A stretch of 64,000 nt of DNA, taken from IMG/VR virus record IMGVR_UViG_3300030102_007485, positions 13,880-77,879 of that record, one strand, 5' to 3'. This document shows, one piece after another, positions 1-64,000 of this stretch. The notes under the pieces are model-generated. The model did no database searches, was not told where the DNA came from, and was given only the letters and a program-made list of their open reading frames with translations. Source of the stretch: a virus. Both the position numbers and the translations under genes were made by a program. How positions within the stretch are numbered: position 1 is the first letter of the stretch; each line of letters starts with the position of its first letter.

Positions 1-18
1 TCAGAAGTTACTTAAAAA

Positions 19-372
19 GTGGACAAAGAAATAAAAACAAGATATAAAGCAAAATTGATCCGGGTTGTCGATGGAGACACTATCGACGCCCAGATTGATT
101 TGGGTTTCGATATCTTTGTTAATAAAAGAATACGTTTATGGGGAATTAATGCCCCTGAGACGCGTTCAAAGGACAAGGATGAGGTTAGTGCTGGAAAGAA
201 GACTTTGATGCGTCTAGCGTCCATTCTCGCCCTCTCAGGTGGAGAGTTTGAGGTAATCACTCACGGTGATGGCAAGTATGGTCGGTGTTTGGGCGAAATA
301 TACGTGGAAGACTTCCAAGAAAGTGTAAATCAACTACTAATCAATGAAGGTCTAGCAAAGGAATATATATAA
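19..372 (+). CDS. Thermonuclease (SNase-like) nuclease
   Basis: RVVDGDTID, RIRLWGINAPE, GKYGRCLG and VNQLLINEGLA are SNase-family motifs; GTG start after an in-frame stop at 13-15. Confidence 0.9.
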   Translation: MDKEIKTRYKAKLIRVVDGDTIDAQIDLGFDIFVNKRIRLWGINAPETRSKDKDEVSAGKKTLMRLASILALSGGEFEVITHGDGKYGRCLGEIYVEDFQESVNQLLINEGLAKEYI

Positions 373-713
373 TGAAAAAGATTGTTGAAAATTTTCGTAA
401 ATTCGCAGATTCGGGTGATGAAATTGATAAATTGGTTGCGAAATACTATTCTGACCTGAGTGATGACGCCCGTCAGGAGAAGGTAGACTTTTTCAAGAAA
501 AGGATGAAAGCGTCAGTTCGGACCAATGGAGAATGGATTCGCAAAACTATGCTTCATTCTTTTGAGCAAAAAATGAAAGCAGAACGGCAAAGAAGAGAAA
601 GGACACCAGAAGAGACCGCCGCAGCAAAGGCAGCATCAGAAAAATCAAAATTAAAATCAGATGAAAGAGAAAGGGAGATGAGAAGAAAGTACGGCAGAAG
701 GTGGAATAAGTAA
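372..713 (+). CDS. Charged hypothetical protein with MKKIVENFRKF N-terminus
   Basis: ORF overlaps upstream stop; N-terminus resembles that of ORF 9061. Confidence 0.7.
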   Translation: MKKIVENFRKFADSGDEIDKLVAKYYSDLSDDARQEKVDFFKKRMKASVRTNGEWIRKTMLHSFEQKMKAERQRRERTPEETAAAKAASEKSKLKSDEREREMRRKYGRRWNK

Positions 714-714
714 G

Positions 715-891
715 ATGTGTATAATTTGTGTTGAGTTGGAGAAGAACAGACTTACTGTTATCGAAGCGCGTAGGAATTATTGTGAAATGAAACCATTTCT
801 AGGGGATCATGCTGAAGAGGTCGAAAAGTTGATGTTAGAGAAAGAGATAGAGGAAATATTACAAGGTTATATAGAATTCGAGGAGGATTAG
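715..891 (+). CDS. Small hypothetical protein, 58 aa (MCIICVELEKNRLTVIEARRN...), not in ORF track
   Basis: Hand translation; fills the gap between neighbouring genes; N-terminal CxxC. Confidence 0.7.
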   Translation: MCIICVELEKNRLTVIEARRNYCEMKPFLGDHAEEVEKLMLEKEIEEILQGYIEFEED

Positions 892-892
892 T

Positions 893-1054
893 ATGAGTAT
901 TGAGATGGTGTTGTTAATTGTTGCAGTCGCGATACAATTTTTAAACAACAGAAGGATTGATAAAAAATTAGAAGAACTAGAAGACAGGACAATCCTCACA
1001 ATAAGAAACCCAGTAATGGCGAGAAGAAGTCTTTTAAGAAAAGAAAAAAAATAG
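893..1054 (+). CDS. Small membrane-anchored hypothetical protein, 53 aa (MSIEMVLLIVAVAIQFL...), not in ORF track
   Basis: AGGAGG Shine-Dalgarno (SD) at 881-886; hydrophobic N-terminus followed by charged helix. Confidence 0.65.
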   Translation: MSIEMVLLIVAVAIQFLNNRRIDKKLEELEDRTILTIRNPVMARRSLLRKEKK

Positions 1055-1114
1055 TTACATTGCTTGCTTCTTTGTGATAATATCAATCTACATTAACAAA
1101 GGAAGATAAAAAAC

Positions 1115-2116
1115 ATGTATGCAGATGTAGTAGTTGATCTACAGTTTGGTGATTGTGGCAAGGGGAAGGTGGCACACCATCTTTGTAAGACCGGAGACTA
1201 CACTCACGTAGTGCGATATAATGGCGGATGTAACGCTGGTCATACAATTTACCATGAAGGTAAGAGATTTATAACACACCACATACCATGTGGTGTTTTT
1301 TTTGGCATTAGGTCCATTATTGGACCTGGTTGTGTTGTCAACACTGAGCGGTTCTTGTCCGAAGTAGAAGAACTTGAGAGTGCCGGAATAGATACCAGAA
1401 GTCTTATTGGGATAGCATCAAATGCCCACATAATTACAGACTTCCATGTATCGGAAGACAGTAGGGACACAGAGATTGGAACCACCAAACGCGGAAATGG
1501 TCCTGCGTATAGAGATAAGTATGCCCGACGAGGTGTGCGTGCTTTAGAAGACCCAAGACTTGCCGAATACATAGTTGACATCTATGAAGAATTCCACAAC
1601 AACCCAAACTTTAAAGAAATAGGGGTTTTGTTTGAAGGTGCACAAGGATTTGGATTAGACGTGGACTGGGGCGACTACCCCTATGTGACATCGTCTCATT
1701 GCACCGTTGGTTCAGCGATCTTGAACGGTATTCCACCAAGTTGTATTAGAAATGTTTGGGGTGTTGCTAAGGTTTATGAGACCTATGTTGGCGCAAAAGA
1801 GTTTCAGGGTGATGATCCTGACTTTGATATTATCAGAGAACTTGGAGAAGAGTATGGGGCGACTACTGGTCGCCCTCGGCAAGTAAACTGGTTTGACTTA
1901 GATCGAATTGAGATGGCAGTCAATATCAACGGAGTCAACAAGTTGGTTATAAACAAAGTGGATGTTTTAAAAGAGTTGGGTCGCTGGGCAGTATACCACG
2001 GTCCAGATGTGCTCGAATTTGAAACAGCAAGTGATATGAATGGGTATATTATGGAAAATGTACGATCACCCACAGACATTGAGTATTACTTTTCCGAGAG
2101 CAAGCACAGAATTTAA
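1115..2116 (+). CDS. purA: Adenylosuccinate synthetase (short form)
   Basis: QFGDCGKGK P-loop, GGCNAGHT, IGTTKRGNGPAY, FEGAQG, GDYPYVTSS, EYGATTGRPR; SD AAGGA upstream. Confidence 0.95.
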   Translation: MYADVVVDLQFGDCGKGKVAHHLCKTGDYTHVVRYNGGCNAGHTIYHEGKRFITHHIPCGVFFGIRSIIGPGCVVNTERFLSEVEELESAGIDTRSLIGIASNAHIITDFHVSEDSRDTEIGTTKRGNGPAYRDKYARRGVRALEDPRLAEYIVDIYEEFHNNPNFKEIGVLFEGAQGFGLDVDWGDYPYVTSSHCTVGSAILNGIPPSCIRNVWGVAKVYETYVGAKEFQGDDPDFDIIRELGEEYGATTGRPRQVNWFDLDRIEMAVNINGVNKLVINKVDVLKELGRWAVYHGPDVLEFETASDMNGYIMENVRSPTDIEYYFSESKHRI

Positions 2117-2143
2117 AAGTTTTGTTGTTTTGATTCGATATAC

Positions 2144-2150
2144 CTATTTA
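2144..2150 (+). promoter_or_regulatory. Candidate late promoter CTATTTA
   Basis: Recurrent motif, 4 nt before ATG 2155; same spacing at 7615, 34111 and 12729 (minus strand). Confidence 0.5.
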
Positions 2151-2154
2151 TTGT

Positions 2155-2652
2155 ATGGATTTACACAAACTACAAGACTTAACTGAAGAGTTTCTTCGCT
2201 TCTTTGCTGAACAGAGGCAAATCAATCTTGATGACATGCCACAGGTAAATTTTGTCATGGATGAAAAGTTTGCAAACGATCCCTTCGGAATGACTGGGTA
2301 TTACAATCCTGAAAACTCAGAAATTTACGCATTCGTTCCAGGGCGTCACTATAAAGACATTATGAGAACTGTCGCGCATGAGTGCATACATCATGTGCAA
2401 AATCTACGCGGTGATCTTTCGGAAATGGGAGACATGGGGGAAGGTTATGCACAAAATAACCAAAAGATGAGAGAGATGGAGAAAGAGGCGTACCTTGAGG
2501 GGAATATGCTTTTTCGAGATTGGACCGACACGCGCAAAGAAGGATACAAAAAAAAGAAGTTGATGAAAGAAAATCGCGACTTGCAACCTACAAGCAAGAG
2601 TGAAGTTTTGTACAAAAGACTTTTGAAAAAATGGACGAGACACGACCGATGA
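2155..2652 (+). CDS. HExxH zinc metallopeptidase-like protein
   Basis: RTVAHECIHHVQ plus downstream EKEA. Confidence 0.7.
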   Translation: MDLHKLQDLTEEFLRFFAEQRQINLDDMPQVNFVMDEKFANDPFGMTGYYNPENSEIYAFVPGRHYKDIMRTVAHECIHHVQNLRGDLSEMGDMGEGYAQNNQKMREMEKEAYLEGNMLFRDWTDTRKEGYKKKKLMKENRDLQPTSKSEVLYKRLLKKWTRHDR

Positions 2653-2900
2653 ATTACGATGACATGAACCAAATAACAAAAAAGTTTCTGCTAAATGAAG
2701 GCGAAACTTCCATCAAAGAGTATGTTCAATCTCTTATGGAAATAATAAATTCCTTGACTTTAACCACTCAGCGTGATATAAATAGAAGAAAGATAGCGAA
2801 TAGTCACGTTAAAGAAATTAGAAGAAGATGTCGGAGACTGGAAGAAAGAATCGGTCTCTTGGAAGAACAGATAACTATCCTGGAAGAAACCAAGGAGTAG
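2631..2900 (+). CDS. Hypothetical coiled-coil protein (start may be 2649 or 2664)
   Basis: ORF tightly packed between neighbours. Confidence 0.65.
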   Translation: MDETRPMNYDDMNQITKKFLLNEGETSIKEYVQSLMEIINSLTLTTQRDINRRKIANSHVKEIRRRCRRLEERIGLLEEQITILEETKE

Positions 2901-2904
2901 AAAC

Positions 2905-5007
2905 ATGAGTGGTCTCGGTGGTCACATGCCTCATATTCATGAGGATTATAATCTTACTTTTTTTCAACTAAAAAAAATCTTAAAGGAATTATCAAACGGT
3001 AATACGACCGGAACTGAAAAGTTAGACGGTCAAAATTTATATATCTCGTACTCTCTTTCTGAGGGTTGTGCCAAGGCGGCACGAAATAAGACAAACATCA
3101 AAGACGGCGGTTTAAATTCTGCTGAACTAGCAAGTAAATTTTTTGGACGTGGAGACCTAGAGTCATCTTTCAACGATGCTTTTGCTCGCTTTGAAGAAGT
3201 GGTTTCAAAAATGTCTGACGATGAAAAGCGCACTGTCTTTGGAGAAAGTGCTGACATTTACTATAATGTAGAAATAATTGATCCACGAACTCAAAACATC
3301 ATTGAATATAACACGACTGCAATGGTGATCCACCGCTCTAATCACATTTGTGTTAACGGTAAGCATAATTTCAATAAACTAGAAGAGATTTTAAATAGAG
3401 TCAATTCCTTCGATCACAAGGTGGTGACAAACCCAATCAGAAAAATTGGACCACTATCTGAGTCGAAGACTGTGGAGTATCTTTCCCGAATTGACGCTGC
3501 CTATCAAGAGGTTGGGTTAAAGGAGACTTCCACAATCGCTGAATATCTTGTGCACAAGTGTTTGCCTAAAGTTATGGAATTGGGTTTGTCTAAAGAGAAA
3601 AATTCTTCAATCTTGAAGAGACTTGTTACGAGAAAGTTCCCAAACCTAAATGAAATTAAAAAAGGACTCACTGCCGAACAGAAAAAGTCAGTATCTAAGT
3701 TGATCAATGACAAATCCACTGTACGAGATGCTATGTTTGTCGTCGAGAGCGTACTGCACGATTTCTCAGTTTCATTATTGTCTACCTTTACTAGCGGTTA
3801 CTCGAACAACACAGGCGGCAAAGGACTATATGAAAGGTTTGTGACCGCCAAGTCCAAGATTGAAACAAGTGAGTATGATAAGGCAAGAAGTATCTTAAAA
3901 CTTAACATGTCTAAGATTTCTCAATTAGAGGACGTAATTTTCGAGACTGAGGGTTTTGTCTTCAATAGTGGCGACATGGTGTACAAGATCACTGGCAACT
4001 TTGCTCCAGTTAATCAGATTTTAGGATTGTTTACATTTGGTCGCGGTGAGGTGCCACCACTTAGGGAGGTGGAGGAGAAGGAAGAGGATCCCAAACCAGA
4101 GGTACCCAGTCAAAAGATTGCTGTATTTCCAGGTGCTTTTAAACCACCGCACATGGGTCACCTCAAGGTGGTTGATCATTTCCTTGAGGACAAAAATGTG
4201 GACAAGGTGGTGGTCTTAATTTCAGATCCTAGTTCAAGGCAATCACAAAGGTCCATATCTCCTGCTAGAGATATCACCGCAAATGACTCCAAAGAGATTT
4301 GGGAGAAGATGACATCTGGTCGAAGCGGCATTGAGATCGTAGTTTCATCAGCACCCAGTCCAGTGTCCTCGACCTTTGAGTACATCGGAGAAGATGGATC
4401 AGCGCCAAAAAACGCAACCATTCTTCTCGCATCTAGTGATAAGGACAACGACAGTCGTTTCAGGTCCGTAGAAAGGTATGCTAGAGGCGACTTAGACGTG
4501 GTAGTTGATACTATCCCTTCAACAAACCATTCGACGTCTTATATGCAAAATTTATCGCAAGATAAGAAGATTTTAAATGATCTGCCTTCCTTGCAGTCAG
4601 GAAAGGATCCAAGTTTGTTTCACGCTTCAGACATGAGATATCTTATTGGTCTAGCGCAAGAAGGAAATAAGAATGCAACATTTTTGCTTGGGGACTTTTT
4701 GCCAGAAAATGTAATTCAGTATGTACTAAGACTTTTCTCAGTAGATTTGTCAGAAGATTTTCAGTCAAAGATGAAAAAGAGGTTGTCTAAGTCGCATGTG
4801 GATCTTTTAGATCAGGGGGGTCAACCAAATTCTTCGCCCTATAACCAAAAGCGACCAAAAGACAAATCTAACGCTTTTTTGGCAAAAGAAGAGGAAGAGT
4901 TAGAAGAGATCTCTGCGATGGGGGCAGGTGCCGTTTCTGGTTATTCTGCTCCGGTTGGACAGAAGAAAAGGAAAAAAAGAAAAAAAAATCCTAATTACAA
5001 GGATTGA
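2905..5007 (+). CDS. Fusion of an N-terminal ligase-like (KxDG) domain and a C-terminal HxGH cytidylyltransferase-like domain
   Basis: TEKLDGQN (motif I), EGFVF...YKITG (motifs IV/V); FPGAFKPPHMGH HIGH-type motif; SD AAGGAG. Confidence 0.75.
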   Translation: MSGLGGHMPHIHEDYNLTFFQLKKILKELSNGNTTGTEKLDGQNLYISYSLSEGCAKAARNKTNIKDGGLNSAELASKFFGRGDLESSFNDAFARFEEVVSKMSDDEKRTVFGESADIYYNVEIIDPRTQNIIEYNTTAMVIHRSNHICVNGKHNFNKLEEILNRVNSFDHKVVTNPIRKIGPLSESKTVEYLSRIDAAYQEVGLKETSTIAEYLVHKCLPKVMELGLSKEKNSSILKRLVTRKFPNLNEIKKGLTAEQKKSVSKLINDKSTVRDAMFVVESVLHDFSVSLLSTFTSGYSNNTGGKGLYERFVTAKSKIETSEYDKARSILKLNMSKISQLEDVIFETEGFVFNSGDMVYKITGNFAPVNQILGLFTFGRGEVPPLREVEEKEEDPKPEVPSQKIAVFPGAFKPPHMGHLKVVDHFLEDKNVDKVVVLISDPSSRQSQRSISPARDITANDSKEIWEKMTSGRSGIEIVVSSAPSPVSSTFEYIGEDGSAPKNATILLASSDKDNDSRFRSVERYARGDLDVVVDTIPSTNHSTSYMQNLSQDKKILNDLPSLQSGKDPSLFHASDMRYLIGLAQEGNKNATFLLGDFLPENVIQYVLRLFSVDLSEDFQSKMKKRLSKSHVDLLDQGGQPNSSPYNQKRPKDKSNAFLAKEEEELEEISAMGAGAVSGYSAPVGQKKRKKRKKNPNYKD

Positions 5008-5017
5008 GGGTTTAGAC

Positions 5018-5713
5018 ATGATTTCTAGAGAAGAGATGCATAAAGAATTTGTACTAAGAGAAAGTATAAAAAAGACAATTAAAAACAAAATAGAGACGAG
5101 TTTGAGGGCAAAAAAGACCGACCTTATTGAAGAGATTAAATTAAGGTCTGCCATAAACAAGATTCTCAGAGAAGCAGAACAAGACCCAAGTTCAGATCCT
5201 CATCCAAATACTGGTATAAATTTTTTAAAGGTCCTATTCAAGAATACAAATTTTCTTGCCTCCCTAGAAGAAGCGTATAAGTCCCTAACCACTACAGACG
5301 AACAAAGAAAGTCATTTGAGTCTCACATATTCAAGGGAATAGAGATGACATTTTCTCGACTAGACGACATGGACACAGAAGATATCAAAGAAGAGGTGGA
5401 CCTAGACATTGCACCAGAAGAGACTCCAGGGTATGTTGAGAAAAATTCAAAGACTAAAAAAGATGAAGAAAACGATGAGCGCGAAGAGTTTGACATTGTA
5501 GGGACAGATGAGACAGGAAGAAACGTTGCGTTTGAGACATACAAGAAGGTAGAAAAGTCCCTGATAGATCAATATGTGTCTATGGGAGACGATGATGATC
5601 GTGCCGCCTTCAAGAAGTATTTGATGTTAAATTTACAGCATTATTTTGATCAGTGGGAGTCAGAACTATCACCCACTGAACCTTCAGAAGAAGAACAGTT
5701 TGACGAAGTTTAG
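5018..5713 (+). CDS. Acidic hypothetical protein, probable virion/head-associated (start 5018 rather than 4928)
   Basis: SD GAGGG and CTAATTA (4991) upstream; LRE motifs. Confidence 0.65.
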   Translation: MISREEMHKEFVLRESIKKTIKNKIETSLRAKKTDLIEEIKLRSAINKILREAEQDPSSDPHPNTGINFLKVLFKNTNFLASLEEAYKSLTTTDEQRKSFESHIFKGIEMTFSRLDDMDTEDIKEEVDLDIAPEETPGYVEKNSKTKKDEENDEREEFDIVGTDETGRNVAFETYKKVEKSLIDQYVSMGDDDDRAAFKKYLMLNLQHYFDQWESELSPTEPSEEEQFDEV

Positions 5714-5730
5714 TTCGTACGAAATTCTTT

Positions 5731-5763
5731 AAAAAGAGCAAGTCTTAACTTGCTCTTTTTTTT
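5731..5763 (+). terminator. Intrinsic terminator, potentially bidirectional
   Basis: Perfect 13-bp inverted repeat AAAAAGAGCAAGT-ctta-ACTTGCTCTTTTT running into a T tract. Confidence 0.85.
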
Positions 5764-5773
5764 ATGGTATAAT
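5745..5773 (+). promoter_or_regulatory. Sigma70-type promoter TTAACT-N17-TATAAT with extended -10 TG
   Basis: TGgTATAAT at 5765-5773; ATG 5780 lies at the expected +1 (leaderless). Confidence 0.6.
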
Positions 5774-5779
5774 CCTTTT

Positions 5780-6154
5780 ATGAAAAAGCAAGAAGTCTTA
5801 AAGCGCCGCCGCGGAAAAAATTACTATACATCTTTATCTAAAGATTTAAAAAAAAGTGGTAAGATTGATTCTTTTTTTGAAATTCAATTAGCACAACTAA
5901 CGATTGAAGACATACTGGCACTTAAATTGGAATTGGCAGCAAAGTCTTTTAACGGCAAGTTGTACGGATATCCTGTTATACAAAACATTACAAATATAGT
6001 GAGAGAGGCATCAATAAAGTTTGCACTCTCTGTGACTCCTTCTAAGGGTGAAGCAAGTAATCTGCTTGGTTGTACCTTGGAGGATCTAAACAATTACATA
6101 AAAAAGTATCATCTACAAGAATTTTGTGAAGCAATAATTACAAAAAGGAATTAA
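5780..6154 (+). CDS. Fis-type HTH DNA-binding protein (start 5780)
   Basis: C-terminal IKFALSVTPSKGEASNLLGCTLEDLNNYIKKY resembles a Fis HTH. Confidence 0.6.
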   Translation: MKKQEVLKRRRGKNYYTSLSKDLKKSGKIDSFFEIQLAQLTIEDILALKLELAAKSFNGKLYGYPVIQNITNIVREASIKFALSVTPSKGEASNLLGCTLEDLNNYIKKYHLQEFCEAIITKRN

Positions 6155-6158
6155 ATAT

Positions 6159-6908
6159 ATGACGATTGACCCCTACAGAACGATATATGTTTTTGATATT
6201 GACGGCACATTAACCGAACCACGACAAAAAATGACCGAAGATTTTTGCTTCTTGTTCTCGGATTGGTCTCAGACAAGGGAAGTGGTCCTTGCAACAGGAA
6301 GTGATTATCAGAAAGTAAAGCAACAATTACCTTCCAGCATACTTGACCGTTGTCAGTTGGTTTTCTGCTGCATGGGTAATGAAGTGAGAAATTCTGATGG
6401 TACGGTAATAGATACAAACTCCTTTACGTTGTCTGAGGAGATGGAAAATGACTTGAAAAATTTTTTGGTCAATTCTTCATACGCTGAAAAAGTGGGACGC
6501 CACATTGAATATCGCACCGGCATGGTCAACTTTTCTGTAGTCGGCAGAAATGCTAGTCTTGAGCAACGCAAGCGATACAATTTGTGGGACAAAGTAAATC
6601 AGGAAAGAATGTCTATAGCGGAGGCAATAAATTCAAAATACCCTGAAATCGACGCAACCGTCGGAGGATCAATAAGTATTGACATCATAAAAAAAGGGGC
6701 AGACAAAGGACAGGTGGTAAAATACCTGCAAGATCTTAAGGTTGAAAGACTTGTTTTTGTCGGTGATCGTTGCTATCCTGGAGGAAACGACTTTGGTATT
6801 GTAAGAGAGTTAGAGGTTAGTAGTTTAGTGTATGAGTGGTTTAATGTAGAAAGTCCCAAGGGAACTATTGATTTGATTTTAAATAATTCTGCATTTAAAA
6901 GATTTTAG
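6159..6908 (+). CDS. HAD-IIB phosphomannomutase (eukaryote-type PMM)
   Basis: FDIDGTLTEPRQ, TGSDY, IEYRTGMVNFS, GGSISIDI, FVGDRCYPGGNDF. Confidence 0.88.
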   Translation: MTIDPYRTIYVFDIDGTLTEPRQKMTEDFCFLFSDWSQTREVVLATGSDYQKVKQQLPSSILDRCQLVFCCMGNEVRNSDGTVIDTNSFTLSEEMENDLKNFLVNSSYAEKVGRHIEYRTGMVNFSVVGRNASLEQRKRYNLWDKVNQERMSIAEAINSKYPEIDATVGGSISIDIIKKGADKGQVVKYLQDLKVERLVFVGDRCYPGGNDFGIVRELEVSSLVYEWFNVESPKGTIDLILNNSAFKRF

Positions 6909-6957
6909 TGTGTCACATAGGAATTGAGCATAATAATTAAACCGGGAGGTATTAGAT

Positions 6958-7026
6958 ATGAGTGATTCAAAGAAATGCAGTTGTTGCGAGTGTTGCACAT
7001 GTACTTGTGAAAAGTGCTGCGAATAA
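6958..7026 (+). CDS. Metallothionein-like micropeptide MSDSKKCSCCECCTCTCEKCCE (22 aa, 9 Cys), not in ORF track
   Basis: Strong SD GGGAGGT at 6944-6950, ATAATTA at 6933-6939, CxC/CC pattern. Confidence 0.7.
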   Translation: MSDSKKCSCCECCTCTCEKCCE

Positions 7027-7032
7027 AGATTT

Positions 7033-7343
<311 letters not shown>

Positions 7344-7366
7344 TTTTTAACATTGGAGACTATTTG

Positions 7367-7549
7367 ATGAAGCATTTAAAACAAAATAATATATCTTATA
7401 TTAAGCATTTTTTCAGAGGGGTTGGTTTTGTTTTTTGGTCCTTGAAAATGTTAGGTGTATGTCTTATCCATGCTGTTTTCCCATTTTGGCATGAAGACAC
7501 CTTTTCCAGAGAAGTTGGTAAATTATCATCACGATTAAAAAATTTGTAA
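7367..7549 (+). CDS. Small membrane protein, DUF6356-like (start 7367)
   Basis: SD GGAG; H..YIKHF...IHAVFPF pattern; the 7298 start overlaps the tmRNA. Confidence 0.6.
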   Translation: MKHLKQNNISYIKHFFRGVGFVFWSLKMLGVCLIHAVFPFWHEDTFSREVGKLSSRLKNL

Positions 7550-7625
7550 GTTTGTATCACTTTTTGATTTAGAATCAGGCAGCACCTAGGCAACGTCTTT
7601 TATGAACTTGGCAACTATTTAAACC

Positions 7626-8213
7626 ATGCAGATCTTAATCGAAAAGTGGTCCAAGAAATATAAGAGATCAATTGATTGTAACAATCCAAAAGGTTTTTCT
7701 CAAAAAGCACACTGTCAAAGCAGAAAAAAGAGAGAAAATCTTACCTTAAATCAAATAATTCAAATTATTGATGAAGAAATACAAAATTTTCTAGATGAAA
7801 GGTGTCAAAAAGGTTACAAAACTCACCCTACAAGAAAAACTAAGAAAATGTTTGGTAGGACTTACAGAAATTGTGTCAAAGCAGATGAAAGTTCTGATCC
7901 AAAAAAGGGAACTGGTAAAAAACCAAAGGGATCTGGTAGAAGACTTTACACTGATGAAGACCCAAGTGACACTGTGAGTGTTAAGTTTCGAACTGTTTCT
8001 GACATAAAAGACACCTTTTCAAAGTCAAGTTTTAAAAGCAAGTCACATAAAAGACAATCTCAGATTATAAACCTAGTCCATCAGCGAGTTAGGGCAGCAT
8101 ATAATAATGCGAAAGACCCAGAAACCAAAGCAAGACTCAAGAAAGCACTTGATTATGCTAAGAAAAAGAAAGAGTCTTCAAAAGAGAAGACAAAGAGGAT
8201 GAATAGAAAATGA
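7626..8213 (+). CDS. Basic modular hypothetical protein
   Basis: Short Cys-pair modules and a DPKKGTGKKPKGSGRRLYTDE segment; CTATTTA 4 nt upstream. Confidence 0.7.
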   Translation: MQILIEKWSKKYKRSIDCNNPKGFSQKAHCQSRKKRENLTLNQIIQIIDEEIQNFLDERCQKGYKTHPTRKTKKMFGRTYRNCVKADESSDPKKGTGKKPKGSGRRLYTDEDPSDTVSVKFRTVSDIKDTFSKSSFKSKSHKRQSQIINLVHQRVRAAYNNAKDPETKARLKKALDYAKKKKESSKEKTKRMNRK

Positions 8214-8632
8214 AAAAGATTATAATAAAGATTATGAAAAAAGTAAAAGACTATATTTGCCCTCCTGCAACTCAAGATTTGAAACTAAACACTAAAAATC
8301 GTGATGCTACAATCAAACAATACAACTATGGTCCACTAAATGTTGATGAACCTGATGATTATTGGAAAGATATTGCAAAATATTGGAAAACTTCAGAGAA
8401 GGCAGCAAAGAAATCGAACTGTGGTAATTGCGTCGCCTTCGACATATCCCCAAGGATGAAAGATTGTATGCCGGGTGATACATTTGATAAGGATGGTCAA
8501 CTCGGATATTGCTGGATGCACCACTTTAAATGCCATTCCGCTAGGTCTTGCCACACTTGGGCGAAGGGTGGACCAATCAAGATAGACGATGAGTCTCATA
8601 AGTGGCAAGACAAGAATAAGTTTGGCAAGTGA
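8210..8632 (+). CDS. Cys/His-rich protein with HiPIP-like Cys spacing
   Basis: CGNCVAF...GYCWMHHFKCHSARSCHTW; ATGA overlap with upstream gene. Confidence 0.6.
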   Translation: MKKIIIKIMKKVKDYICPPATQDLKLNTKNRDATIKQYNYGPLNVDEPDDYWKDIAKYWKTSEKAAKKSNCGNCVAFDISPRMKDCMPGDTFDKDGQLGYCWMHHFKCHSARSCHTWAKGGPIKIDDESHKWQDKNKFGK

Positions 8633-8637
8633 TTTGT

Positions 8638-9021
8638 ATGGCGTATTCAAAACAAGTGATTGATCATTTTGAAAATCCAAGAAATGTAGGTTCTTTTGAT
8701 AAGGACGACACATCTGTTGGTACGGGTATCGTAGGTGCACCTGCTTGTGGAGACGTAATGAAGTTGCAAATAAAGGTGGACGAGAATGGCATAATTCAGG
8801 ACGCAAAGTTCAAAACATATGGTTGTGGTTCTGCCATTGCTTCATCTTCTCTTGTCACAGAGTGGATAAAGGGTCGCTCTCTGGATGATGCCCTTATGAT
8901 TAAAAATGTGGAAATAGCAAATCATCTTTCCCTCCCCCCAGTCAAGATTCATTGCTCTGTTTTAGCGGAGGATGCAATAAAGTCTGCAATTGAAGACTAC
9001 AAATCAAAATTAACAAACTAA
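8638..9021 (+). CDS. iscU: Fe-S cluster scaffold IscU (start 8638)
   Basis: MAYSKQVIDHFENPRNVG, GAPACGDVM, TYGCGSAIAS, LPPVKIHCS. Confidence 0.97.
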   Translation: MAYSKQVIDHFENPRNVGSFDKDDTSVGTGIVGAPACGDVMKLQIKVDENGIIQDAKFKTYGCGSAIASSSLVTEWIKGRSLDDALMIKNVEIANHLSLPPVKIHCSVLAEDAIKSAIEDYKSKLTN

Positions 9022-9060
9022 TTAAGTTAAAAATTATTGTTTTTATAGGGAGATTAATCG

Positions 9061-9861
9061 ATGAAGTTATTGATGGAACAGTGGAGAGTGTACCAAGAAC
9101 AGGTAAAGGAAGACGATAAATTTAATCACCTTCTTACAGAAATATTAAATTCAAAAGAGGAAAAACAGATTGATGCTTTGATCTCCGAGTGGATTAGCGA
9201 GCAAGAGCAAATTTTAAATGAAATTGATTTTAAAGGCGCAATTGCGAAGGGTATGGAGTTTATAAGTAGAAAAGTCAACGAGGTGCTTTTAAGAGTGTAC
9301 TTTAAGGCGGTTGATATTGTGGGCAACAGGATATCTGCCATAGGGCAAAAACATCCTGTACTTGCAAGGGTTGGTACAGTTGCGCTGATAACTGTCTGTA
9401 TGTTGTGTGCTTCCGCTATCGCAAACACTGCAATGGCATCTGGTGCAGAAGGAAACCCAGAACTCGACAAATATGTAGACATGTTACAGGGAATTATGAC
9501 CGATAAGATAACTGACCTAGGACAGTACGGCGCTCAAGATTTGTTAAAAGATAGTGATCCAGAGATAAAGGCAAAATTGGCAGATGCGATAAACCACTTG
9601 GAAGGAATGAAGGGGTCTCTAAACAGTCTTGCTGATTTGAAAAAGGTTGACGGTGAAATTGGAAAGACAATAAAGACCACCAGTGATTGGATGGTGGACC
9701 TCTATCAGAATCCGCCAGAGGGTATGGATCGAGATTCTGTTAAGACCGCGTTGGAAAACTGGCAACGAGTAGGTGAGCAAATCGAACAGGTTCATTACGA
9801 ATATAGCGAATACACTTCCGGTGGTACCACTCGTTCATCTGAAAAGTTCAAGAGCAACTAG
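9061..9861 (+). CDS. Hypothetical protein with MKLLMEQWRVY N-terminus and internal hydrophobic helix
   Basis: SD GGGAG; CTAATTA at 9018; VGTVALITVCMLCASAIA hydrophobic segment. Confidence 0.7.
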   Translation: MKLLMEQWRVYQEQVKEDDKFNHLLTEILNSKEEKQIDALISEWISEQEQILNEIDFKGAIAKGMEFISRKVNEVLLRVYFKAVDIVGNRISAIGQKHPVLARVGTVALITVCMLCASAIANTAMASGAEGNPELDKYVDMLQGIMTDKITDLGQYGAQDLLKDSDPEIKAKLADAINHLEGMKGSLNSLADLKKVDGEIGKTIKTTSDWMVDLYQNPPEGMDRDSVKTALENWQRVGEQIEQVHYEYSEYTSGGTTRSSEKFKSN

Positions 9862-9876
9862 GGGGTGTGGTGGTTA

Positions 9877-10311
9877 ATGAGGTGGACAAGATACATTTTG
9901 CTTTTTTTTATGTTTGCTTGTGCATCTTCAACACAACCAAAGGAAAGCGGAAACACCGAACTTATAGTGACATATGAAGGTCGAGAGGTTCACCGATCTG
10001 GGTCTAGATACAATAGTATGCAAGACTTGTCAAATGCGATAAATTATTCTTCTTCTGAGGTGTACATAATATTTGGTGCAAAGTGGTGCGAAAGTTGCAC
10101 CCTTTTATACAAAGCGCTTGAGCAGTCGGGACACTTGGAAAAAGTTTTGATCCTAAATGTTGATGAACCCTGGGTTGCAAAGTTGGCATCCGCAGGTGGT
10201 GTCAAGGCGGTGCCAACCATGTTTGTAGTGGGGTCAGACGGAAAACCTATTGCAATAAAGGGCGGCGCATCACAGATTGTACTTTATCTAGTGATAAACC
10301 TAAAAGTGTAA
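9877..10311 (+). CDS. Thioredoxin-fold lipoprotein
   Basis: Lipobox-like LLFFMFAC; FGAKWCESC active-site motif; AVPT cis-Pro motif. Confidence 0.8.
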   Translation: MRWTRYILLFFMFACASSTQPKESGNTELIVTYEGREVHRSGSRYNSMQDLSNAINYSSSEVYIIFGAKWCESCTLLYKALEQSGHLEKVLILNVDEPWVAKLASAGGVKAVPTMFVVGSDGKPIAIKGGASQIVLYLVINLKV

Positions 10312-10820
10312 TGGACTTTGCTATTTTACCACACATCATATGTCTCACCATGGCATCTCCAGAATTTCATTTAAATAAATCTAAACAAGATTTGGTCTGT
10401 AAGTTTGCAAACCAAATTGTTGATCAATCCATAGAGAATGGGATTGATCCGACCTTAACTGTGGCACTAATATATATTGAAAGTGGTTGGGATAAGGACG
10501 CGGTCAGTCATGCAGGTGCTTGTGGTTTATCACAGGTTATCCCCAAATATACTGGGAGCAAGTTGACAAAAACCAAAAGATACACTTGTGAGCAACTAAA
10601 GAATCCAAAAAATTCTATTAGTGCAGGAATAAAGACACTCAGGTATTGGGTTCATGAGTATGGCAAGGGCAGGGTTCGAGTTGGTTTATGTGGGTACTCA
10701 TCAGGATTTAGGTGCAAGGGTAAGGGAAAATTAAAAAGGGGTTATCGATATGCAAAAAAAGTTCTTAAGGTTAAAAGCAAAATAGACAGGGCATACAAAA
10801 ATCGCTTAAAAATACCATAA
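10311..10820 (+). CDS. SLT-family lytic transglycosylase
   Basis: ALIYIESGW, AVSHAGACGLSQV, NPKNSISAG. Confidence 0.88.
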   Translation: MDFAILPHIICLTMASPEFHLNKSKQDLVCKFANQIVDQSIENGIDPTLTVALIYIESGWDKDAVSHAGACGLSQVIPKYTGSKLTKTKRYTCEQLKNPKNSISAGIKTLRYWVHEYGKGRVRVGLCGYSSGFRCKGKGKLKRGYRYAKKVLKVKSKIDRAYKNRLKIP

Positions 10821-10840
10821 TTTTGTAATAAGATTCTAGT

Positions 10841-11014
10841 ATGAGAAAATTTGATATAACAATAAAAAATAAAACAACTTTAGAAAAGAAAAACTTTTTT
10901 GAGCAATATTATACATTTGCTGAAGCATTCAGGTTTGCTTTTCTGCAGTGTCACAATGGAATGTCCCGTGAGTGGGAAATAATGTCGATTAAACAAGCGG
11001 AGATTGCTCAATGA
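10841..11014 (+). CDS. Small hypothetical protein, 57 aa (MRKFDITIKNK...), not in ORF track
   Basis: Hand translation; ATGA overlap with clpP start; TAAGAT -10-like hexamer 6 nt upstream. Confidence 0.65.
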   Translation: MRKFDITIKNKTTLEKKNFFEQYYTFAEAFRFAFLQCHNGMSREWEIMSIKQAEIAQ

Positions 11015-11655
11015 AGGATCATTTTTGGGGAAATGAAACAGAAGAGATATCCGAGGAGAAAAAAATGACTCCTCACGAGTATGCCTCGGAATCTAAAACA
11101 GGTCATGCAGCAACAGACAATGACCAAGTCGAATTTAGTCACAATAGAATATATTTTTACTCTGCTGTGACTAGACCAAAAATATTAAAGTTAAACAAAG
11201 GCATTTTTAATATGAATGTTAATCTAACTTCACGAACAACTATGATGGATTACCAACCACCCCCAATCAAGTTGCATATAAATAGTTATGGGGGGTCTGT
11301 GTTCGCTGGACTCTCTGCTGTTGATTATATCAAGAATTCAAAAATACCAATACATAGTGTTATTGATGGTTGCGCTGCATCTGCTGCCACTCTAATGTCA
11401 GTTGTTGCTGATAGGAGATATATGCACAAAAATGCCTGCATGTTGGTCCACGAATTGTCAGGATTGATGTGGGGTAAATTCAAAGACATGAAGGATGACA
11501 TGGAGAACTCAAGCATGTTGATGGATAAGATTCGAAAAATATACAAGGAGCACACAAAGATACCAAAAAATGAGTTGGAGAAGATTCTGCAACATGACAT
11601 TTGGTGGGAAGCAGATAAGTGCCTAGAGTATGGATTGGTGGATGAGATAATATGA
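11011..11655 (+). CDS. clpP: ClpP-family protease
   Basis: LHINSYGGSV, GCAASAAT (Ser), MLVHE (His), HDIWWEADKCLEYGLVDEI. Confidence 0.9.
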   Translation: MKDHFWGNETEEISEEKKMTPHEYASESKTGHAATDNDQVEFSHNRIYFYSAVTRPKILKLNKGIFNMNVNLTSRTTMMDYQPPPIKLHINSYGGSVFAGLSAVDYIKNSKIPIHSVIDGCAASAATLMSVVADRRYMHKNACMLVHELSGLMWGKFKDMKDDMENSSMLMDKIRKIYKEHTKIPKNELEKILQHDIWWEADKCLEYGLVDEII

Positions 11656-11981
11656 CAACAAAAAAACCCGCAACAAGAAAAAGGGCGACCACAAAAAGTC
11701 GTAAAACAAAAAATAAAGAAATAGATTTTGACACAGCAAAAGAGATCGTAACCACTGTGTTAAAAAGCAGAGAAGAGTTTCTTGGAATAAATTGGAACAA
11801 CTTTAGAAAGATTGACGACCTATATCAGACTACTATGGAAAAGATGTCACTGGACGCGTTAATCACCTTATTGGAGCATCCAGATGTAAAAAATGTGTAC
11901 TTCCACCCTTCCGTTGCCCCGCCAGGTTCAGGCGTTGATGGTATTGCACTTAGGTACAGGGTTTATTTTGAGTTTAATTGA
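11652..11981 (+). CDS. Hypothetical protein with basic N-terminus
   Basis: ATGA overlap with clpP. Confidence 0.6.
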   Translation: MTTKKPATRKRATTKSRKTKNKEIDFDTAKEIVTTVLKSREEFLGINWNNFRKIDDLYQTTMEKMSLDALITLLEHPDVKNVYFHPSVAPPGSGVDGIALRYRVYFEFN

Positions 11982-12718
11982 TTGATCACTCGTCTTCCTT
12001 CTTCTAGGAATTCTACTAGATCTTCGTGCCTAACCGAAAGAGTCACATGATGAAAGTTGCGAACAGAAGCAAAAACTATGCCTATCAGTTCATAATCTTC
12101 ATTAAAGATCCCACTTCCAGAGGAACCTCCAATAGCAGGAATACTGTACAGGTCTGAGTTCACGTCCTCCGCATGTCCAGAGTATATGCCATGTAATATG
12201 GGCACTGCAGGAAGGTGTGTAACTCCTCCCGGCGCTGCAATATTGTAACTTTGATCTCCCACGGTGGGTTTTTTGCCAACCTTAACGGCGTCCGCATCAA
12301 TTTTTATTTTTGTTGCCATTAGGCATATATCTTTTTTTTCTAAAAGCGGATTTGTAGAAATTATTATCACTGACTCTATAAACCTTTTTTCATGGTCTAT
12401 GACAAAAACTGAAGATTTTAATATTTCTACATTTCTTTTGACGTCGTCGTCAATTAGGACCTGACAGACATGCGCCGCCGTAAGAATTAGAGTGTTTTTC
12501 TTGGTGTGACCAACGATGATCCCAGACCCAGTTGAAAAATACTTGCCTGGTGTACAGTTTGAGTTTTTTCTGCATTTCACAACCTCCACTTGTTTGATGA
12601 TCTTTACAAAAGATGTCATTGGTGGTTTTGCCTTATTTCTTACGGATGTGGTGATACAAGAGGTTAATCCAAATAGGCAACAAATACCTATTAATTTAAT
12701 GATCATAACTTTACCCAT
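11963..12718 (-). CDS. Trypsin-like serine protease, probable lipoprotein
   Basis: LTAAHVC, DICLM, GGSSGSGIF triad motifs; LTSC lipobox. Confidence 0.88.
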   Translation of the reverse strand: MGKVMIIKLIGICCLFGLTSCITTSVRNKAKPPMTSFVKIIKQVEVVKCRKNSNCTPGKYFSTGSGIIVGHTKKNTLILTAAHVCQVLIDDDVKRNVEILKSSVFVIDHEKRFIESVIIISTNPLLEKKDICLMATKIKIDADAVKVGKKPTVGDQSYNIAAPGGVTHLPAVPILHGIYSGHAEDVNSDLYSIPAIGGSSGSGIFNEDYELIGIVFASVRNFHHVTLSVRHEDLVEFLEEGRRVINQLNSK

Positions 12719-12766
12719 ATACTAAGTATATTATAAAAATTAAATTTTATTTAGGAGAATTAGACA

Positions 12767-12997
12767 ATGATAAATCCAGTAATGTTTTTATCCCTATGTG
12801 TGTTTGGCACACTACCACATCAGGCGTTAGTGCAATCCCCCAATCCTCACCAGAGGCAGAACGAGGTTGACGACTTGTTTTACAAAAGAAACAATTATAA
12901 GATTCTTACAGATGAGCAAAAAAGGAACAATTTTGTCAACATTGAGTACACCGCTTTGCCAACCAATTGGAAAAAACAACGCGTTACTTCTAATTAA
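12767..12997 (+). CDS. Small hypothetical protein with signal-like N-terminus
   Basis: SD AGGAG. Confidence 0.55.
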   Translation: MINPVMFLSLCVFGTLPHQALVQSPNPHQRQNEVDDLFYKRNNYKILTDEQKRNNFVNIEYTALPTNWKKQRVTSN

Positions 12998-13018
12998 AGA
13001 AGAACACTAGGAGAAGTT

Positions 13019-14329
13019 TTGGCAAAGAAAAATTACGTTCTAGACACCAGCGTGTGTTTGACAGATTCACAATCAATTTATAATTTTAAAAACAATGACA
13101 TCGTCATACCTTTAAAGGTTTTGGACGAAATAGATAACCACAAAAAAAGACAAGATTCCGTCGGCGTCCAGGCAAGAAACATTATACGCATATTGGACCA
13201 ACTAAGGGATAGGGGCAATCTATTTCGAGGGGTTCGAATAGAGAAGGGCAAAGGAATGTTGATTGTAAAAAAGTACAACCCGTTTGTACTCCCCGATGAT
13301 CTAGATTTGGACGACCCAGATAACCAAATTATTGCAACTGCGCTCACTAGTCAAGACGAGAATAAAAAAAGAAAAGTCATAATGATATCTAGGGATATAA
13401 ATATGAGAGTCAAGTGTGATGCTCTGGGTATTGAGTCCATGGATTATGATCTGGAACAGGTGGTAGAAGATCCAGACGTCTTGTTTGCAGGTAGTTCTTC
13501 CTTGCAGGTTTCAGATAGTAGGGTGGACGAATTTTATTCTAGTTCTACAAGTATTAGTAAAAAAGACGGAAAATTTTACCCAAATCAGTTTATAATGTTA
13601 ACATCGGATGAGAGCGAAAAGAAGACAGCACTTTCAAAGTTTAGGGACTATGACACTCCTTTGGAAAAGGTTGCCACTATTAAGTCAACGGTTTGGGGCG
13701 TCCGAGGTAGAAACAGAGAACAAGTGTACGCACTGGATCTTCTGATGGATGATACCATCCCAGTTGTAACGCTAGTTGGGCAAGCAGGGTCTGGGAAAAC
13801 TCTTCTTGCTCTTTGTGCAGGATTAGAACAAACGTTTGGTGCAGATCCCAAGTATAAAAAGATAGTTGTAACTAAACCAATACAACCCGTTGGAAAGGAA
13901 ATAGGATTTTTACCTGGAACCATGGAAGAAAAAATGTTGCCTTGGTTGGCACCCATACAAGATAACTTGCAATACTTGTTTGGAAACGACAAGATGACTC
14001 TTGACATGTATGTTGATGAGGGTAAGATTGAAGTCGAAGCGATGACATTTATTCGAGGGCGATCAATAGCAAATGCGTACATTATAGTAGACGAAGTTCA
14101 GAACATGACTCAACACGAGATAAAGACAATCCTCACCCGCGTTGGCGAGGGTACCAAAGTGATTTTAACTGGCGACATAGATCAAATAGATAACGTGTAC
14201 ATTGATGCAACCAATAATGGACTTACCTATGTGGTAGAGAGGTTTAAAGACCAGTCCATAAGTGGTCACATAACTTTGAAAAAGGGAGAGAGGTCTGATG
14301 TGGCAACTATTGCTGCTAAGATTTTGTAG
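13019..14329 (+). CDS. phoH: PIN-PhoH fusion protein
   Basis: PIN domain YVLDTSV...DNQII...SRDINMR; GQAGSGKT, IGFLPG, RGRSI, DEVQN, GDIDQID. Confidence 0.93.
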   Translation: MAKKNYVLDTSVCLTDSQSIYNFKNNDIVIPLKVLDEIDNHKKRQDSVGVQARNIIRILDQLRDRGNLFRGVRIEKGKGMLIVKKYNPFVLPDDLDLDDPDNQIIATALTSQDENKKRKVIMISRDINMRVKCDALGIESMDYDLEQVVEDPDVLFAGSSSLQVSDSRVDEFYSSSTSISKKDGKFYPNQFIMLTSDESEKKTALSKFRDYDTPLEKVATIKSTVWGVRGRNREQVYALDLLMDDTIPVVTLVGQAGSGKTLLALCAGLEQTFGADPKYKKIVVTKPIQPVGKEIGFLPGTMEEKMLPWLAPIQDNLQYLFGNDKMTLDMYVDEGKIEVEAMTFIRGRSIANAYIIVDEVQNMTQHEIKTILTRVGEGTKVILTGDIDQIDNVYIDATNNGLTYVVERFKDQSISGHITLKKGERSDVATIAAKIL

Positions 14330-14337
14330 ATTAGATT

Positions 14338-14625
14338 ATGAAAGTTTACTTTAAAGAGGGGGAAGGATTGATCAAAGAGGAGAGCACTAGAGTCTCTACA
14401 GAACTAAAGGATATTTTGGTACAGTATGTTGGCAACAAGGTTTGTACCAATGGAGACACGGTCACAGTCGAAGACATAGTGGAGGTAGTGGCGGACGAGT
14501 TTCCAGAATTCCTGATGGTTGTGGCAGAAGAGAATTGGATTAGAGGATACACCCAGGCACTACAGGACAAGAAAAGCGTTTATAACGCAAGCAAGGTAAA
14601 TGATGAGAAAGGTGATAAAGAGTAG
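14338..14625 (+). CDS. Hypothetical protein
   Basis: ORF within operon. Confidence 0.65.
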   Translation: MKVYFKEGEGLIKEESTRVSTELKDILVQYVGNKVCTNGDTVTVEDIVEVVADEFPEFLMVVAEENWIRGYTQALQDKKSVYNASKVNDEKGDKE

Positions 14626-15268
14626 GGAAAGGAATAGATCGAATTTTATGTTCGATGGAATACAAATTAGCATCAAGGATGCCCTCCCAAAAGAAGTCAA
14701 TTTAAGAAAGGTACTCACCGCCGTCAAAAGTGTAGTACCAAATAAATATTTTAGGTACATAGATGCCATCTACATTGGTCAATTTGAGATGCTAAGAAAG
14801 AATGATTTCAGCGCTGTTTACGACCAGGGGGCAATATTTCTTAGCAATAAACAAGTTTCTGAGGTTGACACCGTGTCTCACATGGTTCATGAGTTCGCTC
14901 ATGCTGTTGAGCAAAATAACGCTTCCCTTGTCTACACGGATGGTGCTATAGAAAGAGAATTTATTTCGAAAAGAGAGCGGGTCCATTCTTTGCTCTCTTC
15001 AGAGGGTTTTGGTATTTCATTATCGTCCTTTTACGATGTGGAGTATAATCCTCAACTTGATGATGTTCTTTATAATGACATTGGGTATCCAATGTTGGCA
15101 ATGTTGACAACAAATATTTTCTACTCTCCTTACGCGATCACTTCGATTAATGAATATTTCGCAAATACGTTTGAGGTGTTTTATAACAAGAGGGATGTAG
15201 GGTTTGTTAAAAAGGTATGTCCTGAAGTGTATTATAAAATAATTGAACTGGAGAACAACAATGACTGA
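14600..15268 (+). CDS. Zincin-like metallopeptidase
   Basis: VHEFAH and distal NEYFA third-ligand motif. Confidence 0.7.
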   Translation: MMRKVIKSRERNRSNFMFDGIQISIKDALPKEVNLRKVLTAVKSVVPNKYFRYIDAIYIGQFEMLRKNDFSAVYDQGAIFLSNKQVSEVDTVSHMVHEFAHAVEQNNASLVYTDGAIEREFISKRERVHSLLSSEGFGISLSSFYDVEYNPQLDDVLYNDIGYPMLAMLTTNIFYSPYAITSINEYFANTFEVFYNKRDVGFVKKVCPEVYYKIIELENNND

Positions 15269-15569
15269 TAGAGTTACTTATAAAATAAATGAATGTGATT
15301 CAAAAATTGAATTGCTAGTTGAGATTGCACCCCGATTTGTGGCGAAAGAGGATGTAACAACTGTTAGCACGGAAAGTGTTTTGAAAATTTTGCTTGACAA
15401 AAACTTAAAATATGATACAATATTATCGTGTCCTGCTGTGAGTTTGTGCAACAAAAACAAAGGGTCACTAACACATGGTAAGTGGGTTTTTTCTAAAAAG
15501 AAGGAGCAAAGTGAACCAACAAAACCAAAACCAAGAAGATCAAGAAAAACTACCAAGACCAAAGATTAG
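15261..15569 (+). CDS. Hypothetical protein (start 15261)
   Basis: SD GGAG upstream. Confidence 0.55.
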   Translation: MTDRVTYKINECDSKIELLVEIAPRFVAKEDVTTVSTESVLKILLDKNLKYDTILSCPAVSLCNKNKGSLTHGKWVFSKKKEQSEPTKPKPRRSRKTTKTKD

Positions 15570-16338
15570 TTATTCTGAGTTTAAAACATTCCAAGATTGT
15601 GCCTTTAAACACAAACTTCAATACATTGAGCAGGTTGCAAAGTTTGAGGGCAATGAATACACTGCTTTCGGCACTGCTATGCACCATGTTTGTGAGAATG
15701 TTGTAGAAAACAACAACCTCACAAAAGACCAACTTCATGAAATTTTTATGCAAAAATTAGTGGAAGAGGTGACTCTTTTAAAAGAAAAGTCTATAGAATT
15801 CAACAAAAAAACCTTGCTAGAGATGAAAGATCAGGGTGTAAGCATGTTGACGGACATTTTACCATCCCTTCAGGAGTACTTTGGCGAATTTGAAGTTGTA
15901 TCTGTCGAAGAGGAGATGTATGAGAATATGTCTTTGATAGATATGGTTAAGACTAACTTTAAAGGATTTATAGATCTTGTAATAAAAACAACTGATGGCA
16001 AATATCATATAATTGACTGGAAGACGTGCTCGTGGGGTTGGAATATGAAAAAGAGATCTGACCCCTTGGTCAACTATCAGTTAACTTATTATAAGGTGTT
16101 CTTTTCACAAAAGCATAGCATACCACTTTCCGCCATTGAAACACATTTTGCGTTATTGAAGCGAACTGCAAAAAAAGATAGAGTTGAGATTTTTCGTGTC
16201 ACGAGTGGAGAAAGAAAAATAAATAATTCCTTAAAACTTTTGCAGAAAACTGTTAAAAGTATTAATAACGGAGTTTCTTTCAAGAATAGGATGTCTTGCA
16301 AGTATTGCAACTTCTATAAAACTGAACATTGTACATAG
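15511..16338 (+). CDS. PD-(D/E)XK exonuclease, Cas4/AddB-like with four-Cys Fe-S staple (GTG start 15511)
   Basis: ISYS...QDC, GTAMH, GFIDL, IIDWKT, QLTYY, CKYCNFYKTEHC; SD AAGGAG. Confidence 0.88.
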   Translation: MNQQNQNQEDQEKLPRPKISYSEFKTFQDCAFKHKLQYIEQVAKFEGNEYTAFGTAMHHVCENVVENNNLTKDQLHEIFMQKLVEEVTLLKEKSIEFNKKTLLEMKDQGVSMLTDILPSLQEYFGEFEVVSVEEEMYENMSLIDMVKTNFKGFIDLVIKTTDGKYHIIDWKTCSWGWNMKKRSDPLVNYQLTYYKVFFSQKHSIPLSAIETHFALLKRTAKKDRVEIFRVTSGERKINNSLKLLQKTVKSINNGVSFKNRMSCKYCNFYKTEHCT

Positions 16339-16346
16339 GAATTTAA

Positions 16347-17579
16347 ATGACAGAAAAAATAAAAATTATGACTATATCTGACTCGCCTTTTGCCCCCTCC
16401 GGAGTCGGAACTCAAACAAGATACATGATCGAAGCACTTTTAAAGACAGGTAAGTTTTCTGTTTTTTCAATCGCAGGAGCAATTCAGCACGCAGATTATA
16501 GACTGATAAAAACAGATGAGTATGGTGAGGATTGGATAACTCAACCCATTGATGGGTATGGAAACCCTGAAGTCATAAGGTCTATGGTGATGAATAAGAA
16601 ACCAGATATCCTATGGTTTATGACTGATCCAAGATTCTATGAATGGTTGTGGAATATGGACTCAGAAATTAGAAAAAACGTTCCTATGGTTTATTATCAT
16701 GTTTGGGACAACTATCCATATCCAACTTTTAATAGGAAGTGGTATCTTTCTAATGACTTTGTTGCAACAATCAGCAAAGTCACAGATGATATTGTAAAGA
16801 CCGTTGCACCAGAGGTGGAATCTCTTTATGTGCCTCATGCAGTTGAGTCTGAGGTTTTTTCAAAAAAAGATGTGCCAAAAAGAGAGGGGTTGAAAGATAA
16901 GTTTGTCTTCTTTTGGAATAATAGGAATGCTAGGCGTAAACAGTCGGGTACTTTGATTTTCTGGTTTAAGGAGTTCCTTGATAAGGTTGGGCATGACAAG
17001 GCATCACTGATCATGCACACGGAACCAAATGATCAGCATGGGCAGGATTTAATTGCAATATTGGAAGAACTGGATTTAACAGACGGTCAGGTCTTGTTAT
17101 CGACTCAAAAAATGCCATTAGAGCAGTTGGCAGGTCTTTACAACATGGCAGACTGCACTATAAACATTTCTGATGCTGAAGGGTTCGGATTGGCAACACT
17201 AGAGTCTTTGTCTTGTGAAACGCCAATTATAGTTACGATGACAGGTGGATTACAAGAACAGGTAACCGATGGAGAAGAGTGGTTTGGTGTCGGAATAAAT
17301 CCAACAGCAAAGGCGATCATCGGTTCTCAGCAGGTGCCATGGATATATGAAGATAGGATTTGCAAAGAGGACTTCCTAGCAGCGTTAGAAAGGATGTACA
17401 ACATGTCAGACGAAGATCGTGCGACGATGGGAAGGAAGGGCAGAGAGCACGTAGAAAAGAATTATTCCTTCCCTCAGTATGAGTCTAAGTGGGTTGACCT
17501 TCTTGAGGACTTACATCAAAGACATGGATCTTGGGAAACTAGAAAGAATTATCAAACTTGGGAGTTGACAGAATTATGA
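16347..17579 (+). CDS. GT4 (GT-B) glycosyltransferase
   Basis: NRNARRK, SDAEGFGLATLES. Confidence 0.9.
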   Translation: MTEKIKIMTISDSPFAPSGVGTQTRYMIEALLKTGKFSVFSIAGAIQHADYRLIKTDEYGEDWITQPIDGYGNPEVIRSMVMNKKPDILWFMTDPRFYEWLWNMDSEIRKNVPMVYYHVWDNYPYPTFNRKWYLSNDFVATISKVTDDIVKTVAPEVESLYVPHAVESEVFSKKDVPKREGLKDKFVFFWNNRNARRKQSGTLIFWFKEFLDKVGHDKASLIMHTEPNDQHGQDLIAILEELDLTDGQVLLSTQKMPLEQLAGLYNMADCTINISDAEGFGLATLESLSCETPIIVTMTGGLQEQVTDGEEWFGVGINPTAKAIIGSQQVPWIYEDRICKEDFLAALERMYNMSDEDRATMGRKGREHVEKNYSFPQYESKWVDLLEDLHQRHGSWETRKNYQTWELTEL

Positions 17580-18850
17580 AAATACTATTAGAGGCACCAA
17601 TCTTAACTCAATCTGGGTATGGAGAGCACGCAAGGTTTGTTTTTCGCGCACTTGAGCAAATTCCAGGTATAGACGTATACATTAATCCTCTGTCGTGGGG
17701 AACAACTAGTTGGGTTTCCGACGCTAACTCTGAGAGAGGGGCAATCGATGAAAACATAAGAAAGAATGTTTTGTATGTTCAAAATTGTAAAAATGCGTCT
17801 GTAGAACCTCAATATGATGTGCAGATTCATGTTGGCATTCCAAATGAATTTCAAAAAAAGGCAAAATATTCAGTTTGTGTTACTGCTGGAATTGAAACGG
17901 ACAAGGTTCACCCCAAGTGGATTGCAAACATTGCGTCTGGCATAGACAAAATAATTGTGCCATCTGAACATGCAAAGTCTGGGTTTGTGAGCACTGAATA
18001 TCAGTTTCAGCAGCAGGATGGTCAGGCGATCACTTTAGGTTGCCGAGCACCTGTCGAGGTTGTTCCTTATCCCGTTAAGGATTTGAAATCAGACCCAATA
18101 GACGTTCAGTTTGAGCATGATTTTAATTTCTTGACGGTTGCTATGTGGGGCAAGAGAAAGAACTTAGAAAACACAATAAAATGGTTTGTTGAGGAGTTTA
18201 GGGAGGAAGAGGTTGGACTGATCCTGAAAACCAACCTATCTAGAAACTCGACACCAGATAGAGAGTTGTCTAAGGCATCTATATCAAGCATCTTGTCGAA
18301 TATGGGAGAAAGAAAGTGCAAGGTGTACCTATTGCATGGAGAACTCTCTGAGGAGCAACTACATTCCTTATATGAACACCCCAAGGTCAAAGCATATGTC
18401 ACAGCAACGCATGGGGAGGGTTTTGGTCTTCCTCTTTTTGAGGCGGCATATTCAGGACTGCCGATTGTTGCGACGGATTGGAGCGGTCACTTGGACTTTT
18501 TAACCGCAGAAGTCAAGGACAAGAAATCAAAAAAGTTAAAATTAAAAAAACTTTTTGCCAAAGTAGATTATAATCTAGATAACGTGCCACAAGACGTAGT
18601 TTGGGAAAACATCATATATCAAGATTCCAAGTGGGCGTTTCCGAAAGAAAAGTCTTTTAAAGATCAGATTAGAAAGTGCTATAAGCAATATGGTGTTTAT
18701 AAGTCGTTTGCTAAGACCTTAAAAGAGTCCGTAGTGGAAGAGTATGAGTATTCAAAGGTGTTGGAGCAAATGAAGACCGCACTTATTCCCGCCGAGATGC
18801 TTCCAGACCCTGCTTGGGCAGACGCTTTATCGTCAATAGAGATATTGTGA
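17576..18850 (+). CDS. GT4 glycosyltransferase (start 17576)
   Basis: SGYGEHAR, RKNL, HGEGFGLPLFEA. Confidence 0.9.
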   Translation: MKILLEAPILTQSGYGEHARFVFRALEQIPGIDVYINPLSWGTTSWVSDANSERGAIDENIRKNVLYVQNCKNASVEPQYDVQIHVGIPNEFQKKAKYSVCVTAGIETDKVHPKWIANIASGIDKIIVPSEHAKSGFVSTEYQFQQQDGQAITLGCRAPVEVVPYPVKDLKSDPIDVQFEHDFNFLTVAMWGKRKNLENTIKWFVEEFREEEVGLILKTNLSRNSTPDRELSKASISSILSNMGERKCKVYLLHGELSEEQLHSLYEHPKVKAYVTATHGEGFGLPLFEAAYSGLPIVATDWSGHLDFLTAEVKDKKSKKLKLKKLFAKVDYNLDNVPQDVVWENIIYQDSKWAFPKEKSFKDQIRKCYKQYGVYKSFAKTLKESVVEEYEYSKVLEQMKTALIPAEMLPDPAWADALSSIEIL

Positions 18851-19683
18851 AAATAGGATTTTTGTCAGATTTTTTTGAGCAACACTTGCTTGGCGGCGCT
18901 GAACTGAATGATGGTGTTTTGATAGATCACTTACAGAAAAGTCATCAAGTTATCCGCTTGATTAGTTCTGCTACAACCAAATCTGACATTGATTCTGTTG
19001 ATTTTGTAATAGTCTCCAATTTCGCAAGTGCGAACCCTCAGTTGCTAGACTACATCATATTTTCTAAACCTTATTTGGTGTACGAGCATGATCACAAATA
19101 TGTTACAAATAGGGATCCATCTAAATTCAAAAATTTTAATATCCCAAACGAATTTATTGTAAATAGGGAGTTGTACGCTTCGGCAAGAAAAGTAGTTTGT
19201 CTGAGCAGTAGTCAGACTTCTATAATTGAATCAAATTTAGGTTTAAAGAATTTGGAAAATATATCTTGTAGTTTGTGGAGTCAAAAGAGACTAAACCTTC
19301 TAAGAGAACTTAGTAAGGTTGAAAAAAATCAAATTTTTGCAATAATGGATTCTGCCAATCCTATAAAAAATACTGTGCTCGCTCAAAAGATGTGTGAACA
19401 AAAAAGCATTCCTTACGAACTTATAAGCAGTAAAGACCAAGAGCAGTTTATAAGAATTCTATCTAGGTATGAGGGTTTGGTATTTATCCCTGGCGTTCTG
19501 GAGTCGTTGTCTCGATTGGTTACCGAGGCAAAAATGATGAATTGTAAAATAATTACAACTCCAAAGATGCTGGGTGCTTCTTACGAAGATTGGTTTTCTC
19601 TCTCTGGTGAACCCCTTATAGACGTCATAGAGGAGAACGTCGCCCGTGCATTGAATCTTTTTGGAGAAATTATAGAACAATGA
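18847..19683 (+). CDS. GT-B glycosyltransferase-like protein (GTG start 18847)
   Basis: GGAELND, ESLSRLVTEAK. Confidence 0.75.
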   Translation: MKIGFLSDFFEQHLLGGAELNDGVLIDHLQKSHQVIRLISSATTKSDIDSVDFVIVSNFASANPQLLDYIIFSKPYLVYEHDHKYVTNRDPSKFKNFNIPNEFIVNRELYASARKVVCLSSSQTSIIESNLGLKNLENISCSLWSQKRLNLLRELSKVEKNQIFAIMDSANPIKNTVLAQKMCEQKSIPYELISSKDQEQFIRILSRYEGLVFIPGVLESLSRLVTEAKMMNCKIITTPKMLGASYEDWFSLSGEPLIDVIEENVARALNLFGEIIEQ

Positions 19684-20588
19684 TTGTTATAACTGGAGCA
19701 AATGGGTTTATAGGCAAGAACTTGTTGAAAAGTTTTCCTAAAAATCAAGACATTATTGCTGTTGATTACTCACACAATAATCTAAAGCAGGAAATAAAGC
19801 AACGAAAAAAGCATTTATATTTGTTAAGTCCAAAGGACTTTTTGGACATGTTTAGATCAGGACCTTGTTCGATAAGTTTTGTGTTTCACCAAGGTGCTTG
19901 CACAGATACTACCTGCCACGACACAGCGTACATGCTTGAAAGAAACTACGACTACACGTACAAACTAATAAACTTATGCGTGTCATCCTCAACACCTTTA
20001 GTGTATGCAAGTTCTGCCTCGGTTTATGGTGACGGACCTTTTAGCGAAACGTCTCAAATGAATCCTAAAAACATTTATGCAAAATCAAAAAGTATGATCG
20101 ACGATTATGTGTCCGTTATAAGTCAGACCACTAAATCGCAAATTACCGGACTGAGGTATTTTAACGTGTATGGTCCCTTTGAAGAGAGCAAGGGTAAAAT
20201 GTCTTCTGTATTGAATCAGTTTAAAAAGCAGATCGATACAACGGGAACTATAAAAATATTTGAAAACAGTCAGGCATATAAAAGAGATTTTATATTTGTG
20301 AATGATATTGTAAAAATAAACAAGCATTTTTATGAAAGCGGACATTCGGGTATATTCAATTGTGGCACCGGACAGGCAGAAAGATTTACTGAAATACCAA
20401 GAGTCTTAAAAAAATATTATGAGTTTGATATAATTGAGATACCAATGCCGCAAACTTTGATTGGTAAATATCAAGAGTTTACAGAATCTGACACAGCAAA
20501 TCTGAGAGGTTTTGGGGAATACAAGGAGGGGTTCCTTTCCCTTGAGCAGGGAATTGAGGAGTACGTCAAATATTGGGAAAAAGAGTAG
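19680..20588 (+). CDS. hldD: ADP-L-glycero-D-manno-heptose 6-epimerase
   Basis: VITGANGFIG, FHQGACTDT, YASSASVYG, YAKSK, LRYFNVYG, KGKMSS, YQEFTESD. Confidence 0.92.
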   Translation: MIVITGANGFIGKNLLKSFPKNQDIIAVDYSHNNLKQEIKQRKKHLYLLSPKDFLDMFRSGPCSISFVFHQGACTDTTCHDTAYMLERNYDYTYKLINLCVSSSTPLVYASSASVYGDGPFSETSQMNPKNIYAKSKSMIDDYVSVISQTTKSQITGLRYFNVYGPFEESKGKMSSVLNQFKKQIDTTGTIKIFENSQAYKRDFIFVNDIVKINKHFYESGHSGIFNCGTGQAERFTEIPRVLKKYYEFDIIEIPMPQTLIGKYQEFTESDTANLRGFGEYKEGFLSLEQGIEEYVKYWEKE

Positions 20589-20977
20589 CGTTTGTTAACG
20601 GGTGTTTTGATGTTTTACACTTTGGTCATTTGAAGTTGTTAGAGTTTGCCCGCAATGATGCGGATTTTTTAATTGTGGCAATCGACAGCGATTCTCGTGT
20701 AAAAGAGTCAAAGGGTGACTCAAGACCCTTCAACAAGCAAGAGGTAAGAAAATACTTTTTACAGTCCTTGAGGTTTGTAGATCGTGTAGAGGTTTTTGCA
20801 TCGGATTCAGAACTTGAGCAACTAGTTAGGTTGAACAATCCAGATGTGATGATCGTTGGGTCTGATTATCGCAATAAAACGGTGATTGGTTCCCAATATG
20901 CTAAGGAACTAAAGTTTTTTGAGAGAATAGATGACCATTCAACAACAAAAATATTGCAGCATACTTCTAATAGGTGA
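20573..20977 (+). CDS. rfaE2: Heptose-1-phosphate adenylyltransferase (HldE C-terminal/RfaE2)
   Basis: NGCFDVLHFGH, KGDSRPFN, GSDY, STTKI. Confidence 0.9.
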   Translation: MGKRVAFVNGCFDVLHFGHLKLLEFARNDADFLIVAIDSDSRVKESKGDSRPFNKQEVRKYFLQSLRFVDRVEVFASDSELEQLVRLNNPDVMIVGSDYRNKTVIGSQYAKELKFFERIDDHSTTKILQHTSNR

Positions 20978-21728
20978 TTCGTGTGTGGACAAGTTCCACT
21001 ATGGCACTTGTGATAGGATAAGTCCAGAGGCACCAGTATCTGTATTTAAGCATATTAAGACTGAAGAAAGAGACGGCATGTGCCTGAATGTCAAGATGAA
21101 TCTATTGGCATTCGGTTTTGCAGAAATTTCTGTTATTACCAATGCAGAGAGTATTTCCAAGGAAAGGTTTATAGATGCCAATTCTGGACAGCATTTATTG
21201 AGAACTGATTTCGGTGAAAGGGAGAAATTAAAACCCTTTATGGTTACCTCAAATGTAGAGAAGGATATAGCAGGTTATGACTATGTGGTTATTTCGGACT
21301 ATGAAAAAGGGTTTATTACCTATGAGACCGCTGAGAAAATAGTCACTTCATGTGTTAAAAATGGTGTTCCTGTTTTTGTTGACTCTAAAAAGCGAGACCT
21401 GTCTTGTTTTGACGGTGCAATTATAAAAATAAATGAAAAAGAATTCGATGTCCTAGATAAGACAACTGTCAATAAGGAAAACTTGGTTGTTACTTATGGA
21501 AAGGGCGGCGCGAAATGGAAAGGGATTTCTTATCCCACCAACGTGGTAGAAGTCTCAGATGTGAGTGGTGCAGGAGATACCTTTCTTGCCGCATTGGTCT
21601 ATGGACACTACGCGTTTGGAAGTATGGACGAAGCAATAAGGTTAGCAAACAGGTGTTCCGGGTTTGTTGTTCAGAAAAGTGGAACGTATGCGCTGAGTTG
21701 GCAAGATGTACAAGACATATGTAATTGA
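20931..21728 (+). CDS. rfaE1: Heptose-7-phosphate kinase (HldE N-terminal/RfaE1, PfkB family)
   Basis: RISPEAPV, ISDYEKG, DVSGAGDTF. Confidence 0.9.
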   Translation: MTIQQQKYCSILLIGDSCVDKFHYGTCDRISPEAPVSVFKHIKTEERDGMCLNVKMNLLAFGFAEISVITNAESISKERFIDANSGQHLLRTDFGEREKLKPFMVTSNVEKDIAGYDYVVISDYEKGFITYETAEKIVTSCVKNGVPVFVDSKKRDLSCFDGAIIKINEKEFDVLDKTTVNKENLVVTYGKGGAKWKGISYPTNVVEVSDVSGAGDTFLAALVYGHYAFGSMDEAIRLANRCSGFVVQKSGTYALSWQDVQDICN

Positions 21729-22047
21729 TATAGACGGTACAATATGTACCAAAACTGATGGAGATTATCGAGATGCCCGCCCTTTTGAAGACAGGATTGC
21801 GGTGCTAAACGAATTGCATGATCGAGGTCATCAGATAATATATTTAACCGCTAGGGGAATGGGTCGCTTTAACAATGATGAATATTTGGCGAATAGGATG
21901 TTTTACAAACTTACAAAAGATCAACTAGAGCAGTGGGGTGTCAAGTATACTTCCCTGTTTTTGGGCAAACCCGCGGGAGATATATATGTCGATGACAAAG
22001 GGTGCAGTGACGTTGATTTCTTTAGTACCAGGAGATTTGAACAATGA
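21706..22047 (+). CDS. Small HAD phosphatase
   Basis: DIDGTIC, TARG, GKP..DIYVDDK. Confidence 0.85.
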   Translation: MYKTYVIDIDGTICTKTDGDYRDARPFEDRIAVLNELHDRGHQIIYLTARGMGRFNNDEYLANRMFYKLTKDQLEQWGVKYTSLFLGKPAGDIYVDDKGCSDVDFFSTRRFEQ

Positions 22048-22409
22048 CCGACAAAACACATTTGGATATGCATTTTGTCCCAAAGGGTTGGGGGTTTGAG
22101 AAGTGGATTGTAAACTGTGATGAGTATTGTGGTAAGTTATTGTATTTTGTAAAGGGTAAAAGGTGCTCATGGCACTATCACGAATTAAAAGACGAGGTGT
22201 TCTACATACAGTCTGGAAAGATATTAGTGAAATACTCAGAGTCAGATGACATAGGATCTGCACAAGAGAGGGTCCTGGCAAGGGGTGATAACTTCCATGT
22301 ATACAGGGGATTGAGGCATCAAATGATCGCACTAGAGGACACAGAATTGTTTGAGTTCTCGACACAACATTTCGATTCGGATAGTTATAGGATTCAAAAG
22401 GGGGACTAA
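22044..22409 (+). CDS. Cupin sugar isomerase-like protein
   Basis: KGWG.E, SWHYH..KDE, HQM, EFST. Confidence 0.85.
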   Translation: MTDKTHLDMHFVPKGWGFEKWIVNCDEYCGKLLYFVKGKRCSWHYHELKDEVFYIQSGKILVKYSESDDIGSAQERVLARGDNFHVYRGLRHQMIALEDTELFEFSTQHFDSDSYRIQKGD

Positions 22410-22410
22410 A

Positions 22411-23226
22411 TTGAATTATCTTTTTATATGCATGAAGCGAGGCGGGCAGCACGGTGTTGTCAATTGGTTTGCTCAACAGAACAGGCACAGTACCCTTCAC
22501 TTAAATAATTGTATCAAGGGTTGGGAGCAAAATAGACTTCTCCCTATGAAAGAGCACATGGTTGTCCACTATAGATATGCAGGACAAAACCACGATATTA
22601 AAAACTATTTTGTCGATCACAAATTTGATCCCAAGAACAGCAAAGAGTTGAGGGAGCAATTTTATAAAGCAGATTTTTCAGATGTTGTAGATAAGATTTA
22701 TAACATAGAAGATCTGACGATCAGAGAATTCAATCAAAGGCAAATGTGGGATTATGAGGACATGGGGGCAAATAGTAAGTCGATAATTATTTTGCGAGAT
22801 CCGTATAACTTTATTGCCTCGTGCCTTCAGCGACTTGTGAACCCCCCTGATCCTGGCGCAACGGACGTTGGGTTAGAATTACCAAGAAGAATGGAGGATT
22901 GGAAGGAGCACGCAAAGCAGGTCTTAGACGGCACCGAGACCACCCAAGAAACAGAGTTTATTAGTTTCAATGAGTGGTTCGCCAGCAAAGATTACAGAGA
23001 GTCCATTTGTGACAATTTGGATTTGACTTTTACAGATTTTGGAATCAACGATGTTATGAATTTTGGCAGTGGTAGTTCTTTTGATAGGCAAAAGTTTGAT
23101 GGATCTGCCCAAAAGATGAGCGTCCTATCCAGGTACGAATCATGGAAAGATCATTCTGCGTTTAAGCATTTGGTAGATGATGAGGTTGAGTATTATGCAA
23201 AAGAAATTTTTGGTATAAAGTTGTGA
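22411..23226 (+). CDS. Sulfotransferase-fold protein (TTG start 22411)
   Basis: KRGGQH PAPS-loop-like motif; ILRDPYNFIAS. Confidence 0.6.
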   Translation: MNYLFICMKRGGQHGVVNWFAQQNRHSTLHLNNCIKGWEQNRLLPMKEHMVVHYRYAGQNHDIKNYFVDHKFDPKNSKELREQFYKADFSDVVDKIYNIEDLTIREFNQRQMWDYEDMGANSKSIIILRDPYNFIASCLQRLVNPPDPGATDVGLELPRRMEDWKEHAKQVLDGTETTQETEFISFNEWFASKDYRESICDNLDLTFTDFGINDVMNFGSGSSFDRQKFDGSAQKMSVLSRYESWKDHSAFKHLVDDEVEYYAKEIFGIKL

Positions 23227-23978
23227 AAGACCTTCTGATTCTTTATCCCCATGGATTGGGTGACTGTATTTTGTTGACCCCGGCGATAAGAGAGTTTTAC
23301 TACAAAACAGGTAATAAGGTACACATTGCAACTCTAGAGAGATTTAGAACAGCAAAGTTTTTTGAGAACAATCCCTATGTTGATAAAATTTTTTACACAA
23401 AGGACGCTTGGCACGATTATCCCAACTCTCAAGTAGGGTTTTTCTCTCTCAAGGAAGAATGGAAGCAGTTCGCAAAAGATAATGGATTTTCCGGGTTCGT
23501 GATGCCAATGCACTCAGAACCAATAAATAAGATAGTGCTAAACTGTCAACATCTGGGAATCACAAAGGCATCAAGTTACAAGACTGAAGTTTATACGAGC
23601 AAGCAGGATGCGGAAAGGGCAAAAGAGTTGGTGAGTAGTTTGGTGAGTGACTCAAATTATGGGTTTGTTCAGACTACAACGGGCGTCCCAAGCAAGGATC
23701 TGCCTCAAGGGTACGGCAGGAAGTACCTTAATGACATGGGTATTGAAAGTGTTATCGAGATAGGAAAAGAGATAAATTTTCTGGACGAAAACATAAACGT
23801 TCAGTTTGAGATTCTCCGCACTGCAGCAGCAGTGTGTATACCAGATTCGGTATTTTATCACGCATGTCACGCCATGGACAAGAAGGTTGATTTTGCTTAT
23901 TTTGGAAGAGGTCCTGGTGTCTACGAGAGGGTGCGCCCACTTCATGAAGTGCAAGAGAGGATAGTGTACAAATTGTAG
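23223..23978 (+). CDS. GT9 (heptosyltransferase)-like glycosyltransferase
   Basis: HGLGDCILLTPAI, NNPYVD, PDSVFYH. Confidence 0.75.
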   Translation: MKDLLILYPHGLGDCILLTPAIREFYYKTGNKVHIATLERFRTAKFFENNPYVDKIFYTKDAWHDYPNSQVGFFSLKEEWKQFAKDNGFSGFVMPMHSEPINKIVLNCQHLGITKASSYKTEVYTSKQDAERAKELVSSLVSDSNYGFVQTTTGVPSKDLPQGYGRKYLNDMGIESVIEIGKEINFLDENINVQFEILRTAAAVCIPDSVFYHACHAMDKKVDFAYFGRGPGVYERVRPLHEVQERIVYKL

Positions 23979-23988
23979 GGGGGTTAGA

Positions 23989-24588
23989 ATGTCTGATTAC
24001 ATAAAGATAATAAAAACAAATAAAAAAAATATACAATTTGACATCCGACATAGGAGTGTTATAGACAGTTTTCCTGTCTATGACCCTGTAAGAACAGTCT
24101 TAGATGTTGGGTGTGGTCACGCCGCCGTCCCTAGGGAGTTGAGTGCCATGGGATTCACTGTCGATGCCATAGACATCGAGGAGAAAAGCAGTTGGAGTGA
24201 ACCCACAGGCGTAAATTTTATTCAGGATGATTTTATGGTTTCTAATAAGATTAAAAATGAGTATGACGTTGTTATGTGTTGTGAGGTGTTGGAGCATTTG
24301 ACAAATTACAAAGAATTTTTTAACAAACTAATCAGTCTCGCAAAGCACAGACTGATCATCACTGTACCTTGGGAAAGATCCTACGACATGCCAGGTGATC
24401 CACCCATAGGTCATTGTAATTTTTGGTCAGATCAAGAAACTGGTAGTTTTAAGTCGATTGATGAGTTTTTGGATTTTGCAGAACCCTATTCTGTTTCCAT
24501 ATCAAAAATCTTAACAAAACCAAGAGATGTTTCTATGAAGCAAAAGGATTACCTAATCATCATAGACAAAAGGCAGACACATGGTTAG
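23989..24588 (+). CDS. Class I SAM-dependent methyltransferase
   Basis: VLDVGCG, CEVLEHL, ITVP. Confidence 0.9.
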   Translation: MSDYIKIIKTNKKNIQFDIRHRSVIDSFPVYDPVRTVLDVGCGHAAVPRELSAMGFTVDAIDIEEKSSWSEPTGVNFIQDDFMVSNKIKNEYDVVMCCEVLEHLTNYKEFFNKLISLAKHRLIITVPWERSYDMPGDPPIGHCNFWSDQETGSFKSIDEFLDFAEPYSVSISKILTKPRDVSMKQKDYLIIIDKRQTHG

Positions 24589-25453
24589 TGTCCTATTCGT
24601 GGGAGTTTTTGATAAAACCCGAACCTCAACAAATACATCTCAAATATTGTCATTTAAGAACATAGGTTGCGAGGTTGTTGGATATGACTATAGAAGGCGC
24701 GCACTAGAAATTGGCAATTCCAATAGAGACGTTGAGATTGTAGACCTTGTGAGGAAGAGGTCGTTTGACCTTGTTGTTTACAGTAAGTGTAGTGAGGTTT
24801 CAAGTGAAGTCTTTGTTGAAAATGCAAAAACAACTAAAACATGTATGTGGTTTATGGACCCGCTTATTTCATACAGCGACGAGATGCGCCAAAAAACTCG
24901 ACTAGTAGACTATTTTTGTTGTGATAAGGAGAATGTGCTGGAAGAGGCAAAAAAATATAATGAAAAAAGTTTTCATGTGTGCGAAGGGTACGATGAAGAA
25001 GTAGACAAACCAGTGCATGTAGATGTCAAGTACGATGTCAGTTTTATAGGCGATACATATGGTGATCGACTATCAAAGATCCGCAACATAAACACCCCAG
25101 TTCAGGTTATCAATGGTGTTTATGGTAAGAAACACGCTGAAGCGGTTTGCAGTACAAGGATAAATTTAAACTTTTGCACCTCAGACGGCGCTTCTGACAG
25201 GGTTTACAAGATCATGGCATCCGGTGGGTTTTTGTTGTCTGATGATTGGAAAGGTCGCGAAAAACACTTTAAAGATGGTCAAGAAATTGTTATATTTAAA
25301 TCTGTGGAAGATCTCAACGAAAAGATAGATTATTATCTAAAAAATCCACAACAAAGAAAAGACATAGCAAACAGTGCTTTGAAGAAAGTTAAAAAATTCA
25401 ATAGAGCAAACTGGGCAAAAAGAATAATCGACATATATGAGCAAATTAGATAA
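24581..25453 (+). CDS. CgeB-like GT-B glycosyltransferase
   Basis: YDVSFIG, SDRVY..MASGGFLLS. Confidence 0.8.
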   Translation: MVSVLFVGVFDKTRTSTNTSQILSFKNIGCEVVGYDYRRRALEIGNSNRDVEIVDLVRKRSFDLVVYSKCSEVSSEVFVENAKTTKTCMWFMDPLISYSDEMRQKTRLVDYFCCDKENVLEEAKKYNEKSFHVCEGYDEEVDKPVHVDVKYDVSFIGDTYGDRLSKIRNINTPVQVINGVYGKKHAEAVCSTRINLNFCTSDGASDRVYKIMASGGFLLSDDWKGREKHFKDGQEIVIFKSVEDLNEKIDYYLKNPQQRKDIANSALKKVKKFNRANWAKRIIDIYEQIR

Positions 25454-26261
25454 GCATTTGGTCGCTGGTCCTTGGATTGGTGAGTTTGGTTGGGAATTAT
25501 TTGCTTGGCAGGCATACATCAGGGCAATGTCAAGACTTTATGAAAAAACAACAATAATTTGTAGAAGCAGTTCTGTGCACTTGTATGAAGATTTTTCAAA
25601 TGACTTTATTGACTGCAGTCCCACTGACGGACAAGCAGATTCTTTTTTTATGAATGGGGTAGACTTGAATTTACTTTGCAATAAAGTGCTTAGGGAGAAT
25701 CGTCAACTTCTAGGTCCAAAAACAGTGTTTGTGCCACCCAGGCGAGTGGGTTTTCCGCCACAAACCTCTTATTTGGAGGCAATTTCTTTTGGACAGCATT
25801 CTGTAAAACCGGAATATATAAAGTACGGACGTAAGAACAAGAGGCAATACGACTATGTTTTCCACATCAGGAGCAGAGAACTTAGAAAGCAGGATAATTG
25901 GAGTATTGAAAATTGGCAAAACTTAAGAAAACTTTTGGGAGACGACAAAAGAATTGCGTGCATTGGGACGAAAAGGTCTTCAGGTATCATTGGGGATGTT
26001 GACGACCTCAGAGATCAACCTCTGAAGGAGGTTTGTGATGTTCTGTACAATTCCAGTTGTGCATTTGGTCCTTCTTCTGGACCTATGCATCTTGCAAGTT
26101 TGTGTGGTACTCCACATGTTGTCTGGTCTCGACCCGAGAACAAAAATAGGTACGAAATTACATGGAATCCACTAAGTACAAAAGTGTTGTTCATGGGTGA
26201 TCATTCGTGGCATCCTAGTTCAGAGTATGTGTATGAAAATTATAAAAAATGGAGTGAGTAA
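25437..26261 (+). CDS. GT9-like glycosyltransferase
   Basis: GEFGWEL; GPSSGPMHLASLCGTP. Confidence 0.7.
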   Translation: MSKLDKHLVAGPWIGEFGWELFAWQAYIRAMSRLYEKTTIICRSSSVHLYEDFSNDFIDCSPTDGQADSFFMNGVDLNLLCNKVLRENRQLLGPKTVFVPPRRVGFPPQTSYLEAISFGQHSVKPEYIKYGRKNKRQYDYVFHIRSRELRKQDNWSIENWQNLRKLLGDDKRIACIGTKRSSGIIGDVDDLRDQPLKEVCDVLYNSSCAFGPSSGPMHLASLCGTPHVVWSRPENKNRYEITWNPLSTKVLFMGDHSWHPSSEYVYENYKKWSE

Positions 26262-27863
26262 GTGAAGATAGTAGGTTTTCAGTCTGGACATGATGTTTCG
26301 TACTGTATTTTAGAAAATGGAGTGCCCATAGTGCACGAAGAGTTGGAGAGGGTCATAAGAAAGAAAGAACCAGGTGGTGATGGTTTAGAATTCTTTTTTG
26401 AAAGAAACAAAGATTTGCAGGATATCAAGCATTTCGCCTTTGGTTGTTTTGGTTCGAGGAGCGAGTATTGGTCTAAGCGAGCGCGATTTGATCCATTTAA
26501 AAAAGAGTTTGATAAAAAAATGAAGGACGTTTTGAGGTCGTCTGGAGGGAGGTATTATGAACTGGGTCACCATTTGAGTCATGCAGCAAACGCATACTAT
26601 ACAAGTCCATTTGATGAGGCAATGATAATAACAGTCGATGGAGGCGGTTCAGAGTCTCCTGGACAAACAACCGCACTGACTATAAATTATGGCATACAAA
26701 ACAAGATAAATAGACTACACATATATCCAGAACATCAGGTAAATTTAGGGAGTTTATGGTTCAAATTTACAGGAGAGATCTTTGGTCTTTCCACTGGTTA
26801 TCCAATAGGAAATCAGGCAGGTTCGGTCATGGCAATGGCAACCATGGGTGAGGCAAAGTACCTAGACTTGATGCACCTAAACATGGCGTACGATACAAAT
26901 ATGCCTAATTTTATAAAATTAAAAGAAATTGCTTCAAGGTCAGAACAAGACTCTTTTGATGTCGCAGCAACTTTGCAAGTCTATACAGAGACTACATTTA
27001 GAGATGCAATAGAGTTTTGGATGAACAAGTACAAACCCAACAATGTCTGCTTTTCGGGAGGAGTGTCTCTTAATTGTGTAATGCTTGGTAAAATAAAAGA
27101 CTGGTTTCCTTTTGTAAAGCATATTTTTTGTGACCCTGTGCCTTATGACGGCGGATTATCGCTAGGATCAGCAAGGTATGTCTGGCATCACTTGTTGGAT
27201 AATCCAAAAATAAAGTCTGCGGAAAATATGACGCCATATCTTGGCAGACCATACAATGAAAATGAAATCACTGCATCCATTGAGGAATACAGGTCATCAG
27301 GCAAAATAAGGACAAAAAGCACTACAGATGACGAAGTTTTAGATCTTCTTGATTCTCAAAAGATAGTTGCTGTATTTGGTGGCGCATCCGAATCTGGTCG
27401 CCGCGCTCTTGGTAATAGGAGTATACTGGCAGACCCTAGATCTGATAAGATGAAAGACACGATTAATCAGAGAGTCAAGCATCGTCAGTGGTACAGACCC
27501 TTTGCCCCTTCAATCTTGATAGAGGACACCAAGGATTGGTTTGAGGACGCCGTTTACAGTCCTTATATGTCATTTGCACTAAAATTTAAAAAAGACAAGG
27601 CGTCACAAGTCCCAGCGGTGGTGCATGAAGACGGAACAGGAAGGTTGCAAACGGTACAATCTTCTCTTAACCCATGGTACCACAATTTTATTACAAAATG
27701 GAAAGAAAAGTCAGGAGTGCCAATATTGCTGAACACCAGTTTTAATGACAGGGAACCAATAGTTGAGACTCCAGAGGATGCAATCAAGTGCTTTATTGGA
27801 ACTGATATTGATTATTTGTACTTTTATGAAACTGGTAATCTGGTCTCGAAAGGGGACGTTTAG
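26262..27863 (+). CDS. O-carbamoyltransferase (NodU/CmcH family)
   Basis: GHD, HHLSHAA, DGGG, GGVSLN, RALGNRSILADPR, RPFAPS, LLNTSFN. Confidence 0.93.
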   Translation: MKIVGFQSGHDVSYCILENGVPIVHEELERVIRKKEPGGDGLEFFFERNKDLQDIKHFAFGCFGSRSEYWSKRARFDPFKKEFDKKMKDVLRSSGGRYYELGHHLSHAANAYYTSPFDEAMIITVDGGGSESPGQTTALTINYGIQNKINRLHIYPEHQVNLGSLWFKFTGEIFGLSTGYPIGNQAGSVMAMATMGEAKYLDLMHLNMAYDTNMPNFIKLKEIASRSEQDSFDVAATLQVYTETTFRDAIEFWMNKYKPNNVCFSGGVSLNCVMLGKIKDWFPFVKHIFCDPVPYDGGLSLGSARYVWHHLLDNPKIKSAENMTPYLGRPYNENEITASIEEYRSSGKIRTKSTTDDEVLDLLDSQKIVAVFGGASESGRRALGNRSILADPRSDKMKDTINQRVKHRQWYRPFAPSILIEDTKDWFEDAVYSPYMSFALKFKKDKASQVPAVVHEDGTGRLQTVQSSLNPWYHNFITKWKEKSGVPILLNTSFNDREPIVETPEDAIKCFIGTDIDYLYFYETGNLVSKGDV

Positions 27864-28597
27864 TGAAAAGGTTTTTGTGCACAAGCAATAAGTATGTAGA
27901 TATTGTGGCAGATCACGCGCTTCTTTATAATAAGTTCTCTTCAGAAAGGAGGGAAGTAGAAGTCTTAGGGTTTGACCCTCCCTCGGTTGAATATCCGGAT
28001 AATTACAAGTTTGTCTCCATGGGTAAGCAAGAGGACTTTCCTAATAAGGACTGGTCTACTCCAATTTTGCCTTTTATTGATGCAATAGAGGGTAGGTGTT
28101 TTGAGTTTTGGTGGGATGACATGTTTCCAATTAGACCGTTCCGAGAAGACTTGTATGAAGAGGGGTCACGATTGATTGAGGATGGGAAGGTTCAAAAAGT
28201 CCATTTTTTCATGGGGTCGAAAGAACAATACTATTCGTGCAAACCTTATAACCAAAACTTTATGGTACTTTCGCAAGAAGCAGAGTACCGCTCAGGATTA
28301 CCCGCCGCTTTTTGGGACAAGGAATATTTTTTAAAAAACTTAAAACCAGGCATGACTCCATGGCAATATGAAATACACAATCAACCAAAAATGTATCGCG
28401 ATGGTGCGATACAATTGATACCAAAAAATGAACCAATTGTGGGATGGGTCAACATGTTTAGGCAGGGAAAGTTTAATGATTGGATGTGGAACAATTACAA
28501 GAATAGTGAAACTGGTCATTTTGCTTGGAATAAGTTTCAAAAATTGACGCCCGACGTGGCAGCAATCGTGGGATCCTATGAAGGAAAGGAATTGTGA
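27863..28597 (+). CDS. Hypothetical protein, possible GT-A-like enzyme
   Basis: WDDMF motif and TPWQYE; cluster context. Confidence 0.5.
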   Translation: MKRFLCTSNKYVDIVADHALLYNKFSSERREVEVLGFDPPSVEYPDNYKFVSMGKQEDFPNKDWSTPILPFIDAIEGRCFEFWWDDMFPIRPFREDLYEEGSRLIEDGKVQKVHFFMGSKEQYYSCKPYNQNFMVLSQEAEYRSGLPAAFWDKEYFLKNLKPGMTPWQYEIHNQPKMYRDGAIQLIPKNEPIVGWVNMFRQGKFNDWMWNNYKNSETGHFAWNKFQKLTPDVAAIVGSYEGKEL

Positions 28598-29697
28598 TGA
28601 AAATACCTCAGTTTATGCCTCTCGTCGGAAAGGACGAATATACTGCAATTAAGAAATGCTTTGAAGATAATTGGATTACCGAAGGACCACAGGCGAAAAT
28701 TTTTAAAGAAAAGTTGTTAAAGTTGATTGGGTCCAAGCACGGTGAGTTCGCTCCAAACGGCACACTGGCAATCTACTTAGCATTAAAGGCGGCGGGGGTC
28801 CAACCGGGTGATGAGGTGTTGGTACCTAATTTCACCTTTATTGCATCTGCTACATCTGTTGTCATGGTTGGTGCAACTCCAATTTTTGTGGATGTAGACG
28901 AGAACTTGCAAATAGATCTAAGTAAGTGTGGTGCACGCCTATCTGACAAGACCACGGCGATTATGACCGCTCACATGTACGGCACTTGTGGAGATATGCC
29001 ATCGGTTATGCAGTTTGCAAGAAAGCATGGACTTGTTGTTGTTGAGGACGCCGCACAAGCACTCGGAGTTACTTGGGACGGTCAGCACGCTGGGACTTTT
29101 GGAGATGTTGCAACTTTTTCTTTTTTTGCTGATAAGACAATCACTTGTGGCGAAGGTGGTTTTGTAATCACAAACGACGACAACGTGGCAGAAGAGTTAG
29201 TTTATCTAAGAAATCAAGGAAGGATAAACAGGGGCACCTTTGTCCATCCAGAGATAGGGTATAACTTCAGAATAACAGACATGCACGCAGCAATGGGCAA
29301 TGTTCAAATAGGCAAACTAGATTGGATAGTGGGTAGAAAACTAGAGATATACCAGGCGTATAAAAAAAGATTGCAAAGCAATTCAAGGTTTTCTTTTTTT
29401 GGTCCCATGAAAAAGTCTGGGTTTATACCATTTAGAGTTTGTATTATTGATAAACTGGGGCAAGCGTCAAACGTGATGGATAAGTTGCAAGAACATGGCG
29501 TTGAACCACGAACTTTTTTCTACCCAATGCACAAGCAACCATGTTTTTCGGACATTGTCAAAAAAGCAAACTACTCAGAGGACGAGTTCTCTGTGTCTAA
29601 TAAAATGTATGAAAGTGGTGTTTGTCTTCCCACCTTTTTGCAAATTACGGATGAAGAAATAGACTACATTTGTGATATAATCAATAGTAATTTTTAG
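28594..29697 (+). CDS. DegT/DnrJ aminotransferase, GDP-perosamine synthase-like
   Basis: EDAAQ; FSFFADKTITCGEGG with catalytic Lys; GYNFR. Confidence 0.88.
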   Translation: MMKIPQFMPLVGKDEYTAIKKCFEDNWITEGPQAKIFKEKLLKLIGSKHGEFAPNGTLAIYLALKAAGVQPGDEVLVPNFTFIASATSVVMVGATPIFVDVDENLQIDLSKCGARLSDKTTAIMTAHMYGTCGDMPSVMQFARKHGLVVVEDAAQALGVTWDGQHAGTFGDVATFSFFADKTITCGEGGFVITNDDNVAEELVYLRNQGRINRGTFVHPEIGYNFRITDMHAAMGNVQIGKLDWIVGRKLEIYQAYKKRLQSNSRFSFFGPMKKSGFIPFRVCIIDKLGQASNVMDKLQEHGVEPRTFFYPMHKQPCFSDIVKKANYSEDEFSVSNKMYESGVCLPTFLQITDEEIDYICDIINSNF

Positions 29698-29708
29698 GAG
29701 GTTATATT

Positions 29709-30866
29709 ATGAAATACCCGTTGGTCAAAGACACAATACGTGATAGCGACATAGATTCTCTTTGTGAGTGGTTGAAGACGTATCCAAGGTTATCTAAGGG
29801 TCCTTTGACGCCTGTCTTTGAGGACAAGTGGTCAAAGTGGTTAGGTTCAAAATATTCTGTTTATGTAAATTCTGGTTCTTCTGCAAATTTACTTATATTA
29901 AGCGCTCTTGTGGAGACAGGTAGAATCTCTAGGGACGCAAAGGTCGTAGTGCCTGCTGTTAGTTGGGCAACTGACCTCGCCCCAGTGATGCAACTAGGGT
30001 TGTCACCTGTTTTGTGTGATTGTAATATGGAGGATCTTTCAATAGACCTGGAGCAGTTTGAAAAGGTTTGCCAAGTCGAACGACCTCAAGCAATAATTTT
30101 TGTCAGTGTTCTTGGATTGGTGCCAGATATGGAGCGTTTGACGTCCATTTGCGAGAGATATGGAGTTATTCTTATAGAAGATACTTGTGAATCCTTCGGC
30201 AGCGAGTACCAGGGTAAAAAGTTGGGTACTTTTGGACTCGCTTCCACGTTTAGTTTGTATTTTGGTCATCACCTGTCAACGATTGAGGGTGGAATTGTCT
30301 CCACTGACGATGCTGATCTGTACAATGCTCTGTTAAGTATTCGGAGTCATGGTTGGATGCGAGATTGCGAAAGTGAATACGCACTAAAAAAACACAAAGA
30401 GTGGCAAACAGAAGAATTTAACAGTTGTTATACTTTTTACTACCCAGGGTTCAACCTTCGCAGTACTGATCTCCAGGCACATATCGGAATTAGACAGATG
30501 GATTATGCAGATACCGTGAATCGCACTCGTGAACAAAATTTTAGATATTATTTGCAATCGATTTCAGATGAAATTTGGAAACCGATGTATCGTGAGGGTT
30601 GTTTTGTCTCTAATTTTTGCTATCCTTTGGTAGTAGACAACCGACAGACTGTGTGTGACCACCTAGAACGAAACGGCATTGAAACAAGACCGCTTATTGC
30701 GGGGTCTATGTCTAGTCAACCATTTTATGTTCAAAGATATGGTGAAAGTTTGATGCCAAATGCAGACAGAGTACACAAAAATGGTCTGTATATACCAAAT
30801 AATCATGCTATGACACCACAGCAGGTAGGTTTTATATCATCTGTCGTAAATCGATCCATTCAGTAA
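29709..30866 (+). CDS. PLP-dependent 3-dehydratase, ColD-like
   Basis: NSGSSANL, EDTCES; SLYFGHHLSTIEGG has His in place of the catalytic Lys. Confidence 0.85.
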   Translation: MKYPLVKDTIRDSDIDSLCEWLKTYPRLSKGPLTPVFEDKWSKWLGSKYSVYVNSGSSANLLILSALVETGRISRDAKVVVPAVSWATDLAPVMQLGLSPVLCDCNMEDLSIDLEQFEKVCQVERPQAIIFVSVLGLVPDMERLTSICERYGVILIEDTCESFGSEYQGKKLGTFGLASTFSLYFGHHLSTIEGGIVSTDDADLYNALLSIRSHGWMRDCESEYALKKHKEWQTEEFNSCYTFYYPGFNLRSTDLQAHIGIRQMDYADTVNRTREQNFRYYLQSISDEIWKPMYREGCFVSNFCYPLVVDNRQTVCDHLERNGIETRPLIAGSMSSQPFYVQRYGESLMPNADRVHKNGLYIPNNHAMTPQQVGFISSVVNRSIQ

Positions 30867-31366
30867 TGAATTTTCCTAAAAAACAGGCAAAAACCCAATC
30901 TTTTGATGGTCTGGTCATCGATAATCCAGATTGTTACCATGATTTTAGAGGATATTACTGGACAGTCTGCAAAGATGATGAGAAAATATACAATCATGAC
31001 AAGATCACTGTCTCAAAAAGGAATGTTCTTAGGGGGATCCATGGTGACTTTAACACCGTCAAGATGGTATCGTGCGTATACGGTGAAATCTACTGTGTGG
31101 TTGTGGACAAGAGACCAGATTCCAAGACATACGACCAGTGGCGCTGGATAATGCTCAGTCACACCAATAGAACAACCGTAAAAATCCCCGCAGGTGTTGG
31201 ATTGTCCTATCTTGTAACCAGTGACGAGGCGACAGTGCTTTATAAACTCTCTTATAGAGGGTCTTATCAGGATTCAGACAACCAATTTACATACAAGTGG
31301 GACGACCCAAATTTGGGGATAGATTGGCCAATTAGTTCTCCAATATTGCAAAAAAGAGATAAATAA
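30866..31366 (+). CDS. RmlC-like NDP-sugar 3,5-epimerase
   Basis: DFRG, NVLRGIHG, DKRPDS.TY, WDDPNLGIDWP. Confidence 0.88.
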   Translation: MNFPKKQAKTQSFDGLVIDNPDCYHDFRGYYWTVCKDDEKIYNHDKITVSKRNVLRGIHGDFNTVKMVSCVYGEIYCVVVDKRPDSKTYDQWRWIMLSHTNRTTVKIPAGVGLSYLVTSDEATVLYKLSYRGSYQDSDNQFTYKWDDPNLGIDWPISSPILQKRDK

Positions 31367-31404
31367 AGAAAAAAAAACATAAATATATGGTAGTATGGTG
31401 TAGT

Positions 31405-31572
31405 ATGACTTACGAATTATGGCAACTGGTGACTTATGGAGAGGGAGAACCGCCGACCCCCTTGTTTAAGATCGCAGAATCTAAAGAATTTGAAGATATT
31501 TATAGACTATTCATGAAAGAGGTAAAAACTAAGTTGTGTGTAATAGTCCTACAAAAGGAGGGCAAGAATTGA
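31405..31572 (+). CDS. Small hypothetical protein (likely start 31405)
   Basis: Overlaps gmd start. Confidence 0.5.
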   Translation: MTYELWQLVTYGEGEPPTPLFKIAESKEFEDIYRLFMKEVKTKLCVIVLQKEGKN

Positions 31573-32534
31573 AGCGAGCACTCATAACTGGCATTAGCGG
31601 ACAGGACGGAAGTTACTTGGCAGAGTATCTACTTGGTTTGGGATATGAAGTCCACGGCACCGTCCGACGCCACTCTGTTTCTGAGAATCAGACAGCAAGA
31701 CTTAAAGACATAGAGAACAGCATACAGACTCATTATGCGGATCTAACAGATCACCACTCCCTCAGAAGGGTCTTCAATGTCTCACAACCAGATGAGATCT
31801 ACAACCTTGCCGCTATGAGTCATGTTAGGGTTAGTTTCGATATGCCAGCATACACAATACAAACGAATGCACTGGGTGTTCTTAATATGTTGGAGATTTA
31901 CAGAGAGAGTTTTCCAAAAGCAAAGTTCTATCAAGCATCATCATCTGAAATGTTTGGAAACTCGATAGATTCGGATGGAATTCAAAGACTTAGCACCCCA
32001 ATGAACCCTGTCAGTCCGTATGGGTGCTCTAAGGTTATGGGATATAATCTGGTTAGGCACTATAGAAATGCTTACGGATTACATGCCTGTAATGGCGTTT
32101 TGTTCAATCATGAGTCGCCTCGTAGAGGAACAAACTTTGTGACCAACAAGGTTGTAAAAACCGCGGTACAAATAAAAAAAGGCGTTGTAGACAAATTAGA
32201 ACTTGGGAACCTAGACGCAAAAAGGGATTGGGGTCACTCTCTTGACTACGTCAGAGCAATGCATATGATCACAAATCACACCACACCAGATGAGTTTGTC
32301 ATTGCAACTGGGATAACTCATTCTGTCAGAGACTTGTGTGAAACCGTTTTTTCTAAACTGGGCATGAATTATAAAGATTATGTCGTACAAAATCAAAAAT
32401 ATATGCGACCAGAAGAGTTGGAATATCTCAAAGGTGATCCAACTCGCGCCAAAGAAATTTTAGGATGGGAACCAGAGTATACCTTTGATTCTATGATCGA
32501 AGAGATGATAGCAAGATGGATGCGCGAGATCTGA
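31569..32534 (+). CDS. gmd: GDP-mannose 4,6-dehydratase (TTG start 31569)
   Basis: ALITGISGQDGSYL, YNLAAMSHV, YQASSSE, SPYGCSK, FNHESPRRG, RDWG; SD AAGGAGG. Confidence 0.96.
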   Translation: MKRALITGISGQDGSYLAEYLLGLGYEVHGTVRRHSVSENQTARLKDIENSIQTHYADLTDHHSLRRVFNVSQPDEIYNLAAMSHVRVSFDMPAYTIQTNALGVLNMLEIYRESFPKAKFYQASSSEMFGNSIDSDGIQRLSTPMNPVSPYGCSKVMGYNLVRHYRNAYGLHACNGVLFNHESPRRGTNFVTNKVVKTAVQIKKGVVDKLELGNLDAKRDWGHSLDYVRAMHMITNHTTPDEFVIATGITHSVRDLCETVFSKLGMNYKDYVVQNQKYMRPEELEYLKGDPTRAKEILGWEPEYTFDSMIEEMIARWMREI

Positions 32535-32657
32535 GGTATGTATAAGAAGATACTTAAAACCGTTTTGGGGTTTCCCAAAAATACCAATTTTTATAGCACC
32601 GCAGCAAAAGAGGTGCTTTCTAGGAAAATAACAGAGACTATTAAGGAGAAAATAGAA

Positions 32658-32858
32658 ATGAGATTATCAAACCAGGCATTAGGTGCTATTATGATGGCGC
32701 TGCAAAACTCACTTATGAATCAGACTGACATTGTTCCAGTCTTGCAGGGACTTCACTTTCAATTGACTGACAACGAAGAACTTAAAGTGTTAAACCCGCC
32801 AGCAGTTAAGGCGTCTGACGTAACACCTGAAACAAATAATACAACAGGCAGCGACTAA
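32658..32858 (+). CDS. Small hypothetical protein (start 32658)
   Basis: SD AAGGAG before MRLSNQALG. Confidence 0.6.
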   Translation: MRLSNQALGAIMMALQNSLMNQTDIVPVLQGLHFQLTDNEELKVLNPPAVKASDVTPETNNTTGSD

Positions 32859-32861
32859 GAA

Positions 32862-33113
32862 GTGCCTCAGTATCTTTATGAGTGTAAGGTGTGCAAGCAC
32901 CGTATGGATGTTTGGCATTCCATGACTGTCAAACTAACAGACTGTGAAGAGTGTGGTGCACCAAACTCCCTGTTTCGTTTACCGTCCATGGATAATACGT
33001 CCATTAGCGTGCTGAATAAAAAAAAGACGGGGCAAATAGTTGATCAATACATAAAAGATACTAAAGAATCCATAAGAAAACAAAAAAAGGAAATGAAGAG
33101 CACAAAGTTATGA
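32862..33113 (+). CDS. FmdB-like zinc-ribbon protein
   Basis: PQYLYECKVC...CEECG. Confidence 0.85.
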   Translation: MPQYLYECKVCKHRMDVWHSMTVKLTDCEECGAPNSLFRLPSMDNTSISVLNKKKTGQIVDQYIKDTKESIRKQKKEMKSTKL

Positions 33114-33424
33114 TAGAGTTGTTTTTAGTATTGTCAGTATGTCTAAACCTTTTCGGATTCATCTATGTTAGATGGGTCTTGAGGCAATTCAATGACTTAA
33201 ACGATAATTTAAAATCTCTGTTTGATGATTTGATGATGTATGGCGTGCATGTTGACTCAATCCACCAAACAGAGATGTATTACGGAGACTCTACCCTGAA
33301 AATGCTAATAGACCACACTAAGGAATTGACAAAACAAATAGAGGAGTATAAAGATTACCTTTTTCCGGGTGAAGAAACAGACGAATATGAAGCAAACGAC
33401 GACACGACGACGCAAGAGAACTAA
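33110..33424 (+). CDS. Small protein with N-terminal TM helix and coiled coil
   Basis: Hydrophobic residues 2-21. Confidence 0.6.
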   Translation: MIELFLVLSVCLNLFGFIYVRWVLRQFNDLNDNLKSLFDDLMMYGVHVDSIHQTEMYYGDSTLKMLIDHTKELTKQIEEYKDYLFPGEETDEYEANDDTTTQEN

Positions 33425-34097
33425 GAACAACTATTTTACAAAAGTTCATGAAAATGCCATTGTAGAATATACGCATACCGACTGCCCTAAGCGTAGGACT
33501 GAACTTTATGTAGATTTCATTGGACCCGCATTCAATGAGATGGTTGATAAAATAACCTATACATATAAGTTTTCAAATCTTCCAAACATTGATCCACTAA
33601 AAGAAGAGTGTAAAATATGGTTAACAACCATATTAGATAAGTATGATCAGAGTAAAGGTTCGAAAGCATTTTCGTACTTTAGTGTGGTCACGAAGCATTG
33701 GTTCTTTCACAAGGTAAAGAAAAACGCCACACGACAAAGGAGAGAAGTTTCCTATGAGGAGTTAAATGAAACCTCTGGTTCAGACCTCAAAGAAGTGCGC
33801 ATCGACGGTCAAGAATACCTCTCACAAAGAGAGGAAGCAGAGTTCTGGAACAGTTTATTTTCCCAGGTCAACAGGTGGGACGACAACAATCTTAAAGAAA
33901 ATGAGAAAAAAGTTTTAGATGCTGTTAGGATATTGATGGAAAACGTAGATGAAATTGACATGTTTAACAAAAAAGCAATTTACCTATATCTAAGGGAAAT
34001 AACGGGACTAAAAACCAAACAAGTCGTTAGTAATTTGAAAAAGATACGAGAAAAATATAGGATATTTAAGATTAAGTGGGATCGTGGTGAAGTATAA
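33387..34097 (+). CDS. Phage sigma factor, T4 gp55-like (probable late sigma)
   Basis: NYFT N-terminus; KYDQSKGSKAFSYFSVV region-2-like motif; position just before structural genes. Confidence 0.7.
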   Translation: MKQTTTRRRKRTKNNYFTKVHENAIVEYTHTDCPKRRTELYVDFIGPAFNEMVDKITYTYKFSNLPNIDPLKEECKIWLTTILDKYDQSKGSKAFSYFSVVTKHWFFHKVKKNATRQRREVSYEELNETSGSDLKEVRIDGQEYLSQREEAEFWNSLFSQVNRWDDNNLKENEKKVLDAVRILMENVDEIDMFNKKAIYLYLREITGLKTKQVVSNLKKIREKYRIFKIKWDRGEV

Positions 34098-34121
34098 TTA
34101 TAGAACAGCGATAATTACAAC

Positions 34122-34409
34122 ATGAAAGAAGTACAAGAATACTTAGAAGAAGCAATTCAAAATATCAAGCACGACCGTGCAGCAACAAAATCATTGTTGA
34201 TGACTTTGATGAAGTACATGCAAATATCCGAAGATCGACATAAAGAGGTCGGTCTAATTGCTGCGAAGTACCTTGAGACGTTGCAACGTTCAAACGAGCA
34301 GTTGGTCAAGATCACCGGGATAGTCTCCAGGAAGGCATCAATCTCAGATACAATAACAGAACAGGATAAGCAGGACTTGTTTGATATTATAAACTCAGAG
34401 GAGGAATAG
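34122..34409 (+). CDS. Hypothetical helical protein
   Basis: ATAATTA 4 nt upstream of ATG. Confidence 0.65.
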   Translation: MKEVQEYLEEAIQNIKHDRAATKSLLMTLMKYMQISEDRHKEVGLIAAKYLETLQRSNEQLVKITGIVSRKASISDTITEQDKQDLFDIINSEEE

Positions 34410-34411
34410 AT

Positions 34412-36151
34412 GTGTCGCTGGATGATTTCTTGGTGCCTGATGGGTTGAATCCACGGTCTAAAAAAGATTTTCTTTTTAACGGCGTTGCAGTGTCAACTAT
34501 CCCTGGAACCCACTTGGGTCCTAACATTTTGGCAGAAGCCGCAAGACTATCAAAAGAAGATAATACAAAAATATTGAATGAAAACTCGAACTTTGCTTTG
34601 GCGGTTGTACTCAGAGCAGAGATCGCGGAAGATCCGCGATCTGCATCTGCCTGGTTGCGCGGTCACGCCAGGAGGTTTCAATTGCAACCTCCCGAGGGTA
34701 GTTCACTAGTTATATGCCAGGTGTATGCTGCCAGTGATAAATATCATTGTGGCGCTGGCAGTGTTCGGATAGATGGTTCTTCAACTCCAGTTTCTTCCCA
34801 GGTTGCTAAATCTGCCGAACCCTTCACTTCACAACCCATTCAAACAAATAACGACGGGCATGAACAGTTTTCACCAGCATTTTATGCCTTGGTGCCACCT
34901 GCAAGTGTGCCACCCGTAGGATCTGTCATTGAGGTTAGGTACTTGTCAGATGAACCTTATGGTTCTGGCGTATGGCGTCTCCACGGCGGACAATTATCCA
35001 ATATCCCAGGAATTTTTGAAAACAATGCTCTAAGTTCTATGGGTCTTGCTGAAAATGGATTGCCTTACTTCGGAGGCGAAATGTCGCCAAAGGATCCAGG
35101 TCATCGTTGGGAGGTAAAGGTCAATGACCCGCCACAGGTAAAGGTCGCAAAACAAGAGTATAACAAGTGGGGACCTACAGGGGCAAAGCAGTATTGTAAT
35201 TCGTGGGCACACAAAAAAGATCTCTGTGGAGACAAGGATTATTACTATAGGGATTGGAACTATCAAACCTGGAACGCCATCGCAATGTACTGGAAAGATG
35301 GTGCAAAATCAAAATTTTGCGTAAATTTAACAATTGAGGATCAAATTTATCTTAAAAACAATATCGTTAGACTGCCTAACGGTAGCACTCGTTCTCGCGC
35401 TGATATGCATTGGAGTGGTGCTTTTATACAGTTCTGTATGAGGACTGATCCGTTTTTCAAGGACATGGTGTGGCCAACAGAGGATCGACAAGGCGTAAAA
35501 CAGGCAGAAAACAGGGGATTGCACTCAAGATACATACGCGGATCAATGTATAATACGTTCAAGGTTTTAGATGGTTACGATCTTAAACCAGGCGAGTATG
35601 TGTATATCCCAATGACAAGTAAAATGTCCCCCCTCTATATGAAAAGAGACCATGGATTCGGATCCCAGTTGCAAAAGTTAGGTGTCAACGCCAAGGCAAT
35701 GGTGAAAGGCAATTACGCCACCGAAGAGGTAATGAGGTACAAGAGTGGTGATATATGTCAAAAAATATCTAAATTGCCGAAATCTAAAAAGGATAAGACC
35801 TTAATTGACAAATATCATGGAGACATTGCGGTGGAGGACCAACCAGATGGAAAGACCATCCCAGGTGATAGACCCGAGAATTGGAAACTAGTTGGAAAAG
35901 TCTCAGACAAGAGGTTCACAGATGCAAAGTTAAAGAAACTACATGGTTTTCGAATCGGTGGAAATGTTGGCGGTGCTGTCGCGCCCCAGTTAACTGCACC
36001 GTGTGCAGGGTATACAACCAACAGAAGAGAGGTTATTGAAGCGCTTCGAAAACTTGGCAAAGATTTGCGCGGCAAGGGCACAAATATAATAACGTGGTTC
36101 AGGGCTCCAGAAAACCTTGGCAAAAGCGCAGACCAAAGGGCAACATACTAG
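34412..36151 (+). CDS. Baseplate hub-like protein with DUF2272/CHAP-like hydrolase domain
   Basis: PPVGSVIEV OB-like segment; HWSGAFIQFCM, HGDI, IGGNV. Confidence 0.55.
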   Translation: MSLDDFLVPDGLNPRSKKDFLFNGVAVSTIPGTHLGPNILAEAARLSKEDNTKILNENSNFALAVVLRAEIAEDPRSASAWLRGHARRFQLQPPEGSSLVICQVYAASDKYHCGAGSVRIDGSSTPVSSQVAKSAEPFTSQPIQTNNDGHEQFSPAFYALVPPASVPPVGSVIEVRYLSDEPYGSGVWRLHGGQLSNIPGIFENNALSSMGLAENGLPYFGGEMSPKDPGHRWEVKVNDPPQVKVAKQEYNKWGPTGAKQYCNSWAHKKDLCGDKDYYYRDWNYQTWNAIAMYWKDGAKSKFCVNLTIEDQIYLKNNIVRLPNGSTRSRADMHWSGAFIQFCMRTDPFFKDMVWPTEDRQGVKQAENRGLHSRYIRGSMYNTFKVLDGYDLKPGEYVYIPMTSKMSPLYMKRDHGFGSQLQKLGVNAKAMVKGNYATEEVMRYKSGDICQKISKLPKSKKDKTLIDKYHGDIAVEDQPDGKTIPGDRPENWKLVGKVSDKRFTDAKLKKLHGFRIGGNVGGAVAPQLTAPCAGYTTNRREVIEALRKLGKDLRGKGTNIITWFRAPENLGKSADQRATY

Positions 36152-36152
36152 G

Positions 36153-37223
36153 ATGAGTACTAAGGCAATTAGGGGTCCGGTCGTATTAAAGAAGGAGGGG
36201 GTTGGATACTCTGAAAAGGCAGAAGAGTGTCCAGAGTATAACGCACGCGATGGCGATTGTGTGATAGACGGCCGCGGCATTGTAAACAAGGGAACTGCTT
36301 ATGCAAATAATAACGCGTCAATTGTTCTAGGTCGCGACCGAGGAATGACAGGGACTGTGTTATCGGGATACGGCGGTGCTGCCGACGAGGGCACCGGTAC
36401 AATTGATATTGTAGCAGGAAGAATGTCTCCAGTTCCAAAAAGTAAATCTCCGAGTGGTCAAAAATACATTAATGATCCAATATTTACATACGCTTTTGCA
36501 GCAAAGGAAGGAATCAAAGATGATCGAGGTAATACAGTAAACTACTTTACCGACGCTTCTAGAATCTATGTAAGTCAAAAAACCGATGTAGACTATAATT
36601 TTAGAATCTCTGCTGGACGTGTAAACCCTTCGCCAAGCCGCGGTCAGAACCCGGCAAGTGCAATAGTCTTGCAATCAGACGACTTAAGGTTCGTTTCAAG
36701 AAGAGGTATTAAACTAGTAACGTTAGGATCTAGAGGGTATGGAGAGATCCCTGTTCAAACATCATTGGGTGCAAGGGTAACGAAAACTTATGGTATTGAA
36801 CTGCTTGCAGGCAATGGATATGACGCAAATGGTGAGGCACTTGAGGCAGAACCACTGGTAAGAGGAAAGCAACTTGCGCACTGTTTTAATGAACTTGCAG
36901 TACGAATAGAAGAGGTGCAAGATGGATTTTTTAAGTTTATGAAAGATCAGATACAATTAAATAATCTTCTGATGAACCACACTCATGGGGAGACTTTTGC
37001 CGGCGCAATTACCCTTTGGTCTCCATCTGCCCAAGGTGGTGCTTTGCACGCGAACATTAGTGCCATAAAGAATGCTTTTTCGCAACTCCATTCAGGTATG
37101 AATTTGTTGGACTGGAGAAAAGAGTGGTTGGGTCTAGAAATAAAGAATACTGTCTCTGGAGAAACCAATTCTGCTGTTGGCGCATCTGCTAAATTTAATA
37201 GCAAATATAATTCAACTAATTAG
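36153..37223 (+). CDS. Baseplate spike (gp5/gpV-like) protein (start 36153)
   Basis: Beta-rich repeats (IVLGRDR, RIYVSQKTD, IVLQSDDLR); EPLVRG and NHTH tip motif. Confidence 0.6.
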   Translation: MSTKAIRGPVVLKKEGVGYSEKAEECPEYNARDGDCVIDGRGIVNKGTAYANNNASIVLGRDRGMTGTVLSGYGGAADEGTGTIDIVAGRMSPVPKSKSPSGQKYINDPIFTYAFAAKEGIKDDRGNTVNYFTDASRIYVSQKTDVDYNFRISAGRVNPSPSRGQNPASAIVLQSDDLRFVSRRGIKLVTLGSRGYGEIPVQTSLGARVTKTYGIELLAGNGYDANGEALEAEPLVRGKQLAHCFNELAVRIEEVQDGFFKFMKDQIQLNNLLMNHTHGETFAGAITLWSPSAQGGALHANISAIKNAFSQLHSGMNLLDWRKEWLGLEIKNTVSGETNSAVGASAKFNSKYNSTN

Positions 37224-37261
37224 TAATTATATGTAGTAATACACAAGTGAATTAAAGGGTT

Positions 37262-40200
37262 ATGACTCAAAAAGTACACATTGGATTGTCAAAGATAAAG
37301 TTTGAACCATCTTTAGGTTTCTCCTTCTCAGCAGACGAGTATATGACTCCTGGTGAGCACCATGTGGATTTCCTTGTCTTTAAGGATTTTCTTTCAAGGA
37401 AGGTTTTAAAGTCACTATATGTCTTTGGATCTGTTGATGGGATGCTTGGAAATAGATCCACGGAATCTGCACGACCCTCAATGAGAAAACTCTCCATGGA
37501 TGAGGGTAATAGGTTTTGTGAAAAGACTGTAAGAGCAATCAAGGCATACCAACTATTAAACAGAAGGTCAATATTGCATTATGGTCAAAAACATTTTTCC
37601 TGGGCATCAACAACCCCAGAGCAATCAAAAAGTCTGCACCCCGGAGAAGTTTCAAAAATAATGACCAATGACTTCAAGATTGCGTCAACTCCCGACTTTT
37701 CCAAAGAGTTCGGTTTGTTGGGACCAGCAACAATTGCTGTTATGTTGGGTTATCGCTTTCATAGGACTCACATTAATCCTGATTGGAACAAAGGTCTTGT
37801 TGTAGACAATGGTGTTGCTGCGTATGGGTCTATGGTGGAATCAGACCAATCCAACAACTTCTTTTCAAGTTTGTCATCAAGGCAAAAAAGAAGAGCGGAA
37901 GAGTTTGATCGAATTTATAGTCTGAGAAAAGAATACCAGGAATATAAGAAAAACTCGCCCGCCCCTTCAGAGCAAGATAAAAAGAATTTCTTAGACGCAA
38001 AAGGCGTAAAGTATCAGTTCATGGAAGATTTGGGTGACACCACATTTTCACTCATTGAACAAGAGGCGGATGTCAGGATTTCATACACACCAATGACCGA
38101 TACTCCTGATGACGGTGAGATTTTAGTCGTCGAATCGGTCATGACAAGAAAGTTGTACGACAAGGTCTATAAAAGTTCACCAACCATGAAGTTTTCACCT
38201 GCAACTGCTAGTAGTCTACTTGATTCCTTGCGGGCTTTTGTGAACCGCCGAAAAGGTCTTGAGGGTGCAAACGGGTCTTCTGTTTCTCGATCTGGCATGA
38301 CTGCAAAAAAGGCGGTTGATATATTATCAAAACCGCAACCTTCCGCACAAGGAGACGATCCTTGGATCGGAACTGGAGAGGTCAAAAATTTTGTGCACAT
38401 ATATGTAGACTCTGACTACACCATTGAAGAAGAAGCGGAACTATATGCCCGCTTTGGGGGCAAGGTTGCAACGAAGACTCCTCCTTTAAGAAAGCGTAAG
38501 CAGAAGGGACTAAAAAAAGATGATGCCTTTGTCAAGGAGATTCAGTTTGCCCTTCTTGTCAACGGTGTTTTAGACTCTTTTGATGTACCTGTGATAGAGT
38601 CAGAAAAGGAGCGAGTTCAACTGAGAGTGGAGGATTCATCAGATGCTGTTGTTAGTCTTTTTAAAGAATCTGGGGTTGATCTCGACTCGGCCCGAATAGC
38701 GGTCGCACAACAAAACGATCAATTACCGCCAGATGCACAGGGTGACATGAGTTTTTCTTTCGACATTGGTGATGCTGACAAGGAGGGTCACACTGTCCCG
38801 GTTTCAGAGTTCAAAAACAGACCCACGGGACATATAACATACCTTGAGTACTTGCTGTATGTTGATGGAAAGTTTGGACAAGGTACAGAGTCTGCCGTAA
38901 AAAGTTTTCAGTCTAACCATGGGTTGAAGTCTGATGGGGTTGTAGGTACTCTAACTTATCGCAAGATCTATCAAGTCCATGGAGACAAACTGAGCAAATA
39001 TGGTTTTGAGAGCATTAAGGACACCCTTGGTGCCAGAGCGGAAGTTGCAAACAAGAAGCATGACTACAAGTACTTGACAAGAGATTTGTCTCGTAAAGCG
39101 CTGCAGAAAGTTTTTGCTTATTATAAAAAAGAAACAACCTGGAAGTTAAATCTTGCTGACCCTGAGATAAATGACATATATCCTGGAAAGTACAACCCAA
39201 CTTTGACACAACCAGTCACTTTATCAATCAACGATGACACTTTATTTGATTTTGAGGACGTTGATGCAGAACCATTTAGAACCATTCACGAAGAAATTGA
39301 CCTTCCAGAATCTTTTTGTACAGTAAGGTCGCAACTCAGACCACTTTCTGACATTATGGCAAACTTATCTAATGATGTCGAAGCAAAAAGGAGTTATTGG
39401 GCAACAGAGTCTGTAGCAGACTTTTTTATACCTCCAACTAGACCTGGAGGTTATTTTATGGTTGAATATGTGATAGATCGTAAAAAATTAGATCTTGTTT
39501 TATCGAAAACAGATGCAAAGGTTGTTGATGCAGTAGATGCTGGGATTATGGCATTTGAGACTGCTGCTGTTATTTATGACAAGGTTTCAAAGTTCTTGGA
39601 AGACCCCTCCGCGGCATATGAATTAGCAGAAGAAAAGGTTTCCAAGGCAATTGACGACTATGCTTCCGCTAAAATTGAAGCAATAAGTGAATACAAGAGA
39701 GATGCAATCAAGAATGCAGGAAAGAATACAAGAAATGCTTGGAAAAAACTAAGGAAGAAAAAACAAAAAGATCGAAGGAACCGTTTACTCAAAGAGCGCG
39801 CTGCCAAAAATGCAAGTCAAATACAATCAAGAGATGTTCAACTTTTGGGTGGAACAGCAAAGTTTGAAACTCGCTTGTTTAGGAAAAAGATAGACAAGGT
39901 TGCCAACAAGATGATTGATCTGAATCAATCTTTTCAGGACATGAAAAAGGAGCAGAGCAACATCCAAGCAACAAACAAAGACTTGGGCGCTAGAGGGTAC
40001 TCTCACAAAAAAAAGGAAGACCCATTTCAGTCTTATAGCGACTTTTTAAATATGAAACCCGAATTAGATTTAAAGAAGGATGCAGAGAGATTGAGGGAAA
40101 TACCTGGTGCTATGGAGACTTTTTTAAAGTTAAATGGACAACATCTTGAAGATAAGTTCAATAGGTTTTTGGAGTTTGATTTTGCAAAAGTCCGTGATAG

Positions 40201-43200
40201 GTACGGCAATATATTGGGTGCAAAAATCAAGAGCATATATTTTGTCGGACAAAAACCAGCGGACTATATTGATGAACAGGTCTCCACCGCCGCGGCCTTT
40301 GCGGGATCAGAAGAGTCTTTTCGTGCGTCCCGTCGCAAGTTGGAGCACGGGTTTGATGCACTTATTAAAAAGTCTCCTTTTAACGATCATAGGATAATGT
40401 CCTACTTTGCGCAAATGAATGTTATCGATAAGGAACTGTTCAAATCTGCCTGGGGTTCCCGCTGCGGCGAATATGAGACACTGCCTGTCATGGACTTTAT
40501 CAGCAAGTATGTTTATCCTGCACCTGGTATCTCTTCATTGACTAACGATGCCACGCCTGTAAATAAAAAGACAAGTTCAGGAAAGCCTGTAATTACAGTA
40601 AAGGAGAATATAGAAGAGAATGTAGGGTTGATGTTCTCTCAGTTAAAGACGTCTGCTCAGCGATTGACTGAGCAAGCGTCTGTTACTGCTCAAAATGTGG
40701 ACTCTTTGGTGCAATTTAAAAAAGGAAAAACATATGACGCAAACGACCTGTTACCACTTGGCGAGTTGTGTACGTGGGAAGAGATAACTCAAAAGTTCAT
40801 AAACACTTTCGATTTTAAGTCGTACTGGTGTGAATTTAGTGCGTGCTTGCCTGATATACCGTGGCCAATTGTTATTGATTTGACGTTTGATATCCCAAAA
40901 CTTCCAAAACTTCCAACTTTAAAGCAGTTGAGGATCATATTCGACCAACTCTATATCAGTTTGGTGGAGATGCTGGTGCGCTTTTTTTGCACTTTGATTA
41001 ATAAATTGCTTGATTTAATTAGATTTCCAAACTGTGATGAAATTTTTGAGGCAGCACTTTTTGGTGCAGCAAGTCTTGTGAACGCAATTCAGGAGCACGA
41101 CAGTATGGAGACCCCTGTGCCAATTGGGTCTTACGACATTTCATCGCAGTTTTTGAGAGGGGTCGACCAGTCTAATTTTAATTCCAGCAAAACGAAGGTT
41201 CAAAAAAAGATGTTAAACTCTTTGACGTCTTATGGGATTCCTGCAGAACTTTTATCTGACCCAGACTCTGGAGTTAACGGATCTTCGATGACTGATATGA
41301 TAAATGATCTTTCTGCCCTGATGAGACCAACAGAACTGACCTCTCTTCTGCGCGGTAATGCAACCCCAGAAGTTTTGACAATAATCGTAAATTACATAGA
41401 TATGAACATACCTGCTTTGTCTGAATATCTAAGTAGTGAAAATTCAATACAAGATTTTTTCTCTAACTTGGGTGGACTGATTGATGTAGAGGTTTTGAAC
41501 AGAATAGACAAGATACCTCAAATTCTGGCAGAGAACAGGTTCTGTCCGGAAACCGTTGACGCAAGATCCAGAATTATAATGGGTGATCTTTCTGAGGATC
41601 AACTCAGGTCGGCAATAAATGCACACAACTCAAAGAGTACTCAAACTGCTGAAGCAGTCCGAGCGATGATGACCGACAATCCGATTGCAAGTGCTATGGG
41701 TGACCTTTATAATCCAGGAGATCCTAATGCAATTATCTCCGACGTGCCTGCACCGATGGTTGAGATAATTGAGAGTACAGCAAAATCAATCTTTGAAGTG
41801 CCAAAATTTTCTTTTATTGCCGATGTTTCAAGGTATACAGACCTGTTGTACGATCAGGCGAGCAGACCACTGGAGTACGAAGACCCAGAATTTAATTTAG
41901 ATATAGAAAACAAAGCATTAGAAGCGATAGAGATTCTAACAAAAAACGAGGCAGAAATAAGAAACGCCCTTACAGGTGCAAATGTTGTTCGTAAATGGAG
42001 GTTGCGAGAACGACTTTACGAAAAATTCCATTATGATGTTTTTGTGGTCGAAAAGAAATTCAAAACCCAAAGGCGTAAACGCAACCGTCAAGGGTCTACA
42101 AAACTGGTTACTACAGTTAAATTGTATCCGGAAGTTTCTGATGAGTTGATGCAACAACTTAAGAGTGGTGCACTGACTGACAGTTGTGGTGGCGTTACCG
42201 ATTTGAACGAAAATGGAAGAACCGAATTTCATTTTCTAATAAAAAGAATTGGTTCCTATAACTCAGATCTTTCCCCTGGTGTCCCTTCTTTTGAGAACTT
42301 GCAGTTAGAATTGGTAAACCAAGTGTTTAAGTTGTCGAATTATGTACCAGACTTTTTACCAACAGGTGCTTCCCTCATGGTTAAACCCCAAAAAGAAGAC
42401 GAAGATGGGATTTTAATCCCTAATGCTCCGATTCTGCGCCGCGATGATGGTACTGCTATAAAATCAAGTTTGAACATGAACGACGTGTCGGAATCGGAAA
42501 AGACTGGATTGATTCGTCAAATTACTGACTCAATTGTAACCAGGATCACTGAATTGCAAAATGCTGTAATGAGGCACCTGGAAGTAAACATGTCAGATAA
42601 GAATGATTCTGCTCTTCTCCCCGAGATCAGAAAGTACTATGATCGATCTGAAGAGACCAGAAGAGAGAGAGGTCTGGTCGGTGACGAAGAAGAGTTCTTT
42701 AGGGTGGTACCAAGCGCAACAGCAGACGGTTTTAGTTTTGAGTTGTCTTTGCCAAAAAGATTTCAGTCGTCTCTGGTTTATGAGGAGGTGGCTTCTGAGG
42801 GAGACGAAGACTTGTACAGAATAGTCATAAACGATCAGGTGCTGATGAAATCCTCAGAGAATTTTTATGGATGTGACATTTTACCACAAGAATATGCCCG
42901 TCCCCCCGGCGTGTCTTCTCTTGCCAAGAAGGGAATATACGTGGATATTGTGCGTCGTTCGATGGTAGATCATTTTAAAAGGTATCAAAGGAGTGAGGGA
43001 TACGGTGCGGCACTGTCCAGTCTTAGACGGGCATTTACCCGAGATTTAGAATCCCCTGGTCAAATTGCAGATCAATTGCACGAAGACTCGTACAACAGTA
43101 CTTTTGAAATGTTTTTTGAAGAAATCATGGACCAAATGTCTGACTCTAGAATCTTTAATGATCCTGAGTATATAGAAAAACTAGATGTCAGAATAAGAGG

Positions 43201-46200
43201 TGCAAGAGAGTATGATAAAAATGGATGCCTAGTTAGATCAACTAAGGGTCTTATAGATTTTGAGGAAATTGTAAAAAGTGCTTCTTCTCGTGTTCTTTCG
43301 GCATTTAATGACCCCTCCTTCCATCCGTCCAAGATGGAATTTAATGCTGGGTCCATGGGTCCGTTTGAGAAGGGTATAATTCATTCTGCGATATATTTGA
43401 TGGTCAATTTTTTGCTAATCGAATTTGCGCTGCGAGGCGGCATTGCCTTTTCATCATTTTCTCCAAATGCTCTGTTTGGAAAAGAATCAAGTGGTGCAAA
43501 CGATAATTTTCTTCATAATTATTTGGTCAATTTTATATCAAATAGTCTGTCGCAAGTGATGGTTAGTGCAAACGTAGCGTTCCCTGAATCAACTAAGATA
43601 ACAGACAAGACTCTTTTGTACCCATTCAGAGATGTCTTTATGAATCACTGCGTAGAGTACGTTCGAGTTGTATCTCCAAGCACTGTTAGCACGAGTGATA
43701 AATCTGCAAATCAAAAGAGTGCAATTTCCTATATTGTCAACGAGGTGATAAAAGAAGGTCAACTAATTGATATGATTGAGGGGCTTTTTCACGGCACAGA
43801 GCAGGAAAAGAAACCCTTTGTTAAAACTTTCCTGGAAAATTCACAAATTTTGTCCATACCAGAGGAGACCACTCCAGATGGAATGTGGAAACTAAGTGAT
43901 GTGGAAGAACCAGAAAATGCCATAGAAAAGGGTCGGTTCTTGTTGCAAAAGTATATAAGGGTTACAGGACCTGCCGCTTCAAGAGATTTGTCTCAATATA
44001 CTTTTAGTGAGGAGTTCTTGTCTAAAAAGGATGAAATACTTCAGCGTCTTAGGGAGGTGGATCCCAATCAAGATTTGTTGGTAGATGATCCAGTTGCTGT
44101 CGCTGATCGAATTGATGCAAGAATTGATGTTCTTGAGGAAATGGAACCTCTACCTGGCGCTGCCGACGATGATTACAGAACACCTTTGGAGAATGAGCAA
44201 ACGGAAGTAGTTTCAATCGAGGAACTCAATAGTTATTTGAGAAACTCGTACCAAGGGTCCTTTAATGAAGAATTGTGTAACTTGTTAGGTCTCATTTACA
44301 CAGAAGACCCAGAGAACCCCTGTTTTTTGATGCCGGAAGCATTCACTCGTTTTCCAGGCAAACTTATTAAGAAAAACTTTAAAAGATATAAGATTGACAG
44401 AGGTTTTACCGTTCGTAATCAAGGTCAGATTGAGGGAATTGGACTTCGCTTCCGATACAGGGATTGGGTTGGCCGAGGGCGCAGTGGGTGGAAAGACGAG
44501 GAAGAACTACTTGCATACAATGCAAATCCTCCTCTAGACCAAGCTGGTCGCCCAATGGTCGGGGGTTTTAACGATAGAAATGTTGTAAGATCCCGCGATG
44601 TGCGTTTTTCCTATGAAGTTGATCAGCAAAACGGAGATCGAGGATTCTTCAATGATGTTTTTGACCAATCCCTACTATCAGATGCTAATCAACCGGAATC
44701 CTCTCTTTATAGTACAGGTATATTCTCGAAACTTGGTCGCGCAGGACAATTGGGGGCACTTGTTCATGTGGAGGATGCTGATCCTGAATATTTAATGCTT
44801 GAAGAAGATGTTTGCAAGATCTCATCTGATTTCGGAAAAGAGGGCATAACTAAGATTTTTGAGGGGTATTCTGCTGGTGGTTTTGTAGCCGAGCGAGAAG
44901 ATCTGTTACTAACTGCAGAAATGAAAAACTTTTCGGAATCTTTTACACCAATCATCGGGGCAGGAATTCAAAAACCTAAAGGACCGGAAACATTCTCTCT
45001 ACTCAGCATGGGTCAGGGCGAGAAATTGAAACAAGGAGTGGTCGATGCAGTGCCCTTTATGGACAGTGCCTTTAACACATACCAGAATTCTCCAGACTTG
45101 ATTCCGCTCGACATGCTCACTAACCGGTCTAATTCTTTGCAAGAAGGTGGGGACTACAGTTACGGATCATCCCACCCTAAAATTGAGGATCTTGGTCCTC
45201 GCGGTATGAGGAGGATGGAGCAAAATGACAATCCTCAAGAACAGTTGTTTGGTTGGAAGAAGGGAAAGATAACCGAAGAAGAATTCAATCAATATAGGTC
45301 CATGGAAAACCTTTCGGATGGTTTAAGACCTAGGTTGCAAAACGATATTAAAATACTAGGTCCAAACGATGTTTATGAGGAATGGACACATTACCTTATA
45401 GAGGATCCAGGATACGTTTTTGGACATCCCGGAGAATCTTTGCACCATCCAGAAAGCATGGGGTGCATGATGGACCCATATCACTTTGATGGAACCGACG
45501 CCCCCCGCGATGAATATGGTGATGACTGGTCGTACGTCCATCGTCATTGGGTAGATAGAGCGTTTTTAGAATGTTGTCGTGCCATTGAGGACAAATCTCT
45601 CTTGACTGATGAGAGTAAAAAGCAATCTCGGGTTGGTCAATATTGGGGTTGGGGTTTTGCAAGGTTTAAGCGCCATGGTACCGGGCAAGGACGTAACACC
45701 GACCGGTACAATCCGGGACATGGTCGCTATGATCAGGTTTTCCGATTTAACCATGAAAAGCGTTGGGACGGCAGTAAGGAGAAAGCCACAGAGCATCGAC
45801 GGAGAATTAGACAGTTTCCTAATCGTGCGGCAATCATGGTCAGACCATTGGGGTACCAAAACGAGTCTTACGAGCATGAAAAGACTAACGAATTAGGGGC
45901 AAACGAGTATGCTTCCCCTTTAAAGATATTGGTAACCAGGATAGACTATAAGATTGGGGATACAGTTTTACACTCTGATGTTTACATGGGGTCAGAATAT
46001 AATGACGGCGGTATATTGGCAGGGTCTGATCTTCGTGCCTCGCATACGGAGAACGAATATCGCTCCTTAATGCTGTCCGAAGCAATAAACAGACTTATGA
46101 TGGAGTGGGTTGAGAATAATACATCTGCAATTAATCTTTATAATGGAGAGGTGTCTAGCGATTTTCTTCGTGACAACTTGCGAAAAAGAATTGAAGAATA

Positions 46201-48985
46201 TGTAAGTATGTATGTTTCTAATGGACTCGGTCCCACCCGCGCAGTCAACGAGGAAGATAAAGCGATCTTGTTTACTGTTTGCACCATTGGTACAATTAAA
46301 TTCTATCTAGAAAACTTCCTTGGAATGACGCTCCCCTCCACTGTGGATTACGCTACGCCCCAAAGATGGTACAATGCTTTGGGTCGAGGTCAGTTTGCAT
46401 TCACTCCTCGCGGTCAGGCACAAATGCCTTCTGCTGAGTTTAGAGCGACGCTGATGATTTTAGTTGCGGATATAATAGCAAACGGTTTTTCTAATCTGGT
46501 CACAGAAGACGCCGTTCAAGCATATATCGATTCTGAACTTTCAGATATTTCACAGTTTCCAGACAATTTTGCACCACAACAAGGCGTTGGAGCGATTGAC
46601 GCTCGTGCATTCTTAGAACTTGGGCGCGCTTTGCAAGAGACGCCAGCAATTGAACTGATCCTTGACACTCGCATCAACGACCAGTTTCAGGTGATGGCAA
46701 AGTCGCTGTTTAATCTTCATGGAAATAATGAAGATTTTGGTCTTCGTCCGTTGTCGAGAACATATCAGTGGAAAAAGCAAGACCTAACCGCACCATTTGA
46801 TTTTTCTAGATATAAGACTAACATGTTGACTATTCCCAAAGTTTACAGTGCTGCTGCCCTAATAGCAGGAAATCTTAACGAAGTCACCCACCTACAACCT
46901 CCGTGGCGACAACCAGACTTTGAACCTATTGTATTTGGACACCCACAACCAAGAGTTAGTTCAACGAGAAGCAAGTTCGGGGGATATTCCCTAACACAGC
47001 AGTGCACTGCTTTATTCAATAAGTCAAACGCAGTCGATATCGGCGCTTCTGGTTGGGGTGACCAACGACTCTTTCGTTTTAGTGATCCGGAGCAAACGCT
47101 AGAACAAAAATTAGCAGTAATTTGTAACAAGTATACTGAAGGTGTTTTGAATCAAAGAACTTATGAGGGATTCTGGGGATACACTAGTTCTCCAAATTAC
47201 CTAGAGGGCATGTCTTTTCACACTTTAGTAAGTTATCATAAAGATTATGGTTATCGTATGCCATACTCTCGCGGCGCGGACATCGTCCGCGAAGGGGCGA
47301 CGTCCAATAGAGAACTCGAAGAATATGATTGGAGCATTTTTCTTCAGGTTCAAGATACTTTCCCCGCGGTTTGTGATTTGCTTGGTGGAAACACTGGTGG
47401 CGATGATGACTACGGCACATATGAAAATGAGTATGCCTTGGAAAGATTACCGTATCCCCAAGGTTTTCAGGGAGCGTTTGCGGGCAGAGATTTGCCCCCT
47501 GTTGGTAATTTGTCAGATCACTATCTGATTGGAGATGGTTATGGACTACCAAGAGAAGAGGAGATTCAAAACTTTATAAGCGTTCGAGGAGATCACAACA
47601 AGTCTATCGCCGAAATGGCAATTCTTTCACAAGATCAGGAACTCTTGACAGGATTTCGAGCATACATGATTAATCGTGGGATAGGTTTAGTCTTTAAGGC
47701 AGACTCTGACGAAAGAAAGTTCTGGAATACGGCAGGAGACCAACTTGCTACACCGAGAGATGAGGGTGATACTATGGCAAACTATGGTGGGCAACCCTTA
47801 AATCCTGCTGGTATATTTGAAGAATTAAATGCGGTTCTTAAAGAAGAACTTTCAACCAGATTGCAAAATATAATAGAAGGAAGCAATTATCAGGTAGGAT
47901 TGCGCATGGTTCAGATATTGCCAAAAAGCGTTTCAGATTCAATGGATAATATTCTTAATAGTCTAGGTCCACAAGATCCACTCAGACTCGCACTTGAATT
48001 GCTCATGGTTGAAGAGAGGATTGTAAAGGTAAAACTCGATATACCAGGTGATGCGCAGGAAGGGATTAGTTATGCACTGCCCATAGTGCATGTGGAAGAG
48101 GGGATGGATCGCTGCAACCTTAATTGGAGAAATATTTCAGTATCTGCAGGTACGATGATTCCAGAATTGTTGGATATGCTTTCTGCAGACGAGAGAATGG
48201 TGGATTTTATAGAAAAGTCTTTCCCCCTACAGAGACTATCTTTATTGTCTGGTCTATACTCTATTATGGCACTTTCGACAAAGGATGAGTTTAATGATTT
48301 CATGATGCCCTCAAAACTTTCTATAAGTGGGGTGTTTTCTTCGATCTTGACAAAGACCGAGTTTGAAGGTGTTCCGTCTGGTGTTGATCTGTGGATGATG
48401 GCGAATGGTTACATGACGTCTACTGGTCCAAAACCCGATTTGGATTTGATGGGACAAATGGGTGACTTTTTCACGCAATTAATACTGAACGCCCTGAATA
48501 CCCCAATAATTCTAATAAAGAATTTGGCAGGTGGGTTAGATCCCGCTTATAAGTCAATGATGAAAAGTCAAGGACCTGGTTCCAAGCAGGTCAAGAGTCT
48601 AAACTATTCATCTATCAGTGCAAACGGGTTGGAATCCAGGATGAGTAACGGAGTTAATTGTGATGGGGAGTATGTACCGGTGAATCTTGGATTCCCAAGA
48701 GATCTGGCAGCGAACTTAGTTCCAATACCGAACAGGGATTTCTTCAGGGCGCTCAAGAAGTTTGCATTCTTTATAAGAAGAAAAAAGAGGGGAGGCGTTT
48801 TCGACAGTTATGGGGATTTCTTGGGACCATTCGGCGCTATCGCTTTGGCGCTACCTGATCTTAGGGGTGATACCCCCGCTGCGGTAGCGGCAAGGGCAAA
48901 GCAGACAACAAGAACACCTCCAGAGCAATGCGAACCAGCAGAGATTGTTGAAATTAGTGAAAATAACACAGAAGAAGATAATTAA
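37262..48985 (+). CDS. Giant (3907 aa) virion/baseplate-associated protein with peptidoglycan-binding domain
   Basis: Uninterrupted ORF between spike and gp25; VDGKFGQGTESAVKSFQSNHGLKSDGVVGTLT. Confidence 0.75.
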   Translation: MTQKVHIGLSKIKFEPSLGFSFSADEYMTPGEHHVDFLVFKDFLSRKVLKSLYVFGSVDGMLGNRSTESARPSMRKLSMDEGNRFCEKTVRAIKAYQLLNRRSILHYGQKHFSWASTTPEQSKSLHPGEVSKIMTNDFKIASTPDFSKEFGLLGPATIAVMLGYRFHRTHINPDWNKGLVVDNGVAAYGSMVESDQSNNFFSSLSSRQKRRAEEFDRIYSLRKEYQEYKKNSPAPSEQDKKNFLDAKGVKYQFMEDLGDTTFSLIEQEADVRISYTPMTDTPDDGEILVVESVMTRKLYDKVYKSSPTMKFSPATASSLLDSLRAFVNRRKGLEGANGSSVSRSGMTAKKAVDILSKPQPSAQGDDPWIGTGEVKNFVHIYVDSDYTIEEEAELYARFGGKVATKTPPLRKRKQKGLKKDDAFVKEIQFALLVNGVLDSFDVPVIESEKERVQLRVEDSSDAVVSLFKESGVDLDSARIAVAQQNDQLPPDAQGDMSFSFDIGDADKEGHTVPVSEFKNRPTGHITYLEYLLYVDGKFGQGTESAVKSFQSNHGLKSDGVVGTLTYRKIYQVHGDKLSKYGFESIKDTLGARAEVANKKHDYKYLTRDLSRKALQKVFAYYKKETTWKLNLADPEINDIYPGKYNPTLTQPVTLSINDDTLFDFEDVDAEPFRTIHEEIDLPESFCTVRSQLRPLSDIMANLSNDVEAKRSYWATESVADFFIPPTRPGGYFMVEYVIDRKKLDLVLSKTDAKVVDAVDAGIMAFETAAVIYDKVSKFLEDPSAAYELAEEKVSKAIDDYASAKIEAISEYKRDAIKNAGKNTRNAWKKLRKKKQKDRRNRLLKERAAKNASQIQSRDVQLLGGTAKFETRLFRKKIDKVANKMIDLNQSFQDMKKEQSNIQATNKDLGARGYSHKKKEDPFQSYSDFLNMKPELDLKKDAERLREIPGAMETFLKLNGQHLEDKFNRFLEFDFAKVRDRYGNILGAKIKSIYFVGQKPADYIDEQVSTAAAFAGSEESFRASRRKLEHGFDALIKKSPFNDHRIMSYFAQMNVIDKELFKSAWGSRCGEYETLPVMDFISKYVYPAPGISSLTNDATPVNKKTSSGKPVITVKENIEENVGLMFSQLKTSAQRLTEQASVTAQNVDSLVQFKKGKTYDANDLLPLGELCTWEEITQKFINTFDFKSYWCEFSACLPDIPWPIVIDLTFDIPKLPKLPTLKQLRIIFDQLYISLVEMLVRFFCTLINKLLDLIRFPNCDEIFEAALFGAASLVNAIQEHDSMETPVPIGSYDISSQFLRGVDQSNFNSSKTKVQKKMLNSLTSYGIPAELLSDPDSGVNGSSMTDMINDLSALMRPTELTSLLRGNATPEVLTIIVNYIDMNIPALSEYLSSENSIQDFFSNLGGLIDVEVLNRIDKIPQILAENRFCPETVDARSRIIMGDLSEDQLRSAINAHNSKSTQTAEAVRAMMTDNPIASAMGDLYNPGDPNAIISDVPAPMVEIIESTAKSIFEVPKFSFIADVSRYTDLLYDQASRPLEYEDPEFNLDIENKALEAIEILTKNEAEIRNALTGANVVRKWRLRERLYEKFHYDVFVVEKKFKTQRRKRNRQGSTKLVTTVKLYPEVSDELMQQLKSGALTDSCGGVTDLNENGRTEFHFLIKRIGSYNSDLSPGVPSFENLQLELVNQVFKLSNYVPDFLPTGASLMVKPQKEDEDGILIPNAPILRRDDGTAIKSSLNMNDVSESEKTGLIRQITDSIVTRITELQNAVMRHLEVNMSDKNDSALLPEIRKYYDRSEETRRERGLVGDEEEFFRVVPSATADGFSFELSLPKRFQSSLVYEEVASEGDEDLYRIVINDQVLMKSSENFYGCDILPQEYARPPGVSSLAKKGIYVDIVRRSMVDHFKRYQRSEGYGAALSSLRRAFTRDLESPGQIADQLHEDSYNSTFEMFFEEIMDQMSDSRIFNDPEYIEKLDVRIRGAREYDKNGCLVRSTKGLIDFEEIVKSASSRVLSAFNDPSFHPSKMEFNAGSMGPFEKGIIHSAIYLMVNFLLIEFALRGGIAFSSFSPNALFGKESSGANDNFLHNYLVNFISNSLSQVMVSANVAFPESTKITDKTLLYPFRDVFMNHCVEYVRVVSPSTVSTSDKSANQKSAISYIVNEVIKEGQLIDMIEGLFHGTEQEKKPFVKTFLENSQILSIPEETTPDGMWKLSDVEEPENAIEKGRFLLQKYIRVTGPAASRDLSQYTFSEEFLSKKDEILQRLREVDPNQDLLVDDPVAVADRIDARIDVLEEMEPLPGAADDDYRTPLENEQTEVVSIEELNSYLRNSYQGSFNEELCNLLGLIYTEDPENPCFLMPEAFTRFPGKLIKKNFKRYKIDRGFTVRNQGQIEGIGLRFRYRDWVGRGRSGWKDEEELLAYNANPPLDQAGRPMVGGFNDRNVVRSRDVRFSYEVDQQNGDRGFFNDVFDQSLLSDANQPESSLYSTGIFSKLGRAGQLGALVHVEDADPEYLMLEEDVCKISSDFGKEGITKIFEGYSAGGFVAEREDLLLTAEMKNFSESFTPIIGAGIQKPKGPETFSLLSMGQGEKLKQGVVDAVPFMDSAFNTYQNSPDLIPLDMLTNRSNSLQEGGDYSYGSSHPKIEDLGPRGMRRMEQNDNPQEQLFGWKKGKITEEEFNQYRSMENLSDGLRPRLQNDIKILGPNDVYEEWTHYLIEDPGYVFGHPGESLHHPESMGCMMDPYHFDGTDAPRDEYGDDWSYVHRHWVDRAFLECCRAIEDKSLLTDESKKQSRVGQYWGWGFARFKRHGTGQGRNTDRYNPGHGRYDQVFRFNHEKRWDGSKEKATEHRRRIRQFPNRAAIMVRPLGYQNESYEHEKTNELGANEYASPLKILVTRIDYKIGDTVLHSDVYMGSEYNDGGILAGSDLRASHTENEYRSLMLSEAINRLMMEWVENNTSAINLYNGEVSSDFLRDNLRKRIEEYVSMYVSNGLGPTRAVNEEDKAILFTVCTIGTIKFYLENFLGMTLPSTVDYATPQRWYNALGRGQFAFTPRGQAQMPSAEFRATLMILVADIIANGFSNLVTEDAVQAYIDSELSDISQFPDNFAPQQGVGAIDARAFLELGRALQETPAIELILDTRINDQFQVMAKSLFNLHGNNEDFGLRPLSRTYQWKKQDLTAPFDFSRYKTNMLTIPKVYSAAALIAGNLNEVTHLQPPWRQPDFEPIVFGHPQPRVSSTRSKFGGYSLTQQCTALFNKSNAVDIGASGWGDQRLFRFSDPEQTLEQKLAVICNKYTEGVLNQRTYEGFWGYTSSPNYLEGMSFHTLVSYHKDYGYRMPYSRGADIVREGATSNRELEEYDWSIFLQVQDTFPAVCDLLGGNTGGDDDYGTYENEYALERLPYPQGFQGAFAGRDLPPVGNLSDHYLIGDGYGLPREEEIQNFISVRGDHNKSIAEMAILSQDQELLTGFRAYMINRGIGLVFKADSDERKFWNTAGDQLATPRDEGDTMANYGGQPLNPAGIFEELNAVLKEELSTRLQNIIEGSNYQVGLRMVQILPKSVSDSMDNILNSLGPQDPLRLALELLMVEERIVKVKLDIPGDAQEGISYALPIVHVEEGMDRCNLNWRNISVSAGTMIPELLDMLSADERMVDFIEKSFPLQRLSLLSGLYSIMALSTKDEFNDFMMPSKLSISGVFSSILTKTEFEGVPSGVDLWMMANGYMTSTGPKPDLDLMGQMGDFFTQLILNALNTPIILIKNLAGGLDPAYKSMMKSQGPGSKQVKSLNYSSISANGLESRMSNGVNCDGEYVPVNLGFPRDLAANLVPIPNRDFFRALKKFAFFIRRKKRGGVFDSYGDFLGPFGAIALALPDLRGDTPAAVAARAKQTTRTPPEQCEPAEIVEISENNTEEDN

Positions 48986-49003
48986 TTCAACAGGAGGGTT
49001 CTT

Positions 49004-49405
49004 ATGTCTAGGGGATTAGCAGTAAAATTACCTTTGAGAATATCAGAAGAGTTTGGACCATACGACCTTCACACGGATATTAAGACAATGGTTCATCAAA
49101 ATTTAAAGATGATTTTACTAACAAATCCAGGAGAAAGAATAATGAATCCGGATTTTGGAGTTGGTCTTCAAACGTTTCTCCATGAACAAAACACGGCATC
49201 TTTGGTTGGTCGAATTTCATCCAAAATTCAAGAGCAGGTAGAAACGCACTTAGATTTTATAGAAATAACGGAAACATACATAGGTCCAGATCAAAATTCT
49301 CTTAATCCATCCGACAATGTTTTGTCCATAGTTATAAAATATAATATCATCCCAATCTCAGAAGAGGATATTCTATCAATTACTCTCTCAGATTTTGGTT
49401 TGTAA
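49004..49405 (+). CDS. Baseplate wedge gp25-like protein
   Basis: QNLKMILLTNPGERIMNPDFGVGL; SD AGGAGG. Confidence 0.93.
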   Translation: MSRGLAVKLPLRISEEFGPYDLHTDIKTMVHQNLKMILLTNPGERIMNPDFGVGLQTFLHEQNTASLVGRISSKIQEQVETHLDFIEITETYIGPDQNSLNPSDNVLSIVIKYNIIPISEEDILSITLSDFGL

Positions 49406-49438
49406 ACCTAATTATTTGGAAAGTTTTGAGGTTTTTTG

Positions 49439-51235
49439 ATGTCAATTAAGAAGATAGTTCCTATAGATTACACAAGTCGTGATTTTAATTCAATTAAAAA
49501 CGACCTAATAGAATACACCAAAAGGTATTATCCAGAAATCTTTAGGGATTTTAATGAAGCAAGTTTTGGTTCCTTGATGCTGGATACGGTCTCATACATT
49601 GGGGATATTTTGTCCTTTTACTTGGACTATCATGCCAATGAGTCTTTTATAGAAACATCTATAGAGTATTCAAACGTTTTAAACCACGCAAAGCAAATGG
49701 GTTACAAGCATTCAACCGCACCATCATCGCATGGAGTGGTAGATATACACTGTCTTATCCCCGCCAGCACAACATCTACAGCACCCGATTTTCAGTATGT
49801 TCCAACCTTGAGAAAGGGTACGACTTTTGGTACCAATTCTGGAAAGATATTTACCTTAAACGAGGACGTTAGTTTTGATCCTACCGGAAGAAACGAGGTG
49901 TACGTCTACTCAGAAACAGCACAAGGACCATCTTACTATGTAGTCCGTTCATCAGGGCAAGTTGTTTCAGGACGTCTTGAGCGCAAGGAGGTTACCGTAG
50001 GGGATTTTCAAAGATTTTTAAGAGTTGGTCTTGGTGACTCTCAAGTGTCTGAAATCATTTCAGTGACAGATGCACAAGGAAATGTATACTATGAAGTTGA
50101 TTATTTGTCTCAAAATATCATATTTAAGGAATTAGTCAATCGAGGAGTAAACTCTGACGAGGTACCGACCCTACTGAAACCATTTCCAGTTCCTAGGAGA
50201 TTTGTCGTAGAGCACGAGTCAGATGAGGTGTTTCTGCAATTTGGGTACGGATCAGAATCAGAACTGACAAACAAATCGATTATAGACCCAAGCGAAGTTA
50301 TATTGAAGGTACATGGTAAAGATTACGTTACGGACACGTCCTTTGACCCAAGTAAGTTGACGAGCACTGACAAGTTTGGCGTTGCCCCTAGCAATACAAC
50401 TTTAACAATTGTTACCAGGTCTAATAACCTTAATTCTGTTAACGCTGCCGTCGCTGAAATAAATCAAGTTATTCAACCAAGGGTCTTTTTTAAAAATGAG
50501 GACAACCTAAACGCATCGAAGGTCAAGACTATAGTTGGTAGTTTTGAAGTGGACAATAAGCAACCAATCGTCGGTAGTATCACCATACCAACAACCGAAG
50601 AGATAAAGCGCCGCGCCATTGACGTTTTTGCTACACAAAACCGTGCGGTAACTAAACGCGACTATGTGAGTTCTGTGTATAATATGCCACCTAAGTTTGG
50701 GGCAATCAAGAGGTGTGCAGTCCACCGCGATCATGACGAGATGAAAAGAAGTTTAAATATTTACGTCCTTTCAGAGAATTCTACCGGTAGTTTGACGAAG
50801 TCAAATATTACTTTAAAAAACAACTTAAAGACTTGGTTGAATTCTATTAGAATGATGAGTGACTCCATTAAAATCCTGGACGCTCAGATTGTAAACATTG
50901 GTATTGAATTTGACATCATGGTTGAGAATAGTGCTAATGAGGTGGAGGTGATGGCAAGATGCACGCAGGAGATTATTGACGATATGTTGCAGTTGAAGAT
51001 GGACTTGGGTCAACCATTTTATATAACTGATGTGTTTAAGTCTCTGAAGGATGTCGAGGGGTTGTTGGATGTTGTGGACGTAAGGATTACAAACAAGACC
51101 ACTGCACTGTATTCGCCAATTTTCTATGATCTTGAGGCAAATACTTCTGAGGACGGGAGATATATTGGGATTCCCTTTGACCATGTTTTTGAGGTAAAGT
51201 TCCCTAAAGCAGATATTGTAGGAAGAGTGGTATAA
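49439..51235 (+). CDS. Baseplate wedge subunit gp6-like / baseplate J
   Basis: DYTSRDFNSIK, DFNEAS.G, LQFG.G, TQNRAVTKRDY. Confidence 0.92.
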   Translation: MSIKKIVPIDYTSRDFNSIKNDLIEYTKRYYPEIFRDFNEASFGSLMLDTVSYIGDILSFYLDYHANESFIETSIEYSNVLNHAKQMGYKHSTAPSSHGVVDIHCLIPASTTSTAPDFQYVPTLRKGTTFGTNSGKIFTLNEDVSFDPTGRNEVYVYSETAQGPSYYVVRSSGQVVSGRLERKEVTVGDFQRFLRVGLGDSQVSEIISVTDAQGNVYYEVDYLSQNIIFKELVNRGVNSDEVPTLLKPFPVPRRFVVEHESDEVFLQFGYGSESELTNKSIIDPSEVILKVHGKDYVTDTSFDPSKLTSTDKFGVAPSNTTLTIVTRSNNLNSVNAAVAEINQVIQPRVFFKNEDNLNASKVKTIVGSFEVDNKQPIVGSITIPTTEEIKRRAIDVFATQNRAVTKRDYVSSVYNMPPKFGAIKRCAVHRDHDEMKRSLNIYVLSENSTGSLTKSNITLKNNLKTWLNSIRMMSDSIKILDAQIVNIGIEFDIMVENSANEVEVMARCTQEIIDDMLQLKMDLGQPFYITDVFKSLKDVEGLLDVVDVRITNKTTALYSPIFYDLEANTSEDGRYIGIPFDHVFEVKFPKADIVGRVV

Positions 51236-53793
51236 TGGCAATCAAAAGATTTGTTTCTAACAAAGACAACGTAATAACGAACGCATATAAATTTGACTTA
51301 CAAAATCGTGCAACTAAGTCTAACATGGGTCAGTCTGACGTTCTAGAGGTTTTTACAATTTATGGACAGCAGTCAAAGACCTCTATTGAGAAAACAAGGA
51401 TCTTGGTTCAATTTCCAATTGATGAACTCATTGCCCAACGGTCATCTGGCAATATCCCCAAGTCTGGAAGCGTCAAGTTTCACTTAACTTTGTTTAACGC
51501 CGAGCATGGACAAAGTGTGCCAAAGAACTACAACTTGCAGGTGAACCCTATCGCCCAGGCATGGGACGAGGGTTTTGGACTAGACATGGAAACCTACACA
51601 GACACAGGCGCATCCAACTGGGTATCTGCTTCTGCGGCATCACAAGTTCAGATCACAAAGTTTACTTTCAACAGTTCTTCTGCTGCCGACTACAGTGGAG
51701 CGTCTGTAAGTTTGTACGAGCAGGACGGTGATCGTCATAATTTTTGGTTTAAGCATAATGGTGGCGCTTCTGCCCCAACTCTCGACGGCACTGAGCATGA
51801 AGTGGACATCATAGGAAAAGTGACCCCAACAGAAATTGCAACCGCTTTTAGAAATTTTGTAGATCCTGTCGATGGATTTAGTGCCGTCTCCCAAGACAAT
51901 GACGGTACAGTAGTCAATGTTTCGACCACCACTGCAGGATCCGTGTCGTCCTTCTCTTTTAATTCCTTACCCAGTAATACTATAGTGGGGGAGGTGACAC
52001 AGCAGGGTACCTCTGCAGAACTCTGGACCAAAGAAGGTTCATCTTATTGGCAATCTCCAGACATAAAATCAACCGAGTTTTCTTATTCTCAGACTTTCAC
52101 AGAAGGTAGAGAAAATCTTGATATTGATATCACTGGACTTGTAGAGGAGTGGGTTAAAGGTGGTACAGGATCAGGACTCGTTGCCGCAAGTGGATCTTTA
52201 CTGTTTACGGGCACACCAGTAGACAACTCCACCATATCGGTCATCAGCACTGATGGATTGAAAAGGGAATATAGGTTTATGTCTTCGGGTATAACAAATG
52301 CCGAAACTGGATCTTCCGATTCTTCAGTCATTTTTGTGGATACAAGTTCAGGCAACACTTCAACTATAGCAACAAACTTTGGTTCTGCATTGAAATCTTT
52401 AAATGCCCACAGCACCAGGTTCACCACTAAAATCCACAGTAATTTAGTGGCGTTAACGCAATCTGCTTCAGGTTTCGGAGGAAACACAAAAGTTACAACC
52501 ACCGGAGTCACGAACACCACCTTGAACACATATCTTTCCGGTGGTGCTGGATCTTTGAATTACGGGTTGCTTGTTAATTTGCAGGGAACTTTTGAAGATG
52601 GTACTTTGGCGACATCCTTTTATACAAAAAAGTTTTTTGCAAGAGGTAGTGAGTTTATTCTAAAAAGACCAATACTGGAGGCGCGCTGGGATAGTGCTAT
52701 AACTGATGATCGTAATGACTTTTACTTGAGTAGTTCACTGCTGAGTGCTGCGGATAATTTGAATTCCATATATTTATATAATTATTTTCGAGGTACTTTG
52801 AATAACTTGCCCTCTGTTGGCACTGGGAATCTTTATGTGAAGTTCCTTGATAAGACAGGTGCAGAGATAACGACCTCGACACCTAGAAATCCAATAACCG
52901 CTTCATATTCATCAACGGGCATATACCGCGCTCAGGTTGCGCTCACGACTAATGAGACCCCCGTGACTGACGTTTGGTTTTTTGAAAAAGAGGCAACAGC
53001 AACGATTACCACCACAGGAAACCCTGGTAATAATCAAACCTTTTCCTTAAAGAACACCGCAGGCACTTCAACAACTTTTGTTTTTAAAACTGATTCTACA
53101 ACGGTTGACGGTACATTATCCGGTGCTAATGTAATAATTGGAGTTCAAAACGCCCTCGGATCCGCAGCAGCAGTTGGTGATAGGATTCGAGCAGCAATAA
53201 ATAATGTATCAGGTCTTAACATTACTGCGACTGAGACTTCTGGCGGTGCAATGACTTTGACCCAAGATGTTAAAGGATCGGCAGGAAACACAACAATTGA
53301 TACAAGTGGTGTCACCACTGTTGATTCGACCTCTTTCACCGGCGGCGTTGGACCAACAGAGTTTCAGAGAGGGCAAATCGTGCCCAAGACCCATACATCT
53401 AACGCGCATAGACCAGATTTCAACTATGTTTCGAAATTATTAAATCTAAAATCCACTTATAATACGCAAGAAAAACCACGCTTGCGCTTGTACATAAGGG
53501 AGCGAGATTGGTGTCCAAACATATATTCGATAGCAAGTAAAGAGATCGAATCTTCAGTTATTAAAAGCGCTTATTATAAGTTATCTAGAGTTGCAGATGA
53601 CTTTACAGTAATCAATTACGGCACTGGAAGTGTAGAGTACACTAAATTGTCTTATGATGCAAGCGGCAGTTACTTTGATTTGGATATGTCGATTCTTGAG
53701 GAGGGTCATTCGTATGAGATTTCTGTTGTTTACAAGTTAGACAATGATTACAAAGAGCAGAATGACAAGTTTAGATTTAGAGTAGATCCATGA
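51235..53793 (+). CDS. Baseplate/tail protein with DNRLRE-like domain and three inserted modules
   Basis: RILVQF, AWDEG, DITGLVEEW...NYGLL, RPILEARW. Confidence 0.7.
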   Translation: MAIKRFVSNKDNVITNAYKFDLQNRATKSNMGQSDVLEVFTIYGQQSKTSIEKTRILVQFPIDELIAQRSSGNIPKSGSVKFHLTLFNAEHGQSVPKNYNLQVNPIAQAWDEGFGLDMETYTDTGASNWVSASAASQVQITKFTFNSSSAADYSGASVSLYEQDGDRHNFWFKHNGGASAPTLDGTEHEVDIIGKVTPTEIATAFRNFVDPVDGFSAVSQDNDGTVVNVSTTTAGSVSSFSFNSLPSNTIVGEVTQQGTSAELWTKEGSSYWQSPDIKSTEFSYSQTFTEGRENLDIDITGLVEEWVKGGTGSGLVAASGSLLFTGTPVDNSTISVISTDGLKREYRFMSSGITNAETGSSDSSVIFVDTSSGNTSTIATNFGSALKSLNAHSTRFTTKIHSNLVALTQSASGFGGNTKVTTTGVTNTTLNTYLSGGAGSLNYGLLVNLQGTFEDGTLATSFYTKKFFARGSEFILKRPILEARWDSAITDDRNDFYLSSSLLSAADNLNSIYLYNYFRGTLNNLPSVGTGNLYVKFLDKTGAEITTSTPRNPITASYSSTGIYRAQVALTTNETPVTDVWFFEKEATATITTTGNPGNNQTFSLKNTAGTSTTFVFKTDSTTVDGTLSGANVIIGVQNALGSAAAVGDRIRAAINNVSGLNITATETSGGAMTLTQDVKGSAGNTTIDTSGVTTVDSTSFTGGVGPTEFQRGQIVPKTHTSNAHRPDFNYVSKLLNLKSTYNTQEKPRLRLYIRERDWCPNIYSIASKEIESSVIKSAYYKLSRVADDFTVINYGTGSVEYTKLSYDASGSYFDLDMSILEEGHSYEISVVYKLDNDYKEQNDKFRFRVDP
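52993..53352 (+). repeat. ~120-aa inserted module, copy A (ATATITTTGNP...FTGGVG)
   Basis: Protein-level alignment with copies B and C. Confidence 0.9.
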
Positions 53794-56700
53794 GTTTAAA
53801 GAAATTTTTTGAAGATAAAGACAGAAAAATCATCAAGTTGGTTGATTACAAGGCATCTGAAGAACTGCTTGAAGAGCAGTCTTACACGCATGACTTTATT
53901 GTCTCTAAAGAACTGACGTTAAGAAGGTTCGTACCAAGAGTAGATTACTCTGACCCCAAAAACTTTGCTTTTTTTGGCAACGCCGAAAGGTACTATGAAG
54001 ATTCGATAAAAAGAATCTATGACACTTATCCTTATGACGACTCTCCGCAAGAAAAAGAACAATGGTTCTTAAGTTCTTCGTATCTTGATTTGCATGTTTT
54101 TAGGAATGATTACCCAAGTACGACAGGTTATATAGAATTTGCCCCTTTGGGATGGGGATCCCAATCTTCGGTATCTGCAAGTTACGGAAATCCAGCATTC
54201 AAAGAGTATATATATGTTAAGGGTGGACCAAACAAGAACAACGAGTACAAACCTGATAAAAACAAAGAGTCGAATCTAAAACTAGACGCCTCAAGGGGTA
54301 ATACTGTTGAGTTTTTCCTAAAAAAGAAAGAGTTTGTCCCATCTTTGACCAAAAAAGAGGTAATCTTCGACTGCGCAACAAATGATTCAGATATTTCGGC
54401 GTTTGGGTCGTCATATGGAAGGTTTAGGGTTGAATTAGACAGTCAGGCAACTGGCAGTCCGTTTCTTGTGACTTATTCTTCAGGATCCAGAGGTGCATCT
54501 GATGTAGTTCTTGGTCAATCTTTACCAAAATCAAGTGTTGCAGACGATAATTGGCATCATTATGCTGTCTCTGTTCATAATTCTGGTTCTACCTTAGAGA
54601 TTTCACTTTATGTTGATGGTGCATTGAATCATACTGTCAAGTCAGGTACTTCTTGCGCCGCAAACGATGTTAATTTTAATGCAAATATTGGCGCTCTTGT
54701 TACTGCTCCTACATCAACATCTACTGCCGCTATCGGTTGGGGCAAACTGTCTGGATCTTTAGATGAATTTAGGTTTTGGAAGGTCAAAAGAGATGGAAAG
54801 CAAATCGGGTCGAACTGGAGACATCAAGTAACTGGAGGTTCCAATTTCAAAGAAGTTACCGGCGATCTTGGAGTGTATTTTAAGTTTAACGAAGGCATCA
54901 CTGGCGATACAGAAGTGGACAAGGTGGTCTTAGATTATTCAGGGCGTGTTTCAAACGGCAACTGGCAGGGTTATTATGCAAATTGCAGAAGTACAGGTTC
55001 TGCCATCGTTGAATCTGGCGCGAACACCGAAGAATTTAAGGACCCCATTATAAGATCCAATCATCCTCTTGTGCTCTCTTTGTTGGAAGAAAAGAGAAGT
55101 GTTGGTAGAAGTCATGACATGACAAACTCTTCAGCACTATACAATACGTTTCCAAACTGGATGCAGGCAGATGACGTTGATGCGTATAAGGGTTCTGGAA
55201 AACTTGCCGAGTTAGTTCAAATTATCTCTTCCTATTTTGACGTGCTTTATTTGCAAATCAAGGTGTTACCGGGACTAAAAGACAAAGCATACAGGGATTA
55301 TCCAACCCCACAACACCTGAGCGGATCAAAACCAGCACCCTTTGCCGACAAGTTGCTTAGGTCTTCTGGGTTTATTGCACCGGAGTTATTTGTTGAGTCT
55401 AACGTTGTTGATCGAATTTTGGGACAAGATGCTAATCGATCTTATGAGCAAGACTTGACTGACATCAAGAATCTAATTTACAAGAACATATACAATAATT
55501 TAGTTAAGATTTACAAGTCAAAAGGTACAGAATCATCTTTTAGAAATCTCTTGAGATGCTTTGGTATTGACGATGAATTAATCAAGTTGAATCTCTATTC
55601 TTCGGGATATACATATAAATTTGAAGACACTTACCTCTACAAGTCAGAAAAGGTAAAGGGTATAAACTTTAATAATACGTCTTCTTTTGGCGCTACGGTG
55701 TTTCAGCAAACATCAAGTTACGGAAACACTCACTATATTTCCGGCAGCAAAAACATGTACATGCCGTACACCATTCAAACTGATGTCATAATGCCTTTGA
55801 AGTTAGTGTCCGGTCAGACAGGTTTCTTTGAAACAAACTTCTTGACTTCTTCAATTATGGGTATGCACACTCCAAAGGTCACCCCAGGAGATACAGATTG
55901 GGAGACTTCTGATCTTGCAGGATTTCAAGTTTTTGCGGTTCATCATCCAACTAGAGAGGGTGTTGCAAAGTTTATGCTCACCTCTTCGAAGGGTAATGTG
56001 CCAAAATTAAGCACTCCTTACCTTGAAGAGGTTTATGATGACAAACACTGGTCGCTTTCTGTGCGTGTGAAACCAGCACTACACCCAAGAGTTGGGTCTG
56101 TTGCTTCTTTTGCGAACGCTACAGCGACAATAACAACAACAGGAAATCCTAGTAATAACGAAGAGTTTGTCTTGACGGACGCAGACGGACGTTCAGTCAC
56201 GTACATATTTAAGACCTCTGTTGCAACGGTCGATGGGACAAAAGAAAATGGGAAGGTCATAATCGGATTGAACGGCGCATCAGGTCATGCTGCCTCTGTT
56301 GGTGATAGGATGAGGGCAGCAATCGGTGCTTCTGATCTAAATGTGACAGTGGTCGAAACTGCTGCTGGGCAGATGCGCCTGACCCAAAAGACTAAAGGTT
56401 CTAGTGGAAATACCTCAATTGATATGACTGCAGTAACAACGGTCACCTCCACAGACTTTACAGGAGGTGTAGGTCACTATACGGTAGAGTTCTCAGGATA
56501 CAATTACATTGTTGACGAATTGCAGCAAAGTTTTTCTTTGTCCGGGTCTTCCACTGTTTCAGCGCTTGGAGGATTTGCATCATCTAGGAAGTCTTTGTAT
56601 GTTGGTGCAAATCGCACAAATGCAACAGATACTGTTCAGCACTCTTCAGATATTATAGTGAACTCCGCACGAGTTTGGAAGGGTTACCTTGAAGAAGAAG

Positions 56701-59700
56701 AGTTAAAGAGTCATGCTCTGAGTTTTAACGAATATGGAAGACTAAATCCGTCCAAAAGTGCTTTCTTATTTGAGTCCGGATCAAACACGACAGAGGTAAA
56801 CCAGGCAGCGTCAATGTTGTTGCACTGGAACTTTGATCAAGTCACCGGGTCAGACGCTAATGGCGAGTTTTTTGTGGCAGATATTAGTAGGCAGTATTCG
56901 GGTTCCTTTGGCACACTCAACACTGCGCTTGATACATATCACGGCGGAACCGGTTTTGGTTTTCCAGCATCGGAACCTACCATGGTCCGCGGCATGTCTT
57001 TGGCGGTTGCAAAAGAAAACCTACCAGAAAATATCCACAATTCAAGTCTGGTTACAATAGAGACTCATGACAAGGAGAGATTGACAAGGTACACAAGACC
57101 TATAAATTATTATTTTGCTTTTGAAAAGAGCATGTATCAAACTATCTCTGAGGAGATGGTCAAGATGTTCGCAACCGTTGTTGAGTTTAACAATCTTATT
57201 GGCGAACCCGTAAACAAATACAGACCCACTTACAAGAAATTGGATCACTTGAGGTCCATGTTCTTCGCTAATGTGGATGAAGACCCAGACCTGGACAAGT
57301 ACGTGGAGTTCTATAAGTGGTTTGATGTCTCTATGGCAATGATGCTTGACGAATTGAGACCTGTGTCAATGCCAGGATCAGAAGGCATCAAGAACATGGT
57401 GGAGTCCCACATTCTTGAAAGAAGTAAATATCAGCACAGAGCACCCACGCTTGAGTTCAGAGACACCACGCCCGAGGCACATATCTTGGGTGTCAATGAG
57501 TTGTTGTACGATTGGGAGCACGGACACGCTCCAGTTGGAATGTCAAACCCTTCTGCCGCGGTCGGCACTATTACGACCACAGGCAACCCTGGAAACAACG
57601 AGACGTTTACCCTAACGGATGCCGACGGACTATCTGTTACTTACGTTTTCAAAACTGGAGTTGCGACTGTTGATGGAAGTAAAGATGGGGATAATGTTAT
57701 TATTGGAGTGAACGGTGCCACTGGTCACGCTCCTTCTGTTGGTGACCGTATGCGTGCAGCAATTACAGCATCTAGTTTGAATGTGACAGTGGTTGAGACT
57801 GCCGGCGGCGCGATGTCCTTGACACAAAACACAAAAGGTGCCAAAGGTAACACAAACATAGACATGTCGGGAGTTACAACTGTGACTGCCACCAATTTTA
57901 CTGGGGGTACTGGCACACTAGAGCAAGATAATTGTCTTTGGTGGAAGGATAGGGCACAAAGAGACGAATTGTTGTCTGTTTCATCAAAAGTAGACTCTGA
58001 CAGGGAGACAATAAAGACTAGAGCAAATACAGTTGTATCTGGATCAACCTACGTTATTAGAAAACTTTCCAGACCATATAGGTTTACAATGGAGAAAAAC
58101 AACCTAATTGATCCAGGTTCAAACGTTGCAACAAACAAAATAAACAATATGCATCAGGGTATTATAAAGTTTGGATCAACAACTGATGCAATTGAGTTGG
58201 CAGCAGCGGACTTAGAAGAGCAGGTTGTTTGTAATGATGTGTTTGTACCAAACCAAAAAGAAAGATTGCACGGGAAGATGGACACGTTAGGGACAGATGG
58301 ATACCTGGATGCAGATTCAGACCTGATCGCTCCATTTAGTTTGTACTCTTCTTCCGTGGGCGACAACGCGCTTTCCACTTTTAAGTCGGGCGTCGCTTTG
58401 ACAAATAACCATGGAGACTCTTATCACATAGATGGGCAGATCCCATTACAAGGTTTGTTTACTGCCCAACATGTTGGTGGAAAGGTGCATCGAGACGTTG
58501 AGGTTACGGTGTCTTCTCCTGAACTTCGACCCGAAGCATACGCCCTTGAGGTAACTGCTGGCAAGATAAAAATTGTTCATCAACCAACGAACAGACCTCG
58601 GTCTATGTTCTACAGAAATGAAATGATCAGACGCCCAGTAAATATTCGCAATATTCGGACAACAACGGGGTCTTACAAGGTCGGAAATTATCAAGAGGTA
58701 TACGAGTATGCGTTGACCAACGGAAGGCGCGAGAACAACAATGACTTCGCTCAAAACGATGGTTACACTGGGTCCTTATACAGTTCTGTCGCTGCTATTG
58801 CAACAGGGTTGCTGGACCAACCAAAACCAAATAGAAATAAAAACACTCATGTCATCGTTAATAGGTTTTCTGCACCAGGTGGTACTGAGGTCATGGGTGA
58901 TTCTAACGGTGGTCCGAACTTAGATTTTGCAGCAGCGGAATATTCAGTTTACAATAGCATGAACCACCGGAACTCTCTGGTTAGAGAAGTAAAAAATGAC
59001 CTAGAGGCAGAATACTCAGAAAGATTTGGACTCAGGAGTGGATCCGCACCAGTTGCGACCTCATACGAGATTGTTTCAGGATCTCAAAGGGGTTTTGCTT
59101 CTGTGCACATGACAAACAGAAATGAGTTGACTAAGTATGTTGTTGCTTCAACGTCAAACTATAACACCAAGGCAATATTGTTTGATGGTACAAACGATTT
59201 TCTAGAAATTGATGAAACTAGGGCGATATACAAAAACAATCAAAGTTTTTCGGTCTTCGCATGGATAAAGCATGGCACTGTGGATGTGTCATTTCAGCAC
59301 ACTATTTGGTCACATCATGATACTAGTGGAGCAAACAGGAATATTTTTGGAATAAAGGGTACTAGCACCAATAACGGAGTGACTCCTGGGACGTTGTTTT
59401 TCTATCAAGAAGGTCATTCGTGGCAATCACTGTCATCTGTAAGGATTGACGACAACCAGTGGCATCATGTTGGTTTCGTGTACGAAGGAGTCTCTAACAC
59501 GGTTAGACTGTATGTGGACGGCAAAGCACAACTTGGTGCAATCAGCATTTCAAACATTGCCGATCAGACAAATGATTCTAGTGATAAAGTTTCGATAGGT
59601 CAGGAATTTGACGGCGGGACGCCATCGGACTTTTTTAAGGGGTACATGACAGATGTCTCAATCTGGAGCAAACCACTTATCAACAATGAGGTGCATGAAA

Positions 59701-62700
59701 TATACACAGATGGCGAGTACGTTGGACCTCACGACCTAAATTCACACACAGCGACCTCGCATCTTGCAGCATGGTATCGAATGGGTGATGGCGACAACGG
59801 AAGCGGCACTGCGGATGCCTATAACGGTAGTATACATGATATGAGTGCAAACTCTTTTCACGCTGTGCCAACAAACCTTGCAGCATCCGCAATACAAACT
59901 GTGTCATCTGAACTTCCTGGGACCTTTAGTGTCTACGAGAGAAGGCAGCAGAGAGACAACGCTTTTGTTCAGCATCCAATTCCAAGAAATGATTTGCAGT
60001 ATAGTTGGATCGCCGCGAAGACAACTGATACAAGAGAGACGTTCCCTGGGTACAAGCATGATTTCACTATACCCGTTGGAATTGACACAGCAAGACAAAG
60101 AGAGATTGCAATCCTACAATCTTCAGCAGGAACATACTCTGATTTTGTTGGACTTCATTACACGTCGTCCGCTCCAACTATAATAAACTCATCTATCAAT
60201 ACTGGTAGCAATACGTTTTCTTATGATTTTGGAACTCTTGCTGACCGGCATCATTTGAGATCCTTTATCGCTAAAAGATCTCCATATGCCTGGAATTCCT
60301 GGAAGCAACTTCGTGGTGGCGACCATCCAATAGCAAAATATTATAGAAGTCAAAATATTATCTCCATCCACTTGAGGGACGGAGAACCTAATTCATCTCC
60401 TTTTATGGAATATGAGAGACCGCATGGTATAAATGAAAACAGAACAGTAACAAAGAGCAGGGTGATACAGAATTATCAAGAACCCTCTGTTACTTCACAG
60501 TACAAACCAATGGAACTCATGTTTGGGGTTATTAGTGATGCAAATTATGGTCAACTCCGAGAAGATACCCTTGGAGAAGGTGGAAAGGTTGGAACAGCGC
60601 AAAGAAGAAGAAGCAGGGTCTTCGGTGCTGAAAGGTCTGAAGTAAAGATGAAAATCTCTTACGCAAATAATCTTTGCAAATTTGCAAACAGAGACTTGAT
60701 GAACGTTCTTAAGTTGGAAGACACTGGACCAACAGATTTTGGGAATCTTTTGGAAAGCATGAGGTCAAACCTTATTGCAACCCCAAGAGGATTTAAATAT
60801 TCAGAAACAATATATCCAGCAGAAGTTAATGCGTATCAAAAGGAAACCAGACTTAGAACTGCTTTTGTTAGTCACGAATGGAGAGACACTAGACTTGCAA
60901 GGTTTGAAATGTTGACAAGAAGTGTCACAGAGAGGTCTTACAATTACGATTCTTGGTATACAAACACTATAGAAGCAAACACAAAAACAAACTCTCAGAA
61001 TGTTGCAATTCTAGATTCAAATAATGCCGGTTCTTTGAATTACCATCTGAGTCAAAGCATGTGGGCACTTGACGCCCGTAGTAATTTCGCTGCCATTCCT
61101 GAAAAGTTGTTATCAAGCAACCTGACTTGGTCCAGCAATGCACAGAGAGACGCTTATAAACTTCAATTTGTTACAAACCTTAAGGATTCTGGGGAGTTGC
61201 AAAATGGATACAGTATTTTCCATCAGTATGGTGCAACTCAAGGAAGGTACGACCTTTTGACCGCTGCATTGTATAATCGCAGAATTCCTCAAACGGTAGG
61301 GTCCAGCACTTATTTGGCAGGCGAAGCAAAATGGGAGGCAGGAGACCAAGCAGGCAAGTACCCTTTTGAGAAAGACTACAACACATGGGCAGAAGAGTTA
61401 AGGACTGTTCCAGATTTCTCTCTTATTCCAGAGTTTAGAATTTCGGAACATATTCCAAATTACTTAGAAAATGGAAACACTAGAGATCCAATTGAGACTT
61501 TTCTGGAATTAACCGGATCATCTTTGGACAGCAGTAAAGGTACTTTTTTCAAAACATATTCTAATACTGATTTTATGAAGTACTTTACAGTAGTTAAAGA
61601 CTCCTTGAGCAGTGGAAGTTTGGACAAAGAACCTTCTTCATTGTTTTTGAAGTGTTCCGCAATGCTTAAGATGCTTCCTTACGAAGGTTTTTACCCAGCA
61701 ACAAGAACTTTGAAAATAGCAGAACTCTTTCAAGAAGGTTACACAGACAACAACTTTGATCTCTCAACTATTGTTCCTGCTCCAACTAATGTTAATAAGC
61801 AGTTTTATAGCAGAGTTGCTAATACAAATGTCAGAACAAATATGCATCTTGCAACAAAGGCGTTATATGCTCCAGGGGTTTTGTATAATTCAATAAAATC
61901 TGGTGTTGCTGTTGATTATCCAATTTTTAAAAATGAAGGAATAGGCAAGTGGAGTTTGCAAACTTTCACCAGTTTTCCGCTCTTCTCCATATTAACCGTG
62001 ACTTCAGATAATGCCTCTGGGTCATTAAAGAACTTGTACACAGGATACGGAACTTCTATAACAGGAAGTTATTTAAATGGCACGCAAGACCAGTCGATAC
62101 CAAGAATTAAAGGTTCGGTCTCAAAGAGGGTTAGTTTTGAGGAAATGATTGACCCATCAGTATTGGAGGGGGTGATTTTGTACGATAACGAACCACACCC
62201 TTCTGCTTCATACGGAAGTTTTGCTTTTGGGAATCCTGACAGAACCACTTCACTAGACGCATTCCCTCGTTATGGACTCATGTTTGCTCAATCTGAATCG
62301 GACGCAACTGGTTCTGCTTGGCAAGCAGATATCCCTACTGCACGAGCAGGTGATACAACAGAGTATTCTTTGGCAATGAGTAATTTTGCTGCTGAAGTTC
62401 CAAACTTTTTCTTAAAAGATAACTCTCTTACAACTATCTTATCTGAACCTGGACCGTTTTCTTTTAACAAGTCAGAAATTGGTAAAACCTTTAAGATGAG
62501 ACTCACGTTCAAGAACAACTCTACATTGATGTATGACAATGTTTCTGCTTTTGGACCTCCTGTTGATAATAGTACTGGTGCAGGCGCAGGTGGGGATTAT
62601 GATTTTGATCCATATGTACCAGCATTTTTAAGAAAAAACGCGGACCCATTCGTGGAGTTTGTTTTTACTCCGACCAAGAGAGAGTATGCTATAGATGAAA

Positions 62701-63917
62701 TGCAGGGTGAGGTTACGGCAAGTTTTGGTTTGGGAAATACGACAAGATCTGTAAGATACAGTACAAATCTACAAGCTCAAATGACATTATCCAGTTCTTT
62801 GAATCTTTTCGGAACGCTCAAGGAACCTGCGGTCACTCTAGACAGAGATGGCAATCCATTGCAAGTAGAGGAGCGTGCTACAGACCGATTTAGGTGGATG
62901 ATCCAGACCAAGTGGGAATGTCCTGTTTTAGACTTTTCAACTTCTGATATTACCTTGTTCGACGTCACGGGCAGCAAAGAAGTGAAATTGACAGAGGAAT
63001 ACTCAAGTACTCCCGGTGCTTTAGGGACTCCATGGTCTACAACCAACAAAATAGGTAAGAAAAGTTCTTTTATGACAGGTTCAAGAGGTATGTGGCATCA
63101 GTATGGACAACTACCCGCTAAGGAAAAGGGTTATCAAATTGTGCTGTCAGACGTAAACGACCTTAGCGAATCCCTTGCATCAAAGATTGGATTCCCAGTT
63201 GGAACACCATTTCAGGTTGGTCAGGTTGCTGACGGAAAGGAGATTGGAGAGGCAATCGTAGCGGTGCCTTATTATGTAGAGTCAGGAGATTTAAACTTTT
63301 TTGATCTAGATGTTGAAGACATGAGAGAAGTTCTTGGAGAGTTTGATGCTCTGCGCGGAGAGATTGCCCTTACTCCTGGAGTAAATCCAGCAGTTAGGCA
63401 CCAGATAGAAATGATGCAGAAGTACATTTTCCCACCTCAGATGGATTTTGTAAAATATCGTGACAAAAGTCCAATTGCTATGTATGTTTTTGAGTTTACT
63501 CATGATTTGAGCAAGCAAGATCTTGTAGACTTGTGGCAAAATCTGCCTCCTAAAATTGGACAACATGCAGAGGGCACACAACAAAAGGTTGTCGGTCATC
63601 GTTTAGTCAAGAATGGACAAGTCAAGGATCCACTCAACGGAAGCATGGCAAACAAACTTCAATGGATGGTGTTCAAGGTTAAGCGCAAGGCAGAAAAGAA
63701 TTACTTTAAGAAACTTGATGATTCTGCTTTCCAAAAGTCAGGAAAATCAGGCAATGTTTTGCGAGAAGGGAAGAGTCTTGCTCTGATCGATACTTTGGAT
63801 CAAAAATTTAGTAAAACTGACGGATATTCATACAACTGGCCATATGATTACTTTTCACTAGTAGAACTAATTAAATTGGATGCAGAAGTGGTCTTCAGAG
63901 ATGATGAGGGCAACTAG
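53790..63917 (+). CDS. Giant (3375 aa) baseplate wedge gp7-like/tail protein with LamG domains
   Basis: YKSKGTESSFRNLLRCFG; DNWHHYAV..LYVDG..LDEFRFW; DNQWHHVG..LYVDG..DVSIW. Confidence 0.8.
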   Translation: MSLKKFFEDKDRKIIKLVDYKASEELLEEQSYTHDFIVSKELTLRRFVPRVDYSDPKNFAFFGNAERYYEDSIKRIYDTYPYDDSPQEKEQWFLSSSYLDLHVFRNDYPSTTGYIEFAPLGWGSQSSVSASYGNPAFKEYIYVKGGPNKNNEYKPDKNKESNLKLDASRGNTVEFFLKKKEFVPSLTKKEVIFDCATNDSDISAFGSSYGRFRVELDSQATGSPFLVTYSSGSRGASDVVLGQSLPKSSVADDNWHHYAVSVHNSGSTLEISLYVDGALNHTVKSGTSCAANDVNFNANIGALVTAPTSTSTAAIGWGKLSGSLDEFRFWKVKRDGKQIGSNWRHQVTGGSNFKEVTGDLGVYFKFNEGITGDTEVDKVVLDYSGRVSNGNWQGYYANCRSTGSAIVESGANTEEFKDPIIRSNHPLVLSLLEEKRSVGRSHDMTNSSALYNTFPNWMQADDVDAYKGSGKLAELVQIISSYFDVLYLQIKVLPGLKDKAYRDYPTPQHLSGSKPAPFADKLLRSSGFIAPELFVESNVVDRILGQDANRSYEQDLTDIKNLIYKNIYNNLVKIYKSKGTESSFRNLLRCFGIDDELIKLNLYSSGYTYKFEDTYLYKSEKVKGINFNNTSSFGATVFQQTSSYGNTHYISGSKNMYMPYTIQTDVIMPLKLVSGQTGFFETNFLTSSIMGMHTPKVTPGDTDWETSDLAGFQVFAVHHPTREGVAKFMLTSSKGNVPKLSTPYLEEVYDDKHWSLSVRVKPALHPRVGSVASFANATATITTTGNPSNNEEFVLTDADGRSVTYIFKTSVATVDGTKENGKVIIGLNGASGHAASVGDRMRAAIGASDLNVTVVETAAGQMRLTQKTKGSSGNTSIDMTAVTTVTSTDFTGGVGHYTVEFSGYNYIVDELQQSFSLSGSSTVSALGGFASSRKSLYVGANRTNATDTVQHSSDIIVNSARVWKGYLEEEELKSHALSFNEYGRLNPSKSAFLFESGSNTTEVNQAASMLLHWNFDQVTGSDANGEFFVADISRQYSGSFGTLNTALDTYHGGTGFGFPASEPTMVRGMSLAVAKENLPENIHNSSLVTIETHDKERLTRYTRPINYYFAFEKSMYQTISEEMVKMFATVVEFNNLIGEPVNKYRPTYKKLDHLRSMFFANVDEDPDLDKYVEFYKWFDVSMAMMLDELRPVSMPGSEGIKNMVESHILERSKYQHRAPTLEFRDTTPEAHILGVNELLYDWEHGHAPVGMSNPSAAVGTITTTGNPGNNETFTLTDADGLSVTYVFKTGVATVDGSKDGDNVIIGVNGATGHAPSVGDRMRAAITASSLNVTVVETAGGAMSLTQNTKGAKGNTNIDMSGVTTVTATNFTGGTGTLEQDNCLWWKDRAQRDELLSVSSKVDSDRETIKTRANTVVSGSTYVIRKLSRPYRFTMEKNNLIDPGSNVATNKINNMHQGIIKFGSTTDAIELAAADLEEQVVCNDVFVPNQKERLHGKMDTLGTDGYLDADSDLIAPFSLYSSSVGDNALSTFKSGVALTNNHGDSYHIDGQIPLQGLFTAQHVGGKVHRDVEVTVSSPELRPEAYALEVTAGKIKIVHQPTNRPRSMFYRNEMIRRPVNIRNIRTTTGSYKVGNYQEVYEYALTNGRRENNNDFAQNDGYTGSLYSSVAAIATGLLDQPKPNRNKNTHVIVNRFSAPGGTEVMGDSNGGPNLDFAAAEYSVYNSMNHRNSLVREVKNDLEAEYSERFGLRSGSAPVATSYEIVSGSQRGFASVHMTNRNELTKYVVASTSNYNTKAILFDGTNDFLEIDETRAIYKNNQSFSVFAWIKHGTVDVSFQHTIWSHHDTSGANRNIFGIKGTSTNNGVTPGTLFFYQEGHSWQSLSSVRIDDNQWHHVGFVYEGVSNTVRLYVDGKAQLGAISISNIADQTNDSSDKVSIGQEFDGGTPSDFFKGYMTDVSIWSKPLINNEVHEIYTDGEYVGPHDLNSHTATSHLAAWYRMGDGDNGSGTADAYNGSIHDMSANSFHAVPTNLAASAIQTVSSELPGTFSVYERRQQRDNAFVQHPIPRNDLQYSWIAAKTTDTRETFPGYKHDFTIPVGIDTARQREIAILQSSAGTYSDFVGLHYTSSAPTIINSSINTGSNTFSYDFGTLADRHHLRSFIAKRSPYAWNSWKQLRGGDHPIAKYYRSQNIISIHLRDGEPNSSPFMEYERPHGINENRTVTKSRVIQNYQEPSVTSQYKPMELMFGVISDANYGQLREDTLGEGGKVGTAQRRRSRVFGAERSEVKMKISYANNLCKFANRDLMNVLKLEDTGPTDFGNLLESMRSNLIATPRGFKYSETIYPAEVNAYQKETRLRTAFVSHEWRDTRLARFEMLTRSVTERSYNYDSWYTNTIEANTKTNSQNVAILDSNNAGSLNYHLSQSMWALDARSNFAAIPEKLLSSNLTWSSNAQRDAYKLQFVTNLKDSGELQNGYSIFHQYGATQGRYDLLTAALYNRRIPQTVGSSTYLAGEAKWEAGDQAGKYPFEKDYNTWAEELRTVPDFSLIPEFRISEHIPNYLENGNTRDPIETFLELTGSSLDSSKGTFFKTYSNTDFMKYFTVVKDSLSSGSLDKEPSSLFLKCSAMLKMLPYEGFYPATRTLKIAELFQEGYTDNNFDLSTIVPAPTNVNKQFYSRVANTNVRTNMHLATKALYAPGVLYNSIKSGVAVDYPIFKNEGIGKWSLQTFTSFPLFSILTVTSDNASGSLKNLYTGYGTSITGSYLNGTQDQSIPRIKGSVSKRVSFEEMIDPSVLEGVILYDNEPHPSASYGSFAFGNPDRTTSLDAFPRYGLMFAQSESDATGSAWQADIPTARAGDTTEYSLAMSNFAAEVPNFFLKDNSLTTILSEPGPFSFNKSEIGKTFKMRLTFKNNSTLMYDNVSAFGPPVDNSTGAGAGGDYDFDPYVPAFLRKNADPFVEFVFTPTKREYAIDEMQGEVTASFGLGNTTRSVRYSTNLQAQMTLSSSLNLFGTLKEPAVTLDRDGNPLQVEERATDRFRWMIQTKWECPVLDFSTSDITLFDVTGSKEVKLTEEYSSTPGALGTPWSTTNKIGKKSSFMTGSRGMWHQYGQLPAKEKGYQIVLSDVNDLSESLASKIGFPVGTPFQVGQVADGKEIGEAIVAVPYYVESGDLNFFDLDVEDMREVLGEFDALRGEIALTPGVNPAVRHQIEMMQKYIFPPQMDFVKYRDKSPIAMYVFEFTHDLSKQDLVDLWQNLPPKIGQHAEGTQQKVVGHRLVKNGQVKDPLNGSMANKLQWMVFKVKRKAEKNYFKKLDDSAFQKSGKSGNVLREGKSLALIDTLDQKFSKTDGYSYNWPYDYFSLVELIKLDAEVVFRDDEGN
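56118..56474 (+). repeat. ~120-aa inserted module, copy B
   Basis: ATATITTTGNPSNNE...VGDRMRAAI...FTGGVG. Confidence 0.9.
57558..57914 (+). repeat. ~120-aa inserted module, copy C
   Basis: AVGTITTTGNPGNNE...VGDRMRAAI...FTGGTG. Confidence 0.9.
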
Positions 63918-63933
63918 TTTGGAATTCAATTAA

Positions 63934-64000
63934 ATGTCGTTTATTAATAAAAAAGAAGAAGTAATCAACATTCAGTTAACAAGGTTCGGCAAAGAGGCGA
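63934..64000 (+). CDS. Partial tail/baseplate protein (MSFINKKEEVINIQLTRFGKEA...), truncated by window end
   Basis: ATG 17 nt after previous stop; LTxxG motif typical of tail/baseplate N-termini. Confidence 0.6.
   Translation, partial: MSFINKKEEVINIQLTRFGKEA

Follow-up and report, generated by a model that had tools for sequence, protein, structure and literature searches.

Organization of the Window and Reproducibility of Its Sequence

The window, that is, the whole stretch of 64,000 nt analyzed here, corresponds to bases 13880–77879 of a 77,879-bp contig from a large, uncultured marine phage. This contig represents ~43% of a genome of roughly 180 kb. The window carries a tmRNA gene, three large ORFs in a region that we call the island, located upstream of baseplate genes, and, at its right end, a stretch highly similar to the closest relative, the phage genome G003 (table 1). 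Identical sequence was recovered from independent marine metagenomes (2014 to 2025), and contigs from two runs agree letter for letter over 31–49 kb. As the sequence recurs in several independent studies, its properties result neither from an assembly nor from a base-calling artifact.

Table 1. Features of the window and selected surviving RGCY sites
Feature	Position	Strand	Observation
RGCY-depleted phage DNA	1..64000	.	19 sites vs ~283 expected
tmRNA gene	7033..7341	+	0 RGCY; compared with tmRNA genes of five non-avoiding relatives
GGCC survivor, Trp-Pro (TGG CCA)	31326..31329	+	First RGCY in window
Island of relaxed depletion	34412..45802	+	16 sites, O/E 0.14–0.20; elsewhere 0.00–0.04
579-aa ORF in island	34412–36151	+	No or distant homologues
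GGCC survivor, Trp-Pro (TGG CCA)	35472..35475	+	Inside island
368-aa ORF in island	36117–37223	+	No or distant homologues
3907-aa ORF, first three quarters in island	37262–48985	+	No or distant homologues
GGCC survivor, Trp-Pro (TGG CCA)	40863..40866	+	Inside island
Stretch 95–98% identical to relative G003	59949..64000	+	Three additional AGCT in G003
AGCT survivor, Gln-Ala (CAA GCT)	62774..62777	+	Synonymously removable; present too in G003
GGCC survivor, Trp-Pro	63838..63841	+	Present too in G003

RGCY Is Nearly Absent from the Contig

An exact count over the 64,000 nt gave 19 RGCY tetranucleotides (2 AGCT, 5 AGCC, 4 GGCT, and 8 GGCC), compared with 944 RGCR, 652 YGCY, and 666 YGCR. The maximal-order Markov expectation, based on trinucleotides, is ~283 for the window, corresponding to an observed/expected ratio (O/E) of 0.067; taken singly, the four words have z-scores between −8 and −11. 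Over the whole 77,879-bp contig, 23 RGCY were found against 509 ± 15 in synonymous-codon shuffles (O/E 0.045, z = −32); in the same shuffles, |z| stayed within ~2 for the control words YGCR, GATC, RCGY, and RCCY. The shortage of RGCY persists when composition, trinucleotides, and codon usage are taken into account. The near-total avoidance proposed in an earlier note, made by eye from the sequence, is confirmed by these counts, since both corrected ratios are far from the value of 1 expected if the word were neutral. GATC, CCGG, and GCGC, which that note had reported as present, occur 270, 63, and 102 times in the window. The first 4.4 kb are free of RGCY, as it had stated, the first site being at 31326. 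However, its spot checks had found only the AGCT at 62774 and had missed the GGCC at 31326 and 63838. Of the 19 sites, 16 lie in the segment that had not been read, 34–46 kb, and the 11-kb island of relaxed purging had therefore escaped that note.

In the contig, the numbers seen and expected are 3/181 for AGCT, 5/111 for AGCC, 5/130 for GGCT, and 10/88 for GGCC. As the four words have been purged about equally, the data fit a single RGCY agent. Besides the RGCY words, no comparable avoidance of another 4- to 6-mer was found. GGCG is over-represented (150 vs 94 expected), GGTT shows no surplus (O/E 0.905), and the counterpart of the lost RGCY is a surplus of YGCY and RGCR. The information content of the degenerate word is only 3 bp, so that one copy should turn up in every ~150 bp; clearing the 78 kb meant the loss of some 500 sites.

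Most Surviving Sites Are Trp-Pro Codons or Cluster in an 11-kb Island

Six of the 23 sites left in the contig encode Trp-Pro (TGG CCN) and no synonymous change can remove them; they make up 6 of the 10 remaining GGCC. Among the other 17 survivors, 14 are located inside the single island at 34.4–45.8 kb (binomial p = 1.5e-7 for the clustering). The island comprises the fastest-diverging genes. In four related genomes, homologues of these genes are either absent or only 21–36% identical, and a sister strain differs by 16% at 34852–35631, compared with ~1% in the surroundings. A search of IMG/VR revealed no relative of the 579-aa protein nor of the middle of the 3907-aa protein, and the donor of the island was not found there. 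The island is probably a more recent import that has been only partly cleaned of RGCY. At the right end of the window, G003 has three additional AGCT, opposite positions 61159, 61718, and 61953, each by one base difference. The partly cleaned island and this 95%-identical stretch with its three AGCT differences provide internal time marks. In run X3, parts of 34.6–36.4 kb are without cover, which carries no evidential weight.

Selection Acts on the DNA Word Itself

The depletion is tied to codon context in all three reading frames. GCY codons for Ala occur 12 times after a purine and 486 times after a pyrimidine; the base following AGC or GGC is a pyrimidine 3 times and a purine 403 times; and there are only 8 cases of a Pro or CTN-Leu codon behind an xRG codon. 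The purge also reaches an RNA gene: the tmRNA genes of the five non-avoiding relatives contain one to three RGCY each, where this phage shows single-base changes. Of 104 conserved dipeptide positions with RGCY in non-avoiding relatives, a single one has kept the word in this phage. Single C>T or G>A substitutions at the central GC, the two commonest single changes, account for 37 of 103 replacements, but transversions and changes of the flanking R or Y make up the majority. Replacements at orthologous positions thus affect all four letters of the motif, which is not the pattern left by methyl-cytosine decay. The depletion is independent of codon usage and of C-to-T decay. Codon-context choice, the purge of the tmRNA gene, the Trp-Pro survivors, the changes at all four positions, and the bimodality among relatives described below indicate that the word itself is the target, and strong, long-acting selection against RGCY as a DNA word is well supported.

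RGCY Avoidance Is a Discrete Trait among Related Phages

In ~100 related marine myovirus contigs, the RGCY O/E is bimodal, ranging from 0.01 to 0.16 in one class and from 0.8 to 1.05 in the other. Avoidance appears at two or more places on the tree of a PurA-like protein and, according to 15 genes, the non-avoiders G007 and G024 are nearer to this phage than the other avoiders are. The trait varies among related phages as host-specific pressure would predict. The extent of the purge differs from word to word in several relatives. The avoiders G001 and G002 contain 0–3 of the palindromes AGCT and GGCC, with 19 and 60 AGCC/GGCT left, and their proteins have no Trp-Pro, against 17–18 expected. 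G003 has kept 12 AGCT, whereas the other three words together number only 4. Many relatives are depleted in GGCC only, such as L069 (0 GGCC vs 88 AGCT), L007, and L056, whereas L171 has no AGCT and one GGCC while AGCC and GGCT are common. The baseplate protein pointed to two cultured relatives, Microcystis phage Mel-JY01 and Flavobacterium phage immuto, neither of which avoids RGCY. Megablast of 20 kb against cultured phages gave no match. The sole bacterial host lead came from a search of bacterial genomes with the carbamoyltransferase, a sugar gene, which gave only 30% identity, in Marinobacter. As neither the host nor an RGCY nuclease or methylase has been identified, the word is not yet usable as the host fingerprint envisaged in the earlier note.

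Search for Methylase and Nuclease Genes

A phage cytosine methyltransferase, which the earlier note had suggested looking for, was not found: PF01555 and PF00145 methylases are both absent from the five avoider records, including G000, the present contig, which is ~43% complete. The frequencies are 0/5 in avoider versus 8/~54 in non-avoider records for PF01555 (Fisher p = 1.0) and 0/5 versus 1/50 for PF00145, a comparison that is uninformative because most non-avoiders have neither methylase nor avoidance. Since the contig covers only ~43% of the genome, a methylase or nuclease gene could be located in the missing part.

We found no gene common to the avoiders and missing from the non-avoiders G007 and G024, and no recognizable nuclease among the contig-specific ORFs. 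Two candidates from G001 and G002 for a nuclease of their own were rejected: their HNH endonuclease occurs in six non-avoiders, and a 141-aa ORF is a core gene that non-avoiders also carry. Other members of the group do encode putative restriction–modification (R-M) genes. G026 has a MvaI/BcnI-family nuclease beside an SPPY methylase, and in G007 and G020, the nearest non-avoiders, a nuclease-like ORF of the EcoRV fold (D..ExK) overlaps an N4-cytosine methylase gene. In L102, this pair consists of a 251-aa nuclease-like ORF (690–1445) and a 419-aa methylase (1429–2688). In the 12 contigs carrying the EcoRV-fold/N4-methylase pair, the median O/E of GGCC is 0.21 versus 0.86 (p 4e-5, uncorrected for kinship), which makes GGCC the predicted site of the pair. 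G001 (80% complete) and G002 (78% complete) have no member of the EcoRV-fold family.

The idea of a Z-genome (2-aminoadenine) was also rejected. For the 333-aa protein, the match to cellular PurA structures (E 1e-57) is far stronger than that to the PurZ structures 6fm1 and 7odx (1e-21 to 4e-16). As PurA fits better than PurZ, the PHROG label "aminooxy adenylosuccinate synthetase" is no evidence of a Z-genome.

Which Agent Removed RGCY?

On balance, the depletion probably reflects restriction-site avoidance in response to a CviJI-like (RG^CY) nuclease made by the infected cells, in a phage without a protective methylase of its own. In this view, RGCY has been continually selected against wherever it occurred in the double-stranded DNA of the lineage, most likely by a type II nuclease of this specificity. 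Since each site is a possible cut in the incoming DNA, mutations destroying it would be favored. About 95% of the sites would have been lost through synonymous codon and codon-pair choice and through base changes in the tmRNA gene, leaving the Trp-Pro sites, whose removal requires a protein change, and those of the 11-kb fast-evolving, recombining stretch. With 23 sites left, the DNA is not immune. The earlier note had invoked strong long-term selection by an RGCY-specific host defense. Selection on the word stands; we infer that its agent is a nuclease, of cellular origin, and one enzyme rather than several. We know of no characterized bacterial enzyme with RGCY specificity.

The agent need not be cellular, as type II R-M systems are borne by phages of this group (G026, G007, and G020). 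The phage might encode its own RGCY nuclease, for example for degradation of host DNA, and be safe because its genome is without RGCY, or it might meet RGCY-methylating R-M systems carried by co-infecting phages. The specific shortage of GGCC in the 12 contigs with a nuclease-like/N4-methylase pair is in line with this proposal, although that correlation is uncorrected for kinship. So are the RGCY methylation of marine Myoviridae-like genomes (PMC8919816) and the purge in G001 and G002, strict enough to eliminate Trp-Pro from proteins. We nevertheless consider a phage-borne nuclease unlikely: the gene comparison singled out no gene present in avoiders and missing from non-avoiders, the HNH endonuclease and the 141-aa ORF being in both, G001 and G002 are devoid of the EcoRV-fold family, and the ORFs specific to the contig include no recognizable nuclease.

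Similarly improbable is the sum of several enzymes, AluI-like (AGCT) and HaeIII-like (GGCC) restriction combined with a weaker third pressure on AGCC/GGCT. Such components are seen singly in relatives (GGCC alone in L069, L007, and L056, AGCT plus GGCC in L171), the palindromes are more fully purged than AGCC/GGCT in G001 and G002, and G003 keeps more AGCT. However, the non-palindromic AGCC/GGCT are depleted 20- to 25-fold in our contig, which would require a degenerate RGCY-type reader anyway, and the four words are equally purged in it. Moreover, GGCG, at which the HaeIII methylase has star activity (PMC3526282), is in excess rather than avoided.

A modification-dependent defense, also raised in the earlier note, has a very small chance of being correct. 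An RGCY methylase in some hosts would mark the DNA, type IV (McrBC-like) enzymes of the next host would cut it, and loss of the word would escape marking. McrBC reads the R-mC dinucleotide, which methylated RGCY includes. In this habitat, RGCY is often methylated (PMC8919816). This variant is less likely, as the avoider records yielded no cytosine methylase, and it requires two agents in alternating hosts. Finally, two further readings are scarcely credible, mutational decay by deamination of 5-methylcytosine at methylated RGCY, as at vertebrate CpG, and systematic error in sequencing or assembly: the prominence of C>T and G>A at the two central bases would fit decay, but GGTT is not in excess, the surplus lies in YGCY and RGCR, the Trp-Pro survivors and context-dependent codon choice point to selection, and independent studies reproduced the sequence.

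Under restriction-site avoidance, near-erasure of the word from a ~180-kb genome implies that a CviJI-like nuclease acts on abundant marine bacteria or their phages. More tentatively, RGCY could be a major uncharacterized battleground between marine phages and hosts or among phages, where a widespread nuclease, so far not found in any bacterium and perhaps phage-borne (compare the EcoRV-fold and N4-cytosine methylase pair), would force large marine myoviruses either to methylate or to erase RGCY, down to the loss of Trp-Pro; we regard this broader scenario as possible rather than probable. As avoidance is a discrete trait recurring in unrelated lineages, it could serve to sort uncultured phages according to the defense they face, to find that defense, and to study the speed of genome recoding.

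Comparison with Known Systems

Restriction-site avoidance is known in virulent phages (survey by Rusinov et al. 2018, PMC6286503). As here, such phages lose a short restriction-type word throughout the genome by synonymous changes and encode no methylase, while close kin from other niches retain the word. This phage differs from the usual cases in that the word is degenerate, with 3 bp of information, and that the purge reaches an RNA gene and, in two relatives, alters the dipeptide content of proteins. In a full-text literature search, no account of a phage avoiding RGCY turned up.

The specificity is that of the chlorovirus IL-3A system: PMC3526282 gives RGCY as the site of the R.CviJI endonuclease, as the earlier note had stated, and M.CviJI as methylating RGC(Y/G). 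CviJI is encoded by a virus of algae, which protects its DNA through methylation, whereas here protection lies in the absence of the word, and the search for a C5 or N4 cytosine methylase gave none. Among marine viral genomes, RGCY is also the motif most often found methylated (9 V-MAGs; Seong et al. 2022, PMC8919816), so that the word is contested in this habitat, and it is listed among the m4C motifs common to Myoviridae-like V-MAGs. In that study, viral motifs rarely matched those of prokaryotic MAGs, a point against the explanation preferred here, although 5mC would evade SMRT detection (PMC8919816). The same habitat, broad kind of virus, and word point to a common RGCY-directed pressure, to which the two sets of viruses respond in opposite ways: those of PMC8919816 keep RGCY and methylate it, whereas this phage and a few relatives delete it.

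RGCY Is Nearly Purged from the Contig

The window, which takes up positions 13880–77879 of a viral contig 77,879 bp long, contains 19 RGCY sites (AGCT, AGCC, GGCT, and GGCC) versus 283 expected from its trinucleotides, and versus 944 RGCR, 652 YGCY, and 666 YGCR. The tetranucleotide z-scores called for by the earlier note place the four RGCY words, with z between −8 and −11, among the six most under-represented of the window. The other two, TGCA and CGCA, are measured against expectations inflated by a shift in GC context: AGCA, TGCT, TGCC, CGCT, and GGCA are in matching excess, and GC dinucleotides have therefore moved into other contexts. When synonymous codons were permuted inside each gene over the whole contig, 509 ± 15 RGCY were obtained versus 23 observed (z = −32), and control words stayed in the noise. 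The depletion is thus confirmed far beyond chance, and the near-total avoidance that had been noticed by eye is correct. No other 4-, 5-, or 6-mer of the contig is comparably avoided; CCWGG and GGWCC have ordinary frequencies, and so do GATC, CCGG, and GCGC, whose presence had also been claimed. The by-eye spot checks fared less well: they had found only the AGCT at 62774, missed GGCC at 31326 and 63838, and left unread a stretch that contains 16 of the 19 sites. Two independent runs yielded contigs that match the window letter for letter over 31–49 kb, which establishes that the sequence is real; a third run gave a strain about 1% diverged.

A second, weakly avoided word is GTCGAC, with one occurrence in the whole contig versus 10 expected (z = −3.7).

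A Fragment of a Large Marine Myovirus

More than 100 related IMG/VR contigs, up to 130–190 kb long, conserve the gene order, and the contig sequence is found in marine metagenomes from many studies. The contig therefore comes from a large uncultured marine myovirus, of whose genome it covers about 43% according to CheckV. It is 96% coding, with nearly all genes on the + strand. Genes for gp25-like and gp6-like baseplate wedge proteins are flanked by two giant ORFs (table). The sugar-pathway cluster encodes two GT4 and another glycosyltransferase, a carbamoyltransferase, two DegT aminotransferases, a dTDP-sugar epimerase, a nucleotide-sugar epimerase, a PfkB kinase, and a small-molecule SAM methyltransferase. 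Other genes encode a PIN-PhoH fusion, IscU/NifU, a ClpP-like protease, a PD-(D/E)XK nuclease, and an SNase. The tmRNA tag has what we take to be a proteobacterial look. The adenylosuccinate synthetase, present in more than 129 IMG/VR contigs, is named PurZ-type by PHROGs; it matches cellular PurA (E = 1e-57) far better than it does solved PurZ (1e-21 or weaker), and we saw no sign of a Z-genome. The nearest cultured relatives, Microcystis phage Mel-JY01 and Flavobacterium phage immuto, are just 32–33% identical in a baseplate protein. Mel-JY01, a distant relative, has a strong word bias different from RGCY: in 42 kb (143500–185350, locus L156; G+C 32%), GATC is absent and CCGG occurs 199 times.

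Features of the phage contig (window positions) and of restriction-modification loci in related records
Feature	Position	Strand	Details
Short PurA (adenylosuccinate synthetase)	1115-2116	+	333 aa
tmRNA gene	7033-7341	+	Rfam RF00023, 130 bits; tag ANDDVEIFEDYALAA
Sugar-pathway cluster	16347-32534	+	16 kb
Island of relaxed depletion	34412-45802		579-aa ORF, 368-aa ORF, first three quarters of 3907-aa ORF
Giant ORF	37262-48985	+	3907 aa; peptidoglycan-binding domain near residue 550
Giant ORF	53790-63917	+	3375 aa; laminin-G/ConA-like domains near residues 1800-1970
Nuclease-like + methylase operon	L102:690-2688 (G007)		also L103, L158-L174
MvaI/BcnI-family restriction endonuclease (PF15515)	L108:755-2196 (G026)		directly upstream of SPPY methylase

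Selection Acts on the DNA Word

Avoidance depends on codon context and operates in every frame; selection acts on the DNA word itself. Of the Ala codons GCC and GCT, 486 come after a pyrimidine and just 12 after a purine; the base next to AGC or GGC is a purine in 403 cases and a pyrimidine in 3; and Leu after codons ending in RG is TTR 132 times versus CTN once. Of the 104 RGCY found in a non-avoiding relative at conserved dipeptides, the present phage keeps one. The 103 replacements at these orthologous positions touch all four motif letters, and just 37 of them are a single C>T or G>A in the central GC; methyl-cytosine decay is thereby excluded as the cause. Non-coding sequence is purged as well. 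The tmRNA gene, 80–90% identical in nucleotides to at least five related contigs, has no RGCY, whereas the copies of five non-avoiding relatives have one to three each; single-base differences lie where the relatives have RGCY.

Depletion is relaxed in one island, where the segment-wise observed/expected ratio (O/E) reaches 0.14–0.20 versus 0.00–0.04 everywhere else; 16 of the 23 contig sites fall there, where 19% of the opportunity lies (p = 1.5e-7). Its genes are the least conserved of the contig, and a sister strain (run X2) differs by 16% within the 579-aa gene versus about 1% around it. Searches made for homologues of this ORF, IMG/VR included, returned none, and those for relatives of the island proteins identified no donor. 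G003, the closest relative, has its own site cluster in the corresponding giant gene. Along the tail genes (48091–64000), identity to G003 (locus L125) steps from 71% to 83% and then to 95–98%, a pattern indicating recent recombination within the 3375-aa ORF. We infer that recombination exchanges the island genes and that the island was imported and has been partly cleaned. Much of the sugar cluster is missing from four related genomes, yet it is fully clean, with a single RGCY at a Trp-Pro.

Avoidance Has Switched Repeatedly among Relatives

In about 100 related loci, RGCY O/E is bimodal: 0.01–0.16 in four lineages (the present contig; G003; G001 with G004; G002) and 0.8–1.05 in all others. 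The whole records of G001 (145 kb) and G002 (141 kb) contain 19 RGCY versus 754 expected and 63 versus 724, respectively, whereas the non-avoiders G007 and G024 have 1790 versus 1986 and 2039 versus 2043. A tree of the PurA-like protein puts the avoiders in no fewer than two distinct places, nominally three. Identity over 15 shared genes is 52.5% with G007 and 47.6% with G024, versus about 44.5% with the avoiders G001 and G002. Given these separate places and the closer kinship to non-avoiders, the trait has changed state repeatedly.

The lineages differ in what they retain. G001 and G002 have wholly lost the palindromes (G001: AGCT 0, GGCC 0) and kept some AGCC and GGCT; G003 retains 12 AGCT and just 4 of the other three words. 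In the 95–98% identical stretch, three AGCT of G003 each differ by one base in the window, a snapshot of site turnover. The present phage tolerates Trp-Pro (TGG CCN), the only dipeptide that forces RGCY; its six cases account for 6 of the 23 surviving sites. In G001 and G002, of about 45,000 residues each, Trp-Pro is absent versus 17–18 expected (Poisson p ~1e-5 to 2e-5, scaled for the non-avoiders' own deficit), and two non-avoiders have 13 and 19. In these two phages, a DNA-level constraint has reshaped protein sequences.

Many related marine contigs (L069, L007, L019, L050, L051, L056, L062, and others) avoid GGCC only, with 0–4 GGCC versus 50–110 AGCT per 20 kb. This phage group is therefore under several distinct restriction pressures. 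That several enzymes sum to an apparent RGCY avoidance in the present phage seems to us improbable.

Relatives Carry Restriction-Modification Genes

G007 and G020, the non-avoiders closest to the present phage, carry two overlapping ORFs: one of 251 aa runs into the beginning of a 419-aa methylase with an SPPY motif, whose best PDB matches are N4-cytosine methyltransferases. The 251-aa protein has an invariant D99...E114-x-K116, and its AlphaFold model (pLDDT 78, pTM 0.82) matches EcoRV first, then SfiI, NaeI, and SwaI, with weak TM-scores (0.32–0.37) and a Foldseek probability of 1.0. From these residues and structural matches, it is predicted to be a type II restriction endonuclease-like protein of EcoRV fold. 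All 12 distinct IMG/VR contigs carrying this family are short of GGCC, the only 4-bp palindrome depleted in them (median O/E 0.21 versus 0.86 in 93 related loci, p = 4e-5, uncorrected for kinship). The pair in G026 is a second phage-borne type II system. Phage-borne restriction-modification thus exists in the group and is linked to depletion of an RGCY-class word, which keeps alive the reading that the RGCY nuclease is itself phage-borne. However, the 251-aa family is absent from the avoiders G001 and G002, and we consider this reading unlikely. On the G007 map, the present contig begins about 16 kb downstream of this operon.

Agent behind the Avoidance

RGCY is the site of R.CviJI (PMC3526282). 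In Pacific seawater metaepigenomics, it was methylated more commonly in viral genomes than any other motif (9 V-MAGs) and was listed among m4C motifs common to "Myoviridae-like" genomes; the methylation motifs of viruses and prokaryotes rarely coincided (PMC8919816). RGCY is thus a contested word in this habitat, and methylating or erasing it look like alternative answers. A phage cytosine methyltransferase, which the earlier note had proposed to look for, did not turn up: the five avoider records contain no N4/N6 or C5 DNA methylase, which fits avoidance as their only protection. The difference in methylase presence between avoiders and non-avoiders is not significant, because most non-avoiders also have none. 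A search for a phage gene tracking the trait, one common to the avoiders and missing from two non-avoiders, yielded just two candidates, an HNH endonuclease and an ORF of 141 aa, and each of these also occurs in non-avoiders. Among ORFs particular to the contig, no nuclease or DNA methylase was recognised.

The depletion is best explained, with moderate confidence, as restriction-site avoidance directed at an RGCY-type nuclease that is probably cellular. Such avoidance is a known phenomenon; the present case is unusual in that the word is degenerate, the purge is so complete, and the enzyme is missing.

What the first reader, a model, noticed from the sequence alone, without database searches (positions are those of the whole stretch)
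6933..7026. Unannotated 22-aa metallothionein-like peptide immediately upstream of the tmRNA
Seen: MSDSKKCSCCECCTCTCEKCCE has 9 Cys and no aromatic residues. It has a strong SD (GGGAGGT) and the ATAATTA motif upstream, and its stop lies 6 nt before the tmRNA 5' end. It is below the ORF-track cutoff. Known: 9 Cys is the count in a 3-metal metallothionein beta domain, and CC pairs are more typical of animal metallothioneins than of bacterial SmtA. Inference: a minimal phage Zn/Cu/Cd chelator carried in the pre-tmRNA leader and released by RNase P processing.
Basis: partly seen in the sequence, partly recalled or inferred. Interest (0 to 1): 0.72.

Follow-up and report, generated by a model that had tools for sequence, protein, structure and literature searches.

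The report
Phage nine-cysteine micro-gene beside tmRNA
The 22-codon, nine-cysteine reading frame that ends 6 bases before this marine phage's tmRNA is a real gene kept by selection; it belongs to an unannotated family of cysteine-packed micro-peptides seen only on phage DNA, it probably binds metal, and its place next to the tmRNA is one gene order among several, not a requirement.

Summary
Observation confirmed. ORF 6958-7026 encodes MSDSKKCSCCECCTCTCEKCCE. GGGAGGT lies 8 nt upstream, and TAA lies 6 nt before tmRNA G1 at 7033. Nine Cys codons in 21 are expected about 3e-4 times per window.

It is a real gene. About 28 phage loci carry 14-22 aa relatives with the core C-x-CC-E-CC-x-C-x-C. The nearest, L010, is also 22 aa. 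In nine relatives all 17 third codon positions vary, against 7 first and 5 second positions (pS 0.89, pN 0.13). Every Cys codon is TGC or TGT.

A related long type (helix plus HCCCCCGCC, 31-49 aa, about 87 loci) fills the same slot in syntenic phages. No Pfam, PHROG, NCBIfam or PDB match was found, and no cellular homologue in the scans that finished.

At least 11 family members end 0-34 nt before diverse tmRNAs. Others have one gene inserted in between. In seven large genomes the two genes lie 44-140 kb apart. In this clade any upstream ORF abuts the tmRNA.

The metallothionein reading rests on composition only; metal binding is untested. A cysteine-sensing leader is unlikely.

The scan met this family before on other DNA (e1-5741595, e1-5726565).

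The parts
6910..6937 (+). Weak sigma-70-like promoter match (GTGTCA, 16 nt, AATAAT) in the 49-nt gap after the phosphomannomutase-like gene
   Evidence: It is the only + strand promoter-like site between 6000 and 7374. It matches 9 of 12 positions, and the region's total is near what shuffles give, so this is weak.
6933..6939 (+). ATAATTA motif 25 nt before the ATG; candidate phage promoter element
   Evidence: The same heptamer starts 25-26 nt before the ATGs at 6159, 6958 and 49004. The total count in the window (11) is at chance level. AATTA-type motifs recur upstream of relatives.
6944..6950 (+). Shine-Dalgarno GGGAGGT, 8 nt before the ATG
   Evidence: All 28 short-type loci taken as family members, and nearly all long-type relatives, have a GGAG-type site in the same place.
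6958..7026 (+). 22-codon gene for the nine-cysteine micro-peptide MSDSKKCSCCECCTCTCEKCCE (short type)
   Evidence: Family membership and purifying selection. No known family.
7027..7032 (+). 6-nt spacer AGATTT between the stop codon and tmRNA +1 (the RNase P site)
   Evidence: Relatives have spacers of -1 to 34 nt.
7033..7341 (+). One-piece phage tmRNA, tag ANDDVEIFEDYALAA, with G3:U pair and encoded CCA
   Evidence: ARAGORN. Rfam RF00023, 130 bits, E 5.7e-52, full length.

Best explanation
Positions 6958-7026 are a real, translated gene of a large uncultured marine T4-like myovirus. It encodes a 22-residue peptide whose nine cysteines sit in a conserved pattern (C-x-CC-E-CC-x-C-x-C-x-x-CC). 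The peptide belongs to a family of poly-cysteine micro-proteins seen only on phage DNA. There is a short type of 14-22 aa, which includes this one, and a probably homologous long type of 31-49 aa with an N-terminal amphipathic helix and an HCCCCCGCC core. Most likely the peptide itself is the functional product, and it folds around soft metal ions (Cu(I), Zn(II), Cd(II)) as a thiolate cluster, as a one-domain metallothionein does. The gene is transcribed with the tmRNA from a promoter upstream of the ORF. RNase P cleavage at G7033 then separates the small mRNA from the tmRNA. This arrangement is an inherited gene order of one phage lineage, not part of how the peptide works. Shown: the ORF, its conservation and purifying selection, its restriction to phage DNA, and the variable linkage to tmRNA. 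Inferred: co-transcription, RNase P separation and metal binding.
For: Existence and rarity. Relatives: L010 MSDTKKCKCCECCTCDCDKCTE differs at 18 of 69 nt, with 7 synonymous codon changes, a TAA/TAG stop change and 5 replacements. L471, L262, L579, L266, L207, L398 and L576, plus 14-17 aa forms, are further relatives, and all have an SD. Selection: in the 17-codon core of 9 relatives, variable sites by codon position are 7/5/17, pS 0.885 and pN 0.133. In 8 long-type genes the counts are 10/8/29, pS 0.87 and pN 0.13. Cys codons are only TGC or TGT, never TGA or TGG. Non-Cys positions are conserved too: E11 in the short type, and G22, H6, H16 and the helix in the long type. This points to a functional peptide, not merely a run of Cys codons. 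Same slot: NTase fusion, F2, (PMM), poly-Cys, (inserted ORF), tmRNA, IscU in the window, L007, L012, L016 and L032. The short and long profiles align without gaps at 91% probability. Independence from tmRNA: roughly 60 long-type loci have no tmRNA downstream. In 7 large genomes the two genes are 44-140 kb apart. No promoter-like site lies between the stop and tmRNA. The leader RNA is unstructured, z = +0.70. No RiPP maturase is present.
Against: Metal binding is inferred from composition alone. There is no homology to any metallothionein family (Pfam, NCBIfam, PDB), and AlphaFold gives no defined fold for the Cys part. Poly-Cys genes abut tmRNAs with very different sequences and tags, in both the short and the long type. 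Plain inheritance of gene order does not fully explain this, so a functional link cannot be excluded. The promoter assignment is weak. No expression data exist.
Confidence: 0.5

Rival explanations
1. Cysteine-sensing or translation-coupled leader. Ribosomes translating, pausing or terminating on the Cys run, only 0-6 nt from tmRNA +1, would cover the RNase P site and the 5' acceptor strand. tmRNA maturation or downstream expression would then depend on Cys-tRNA supply, as in the polycysteine short ORFs of mycobacteria.
For: There are 9 Cys codons in 15 codons right at the tmRNA 5' end. The abutment recurs with diverged tmRNAs and both peptide types: window 6 nt, L576 5, L579 4, L262 5, L471 overlapping, L006 0, L007 4, L099 5, L064 9, L075 15, L016 34. 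Many long-type genes overlap the next gene's start codon. The precedent is bioRxiv 10.1101/834739.
Against: No attenuator can fit: the spacer is 6 nt, there is no downstream RBS, and the leader is unstructured at z = +0.70. The gene has an SD and is not leaderless. Downstream genes have nothing to do with sulfur metabolism. The exact Cys spacing and the non-Cys residues are under purifying selection. Most family members are far from any tmRNA. In this clade unrelated upstream ORFs abut the tmRNA just as closely.
Confidence: 0.1
2. A thiol-rich peptide with a role other than metal binding: a redox or persulfide buffer, an Fe-S helper working with the nearby phage IscU, or (for the long type) a small cargo peptide carried into the capsid by its N-terminal helix.
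For: IscU (NifU_N, E 1e-52) and Cys-motif proteins lie 1.2-1.6 kb downstream. The long-type N-terminus MKxxLHRLxNLF resembles the N-terminal motifs MKxLLENWRxY and MK(I/L)TKxQLxxIIKEE of the genes that follow it in about 50 loci.
Against: There is no ferredoxin-type spacing. IscU is not a conserved neighbour across the family. The window's peptide lacks the N-terminal helix altogether. The capsid-tag idea is itself untested.
Confidence: 0.25
3. Precursor of a ribosomally made, post-translationally modified peptide (RiPP).
For: It is short and Cys-rich. The long type has a leader-plus-core look.
Against: No maturase is a conserved neighbour in 88 loci. The virus record has no radical SAM or MNIO gene, but it is only 43% complete. 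The window's peptide has no leader.
Confidence: 0.05
4. A chance ORF, or a period-3 UGY RNA motif, in the tmRNA leader with no coding function.
For: It is very short and unannotated.
Against: About 3e-4 such ORFs are expected by chance. SD, ATG and an in-frame stop are conserved in all 28 short-type family loci and nearly all of about 87 long-type loci. The third base of every Cys codon is only C or T. The substitution pattern is that of a protein-coding gene.
Confidence: 0.02

Closest known systems
Metallothioneins, especially one-domain forms (25-26 aa fungal Cu-thioneins; the 9-Cys, 3-metal beta domain of mammalian MT). Recalled from my own knowledge.
   Same: Tiny size; 41% Cys arranged as CC, CxC and CxxC; no aromatic residue or His in the window's peptide. 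The SCCSCC-like runs resemble KCCECC. AlphaFold defines no fold for the Cys-rich part of the long type.
   Different: No sequence homology to any MT family. Seen only on phage DNA. Even denser in Cys. The long-type relatives carry Phe, two conserved His and an amphipathic helix. Metal binding has not been shown.
Polycysteine leaderless short ORFs of mycobacteria, the 'Cys ribulon' (Canestrari et al., bioRxiv 10.1101/834739)
   Same: An unannotated short ORF packed with Cys codons, placed first on a polycistronic transcript.
   Different: Those ORFs are leaderless, precede cysteine-metabolism genes, and work through an RNA duplex that hides the next RBS. Here there is an SD, a tmRNA or unrelated genes downstream, no room for a duplex, an unstructured leader, and selection on the peptide sequence itself.
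Long-type phage HCCCCCGCC micro-peptides (31-49 aa), an unnamed family noted earlier in this scan (e1-5741595, e1-5726565)
   Same: Same syntenic slot upstream of the tmRNA in related phages. Shared core [KC]-C-[KC]-CC-[EG]-CC-x-C (hhalign 91%). Same SD and the same strong purifying selection.
   Different: The window's peptide lacks the 15-residue N-terminal helix and the invariant His and Gly, and has Glu and Lys between the Cys pairs. Given the composition bias, homology is probable but not proven.

Membership tests
Metallothionein (operational class) | Low molecular mass with very high Cys content in CC, CxC and CxxC motifs | tested here: met
   22 aa, 9 Cys (41%), C-x-CC-x-CC-x-C-x-C-xx-CC.
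Metallothionein (operational class) | Few or no aromatic residues or His | tested here: met
   None in the window's peptide. The long-type relatives have Phe and two conserved His.
Metallothionein (operational class) | Sequence homology to a recognised MT family (Pfam MT families, bacterial SmtA/BmtA, solved MT structures) | tested here: not met
   No Pfam, NCBIfam or PDB match at E up to 10. The profile search of 1.84 billion proteins found only the phage family itself.
Metallothionein (operational class) | Binds metal ions in thiolate clusters | not testable with these tools
   Needs peptide chemistry. The AlphaFold model of the long type has no defined Cys fold.
Polycysteine sORF attenuators (mycobacterial type) | Leaderless short ORF with a run of Cys codons | tested here: not met
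   The Cys run is present, but the ORF has an SD 8 nt upstream, as do its relatives.
Polycysteine sORF attenuators (mycobacterial type) | An RNA duplex hides the downstream RBS and is disrupted by ribosomes stalled in the Cys tract; downstream genes act in cysteine metabolism | tested here: not met
   6-nt spacer, tmRNA downstream, leader fold z = +0.70. Neighbours are unrelated to sulfur metabolism.
RiPP precursor | Co-located, conserved maturase gene | tested here: inconclusive
   No conserved neighbour in 88 loci. No radical SAM or MNIO in the virus record, which is only 43% complete.
Phage poly-Cys micro-peptide family, short type (unnamed) | SD, ATG, 0-6 residues, then C-[KS]-CC-E-CC-x-C-x-C with a C-terminal CC, on phage DNA | tested here: met
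   Alignment A2 has 7 invariant Cys and E11 in at least 90% of sequences. The closest relative, L010, is also 22 aa.
tmRNA (Rfam RF00023), the adjacent gene | Full-length covariance-model match, tag ORF, G3:U acceptor pair, CCA end | tested here: met
   130 bits against a gathering score of 47, model positions 1-374. Tag ANDDVEIFEDYALAA.

The most novel reading that the evidence does not exclude
The poly-Cys gene and the tmRNA form a working module. The ORF ends 0-6 nt before tmRNA +1, and in L471 the stop codon even borrows G1. A terminating or Cys-stalled ribosome would therefore compete with RNase P and with acceptor-stem folding. After cleavage the small mRNA is left with a stop at its very 3' end, or with none. 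Peptide yield, tagging by the phage's own tmRNA and tmRNA maturation would then all be tied to Cys-tRNA supply during infection.
Probability: 0.07. Interest if true: 0.85.

Novelty: new variant of a known kind. Interest (0 to 1): 0.55.

Why it matters
Micro-genes of 14-49 codons fall below the usual annotation cut-offs. Here one family of them turns out to be widespread in large marine phages: about 115 loci in IMG/VR from the patterns tried. It is strongly conserved and is absent from Pfam, PHROGs, NCBIfam and the papers searched. If the peptides do bind metal, they would be the smallest and most cysteine-dense metallothionein-like proteins known, and a new kind of phage auxiliary gene acting on host trace-metal or thiol chemistry in the ocean. 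Why they so often sit against a phage tmRNA is unexplained and can be tested directly.

Tried and rejected
Searches that gave nothing or could not run:
- The search for homologous proteins refuses queries under 40 aa.
- The neighbour-gene search with the phosphomannomutase-like protein found no relatives.
- blastn of the region against cultured phages hit only a 40-nt piece of the tmRNA 3' end.
- tblastn of a 49-aa family member against 50,697 phage records found nothing. BLAST's low-complexity filter may have hidden matches.
- The three nearest deposited phage records lack the HCCCCCGC pattern: Microcystis phage Mel-JY01, Flavobacterium phage immuto, and the uncultured-phage assembly LR756508. 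Their baseplate protein is about 29-33% identical to the window's.
- ESM Atlas gave no usable hit.
- The AlphaFold model was too uncertain for a fold search.
- No paper was found on phage poly-Cys peptides or on ORFs in tmRNA leaders.

Pattern scans:
They added only a few members, so absence from cellular genomes, SAR86 included, is not established.

Cellular origin rejected:
- The three MAG hits carry the phage baseplate gene: TMED69 and 'Pelagibacter' TMED166 on the same contig as the poly-Cys gene, the Halobacteriovorax MAG elsewhere in the bin.
- The TMED69 bin also has a second, stronger tmRNA on another contig.

Full report
THE OBSERVATION. The window is 64 kb of a 77.9 kb IMG/VR virus record estimated to be 43% complete. 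Its genes are those of a large marine T4-like myovirus: baseplate wedge, PhoH, carbamoyltransferase and glycosyltransferases. The nearest deposited phage records are only about 29-33% identical in the baseplate protein.

The ORF is exactly as described. ATG is at 6958 and TAA at 7024-7026, giving 22 aa, MSDSKKCSCCECCTCTCEKCCE. GGGAGGT is at 6944-6950 and ATAATTA at 6933-6939. The tmRNA at 7033-7341 is solid: ARAGORN gives the tag ANDDVEIFEDYALAA, and Rfam RF00023 scores 130 bits over the full model. From base composition, nine Cys codons in 21 are expected about 3e-4 times in the window, and nothing else in the window comes near. The record holds a single copy.

IT IS A GENE.
- Anchoring on the tmRNA 5' end found related phage contigs. 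Two of them (L006, L007) have a 31-aa, 10-Cys ORF abutting the tmRNA.
- Degenerate DNA patterns then showed two types.
- The long type is M-K-x-x-L-H-(K/R)-L-x-N-L-F-N-x-x-H-CCCCC-G-CC-x-C plus a variable tail. It occurs in about 87 loci as 75 distinct peptides.
- The short type is M-x(0-6)-C-(K/S)-CC-E-CC-x-C-x-C...CC, 14-22 aa. It occurs in about 28 loci as 18 distinct peptides.
- The window's peptide is a short-type member. Its nearest relative is L010, MSDTKKCKCCECCTCDCDKCTE, also 22 aa. The two differ at 18 of 69 nt: 7 synonymous codon changes, a TAA/TAG stop change and 5 replacements.
- Across nine short-type genes, all 17 third codon positions of the core vary, against 7 first and 5 second positions (pS 0.885, pN 0.133).
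- Eight long-type genes give 10/8/29, pS 0.87 and pN 0.13.
- Every Cys codon ends in C or T. All 28 short-type loci and nearly all long-type loci have an SD.
- Non-Cys positions are also kept: Glu11 in the short type, and Gly, two His and the helix in the long type.
- Together this excludes a chance ORF and a non-coding UGY motif. It also shows that the peptide sequence matters, not only the Cys codons.

WHAT IT IS NOT.
- Pfam, PHROGs, NCBIfam and PDB sequences gave nothing, even at E = 10.
- A profile search of 1.84 billion representative proteins found seven hits. Six of them (P0001-P0005, P0007) are clearly the same family; the seventh, P0006, is a weak match (E 4e-4) to a repetitive protein without the motif. 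All six looked up came from metagenomes and none carries an informative name.
- The three hits in species-representative MAGs are phage DNA inside bins. The poly-Cys contigs of TMED69 and TMED166 also carry the phage baseplate gene, and the Halobacteriovorax bin has one on another contig. The TMED69 bin has a second, stronger tmRNA on another contig.
- No RiPP maturase is a conserved neighbour. The record has no radical SAM or MNIO gene.
- AlphaFold on 73 long-type sequences gives only an N-terminal helix, at mean pLDDT 69. The Cys part has no defined fold.

THE TMRNA LINK.
- Short type, distance from the stop to tmRNA +1: window 6 nt, L576 5, L579 4, L262 5, L471 -1 (its TAG uses G1), L398 67. 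L010 is at 526 nt, with one ORF (MPKFYRQNKK...) inserted.
- Long type: L006 0, L007 4, L099 5, L064 9, L075 15, L016 34. Then 280-1529 nt in eight others.
- ARAGORN confirmed the complete tmRNAs. Their tags are very different (ANNNNHFDSVRLAA, ANNDVELDNFAQAA, ANDNVAFDYALAA, ANNNYHYESARLAA and others). The pairing therefore spans diverged tmRNAs and both peptide types.
- Against a functional tie, roughly 60 long-type loci have no tmRNA downstream. Instead they overlap the start of an unrelated protein gene.
- Of nine large contigs of that kind, seven do encode a tmRNA, but 44-140 kb from the poly-Cys gene.
- In the window's own clade, whichever ORF lies upstream ends 0-15 nt before the tmRNA. 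Some stop codons overlap G1, as in L003 and L010. This tight abutment is how the tmRNA gene is embedded in an operon, not something special to the peptide.
- In a tmRNA-anchored sample of 126 viral tmRNAs, only this marine clade shows the association.

MECHANISM.
- Shown: there are 6 nt and no promoter-like site between the stop and tmRNA +1. The 89-nt leader has no significant structure, z = +0.70.
- Inferred: the ORF and the tmRNA are co-transcribed from upstream of the ORF, from a weak -35/-10 match at 6910-6937 or from the ATAATTA element. That heptamer also sits 25-26 nt before two other genes. RNase P then cuts at G7033.
- Inferred from composition and conserved Cys spacing: the peptide forms a metal-thiolate cluster. 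Nine Cys would fit three divalent ions, or more Cu(I).

I put the gene being real at above 0.95, metal binding at about 0.5, and the whole statement at 0.5.

RIVALS.
- A cysteine-sensing leader like the mycobacterial polycysteine sORFs (bioRxiv 10.1101/834739) fails three of that system's features. There is an SD instead of a leaderless start. There is no hidden downstream RBS or duplex. There is no link to cysteine metabolism. Selection on non-Cys residues also speaks against it.
- A non-metal thiol role (redox, Fe-S with the nearby IscU, capsid cargo) cannot be excluded.
- The RiPP and chance readings are unlikely.

EARLIER NOTES OF THIS SCAN. Two follow-ups on other genomes (e1-5741595, e1-5726565) reached the same view of the long type. 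My codon, synteny and distance tests agree with them independently. Notes on an 8-Cys micro-gene in SAR86 (e1-2320938, e1-2310681) led me to look for cellular copies of the short type. The specific pattern found none outside phage contigs.

VERDICT. The place in the tmRNA leader is a lineage gene order, not a mechanism. This is a new, unannotated family seen only on phage DNA, of moderate interest. One point remains unexplained: the repeated abutment of poly-Cys genes to diverged tmRNAs.

Noticed in passing
L003:1938-1940, L010:4792-4794, L471 (stop overlapping tmRNA +1 at 1022, - strand): In three related phages the stop codon TAG of the ORF upstream of the tmRNA uses the tmRNA's first G. RNase P cleavage would leave that mRNA without a stop codon, making it a natural substrate for the tmRNA it was cut from.
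   Followed up: partly
About 50 long-type loci, e.g. L057, L066, L096 (MKLTKSQL..IIKEE) and L056, L061, L111 (MKxLLENWRxY); window 7626-8213 starts MQILIEKW: The gene just after the poly-Cys gene often overlaps its stop (ATGA). It starts with one of two conserved N-terminal motifs, although the proteins range from 68 to 595 aa and are otherwise unrelated. The long-type peptide's own N-terminal helix resembles the second motif.
   Followed up: partly
L069, L093, L096, L102, L113; P0002: Some long-type peptides carry a basic C-terminal tail containing RRRGRPRKKK, an AT-hook-like motif. This hints that these variants bind nucleic acid.
   Followed up: no
L398/L589 (MAG 'Methylococcaceae TMED69', 305 kb contig), L176 (MAG 'Pelagibacter TMED166', 116 kb contig), L171 (Halobacteriovorax MAG): Three species-representative MAGs contain phage DNA. 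Each bin holds a baseplate wedge homologue, a poly-Cys gene and more than one tmRNA match over the cut-off. In TMED69 and TMED166 these lie on the same contig. Such bins could mislead host or tmRNA assignments.
   Followed up: partly
window 6134, 6933, 48978: ATAATTA starts 25-26 nt before the ATGs at 6159, 6958 and 49004. L016 and L398 have the same heptamer upstream of their poly-Cys genes. It may be a phage promoter element, although the total count in the window (11) is what chance gives.
   Followed up: partly
window 8629-9021 and 11011-11655: A phage IscU (NifU_N, E 1e-52) and a ClpP-like protease lie 1.3 kb and 3.7 kb downstream of the tmRNA. No SmpB is found in the 77.9 kb record.
   Followed up: partly
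L008:4373-4758, L009 around 7698: Two viral contigs share the same tmRNA 5' 24-mer, but it is preceded by a tmRNA-like 3' end. ARAGORN calls the L008 copy a permuted tmRNA.
   Followed up: no
L075:642-805: Two HCCCCCGCC ORFs lie in tandem upstream of one tmRNA. The upstream copy is degenerate (MKKILNKKHCCCCCGCCKWPIPLRYFAHLL).
   Followed up: no
window 6944-6950 and 7330-7337: In the minimum-energy fold of the whole precursor, the SD GGGAGG of the micro-gene pairs with the CCUCC of the tmRNA 3' acceptor strand. This is probably a by-product of SD and acceptor complementarity.
   Followed up: no

What the first reader, a model, noticed from the sequence alone, without database searches (positions are those of the whole stretch)
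16347..32534. Cytoplasm-only glycan cluster beside the baseplate genes: candidate virion glycosylation/heptosylation system
Seen: ~20 closely packed genes. They include ADP-heptose enzymes (RfaE1, RfaE2, HldD), two GT9-like and four other GT-B transferases, Gmd, Per-like, ColD-like and RmlC-like enzymes, and carbamoyl-, methyl- and sulfotransferase-like proteins; a PMM sits at 6159. No Wzx/Wzy/ABC exporter, no initiating phosphoglycosyl transferase and no evident polytopic membrane protein occur in the cluster. Known: GT9 enzymes use ADP-heptose, and AAH/TibC-type enzymes heptosylate protein Ser residues. LPS-like gene clusters occur in some marine myoviruses with unclear function. Inference: the acceptor is cytoplasmic, most plausibly the Ser/Thr-rich tail proteins encoded just downstream, giving a decorated glycan coat on the virion.
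Basis: partly seen in the sequence, partly recalled or inferred. Interest (0 to 1): 0.8.

Follow-up and report, generated by a model that had tools for sequence, protein, structure and literature searches.

The report
Soluble glycan-building island, marine myovirus
An uncultured ocean phage carries 19 back-to-back genes for soluble enzymes that make unusual activated sugars and join them into a decorated sugar chain. This is a known kind of phage gene cluster whose target (the phage's own particle or the host surface) is still unproven, but two cultured relatives now make it testable.

Summary
Window 16347-32534 is a gap-free block of 19 plus-strand genes:
- an ADP-heptose pathway;
- Gmd, two DegT enzymes and an RmlC-like enzyme;
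- a carbamoyltransferase and a methyltransferase;
- at least six glycosyltransferases.

Fold or atlas evidence supports the two "GT9-like" calls. The "sulfotransferase-like" label (22351) and the GT-B label for 18814 could not be verified.

I found no polytopic membrane protein, phosphoglycosyl transferase, Wzx or ABC-2 permease in the contig, in four relatives' islands, or in four complete related genomes.

New here: every relative, including cultured Flavobacterium phage immuto, Microcystis phage Mel-JY01 and Rhodothermus phage RM378, keeps a trio of nuclease, GT4 and GT4. The sugar genes around it vary.

The virion-glycosylation reading is only partly supported:
- The [ST]GS enrichment in fibre proteins also occurs in relatives that lack the heptose genes.
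- Adjacency to the baseplate is lost in the cultured relatives.
- DNA glycosylation is unlikely, because published LC-MS of immuto DNA shows no glycosylated nucleoside.

This is a new member of the known "LPS-like clusters of large marine myoviruses". The scan has flagged the same kind many times on other DNA.

The parts
15475..16338 (+). PD-(D/E)XK / 5'-3' exonuclease-like gene, the conserved left anchor of the island
   Evidence: PHROG exonuclease families, E 4e-21. It lies directly upstream of the GT4 pair in every relative examined.
16347..17579 (+). GT4a, a retaining GT-B glycosyltransferase and lineage core gene
   Evidence: Pfam Glycos_transf_1, E 1.3e-12. It is 59-62% identical in G001, G005 and G006 and 30% in phage immuto. 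The best PDB profile hit is chlorovirus B736L over its full length, E 2.4e-18. At least 7,996 cluster representatives match.
17558..18850 (+). GT4b, the second conserved GT-B glycosyltransferase
   Evidence: Pfam Glycos_transf_1, E 6e-8. It always follows GT4a in relatives.
18814..19683 (+).
   Evidence: No Pfam, NCBIfam or PDB match, and hhalign against GT4a gives probability 0.8%. It is conserved at 42-44% in G001 and G006.
19680..20588 (+). HldD, ADP-glyceromanno-heptose 6-epimerase
   Evidence: TIGR02197, 287 bits, above the 274.6 cut-off.
20573..20977 (+). RfaE domain II-like heptose-1-phosphate adenylyltransferase
   Evidence: TIGR02199, E 1.1e-33, below its cut-off.
20931..21728 (+). 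RfaE domain I-like heptose-7-phosphate kinase
   Evidence: TIGR02198, E 6.7e-48, below its cut-off. Across 17 records it occurs only in those that also hold the 25437 family.
21706..22047 (+). 113-aa HAD phosphatase, a candidate stand-in for GmhB
   Evidence: TIGR01689 capsule biosynthesis phosphatase, E 1.3e-11.
22044..22409 (+). 121-aa cupin, a possible sugar-phosphate isomerase or epimerase
   Evidence: Pfam Cupin_2, E 6.5e-8. It is the most conserved island protein, at 71-83% identity in relatives.
22351..23226 (+). 291-aa protein; the 'sulfotransferase-like' label is unverified
   Evidence: No family or PDB match. It is 65% identical in L005 and L016.
23223..23978 (+). Compact (251 aa) GT9-like GT-B glycosyltransferase, from a family seen only in viral and metagenomic sequences
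   Evidence: AF2 pLDDT 95.7. Foldseek hits GT9 3tov, WaaC and WaaF at E 3.6e-10. 148 homologues, all metagenomic. None found in 50,697 GenBank phage records.
23989..24588 (+). SAM-dependent methyltransferase
   Evidence: Pfam Methyltransf_23, E 1.7e-12.
24581..25453 (+). Glyco_trans_1_2 (CgeB-type) glycosyltransferase
   Evidence: Pfam PF13524, E 2e-24. It co-occurs with 23223 and 25437 in all loci fetched.
25437..26261 (+). Second compact (274 aa) GT9-like glycosyltransferase
   Evidence: Pfam GT9, E 0.12. Atlas neighbours are viral clusters with PF01075 in 26-67% of members. The C-terminal SSGPMHLASLCG block is nearly invariant in 10 homologues.
26262..27863 (+). NodU/CmcH-type O-carbamoyltransferase
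   Evidence: Pfam Carbam_trans_C, E 5.6e-62, and Carbam_trans_N, E 5.3e-21.
27863..28597 (+). GT-A fold glycosyltransferase, newly recognised here
   Evidence: 557 representatives. AF2 pLDDT 97.8. Foldseek hits WrtF, RmlT, POMGnT1 and TarS/TarP at E about 4e-6.
28594..29697 (+). DegT-family sugar aminotransferase
   Evidence: Pfam PF01041, E 1.4e-99. Best NCBIfam matches are LegC/PseC-like, below their cut-offs.
29709..30866 (+). DegT-family enzyme, RfbH/ColD-like (dehydratase or aminotransferase)
   Evidence: Pfam PF01041, E 2.7e-66. Best NCBIfam match is RfbH, below its cut-off.
30866..31366 (+). RmlC-like sugar 3,5-epimerase
   Evidence: Pfam dTDP_sugar_isom, E 9.1e-33.
31536..32534 (+). 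GDP-mannose 4,6-dehydratase (Gmd)
   Evidence: Pfam GDP_Man_Dehyd, E 8.3e-116. TIGR01472 scores 375 bits, below the 415 cut-off.
6159..6908 (+). Phosphomannomutase, a likely feeder for GDP-mannose, lying outside the island
   Evidence: Pfam PMM, E 6.7e-29.
33369..34097 (+). Late sigma factor-like gene, the conserved right-hand neighbour of the island
   Evidence: phrog_234, E 8.4e-6. Conserved at 54-60% in G001, G005 and G006.

Best explanation
The block is a phage-autonomous, cytoplasmic glycan assembly line that belongs to a whole lineage of abundant marine myoviruses.

Shown:
- It encodes its own donor supply: ADP-heptose (kinase, adenylyltransferase, epimerase, a small HAD phosphatase), and GDP-mannose-derived 6-deoxy or amino sugars (PMM upstream, then Gmd, two DegT enzymes and an RmlC-like epimerase).
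- It encodes at least six soluble glycosyltransferases: two GT4, one CgeB-type, two compact GT9-like and one GT-A.
- It encodes tailoring enzymes: an O-carbamoyltransferase and a methyltransferase.

Inferred:
- The two GT4 enzymes, which every relative keeps next to a nuclease gene, lay down a conserved inner part on a conserved acceptor.
- The variable genes build an outer part that differs from phage to phage, much like a serotype.
- The acceptor is made or present in the infected cytoplasm. It is most likely a phage-encoded protein that ends up on the virion, so the particle is sugar-coated without any membrane step.

Which protein is the acceptor is not known. The downstream fibre proteins are only one candidate.
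For: Gene content.

No membrane or export component:
- In the contig.
- In about 118 ORFs of four relatives' islands.
- In complete genomes of immuto and Mel-JY01, in G008 (305 kb, terminal repeats) and G004 (349 kb), and in G005 (85% complete).

The nuclease-GT4-GT4 trio is conserved in all relatives, with variable sugar genes around it.

The GT4 pair occurs in phages of Flavobacterium, Microcystis and Rhodothermus, whose envelopes differ.

GT4a is as conserved as core genes. It is 59-62% identical, against 54-57% for PhoH and 44-48% for gp6. It has at least 7,996 cluster representatives. So it is not stuffer DNA.

The best solved relative of GT4a is chlorovirus B736L. B736L is a GDP-mannose-binding GT4 from a virus group known for autonomous capsid glycosylation (PMC4691112, PMC9614988).

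The compact GT9-like fold recurs in PBCV-1, Bodo saltans virus and other giant viruses whose hosts lack LPS.

The heptose kinase occurs only in records that also carry the 25437 family: 6 of 6 against 0 of 7, Fisher p 0.017, not corrected for relatedness.

Precedent for phage virion glycosylation: mycobacteriophages (Freeman 2023, as cited in PMC12619734 and PMC12801897).
Against: - No glycan has been observed on any virion of this lineage.
- The [ST]GS motif and S/T richness of the fibre proteins do not track the heptose or GT9 genes.
- In RM378 the GT4 pair sits among replication genes (RNR, Erf, helicase), with no structural genes nearby.
- In immuto and Mel-JY01 the island is 25-75 kb from the baseplate.
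- Soluble or peripheral GT-A and GT-B enzymes are also what ordinary O-antigen pathways use, so lack of an exporter does not exclude use of host carrier and export systems.
- B736L's own acceptor is unknown (PMC9614988).
- 57% of this phage's genome was not available.
- The hydropathy scan is crude.
Confidence: 0.45

Rival explanations
1. Host-surface remodelling. The enzymes work at the cytoplasmic face of the host inner membrane, on host lipid-linked intermediates (the lipid A-Kdo core or undecaprenyl-linked O-units). The altered glycan is then exported by the host's own MsbA/Lpt, Wzx/Wzy or ABC systems. This changes the cell surface during infection, for example to block superinfection or to stop progeny adsorbing to debris. 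It is the reading favoured in the literature for cyanophage and pelagimyophage 'LPS' clusters.
For: - Published interpretation for P-SSM2 and for pelagimyophage clusters (PMC1079782, PMC7029224, PMC12801897).
- GT9 enzymes of known function mostly act on the LPS inner core, and WaaC and WaaF are among the best structural matches.
- All the enzyme classes here are typical of O-antigen and capsule loci.
- Island hypervariability resembles O-antigen locus diversity.
Against: - No initiating transferase, flippase, polymerase or ABC-2 permease in any of nine records, four of them complete.
- The conserved GT4 pair is shared by phages of three bacterial phyla with unlike envelopes.
- The 23223 family was found only in viral and metagenomic sequences. 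Structural look-alikes occur in giant viruses of eukaryotes.
- These are lytic-type large myoviruses with limited time to renew the host surface (inference).
Confidence: 0.33
2. DNA hypermodification. The transferases attach sugars to modified bases of the phage DNA to evade restriction, as in T-even phages and the glycan-hypermodified DNAs reported in 2024.
For: - The GT4 pair always follows a nuclease gene, and in RM378 it lies among replication genes.
- Phage GTs are known to hypermodify DNA with diverse glycans (Pyle 2024, as cited in PMC12619734).
- GT4a has a weak hit to 'GT4 in conflict systems'.
Against: - LC-UV-MS/MS of DNA from phage immuto, which carries the homologous island, showed only dA, dC, dT and fdPreQ1 in place of dG. 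No glycosylated nucleoside was reported (PMC10516641).
- No thymidylate-synthase or hydroxymethylase family gene in the contig or its closest relatives.
- At least six transferases plus carbamoyl and methyl tailoring is far beyond any known DNA glycan (inference).
Confidence: 0.04
3. Other product. The island makes a soluble oligosaccharide, glycolipid or small-molecule glycoside used inside the infected cell, or parts of it are drifting cargo with no current role.
For: - GT4 relatives include BshA/MshA, sucrose-phosphate synthase and trehalose synthase types that act on small acceptors.
- Sullivan et al. raised 'stuffer DNA' for cyanophage clusters (PMC3037559).
Against: - Tight operon packing, and invariant catalytic-type residues across 21-68 homologues.
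- High conservation of GT4a across thousands of clusters.
- Consistent co-occurrence of the same four transferases in distant lineages.
These argue for a selected, multi-step polymer product.
Confidence: 0.13

Closest known systems
'LPS gene clusters' of large marine T4-like myoviruses (P-SSM2, S-SSM7, S-SM2; pelagimyophage host-recognition cluster)
   Same: - Large blocks of sugar-nucleotide enzymes and glycosyltransferases in marine myoviruses of about 180-250 kb.
- They sit near phoH and/or the tail-fibre region, are hypervariable between relatives, and have unknown function (PMC1079782, PMC3037559, PMC7029224).
- HldD homologues occur in P-TIM68, S-CAM3, S-SSM7 and P-SSM2.
- A compact GT9-like fold occurs in S-SM2 and S-T4.
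   Different: - This is a different phage lineage. Its gp6-like baseplate protein finds immuto and Mel-JY01 at 31-33% identity and does not find cyanomyoviruses.
- The island is anchored by a nuclease-GT4-GT4 trio, which is not described for those phages.
- The 23223 and 25437 families have no sequence match in any GenBank phage.
Autonomous virion glycosylation of giant viruses (chlorovirus PBCV-1 and NY-2A; Mimivirus fibril glycans)
   Same: - Virus-encoded Gmd and other sugar-nucleotide enzymes, soluble GTs and methyltransferases, working without a membrane export step (PMC4691112, PMC9614988).
- GT4a's best solved relative is chlorovirus B736L, matched over its full length.
- Compact GT9-like folds occur in PBCV-1, Bodo saltans virus and others.
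   Different: - The hosts are eukaryotes.
- In those viruses the glycans have been solved chemically and located on capsid or fibrils. Here no glycan has been seen.
- Sequence identity is low, and B736L's own acceptor is unknown.
Mycobacteriophage virion O-glycosylation (Freeman et al. 2023)
   Same: Phage-encoded soluble glycosyltransferases decorate virion proteins in the cytoplasm (as cited in PMC12619734).
   Different: - That system has about two GTs and no sugar-nucleotide pathways.
- The hosts are actinobacteria.
- No homology was tested or found here. The paper was not available to read.
Bacterial autotransporter heptosyltransferases (TibC, AAH)
   Same: GT9-like GT-B enzymes that put heptose from ADP-heptose on protein Ser residues in the cytoplasm. 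TibC appears among the structural matches of ORF 23223 (rank 10, E 4e-6).
   Different: - There is no NCBIfam BAHT hit.
- ORFs 23223 and 25437 are 251 and 274 aa, against about 400 aa for TibC.
- The LPS enzymes WaaC and WaaF and a Veillonella GT9 match better than TibC.
Wzx/Wzy- or ABC-transporter-dependent O-antigen and capsule loci of bacteria
   Same: The same enzyme classes (Gmd, DegT, RmlC-like, GT4, GT2-like, carbamoyl and methyl tailoring) and the same kind of locus-level hypervariability.
   Different: These loci are defined by an initiating phosphoglycosyl transferase plus a flippase and polymerase or an ABC exporter. None is present.

Membership tests
Glycosyltransferase family 9 (Pfam PF01075, heptosyltransferases) | Match to the family profile at its curated threshold | tested here: not met
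   ORF 23223 has no hit. ORF 25437 scores E 0.12 and 12.1 bits against a 22-bit cut-off. The six-frame search of the contig found nothing at E 0.001.
Glycosyltransferase family 9 (Pfam PF01075, heptosyltransferases) | GT-B fold closest to solved GT9 enzymes | tested here: met
   The ORF 23223 model has as top hits 3tov, WaaC (2h1h, 6dfe) and WaaF (1psw), at E 3.6e-10 to 4e-7 and TMq 0.55-0.70. ORF 25437 was supported only through atlas neighbours.
Glycosyltransferase family 9 (Pfam PF01075, heptosyltransferases) | Use of ADP-heptose as donor | not testable with these tools
   Indirect only. The heptose kinase occurs only in records that also carry the 25437 family: 6 of 6 against 0 of 7. The complete jumbo phage G004 has the family without the pathway.
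Bacterial autotransporter heptosyltransferases (BAHT: TibC, AAH; NCBIfam TIGR04414) | Match to the BAHT family model; about 400 aa | tested here: not met
   NCBIfam returned no family for ORFs 23223 and 25437 at E 0.01. Their lengths are 251 and 274 aa. TibC ranks below the LPS heptosyltransferases in the fold search.
Marine myovirus 'LPS-like' glycan gene clusters (descriptive class) | Multi-gene block of sugar-nucleotide enzymes and glycosyltransferases in a large marine myovirus genome, near phoH or the tail-fibre region, variable between relatives | tested here: met
   19 genes lie between phoH/nuclease and the late sigma/baseplate genes. Content differs between G000, G001, G005, G006 and G007. 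Class description from PMC3037559 and PMC7029224.
Wzx/Wzy- or ABC-dependent polysaccharide export locus | Initiating phosphoglycosyl transferase (PF02397) | tested here: not met
   Absent from 9 records, including 4 complete genomes. Controls were positive. PF00953 was not searched.
Wzx/Wzy- or ABC-dependent polysaccharide export locus | Wzx flippase (PF01943) or ABC-2 permease (PF01061); polytopic membrane proteins | tested here: not met
   Searches were negative. The hydropathy scan found no protein with three or more hydrophobic segments. One weak Polysacc_synt_C hit (E 1.4e-5) in G005 remains unresolved.
Virion protein glycosylation systems (mycobacteriophage or giant-virus type) | Glycan demonstrated on virion proteins | not testable with these tools
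   This needs glycoproteomics of purified virions. No data exist for this lineage.

The most novel reading that the evidence does not exclude
An abundant, globally distributed lineage of marine myoviruses coats its own virions with a heptose-containing, carbamoylated and methylated glycan, made entirely in the cytoplasm. GT4a alone has at least 7,996 protein clusters. A conserved GT4 pair would start the chain on a conserved virion protein, and a hypervariable gene island would give each phage its own 'glycan serotype'. This would be the bacterial-virus counterpart of chlorovirus and Mimivirus autonomous glycosylation, sharing enzyme families with them.
Probability: 0.4. Interest if true: 0.8.

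Novelty: new member of a known kind. Interest (0 to 1): 0.5.

Why it matters
Sugar-gene clusters in large ocean phages have been catalogued for twenty years without a demonstrated function. The default reading, host LPS modification, has never been tested.

This case adds three things:
- The clusters in this lineage are built around a conserved nuclease-GT4-GT4 core with a swappable sugar module.
- They never come with export genes, even in complete genomes.
- Homologous islands exist in cultured phages (Flavobacterium phage immuto, Microcystis phage Mel-JY01), so the acceptor can be settled at the bench.

If the virion is the target, phage particles in the sea carry variable glycan coats. That would bear on host recognition, on stickiness to marine gels, on grazing and decay, and on how phage 'serotypes' evolve.

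Tried and rejected
- Megablast of the whole cluster against GenBank phages found no match.
- tblastn of ORFs 23223 and 25437 against GenBank phages found no match.
- PDB sequence and profile searches for 23223, 25437, 22351, 18814 and 27863 gave nothing usable.
- ORFs 23223 and 25437 are not detectable paralogues by BLASTP.
- hhalign of the 18814 family against the GT4a family gave probability 0.8%. The GT-B label for 18814 stays unproven.
- Promoter, terminator and late-promoter motif scans gave nothing above shuffled expectation. Expression timing could not be inferred.
- The [ST]GS 'sequon' idea was rejected as evidence, because the enrichment is lineage-wide and independent of the heptose and GT9 genes.
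- 'Next to the baseplate' was rejected as functional evidence, because the cultured relatives break that adjacency.
- DNA glycosylation was largely rejected on the published immuto nucleoside analysis.
- A thymidylate-synthase-family gene was found only in the jumbo relatives, 45 kb from their cluster, and is uninformative.
- The Freeman 2023 and Pyle 2024 papers were not held and are cited only through papers that cite them.

Full report
**What is there**

The window is bases 13880-77879 of a 77,879-bp IMG/VR viral contig that CheckV rates 43% complete. Nearly all genes are on the plus strand.
- Upstream of the finding lie a PurZ/PurA-like adenylosuccinate synthetase, a NifU-like protein, a transglycosylase, a ClpP-type protease, PhoH and a PD-(D/E)XK-type exonuclease.
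- Downstream lie a late-sigma-like gene, a 3,907-aa protein, gp25- and gp6-like baseplate wedge genes, an 852-aa protein and a 3,375-aa protein.
- From 16347 to 32534 there are 19 overlapping or abutting ORFs, with a single 169-bp gap.

**Gene content**

Pfam and NCBIfam assign:
- two GT4 glycosyltransferases (16347, 17558);
- HldD (19680, above the equivalog cut-off);
- RfaE domain II (20573) and domain I (20931);
- a 113-aa HAD phosphatase (21706) and a 121-aa cupin (22044);
- a SAM methyltransferase (23989);
- a Glyco_trans_1_2 transferase (24581);
- a NodU/CmcH carbamoyltransferase (26262);
- two DegT enzymes (28594, 29709);
- an RmlC-like epimerase (30866) and Gmd (31536).
A PMM sits at 6159.

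Five ORFs had no family hit.
- ORF 23223 gave a very confident AlphaFold model on a 21-sequence alignment (pLDDT 95.7). Its best PDB matches are GT9 enzymes: 3tov, WaaC and WaaF, at E down to 3.6e-10 and TMq 0.68-0.70. TibC ranks tenth.
- ORF 25437 has a sub-threshold GT9 hit. Its atlas neighbours are viral clusters that partly carry PF01075.
- ORF 27863 belongs to a family of at least 557 representatives. It folds confidently (pLDDT 97.8) as a GT-A glycosyltransferase, with top hits WrtF, RmlT, POMGnT1, TarS and TarP.
- ORFs 22351 ('sulfotransferase-like') and 18814 (a possible further GT-B) stayed unassigned by every method available.

**Nothing membrane-bound**

- A Kyte-Doolittle scan finds no transmembrane-like run in the cluster, other than a buried helix in a DegT.
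- No protein with three or more hydrophobic segments occurs on the coding strand of the whole contig.
- Six-frame profile searches for Bac_transf, Polysacc_synt (Wzx) and ABC2_membrane were negative in this contig and in eight related records. The control genomes were positive. The eight records include the complete genomes of phage immuto, phage Mel-JY01, G008 (305 kb with terminal repeats) and G004 (349 kb).

**Relatives and anatomy of the island**

By its gp6-like protein, the nearest cultured phages are Microcystis phage Mel-JY01 (33%) and the Flavobacterium phage immuto group (32%).

IMG/VR relatives G001, G005, G006 and G007 share the flanks at identities typical of core genes: PhoH, nuclease, late sigma, gp25 and gp6. 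In all of them, and in six deeper relatives, the order nuclease, GT4a, GT4b is kept.
- In G000, G001, G005 and G006 the variable sugar genes lie between GT4b and the late sigma gene.
- In the deeper relatives they lie upstream of the nuclease, and the GT4 pair abuts the late sigma and baseplate genes.

The content varies.
- G001 lacks the carbamoyltransferase and RmlC.
- G005 (85% complete) lacks the heptose genes and both GT9-like families. In a 25-kb island it has instead two NeuB genes, a CMP-sugar synthetase, a CST-I-like sialyltransferase, GT8 and radical-SAM/B12 genes.

The same trio heads annotated sugar islands in two cultured phages.
- In immuto, genes 87-101 include GT2, two WecE, a methyltransferase, a mannosyltransferase, PglB-like, WcaG and WcaA.
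- Mel-JY01 has a similar island.
There the island is 25-75 kb from the baseplate. In Rhodothermus phage RM378 the trio stands alone among replication genes.

A second recurring module (23223, 24581, 25437, 27863, usually with the methyltransferase and the HAD) appears in unrelated viral contigs. These include the complete 349-kb jumbo phage, where it sits among GT2, FkbM and a GT-GT-methyltransferase fusion.

GT4a has at least 7,996 cluster representatives at E below 1e-10, on contigs up to about 190 kb. The lineage is therefore abundant.

**What it most likely does**

The enzymes form a coherent line.
- Donors are made: ADP-heptose, and GDP-mannose-derived 6-deoxy or amino sugars.
- At least six transferases join them.
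- A carbamoyltransferase and a methyltransferase finish the product.

The heptose kinase is found only in records that also carry the 25437 family (6 of 6 against 0 of 7; Fisher p 0.017, relatedness ignored). This fits heptose transfer by that enzyme.

Four observations favour an acceptor that does not depend on the host envelope:
- No initiating or export gene in any record.
- The GT4 pair is shared by phages of Bacteroidota, Cyanobacteria and Rhodothermota.
- GT4a matches chlorovirus B736L over its full length better than it matches any cellular GT4. B736L is a GDP-mannose-binding enzyme of a virus group that glycosylates its capsid autonomously (PMC4691112, PMC9614988).
- Compact GT9-like folds recur in PBCV-1, Bodo saltans virus and other giant viruses whose hosts have no lipid A.

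I therefore put a phage-encoded, probably virion, acceptor first, at 0.45.

- The [ST]GS enrichment is real: 24 against 4.4 expected in the 3,375-aa protein, with 0 of 500 shuffles reaching it. The homologous post-baseplate proteins of G005, G006, immuto and Mel-JY01 show it just as strongly, although those phages lack the heptose genes and GT9-like enzymes.
- The 3,907-aa protein is not S/T-rich.
- Adjacency to the baseplate is not conserved in the cultured relatives.
- Neither GT9-like protein is a BAHT (TibC/AAH) member.

**Rivals**

- Host-surface remodelling through the host's own carrier and exporters remains a serious alternative (0.33). It is the published default (PMC1079782, PMC7029224).
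- DNA glycosylation is unlikely (0.04). LC-UV-MS/MS of immuto DNA found only dA, dC, dT and fdPreQ1 (PMC10516641).
- A small-molecule product or drifting cargo gets the rest (0.13).

**Novelty**

Sugar clusters of this sort are known in P-SSM2, S-SSM7, S-SM2 and pelagimyophages, near phoH or the fibre genes, with unknown function (PMC3037559, PMC7029224). This scan has flagged the same kind in at least 64 other genomes. Those notes are leads, not evidence.

This is a new member of that kind, in a different lineage. Its useful additions are the conserved trio, the export-free complete genomes, and the cultured relatives in which the question can be settled.

**Limits**

- The hydropathy scan is crude.
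- PF00953 and Wzy were not searched.
- Co-occurrence counts are not phylogenetically independent.

Noticed in passing
window 1115-2116 (+): An adenylosuccinate-synthetase-like gene matches the PHROG named for PurZ, the 2-aminoadenine (Z-base) DNA pathway (phrog_1211, E 2.2e-70). Whether it is PurZ or an ordinary PurA was not tested.
   Followed up: no
window 21706-22409 (+): The ADP-heptose genes come with a 113-aa HAD and a 121-aa cupin instead of GmhB and SIS-type GmhA. The cupin is the most conserved island protein, at 71-83% identity in relatives.
   Followed up: partly
G005 31283-56421 (loci L039, L040): The closest well-assembled relative has a 25-kb island at the same site with a different chemistry. 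It holds two NeuB genes, a CMP-sugar synthetase, a CST-I-like sialyltransferase, GT8, radical-SAM/B12 genes and a weak MptE/Maf-like domain fused to a GT4. This points to a nonulosonic-acid glycan.
   Followed up: partly
G005 island (loci L039, L040): One of 20 island ORFs gave a weak Polysacc_synt_C hit (E 1.4e-5). No ORF there has more than two weakly hydrophobic segments, and PF01943 is absent. Which ORF gave the hit was not resolved.
   Followed up: partly
L009 4425-6935 (+), complete 349-kb jumbo phage G004: An 836-aa fusion carries Glyco_trans_1_2, GT2 and methyltransferase domains next to the GT9-like and GT-A core module. The architecture recalls the GT-GT-methyltransferase A064R of PBCV-1 (A064R description from PMC4691112).
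   Followed up: no
window 37262-48985 and 53790-63917 (+): Two giant structural ORFs of 3,907 and 3,375 aa flank the baseplate wedge genes. Only their N-terminal 15-25% is conserved in relatives.
   Followed up: no
window 2155-2652 (+): A 165-aa protein of unknown function recurs about 4 kb from the GT9-like core module in the jumbo-phage loci L009-L015 (35% identity), and in G001 and G006.
   Followed up: no
window 16347-17579 (+): The GT4a family saturated the search, with 7,996 of 8,000 scored candidates at E below 1e-10. Many lie on 140-190 kb contigs from Tara, JGI and ENA samples. The lineage seems very abundant yet has few cultured members.
   Followed up: no
Flavobacterium phage immuto (MW353176.1), the relative behind loci L002, L055, L057: This cultured relative replaces all dG with 7-(formylamino)methyl-7-deazaguanine (PMC10516641). 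Whether the window's phage has a related DNA modification was not examined.
   Followed up: no

What the first reader, a model, noticed from the sequence alone, without database searches (positions are those of the whole stretch)
51634..57914. A ~120-aa module inserted repeatedly, in frame, into loops of tail proteins
Seen: three close copies (52993-53352, 56118-56474, 57558-57914) share TITTTGNPxNNxxF...VDG...VGDRxRAAI...LTQ..KG..GNT...FTGG across two genes. A diverged copy lies at 52183-52551 and a same-sized possible fifth insert at 51634-52008. They interrupt host domains: one sits between DITGLVEEW and NYGLL, which are normally close together in DNRLRE-like folds, and one splits a LamG-like region after KHWSLSVRV. 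The DNA is diverged at synonymous sites and I saw no terminal repeats or transposase. Inference: a small plug-in domain with adjacent N- and C-termini has spread among structural genes as a surface decoration, adhesion unit or glycan carrier.
Basis: partly seen in the sequence, partly recalled or inferred. Interest (0 to 1): 0.78.

Follow-up and report, generated by a model that had tools for sequence, protein, structure and literature searches.

The report
Plug-in surface domain shuffled among phage tail proteins
Two baseplate-region proteins of an uncultured marine giant phage carry five in-frame copies of one unnamed ~120-residue domain, folded like the outer domain of phage tail sheaths, set into loops of other domains; related phages have it at other sites or not at all, so it is a fast-turnover insertable building block, a new example of a known phage habit.

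Summary
The family has no Pfam, PHROG or NCBIfam model.

AlphaFold2 gives a confident alpha/beta fold. Its best match is the outer (insertion) domain of myophage tail sheaths. FliD and FliC outer domains and the T7 nozzle domain follow.

The copies lie inside host domains:
- Two interrupt a single CBM/DNRLRE-like beta-sandwich.
- One appears to sit at the tip of a hairpin.

Homologues show empty sites:
- The 852-aa protein has 478-aa relatives with no insert, and every mix of at least five sites.
- Pairs 95-98% identical differ by one clean 129-140-aa indel.
- The giant protein family has at least 12 insertion sites ("sockets").
- Two sockets hold either this module or a LamG cassette.

Module trees show same-genome sister copies at different sites and in both genes, so copying to new sites has happened repeatedly. 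Synonymous sites are saturated while the protein is conserved, so the module is under selection.

Function is inferred: an exposed accessory adhesion or bracing domain. A glycan-carrier role gets no support from co-occurrence.

This scan has already found the same phenomenon on other phage DNA. I found no paper describing it.

The parts
49004..49405 (+). gp25-like baseplate wedge gene (context)
   Evidence: PHROG 261/43 baseplate wedge subunit, E 7e-15
49436..51235 (+). gp6/J-like baseplate wedge gene (context)
   Evidence: PHROG 219/6, E 3e-26. The nearest isolates are Microcystis phage Mel-JY01 (33%) and Flavobacterium phage immuto (32%).
51235..53793 (+). P0001, an 852-aa baseplate-region protein. 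It has an N-terminal CBM/DNRLRE-like sandwich, a middle beta domain and a C-terminal Ig/MG-like sandwich, and it hosts three modules.
   Evidence: AF2 pLDDT 86.9. 8wab_B Z 17.9 over model range 1..486; C-terminal 727-852 Z ~8 to MG/Ig domains. The empty homologue P0063 hits NF033679 DNRLRE at 8e-5, below the cut-off.
51634..52008 (+). Module copy E (site 1), most diverged, inside the CBM-like domain
   Evidence: Family HMM 3e-9. Fold matches for 136..258: 7qof_a and 6r21_a, Z 7.9. Site-1 modules of many phages form one clade, support 99.
52183..52551 (+). Module copy D (site 2), between the helix DITGLVEEW and the strand NYGLL of the CBM-like domain
   Evidence: HMM 4.7e-6 and 5e-25. 9cb9_A Z 9.3, 6iwy_A Z 7.8. 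Empty homologues have 3-10 residues here.
52993..53352 (+). Module copy A (site 5), at the tip of a hairpin of the middle domain
   Evidence: Module-alone AF2 pLDDT 93.1, pTM 0.87. 8kee_A Z 10.6-10.7. Host strands 577-593 and 705-715 bracket it.
53790..63917 (+). P0002, a 3375-aa giant baseplate/fibre protein that hosts two modules and two LamG domains
   Evidence: Pfam Laminin_G_3, two stretches. 282 giant homologues. It always follows the P0001 homologue in 80 IMG/VR loci.
56118..56474 (+). Module copy B (site B, after KHWSLSVRV)
   Evidence: HMM 5e-65. The site is empty (0-10 aa) in over 100 homologues and occupied in about 5.
57558..57914 (+). Module copy C (site C)
   Evidence: HMM 1e-63. 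It is 88% identical to the site-B copy of the closest relative L008, which carries a LamG-like cassette at site C instead.
59166..59942 (+). LamG cassette (P0002 aa ~1793-2051) in a socket that holds the module in other phages
   Evidence: Pfam PF13385 at 1799-1968, E 4e-26. Absent from L008. P0270, P0271, P0294, P0312, P0303 and P0278 have a module whose flanks map to P0002 ~1758/2030.

Best explanation
SHOWN. The five stretches are copies of one autonomous ~120-residue alpha/beta domain with four strands, one long helix and two to three further strands. It has the fold of the outer (insertion) domain of contractile-tail sheaths, and a faint sequence link to it through the shared motif LT..aG..GN. 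Each copy is spliced in frame into a loop or hairpin of a host domain in two adjacent baseplate-region proteins. The proteins act as scaffolds with defined sockets: at least 5 in the 852-aa protein family and at least 12 in the giant protein family. Occupancy varies combinatorially between related phages, down to clean single-module indels between 95-98% identical proteins. At least two sockets accept either this module or a LamG cassette. Copies have repeatedly been duplicated to new sockets within a genome, including between the two genes. The unit copied is exactly the module. No transposase, nuclease or terminal repeats are present.

INFERRED, mechanism of spread. New sockets are seeded by rare illegitimate recombination of a module-coding segment into a permissive loop. 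Alleles with and without the module are then exchanged by ordinary homologous recombination between co-infecting relatives through the conserved flanks.

INFERRED, function (about 40-45%). The module is a dispensable, outward-facing accessory domain that enlarges and reshapes the surface of host-recognition proteins. It would give weak adhesion or avidity to host envelope polysaccharide, or brace neighbouring subunits, as proposed for sheath additional domains and for CBM insertions in evolved Dit proteins. The stated confidence applies to the structural and evolutionary part.
For: One family:
- HMM hits.
- 234 clusters among 1.84 billion representatives, in single-domain, tandem, nested and giant proteins and in one tail sheath.

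Fold:
- Module model pLDDT 93.1.
- VIA Z 10.6 (rmsd 2.8, 93 aligned) to A-1(L) sheath 94-189, 9.0 to PhiTE sheath, 8.2 to Mu sheath, 8.1 to FliC D2, 8.0 to FliD.
- Each of the three inserts in the whole-protein model matches the same set.
- The profile hits Milano sheath gp20 90-170 at E 0.0046.

Inside domains:
- 8wab_B aligns 173/176 residues over model range 1..486.
- The DNRLRE hit on the empty form spans both sites.

Empty sites and turnover:
- (P0008/P0029 98.2% identical with a 131-aa indel; P0006/P0007 96.4% with a 140-aa indel).
- Minimum changes on the host-core tree: 6, 3 and 12 for sites 1, 2 and 5.

Duplication to new sites:
- A well-supported clade (97) holds copies from both genes and many sites.
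- Same-genome sister copies occur in L004, L045, L041 and L034 (F1 plus F2).

Interchangeable cassettes.

Selection: codon position 3 is saturated while positions 1 and 2 are conserved.

No mobile-element features.

Functional precedents: PMC9230969 (sheath additional domains for stability or adsorption), PMC6669499 and PMC10688798 (CBM insertions in Dit aid adsorption).
Against: - No binding, exposure or dispensability was tested.
- Trees cannot tell gain from loss. Sites 1 and 2 look like old, vertically inherited inserts with losses rather than recent insertions.
- The module tree rests on 120 columns and a quick search, and many forks are unresolved.
- The conserved LT..G..GN motif is shared with sheath domains. 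It may therefore be structural rather than a ligand site.
Confidence: 0.8

Rival explanations
1. Glycan carrier. The Thr-rich modules are display platforms that the phage's own glycosyltransferase cluster O-glycosylates, as happens on flagellin outer domains.
For: - Modules hold 14.5% Thr against 7.6% in host parts, and are poor in charged and aromatic residues.
- The fold resembles P. aeruginosa FliC D2.
- The window carries GT4 glycosyltransferases and sugar-nucleotide enzymes.
Against: - GT4 genes occur in 12 of 14 related long contigs, including five whose P0001 homologue, and about 10 kb of giant gene, have no module.
- The two contigs without GT4 hits (67% and 81% complete) do have modules.
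- The near-invariant residues are G, N, Q, L and F, not Ser or Thr.
- A Thr/Gly/Ala-rich composition is common in exposed beta-rich domains.
Confidence: 0.1
2. Ancestral architecture with repeated loss only. All sockets were filled in an ancestor, and today's pattern is due to deletions; the module never moves.
For: - Site-1 modules form one clade and site-2 modules cluster, as expected for vertical descent with loss.
- Counts of changes cannot tell gain from loss.
Against: - One well-supported clade unites copies at many sites in both genes.
- Same-genome copies at different sites are sisters in at least four genomes.
- Window copy C is closer to the relative's site-B copy (88%) than the window's own site-B copy is (79%), while that relative has a LamG cassette at site C.
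- Nested copies inside copies exist in 18 proteins.
- Sites 3 and 4 are each occupied in only one of 125 proteins.
Confidence: 0.08
3. Ordinary beads-on-a-string repeats. The copies are tandem-type domain duplications that lie between host domains.
For: In other family members the module does occur in tandem arrays and as a single small protein.
Against: - One 176-residue CBM aligns across both N-terminal inserts.
- Empty homologues close the gaps with 3-10 residues within conserved blocks.
- Host strands bracket copy A.
Confidence: 0.03

Closest known systems
Outer/additional (insertion) domain of type-2 contractile tail sheath proteins: cyanophage A-1(L) 8kee, PhiTE 9cb9 (D3), Mu 9khy, XM1 7kh1, Milano gp20 8fop. 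Reviewed in PMC9230969.
   Same: - Same fold (Z 10.6, 9.0, 8.2).
- Weak sequence link including the motif LT..aG..GN (E 0.0046).
- Itself an insertion into a conserved core.
- Outward-facing and thought dispensable for the core function.
- One family member (P0130) sits in a sheath protein.
   Different: - Here the domain is in baseplate-region and giant fibre-like proteins, not the sheath.
- It is present in several copies per genome.
- Its presence or absence varies between close relatives.
- It is interchangeable with LamG cassettes.
Flagellar outer domains: FliD D2/D3, P. aeruginosa FliC D2 (4nx9), and Geovibrio thiophilus flagellin D4/D5, where D5 is a duplicate inserted in a loop of D4 (PMC11532411)
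   Same: - Similar fold (Z 6.5-8.1).
- Loop insertion.
- Self-nesting: 18 family proteins hold a whole copy inside a copy at HMM positions ~38-47.
   Different: - A different machine: phage tail rather than flagellum.
- No detectable sequence similarity.
- No nested copy in this window.
Carbohydrate-binding modules inserted into loops of 'evolved' Dit and other virion proteins of lactococcal and streptococcal siphophages (PMC6669499, PMC10688798, PMC7533335)
   Same: - Optional plug-in domains in loops of baseplate proteins.
- Present or absent among close relatives.
- Linked to adsorption.
   Different: - Different fold and family.
- Siphophages of Gram-positive hosts.
- Carbohydrate binding by the present module is untested.
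Ig-like decoration domains exchanged among phage structural proteins (Fraser et al. 2006, as cited in PMC9230969)
   Same: Small accessory domains spread horizontally among virion proteins, with a proposed weak carbohydrate adhesion role.
   Different: - Not an Ig fold (alpha/beta with a long helix).
- Inserted inside domains rather than appended at termini.

Membership tests
Sheath outer (insertion) domain superfamily | Shared three-dimensional fold | tested here: met
   8kee_A 94-189: Z 10.6, rmsd 2.8, 93 aligned. 9cb9_A Z 9.0. 9khy_a Z 8.2. Repeated for each insert in the whole model.
Sheath outer (insertion) domain superfamily | Detectable sequence homology | tested here: inconclusive
   Profile A4 against PDB sequences: Milano gp20 90-170 at E 0.0046, 19.8 bits, shared LT..aG..GN. 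No Pfam sheath hit on the module.
Sheath outer (insertion) domain superfamily | Resides in a tail sheath protein | tested here: not met
   The window copies lie in the two genes after gp6-like, with no sheath domains. Only the family member P0130 has Phage_sheath_1/1C.
Flagellin / FliD outer domains | Fold similarity and flagellar context | tested here: not met
   The fold is similar (4nx9_A Z 8.1, 6iwy_A Z 8.0). The context is a phage baseplate and there is no Flagellin_N/C or FliD Pfam hit.
Ig-like phage decoration domains | Ig/FN3/BIG beta-sandwich fold | tested here: not met
   The module model has a 15-residue helix packed on a sheet. The top fold matches are not Ig domains.
Mobile genetic element (transposon, intein, homing cassette) | Own enzyme, terminal repeats or target duplications | tested here: not met
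   No ORF or enzyme lies inside the 360-nt unit. Paralogue similarity ends at the module borders. No flanking direct or inverted repeats.
DNRLRE / CBM-like domain (host domain of copies E and D) | Match to NF033679 and CBM fold | tested here: inconclusive
   NF033679 hits the empty homologue P0063 at 53-206, E 8e-5, 22.8 bits, below the 34-bit cut-off. The fold matches strongly: 8wab_B Z 17.9, 7vbo_A Z 13.8. Carbohydrate binding was not tested.
LamG (host domain of copy B) | Profile match across the insertion site | tested here: inconclusive
   hhalign of 111 empty-site regions against the protein's N-terminal LamG: 132 columns, E 0.0016, probability 16%. No Pfam hit on the flanks or on P0304 there.

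The most novel reading that the evidence does not exclude
The sockets and their interchangeable plug-ins (this module, LamG) form a recombination-driven host-range diversification system. Co-infecting relatives swap cassettes through the conserved flanks, and the set of occupied sockets on the baseplate periphery and giant fibre sets which host strains are adsorbed. This would be a modular alternative to tail-fibre tip exchange or DGR mutagenesis.
Probability: 0.2. Interest if true: 0.75.

Novelty: new variant of a known kind. Interest (0 to 1): 0.55.

Why it matters
- It defines an unnamed, widespread phage domain family: 234 clusters at 50% identity, many BFVD models, no Pfam model. It also gives the family a fold assignment.
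- It shows that large marine myophages build their host-contact proteins as scaffolds with permissive loops that take optional domains.
- The sockets are natural, tolerated insertion points. The occupied/empty pairs are ready-made material for testing what such decorations do for adsorption and virion stability.
- Annotation pipelines would gain from a model of this family. At present the inserts break host-domain HMM matches: P0001 has no DNRLRE hit, while its empty homologue does.

Tried and rejected
- Pfam, PHROGs and NCBIfam on the module and on P0001 gave no family.
- tblastn of P0001 and of the module against 50,697 isolate phage records found no match.
- Foldseek of the whole 852-aa model against PDB gave only uninformative multi-domain beta-sandwich rows, TM about 0.1-0.2.
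- Foldseek of the module against PDB gave nothing at E <= 0.001, though it listed the same sheath and flagellar set that VIA-align then scored higher.
- Pfam on the flanks of sites B and C showed no LamG.
- The glycan-cluster co-occurrence test found no association.
The 80 IMG/VR loci held no such pair. The single metagenome scan returned only the occupied allele and 57-63% relatives. Junction microhomology could therefore not be examined.
- The terminal repeat search was negative.
- Literature searches for a description of this domain shuffling in myophage baseplate proteins found none.
Full report
**Setting**

The window is 64 kb of a 77.9-kb virus contig. Genes run on the + strand. A gp25-like gene (49004-49405) and a gp6/J-like baseplate wedge gene (49436-51235) are recognised by PHROGs. 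They are followed by an 852-aa ORF (P0001, 51235-53793) and a 3375-aa ORF (P0002, 53790-63917). The same gene pair, in the same order, is present in 80 fetched IMG/VR loci. At least 595 stretches of that collection encode P0001 relatives. Related contigs reach 191-195 kb and are judged complete. The nearest isolates by the gp6-like protein are only 32-33% identical: Microcystis phage Mel-JY01 and Flavobacterium phage immuto. This is therefore a fragment of a large, uncultured, probably marine myophage.

- An HMM of the three close copies finds them at E 1e-59 to 1e-65 and the diverged copy at 4.7e-6.
- Copies B and C are 61% and 64% identical to A, and D is 29% identical.
- The fifth insert is missed by that HMM. 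A family HMM iterated on fetched proteins finds it at 3e-9 (whole contig).
- There are no further copies in the contig.
- At the DNA level, paralogue similarity ends at the module borders. Third codon positions are near saturation (0.30-0.49 identity) while positions 1 and 2 are 0.7-0.9 identical.
- No terminal direct or inverted repeats flank the copies.
The pattern shows purifying selection on the protein.

**A real, unnamed domain family**

- The module has no Pfam, PHROG or NCBIfam match.
- A profile of four copies finds 234 clusters (E <= 1e-3) among 1.84 billion representatives.
- Architectures include small single-domain proteins, tandem arrays, giant proteins, a LamG protein, and one tail sheath protein with Phage_sheath_1/1C.
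- In 18 proteins a whole copy sits inside another copy, at HMM positions ~38-47.

**Fold**

- The module alone is modelled with pLDDT 93.1 and pTM 0.87.
- VIA-align against 48,161 PDB representatives gives:
  - A-1(L) sheath residues 94-189: Z 10.6, rmsd 2.8, 93 aligned.
  - PhiTE sheath: Z 9.0.
  - Mu sheath: Z 8.2.
  - P. aeruginosa FliC D2: Z 8.1.
  - H. pylori FliD: Z 8.0.
  - T7-like nozzle domains: Z 7.2-7.9.
  - T4 gp11: Z 6.5.
- Only the sheath matches stand above the typical background of 7-8.
- Foldseek lists the same set weakly.
- BFVD holds many uncharacterised phage proteins with TM 0.6-0.8.
- A sequence profile hits Milano sheath gp20 residues 90-170 at E 0.0046, aligning the family motif LTQ..G..GN to LTARNAGTIGN.
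- The ESM Atlas's nearest named clusters are a crAss auxiliary capsid protein, Flagellin_IN and the sheath-like DUF3383.

**Inside domains, not between them**

- The whole P0001 model has pLDDT 86.9 and pTM 0.74. All three inserts show the same order of strands and helix.
- VIA-align of the whole model aligns 173 of the 176 residues of a chondroitin-sulfate-binding CBM (8wab_B, Z 17.9, rmsd 2.6) over model residues 1..486. An alginate-binding CBM (7vbo_A) scores Z 13.8.
- Copies E and D therefore interrupt one beta-sandwich.
- The empty homologue P0063 matches the DNRLRE model over 53-206, spanning both sites. The match (E 8e-5) is below the cut-off.
- Copy A is entered by a host strand (577-593) and left by another (705-715). 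Empty homologues close this with a short turn.
- Each insert separately matches the sheath, FliD or nozzle set.
- For copy B, the LamG-like reading is only weakly supported.

**Empty sites and turnover**

- P0001 has more than 466 homologues, in length classes of about 478, 610, 740 and 852-887 aa.
- In 125 aligned homologues the occupancy is:

| Sites occupied | Homologues |
|---|---|
| none | 66 |
| site 2 | 24 |
| sites 2+5 | 15 |
| site 1 | 13 |
| sites 1+2+5 | 3 |
| sites 1+2 | 2 |
| sites 1+2+3 | 1 |
| sites 1+4+5 | 1 |

- On a host-core tree the minimum numbers of changes are 6, 3 and 12 for sites 1, 2 and 5.
- Nearly identical proteins differ by one clean indel:
  - P0008/P0029: 98.2% identical, 131 aa.
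  - P0006/P0007: 96.4%, 140 aa, at site 3.
  - P0018/P0044: 95.6%.
  - P0010/P0021: 95.3%.
- In the giant protein family, site B is empty in over 100 of about 115 homologues. Site C is empty in about 55, holds about 120-146 aa in about 25, and holds about 235-286 aa in about 10.
- Mapping module flanks onto P0002 gives at least 12 sockets.

**Interchangeable cassettes**

The closest relative (L008; giant protein 85% identical) has a LamG-like insert at site C where the window has copy C. It lacks the window's LamG at aa 1793-2051. In six other homologues, that second socket holds a module.

**Copying to new sites**

In a tree of 78 module instances (120 columns, quick search):
- Site-1 modules form one clade (support 99) and site-2 modules cluster. 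This is as expected for old, inherited inserts.
- A clade with support 97 unites window copies A, B and C with copies at many positions in both genes of five other phages.
- Same-genome copies at different sites are sisters in L004, L045, L041 and L034. In L034 one copy is in each gene.
- Window copy C is 88% identical to L008's site-B copy, whereas the window's own copy B is 79% identical to it.

**Function**

- Nothing was tested directly.
- Modules are Thr/Gly/Ala-rich and poor in charged and aromatic residues.
- GT4 glycosyltransferases are in the window. They occur in 12 of 14 related long contigs regardless of module content. The glycan-carrier idea therefore gains no support.
- By analogy with sheath additional domains (PMC9230969) and CBM insertions in evolved Dit proteins (PMC6669499, PMC10688798), I favour an exposed accessory role in adhesion or bracing.

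**Standing**

- The same phenomenon was already noted by this scan on other phage DNA. I used those notes as leads only. One lead, nesting and the Geovibrio flagellin precedent (PMC11532411), was checked here.
- I found no paper describing this family or its socket behaviour.

Noticed in passing
window 59166-59942 (P0002 aa ~1793-2051) and L008:9079-18804: LamG domains behave as cassettes too. The window's LamG is absent from the closest relative, which instead has a LamG-like ~225-aa insert at the socket where the window has module C.
   Followed up: partly
window 53790-63917 vs L008:9079-18804: Mosaic conservation of the giant protein. The last ~1300 aa are 97-100% identical between the two phages, while the first ~1500 aa are 60-90% identical. 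This is the reverse of the usual pattern of a conserved N-terminus and variable tip in fibres.
   Followed up: no
P0140, P0143, P0200, P0141, P0173 and 13 other fetched proteins: Russian-doll nesting. A complete module copy sits inside a loop (HMM positions ~38-47) of another copy. There are 20 such triplets in 18 of 240 proteins, and none in this window.
   Followed up: partly
L037, L052, L053, L058, L025 (P0001 homologues of 613-660 aa): These homologues are 130-180 aa longer than the empty form but have no hit to the module HMM. Either a further cassette type or a much more diverged module occupies a socket.
   Followed up: no
window 1115-2116: This ORF matches PHROG 1211 at E 2e-70. That family is annotated as an adenylosuccinate-synthetase-like enzyme of the PurZ kind, a possible hint of modified (2-aminoadenine) DNA.
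   Followed up: no
window 16347-18850, 24581-25453: Three GT4-type glycosyltransferases, with an epimerase, lie beside the baseplate genes. GT4 genes are present in 12 of 14 related long contigs, so the glycan cluster is a trait of the whole phage group.
   Followed up: partly
P0023 vs P0047: In one clade the 'site 5' insert sits before the D-I-W strand rather than after it. It is therefore a separate neighbouring socket, and the count of sockets in the 852-aa protein family is a lower bound.
   Followed up: no
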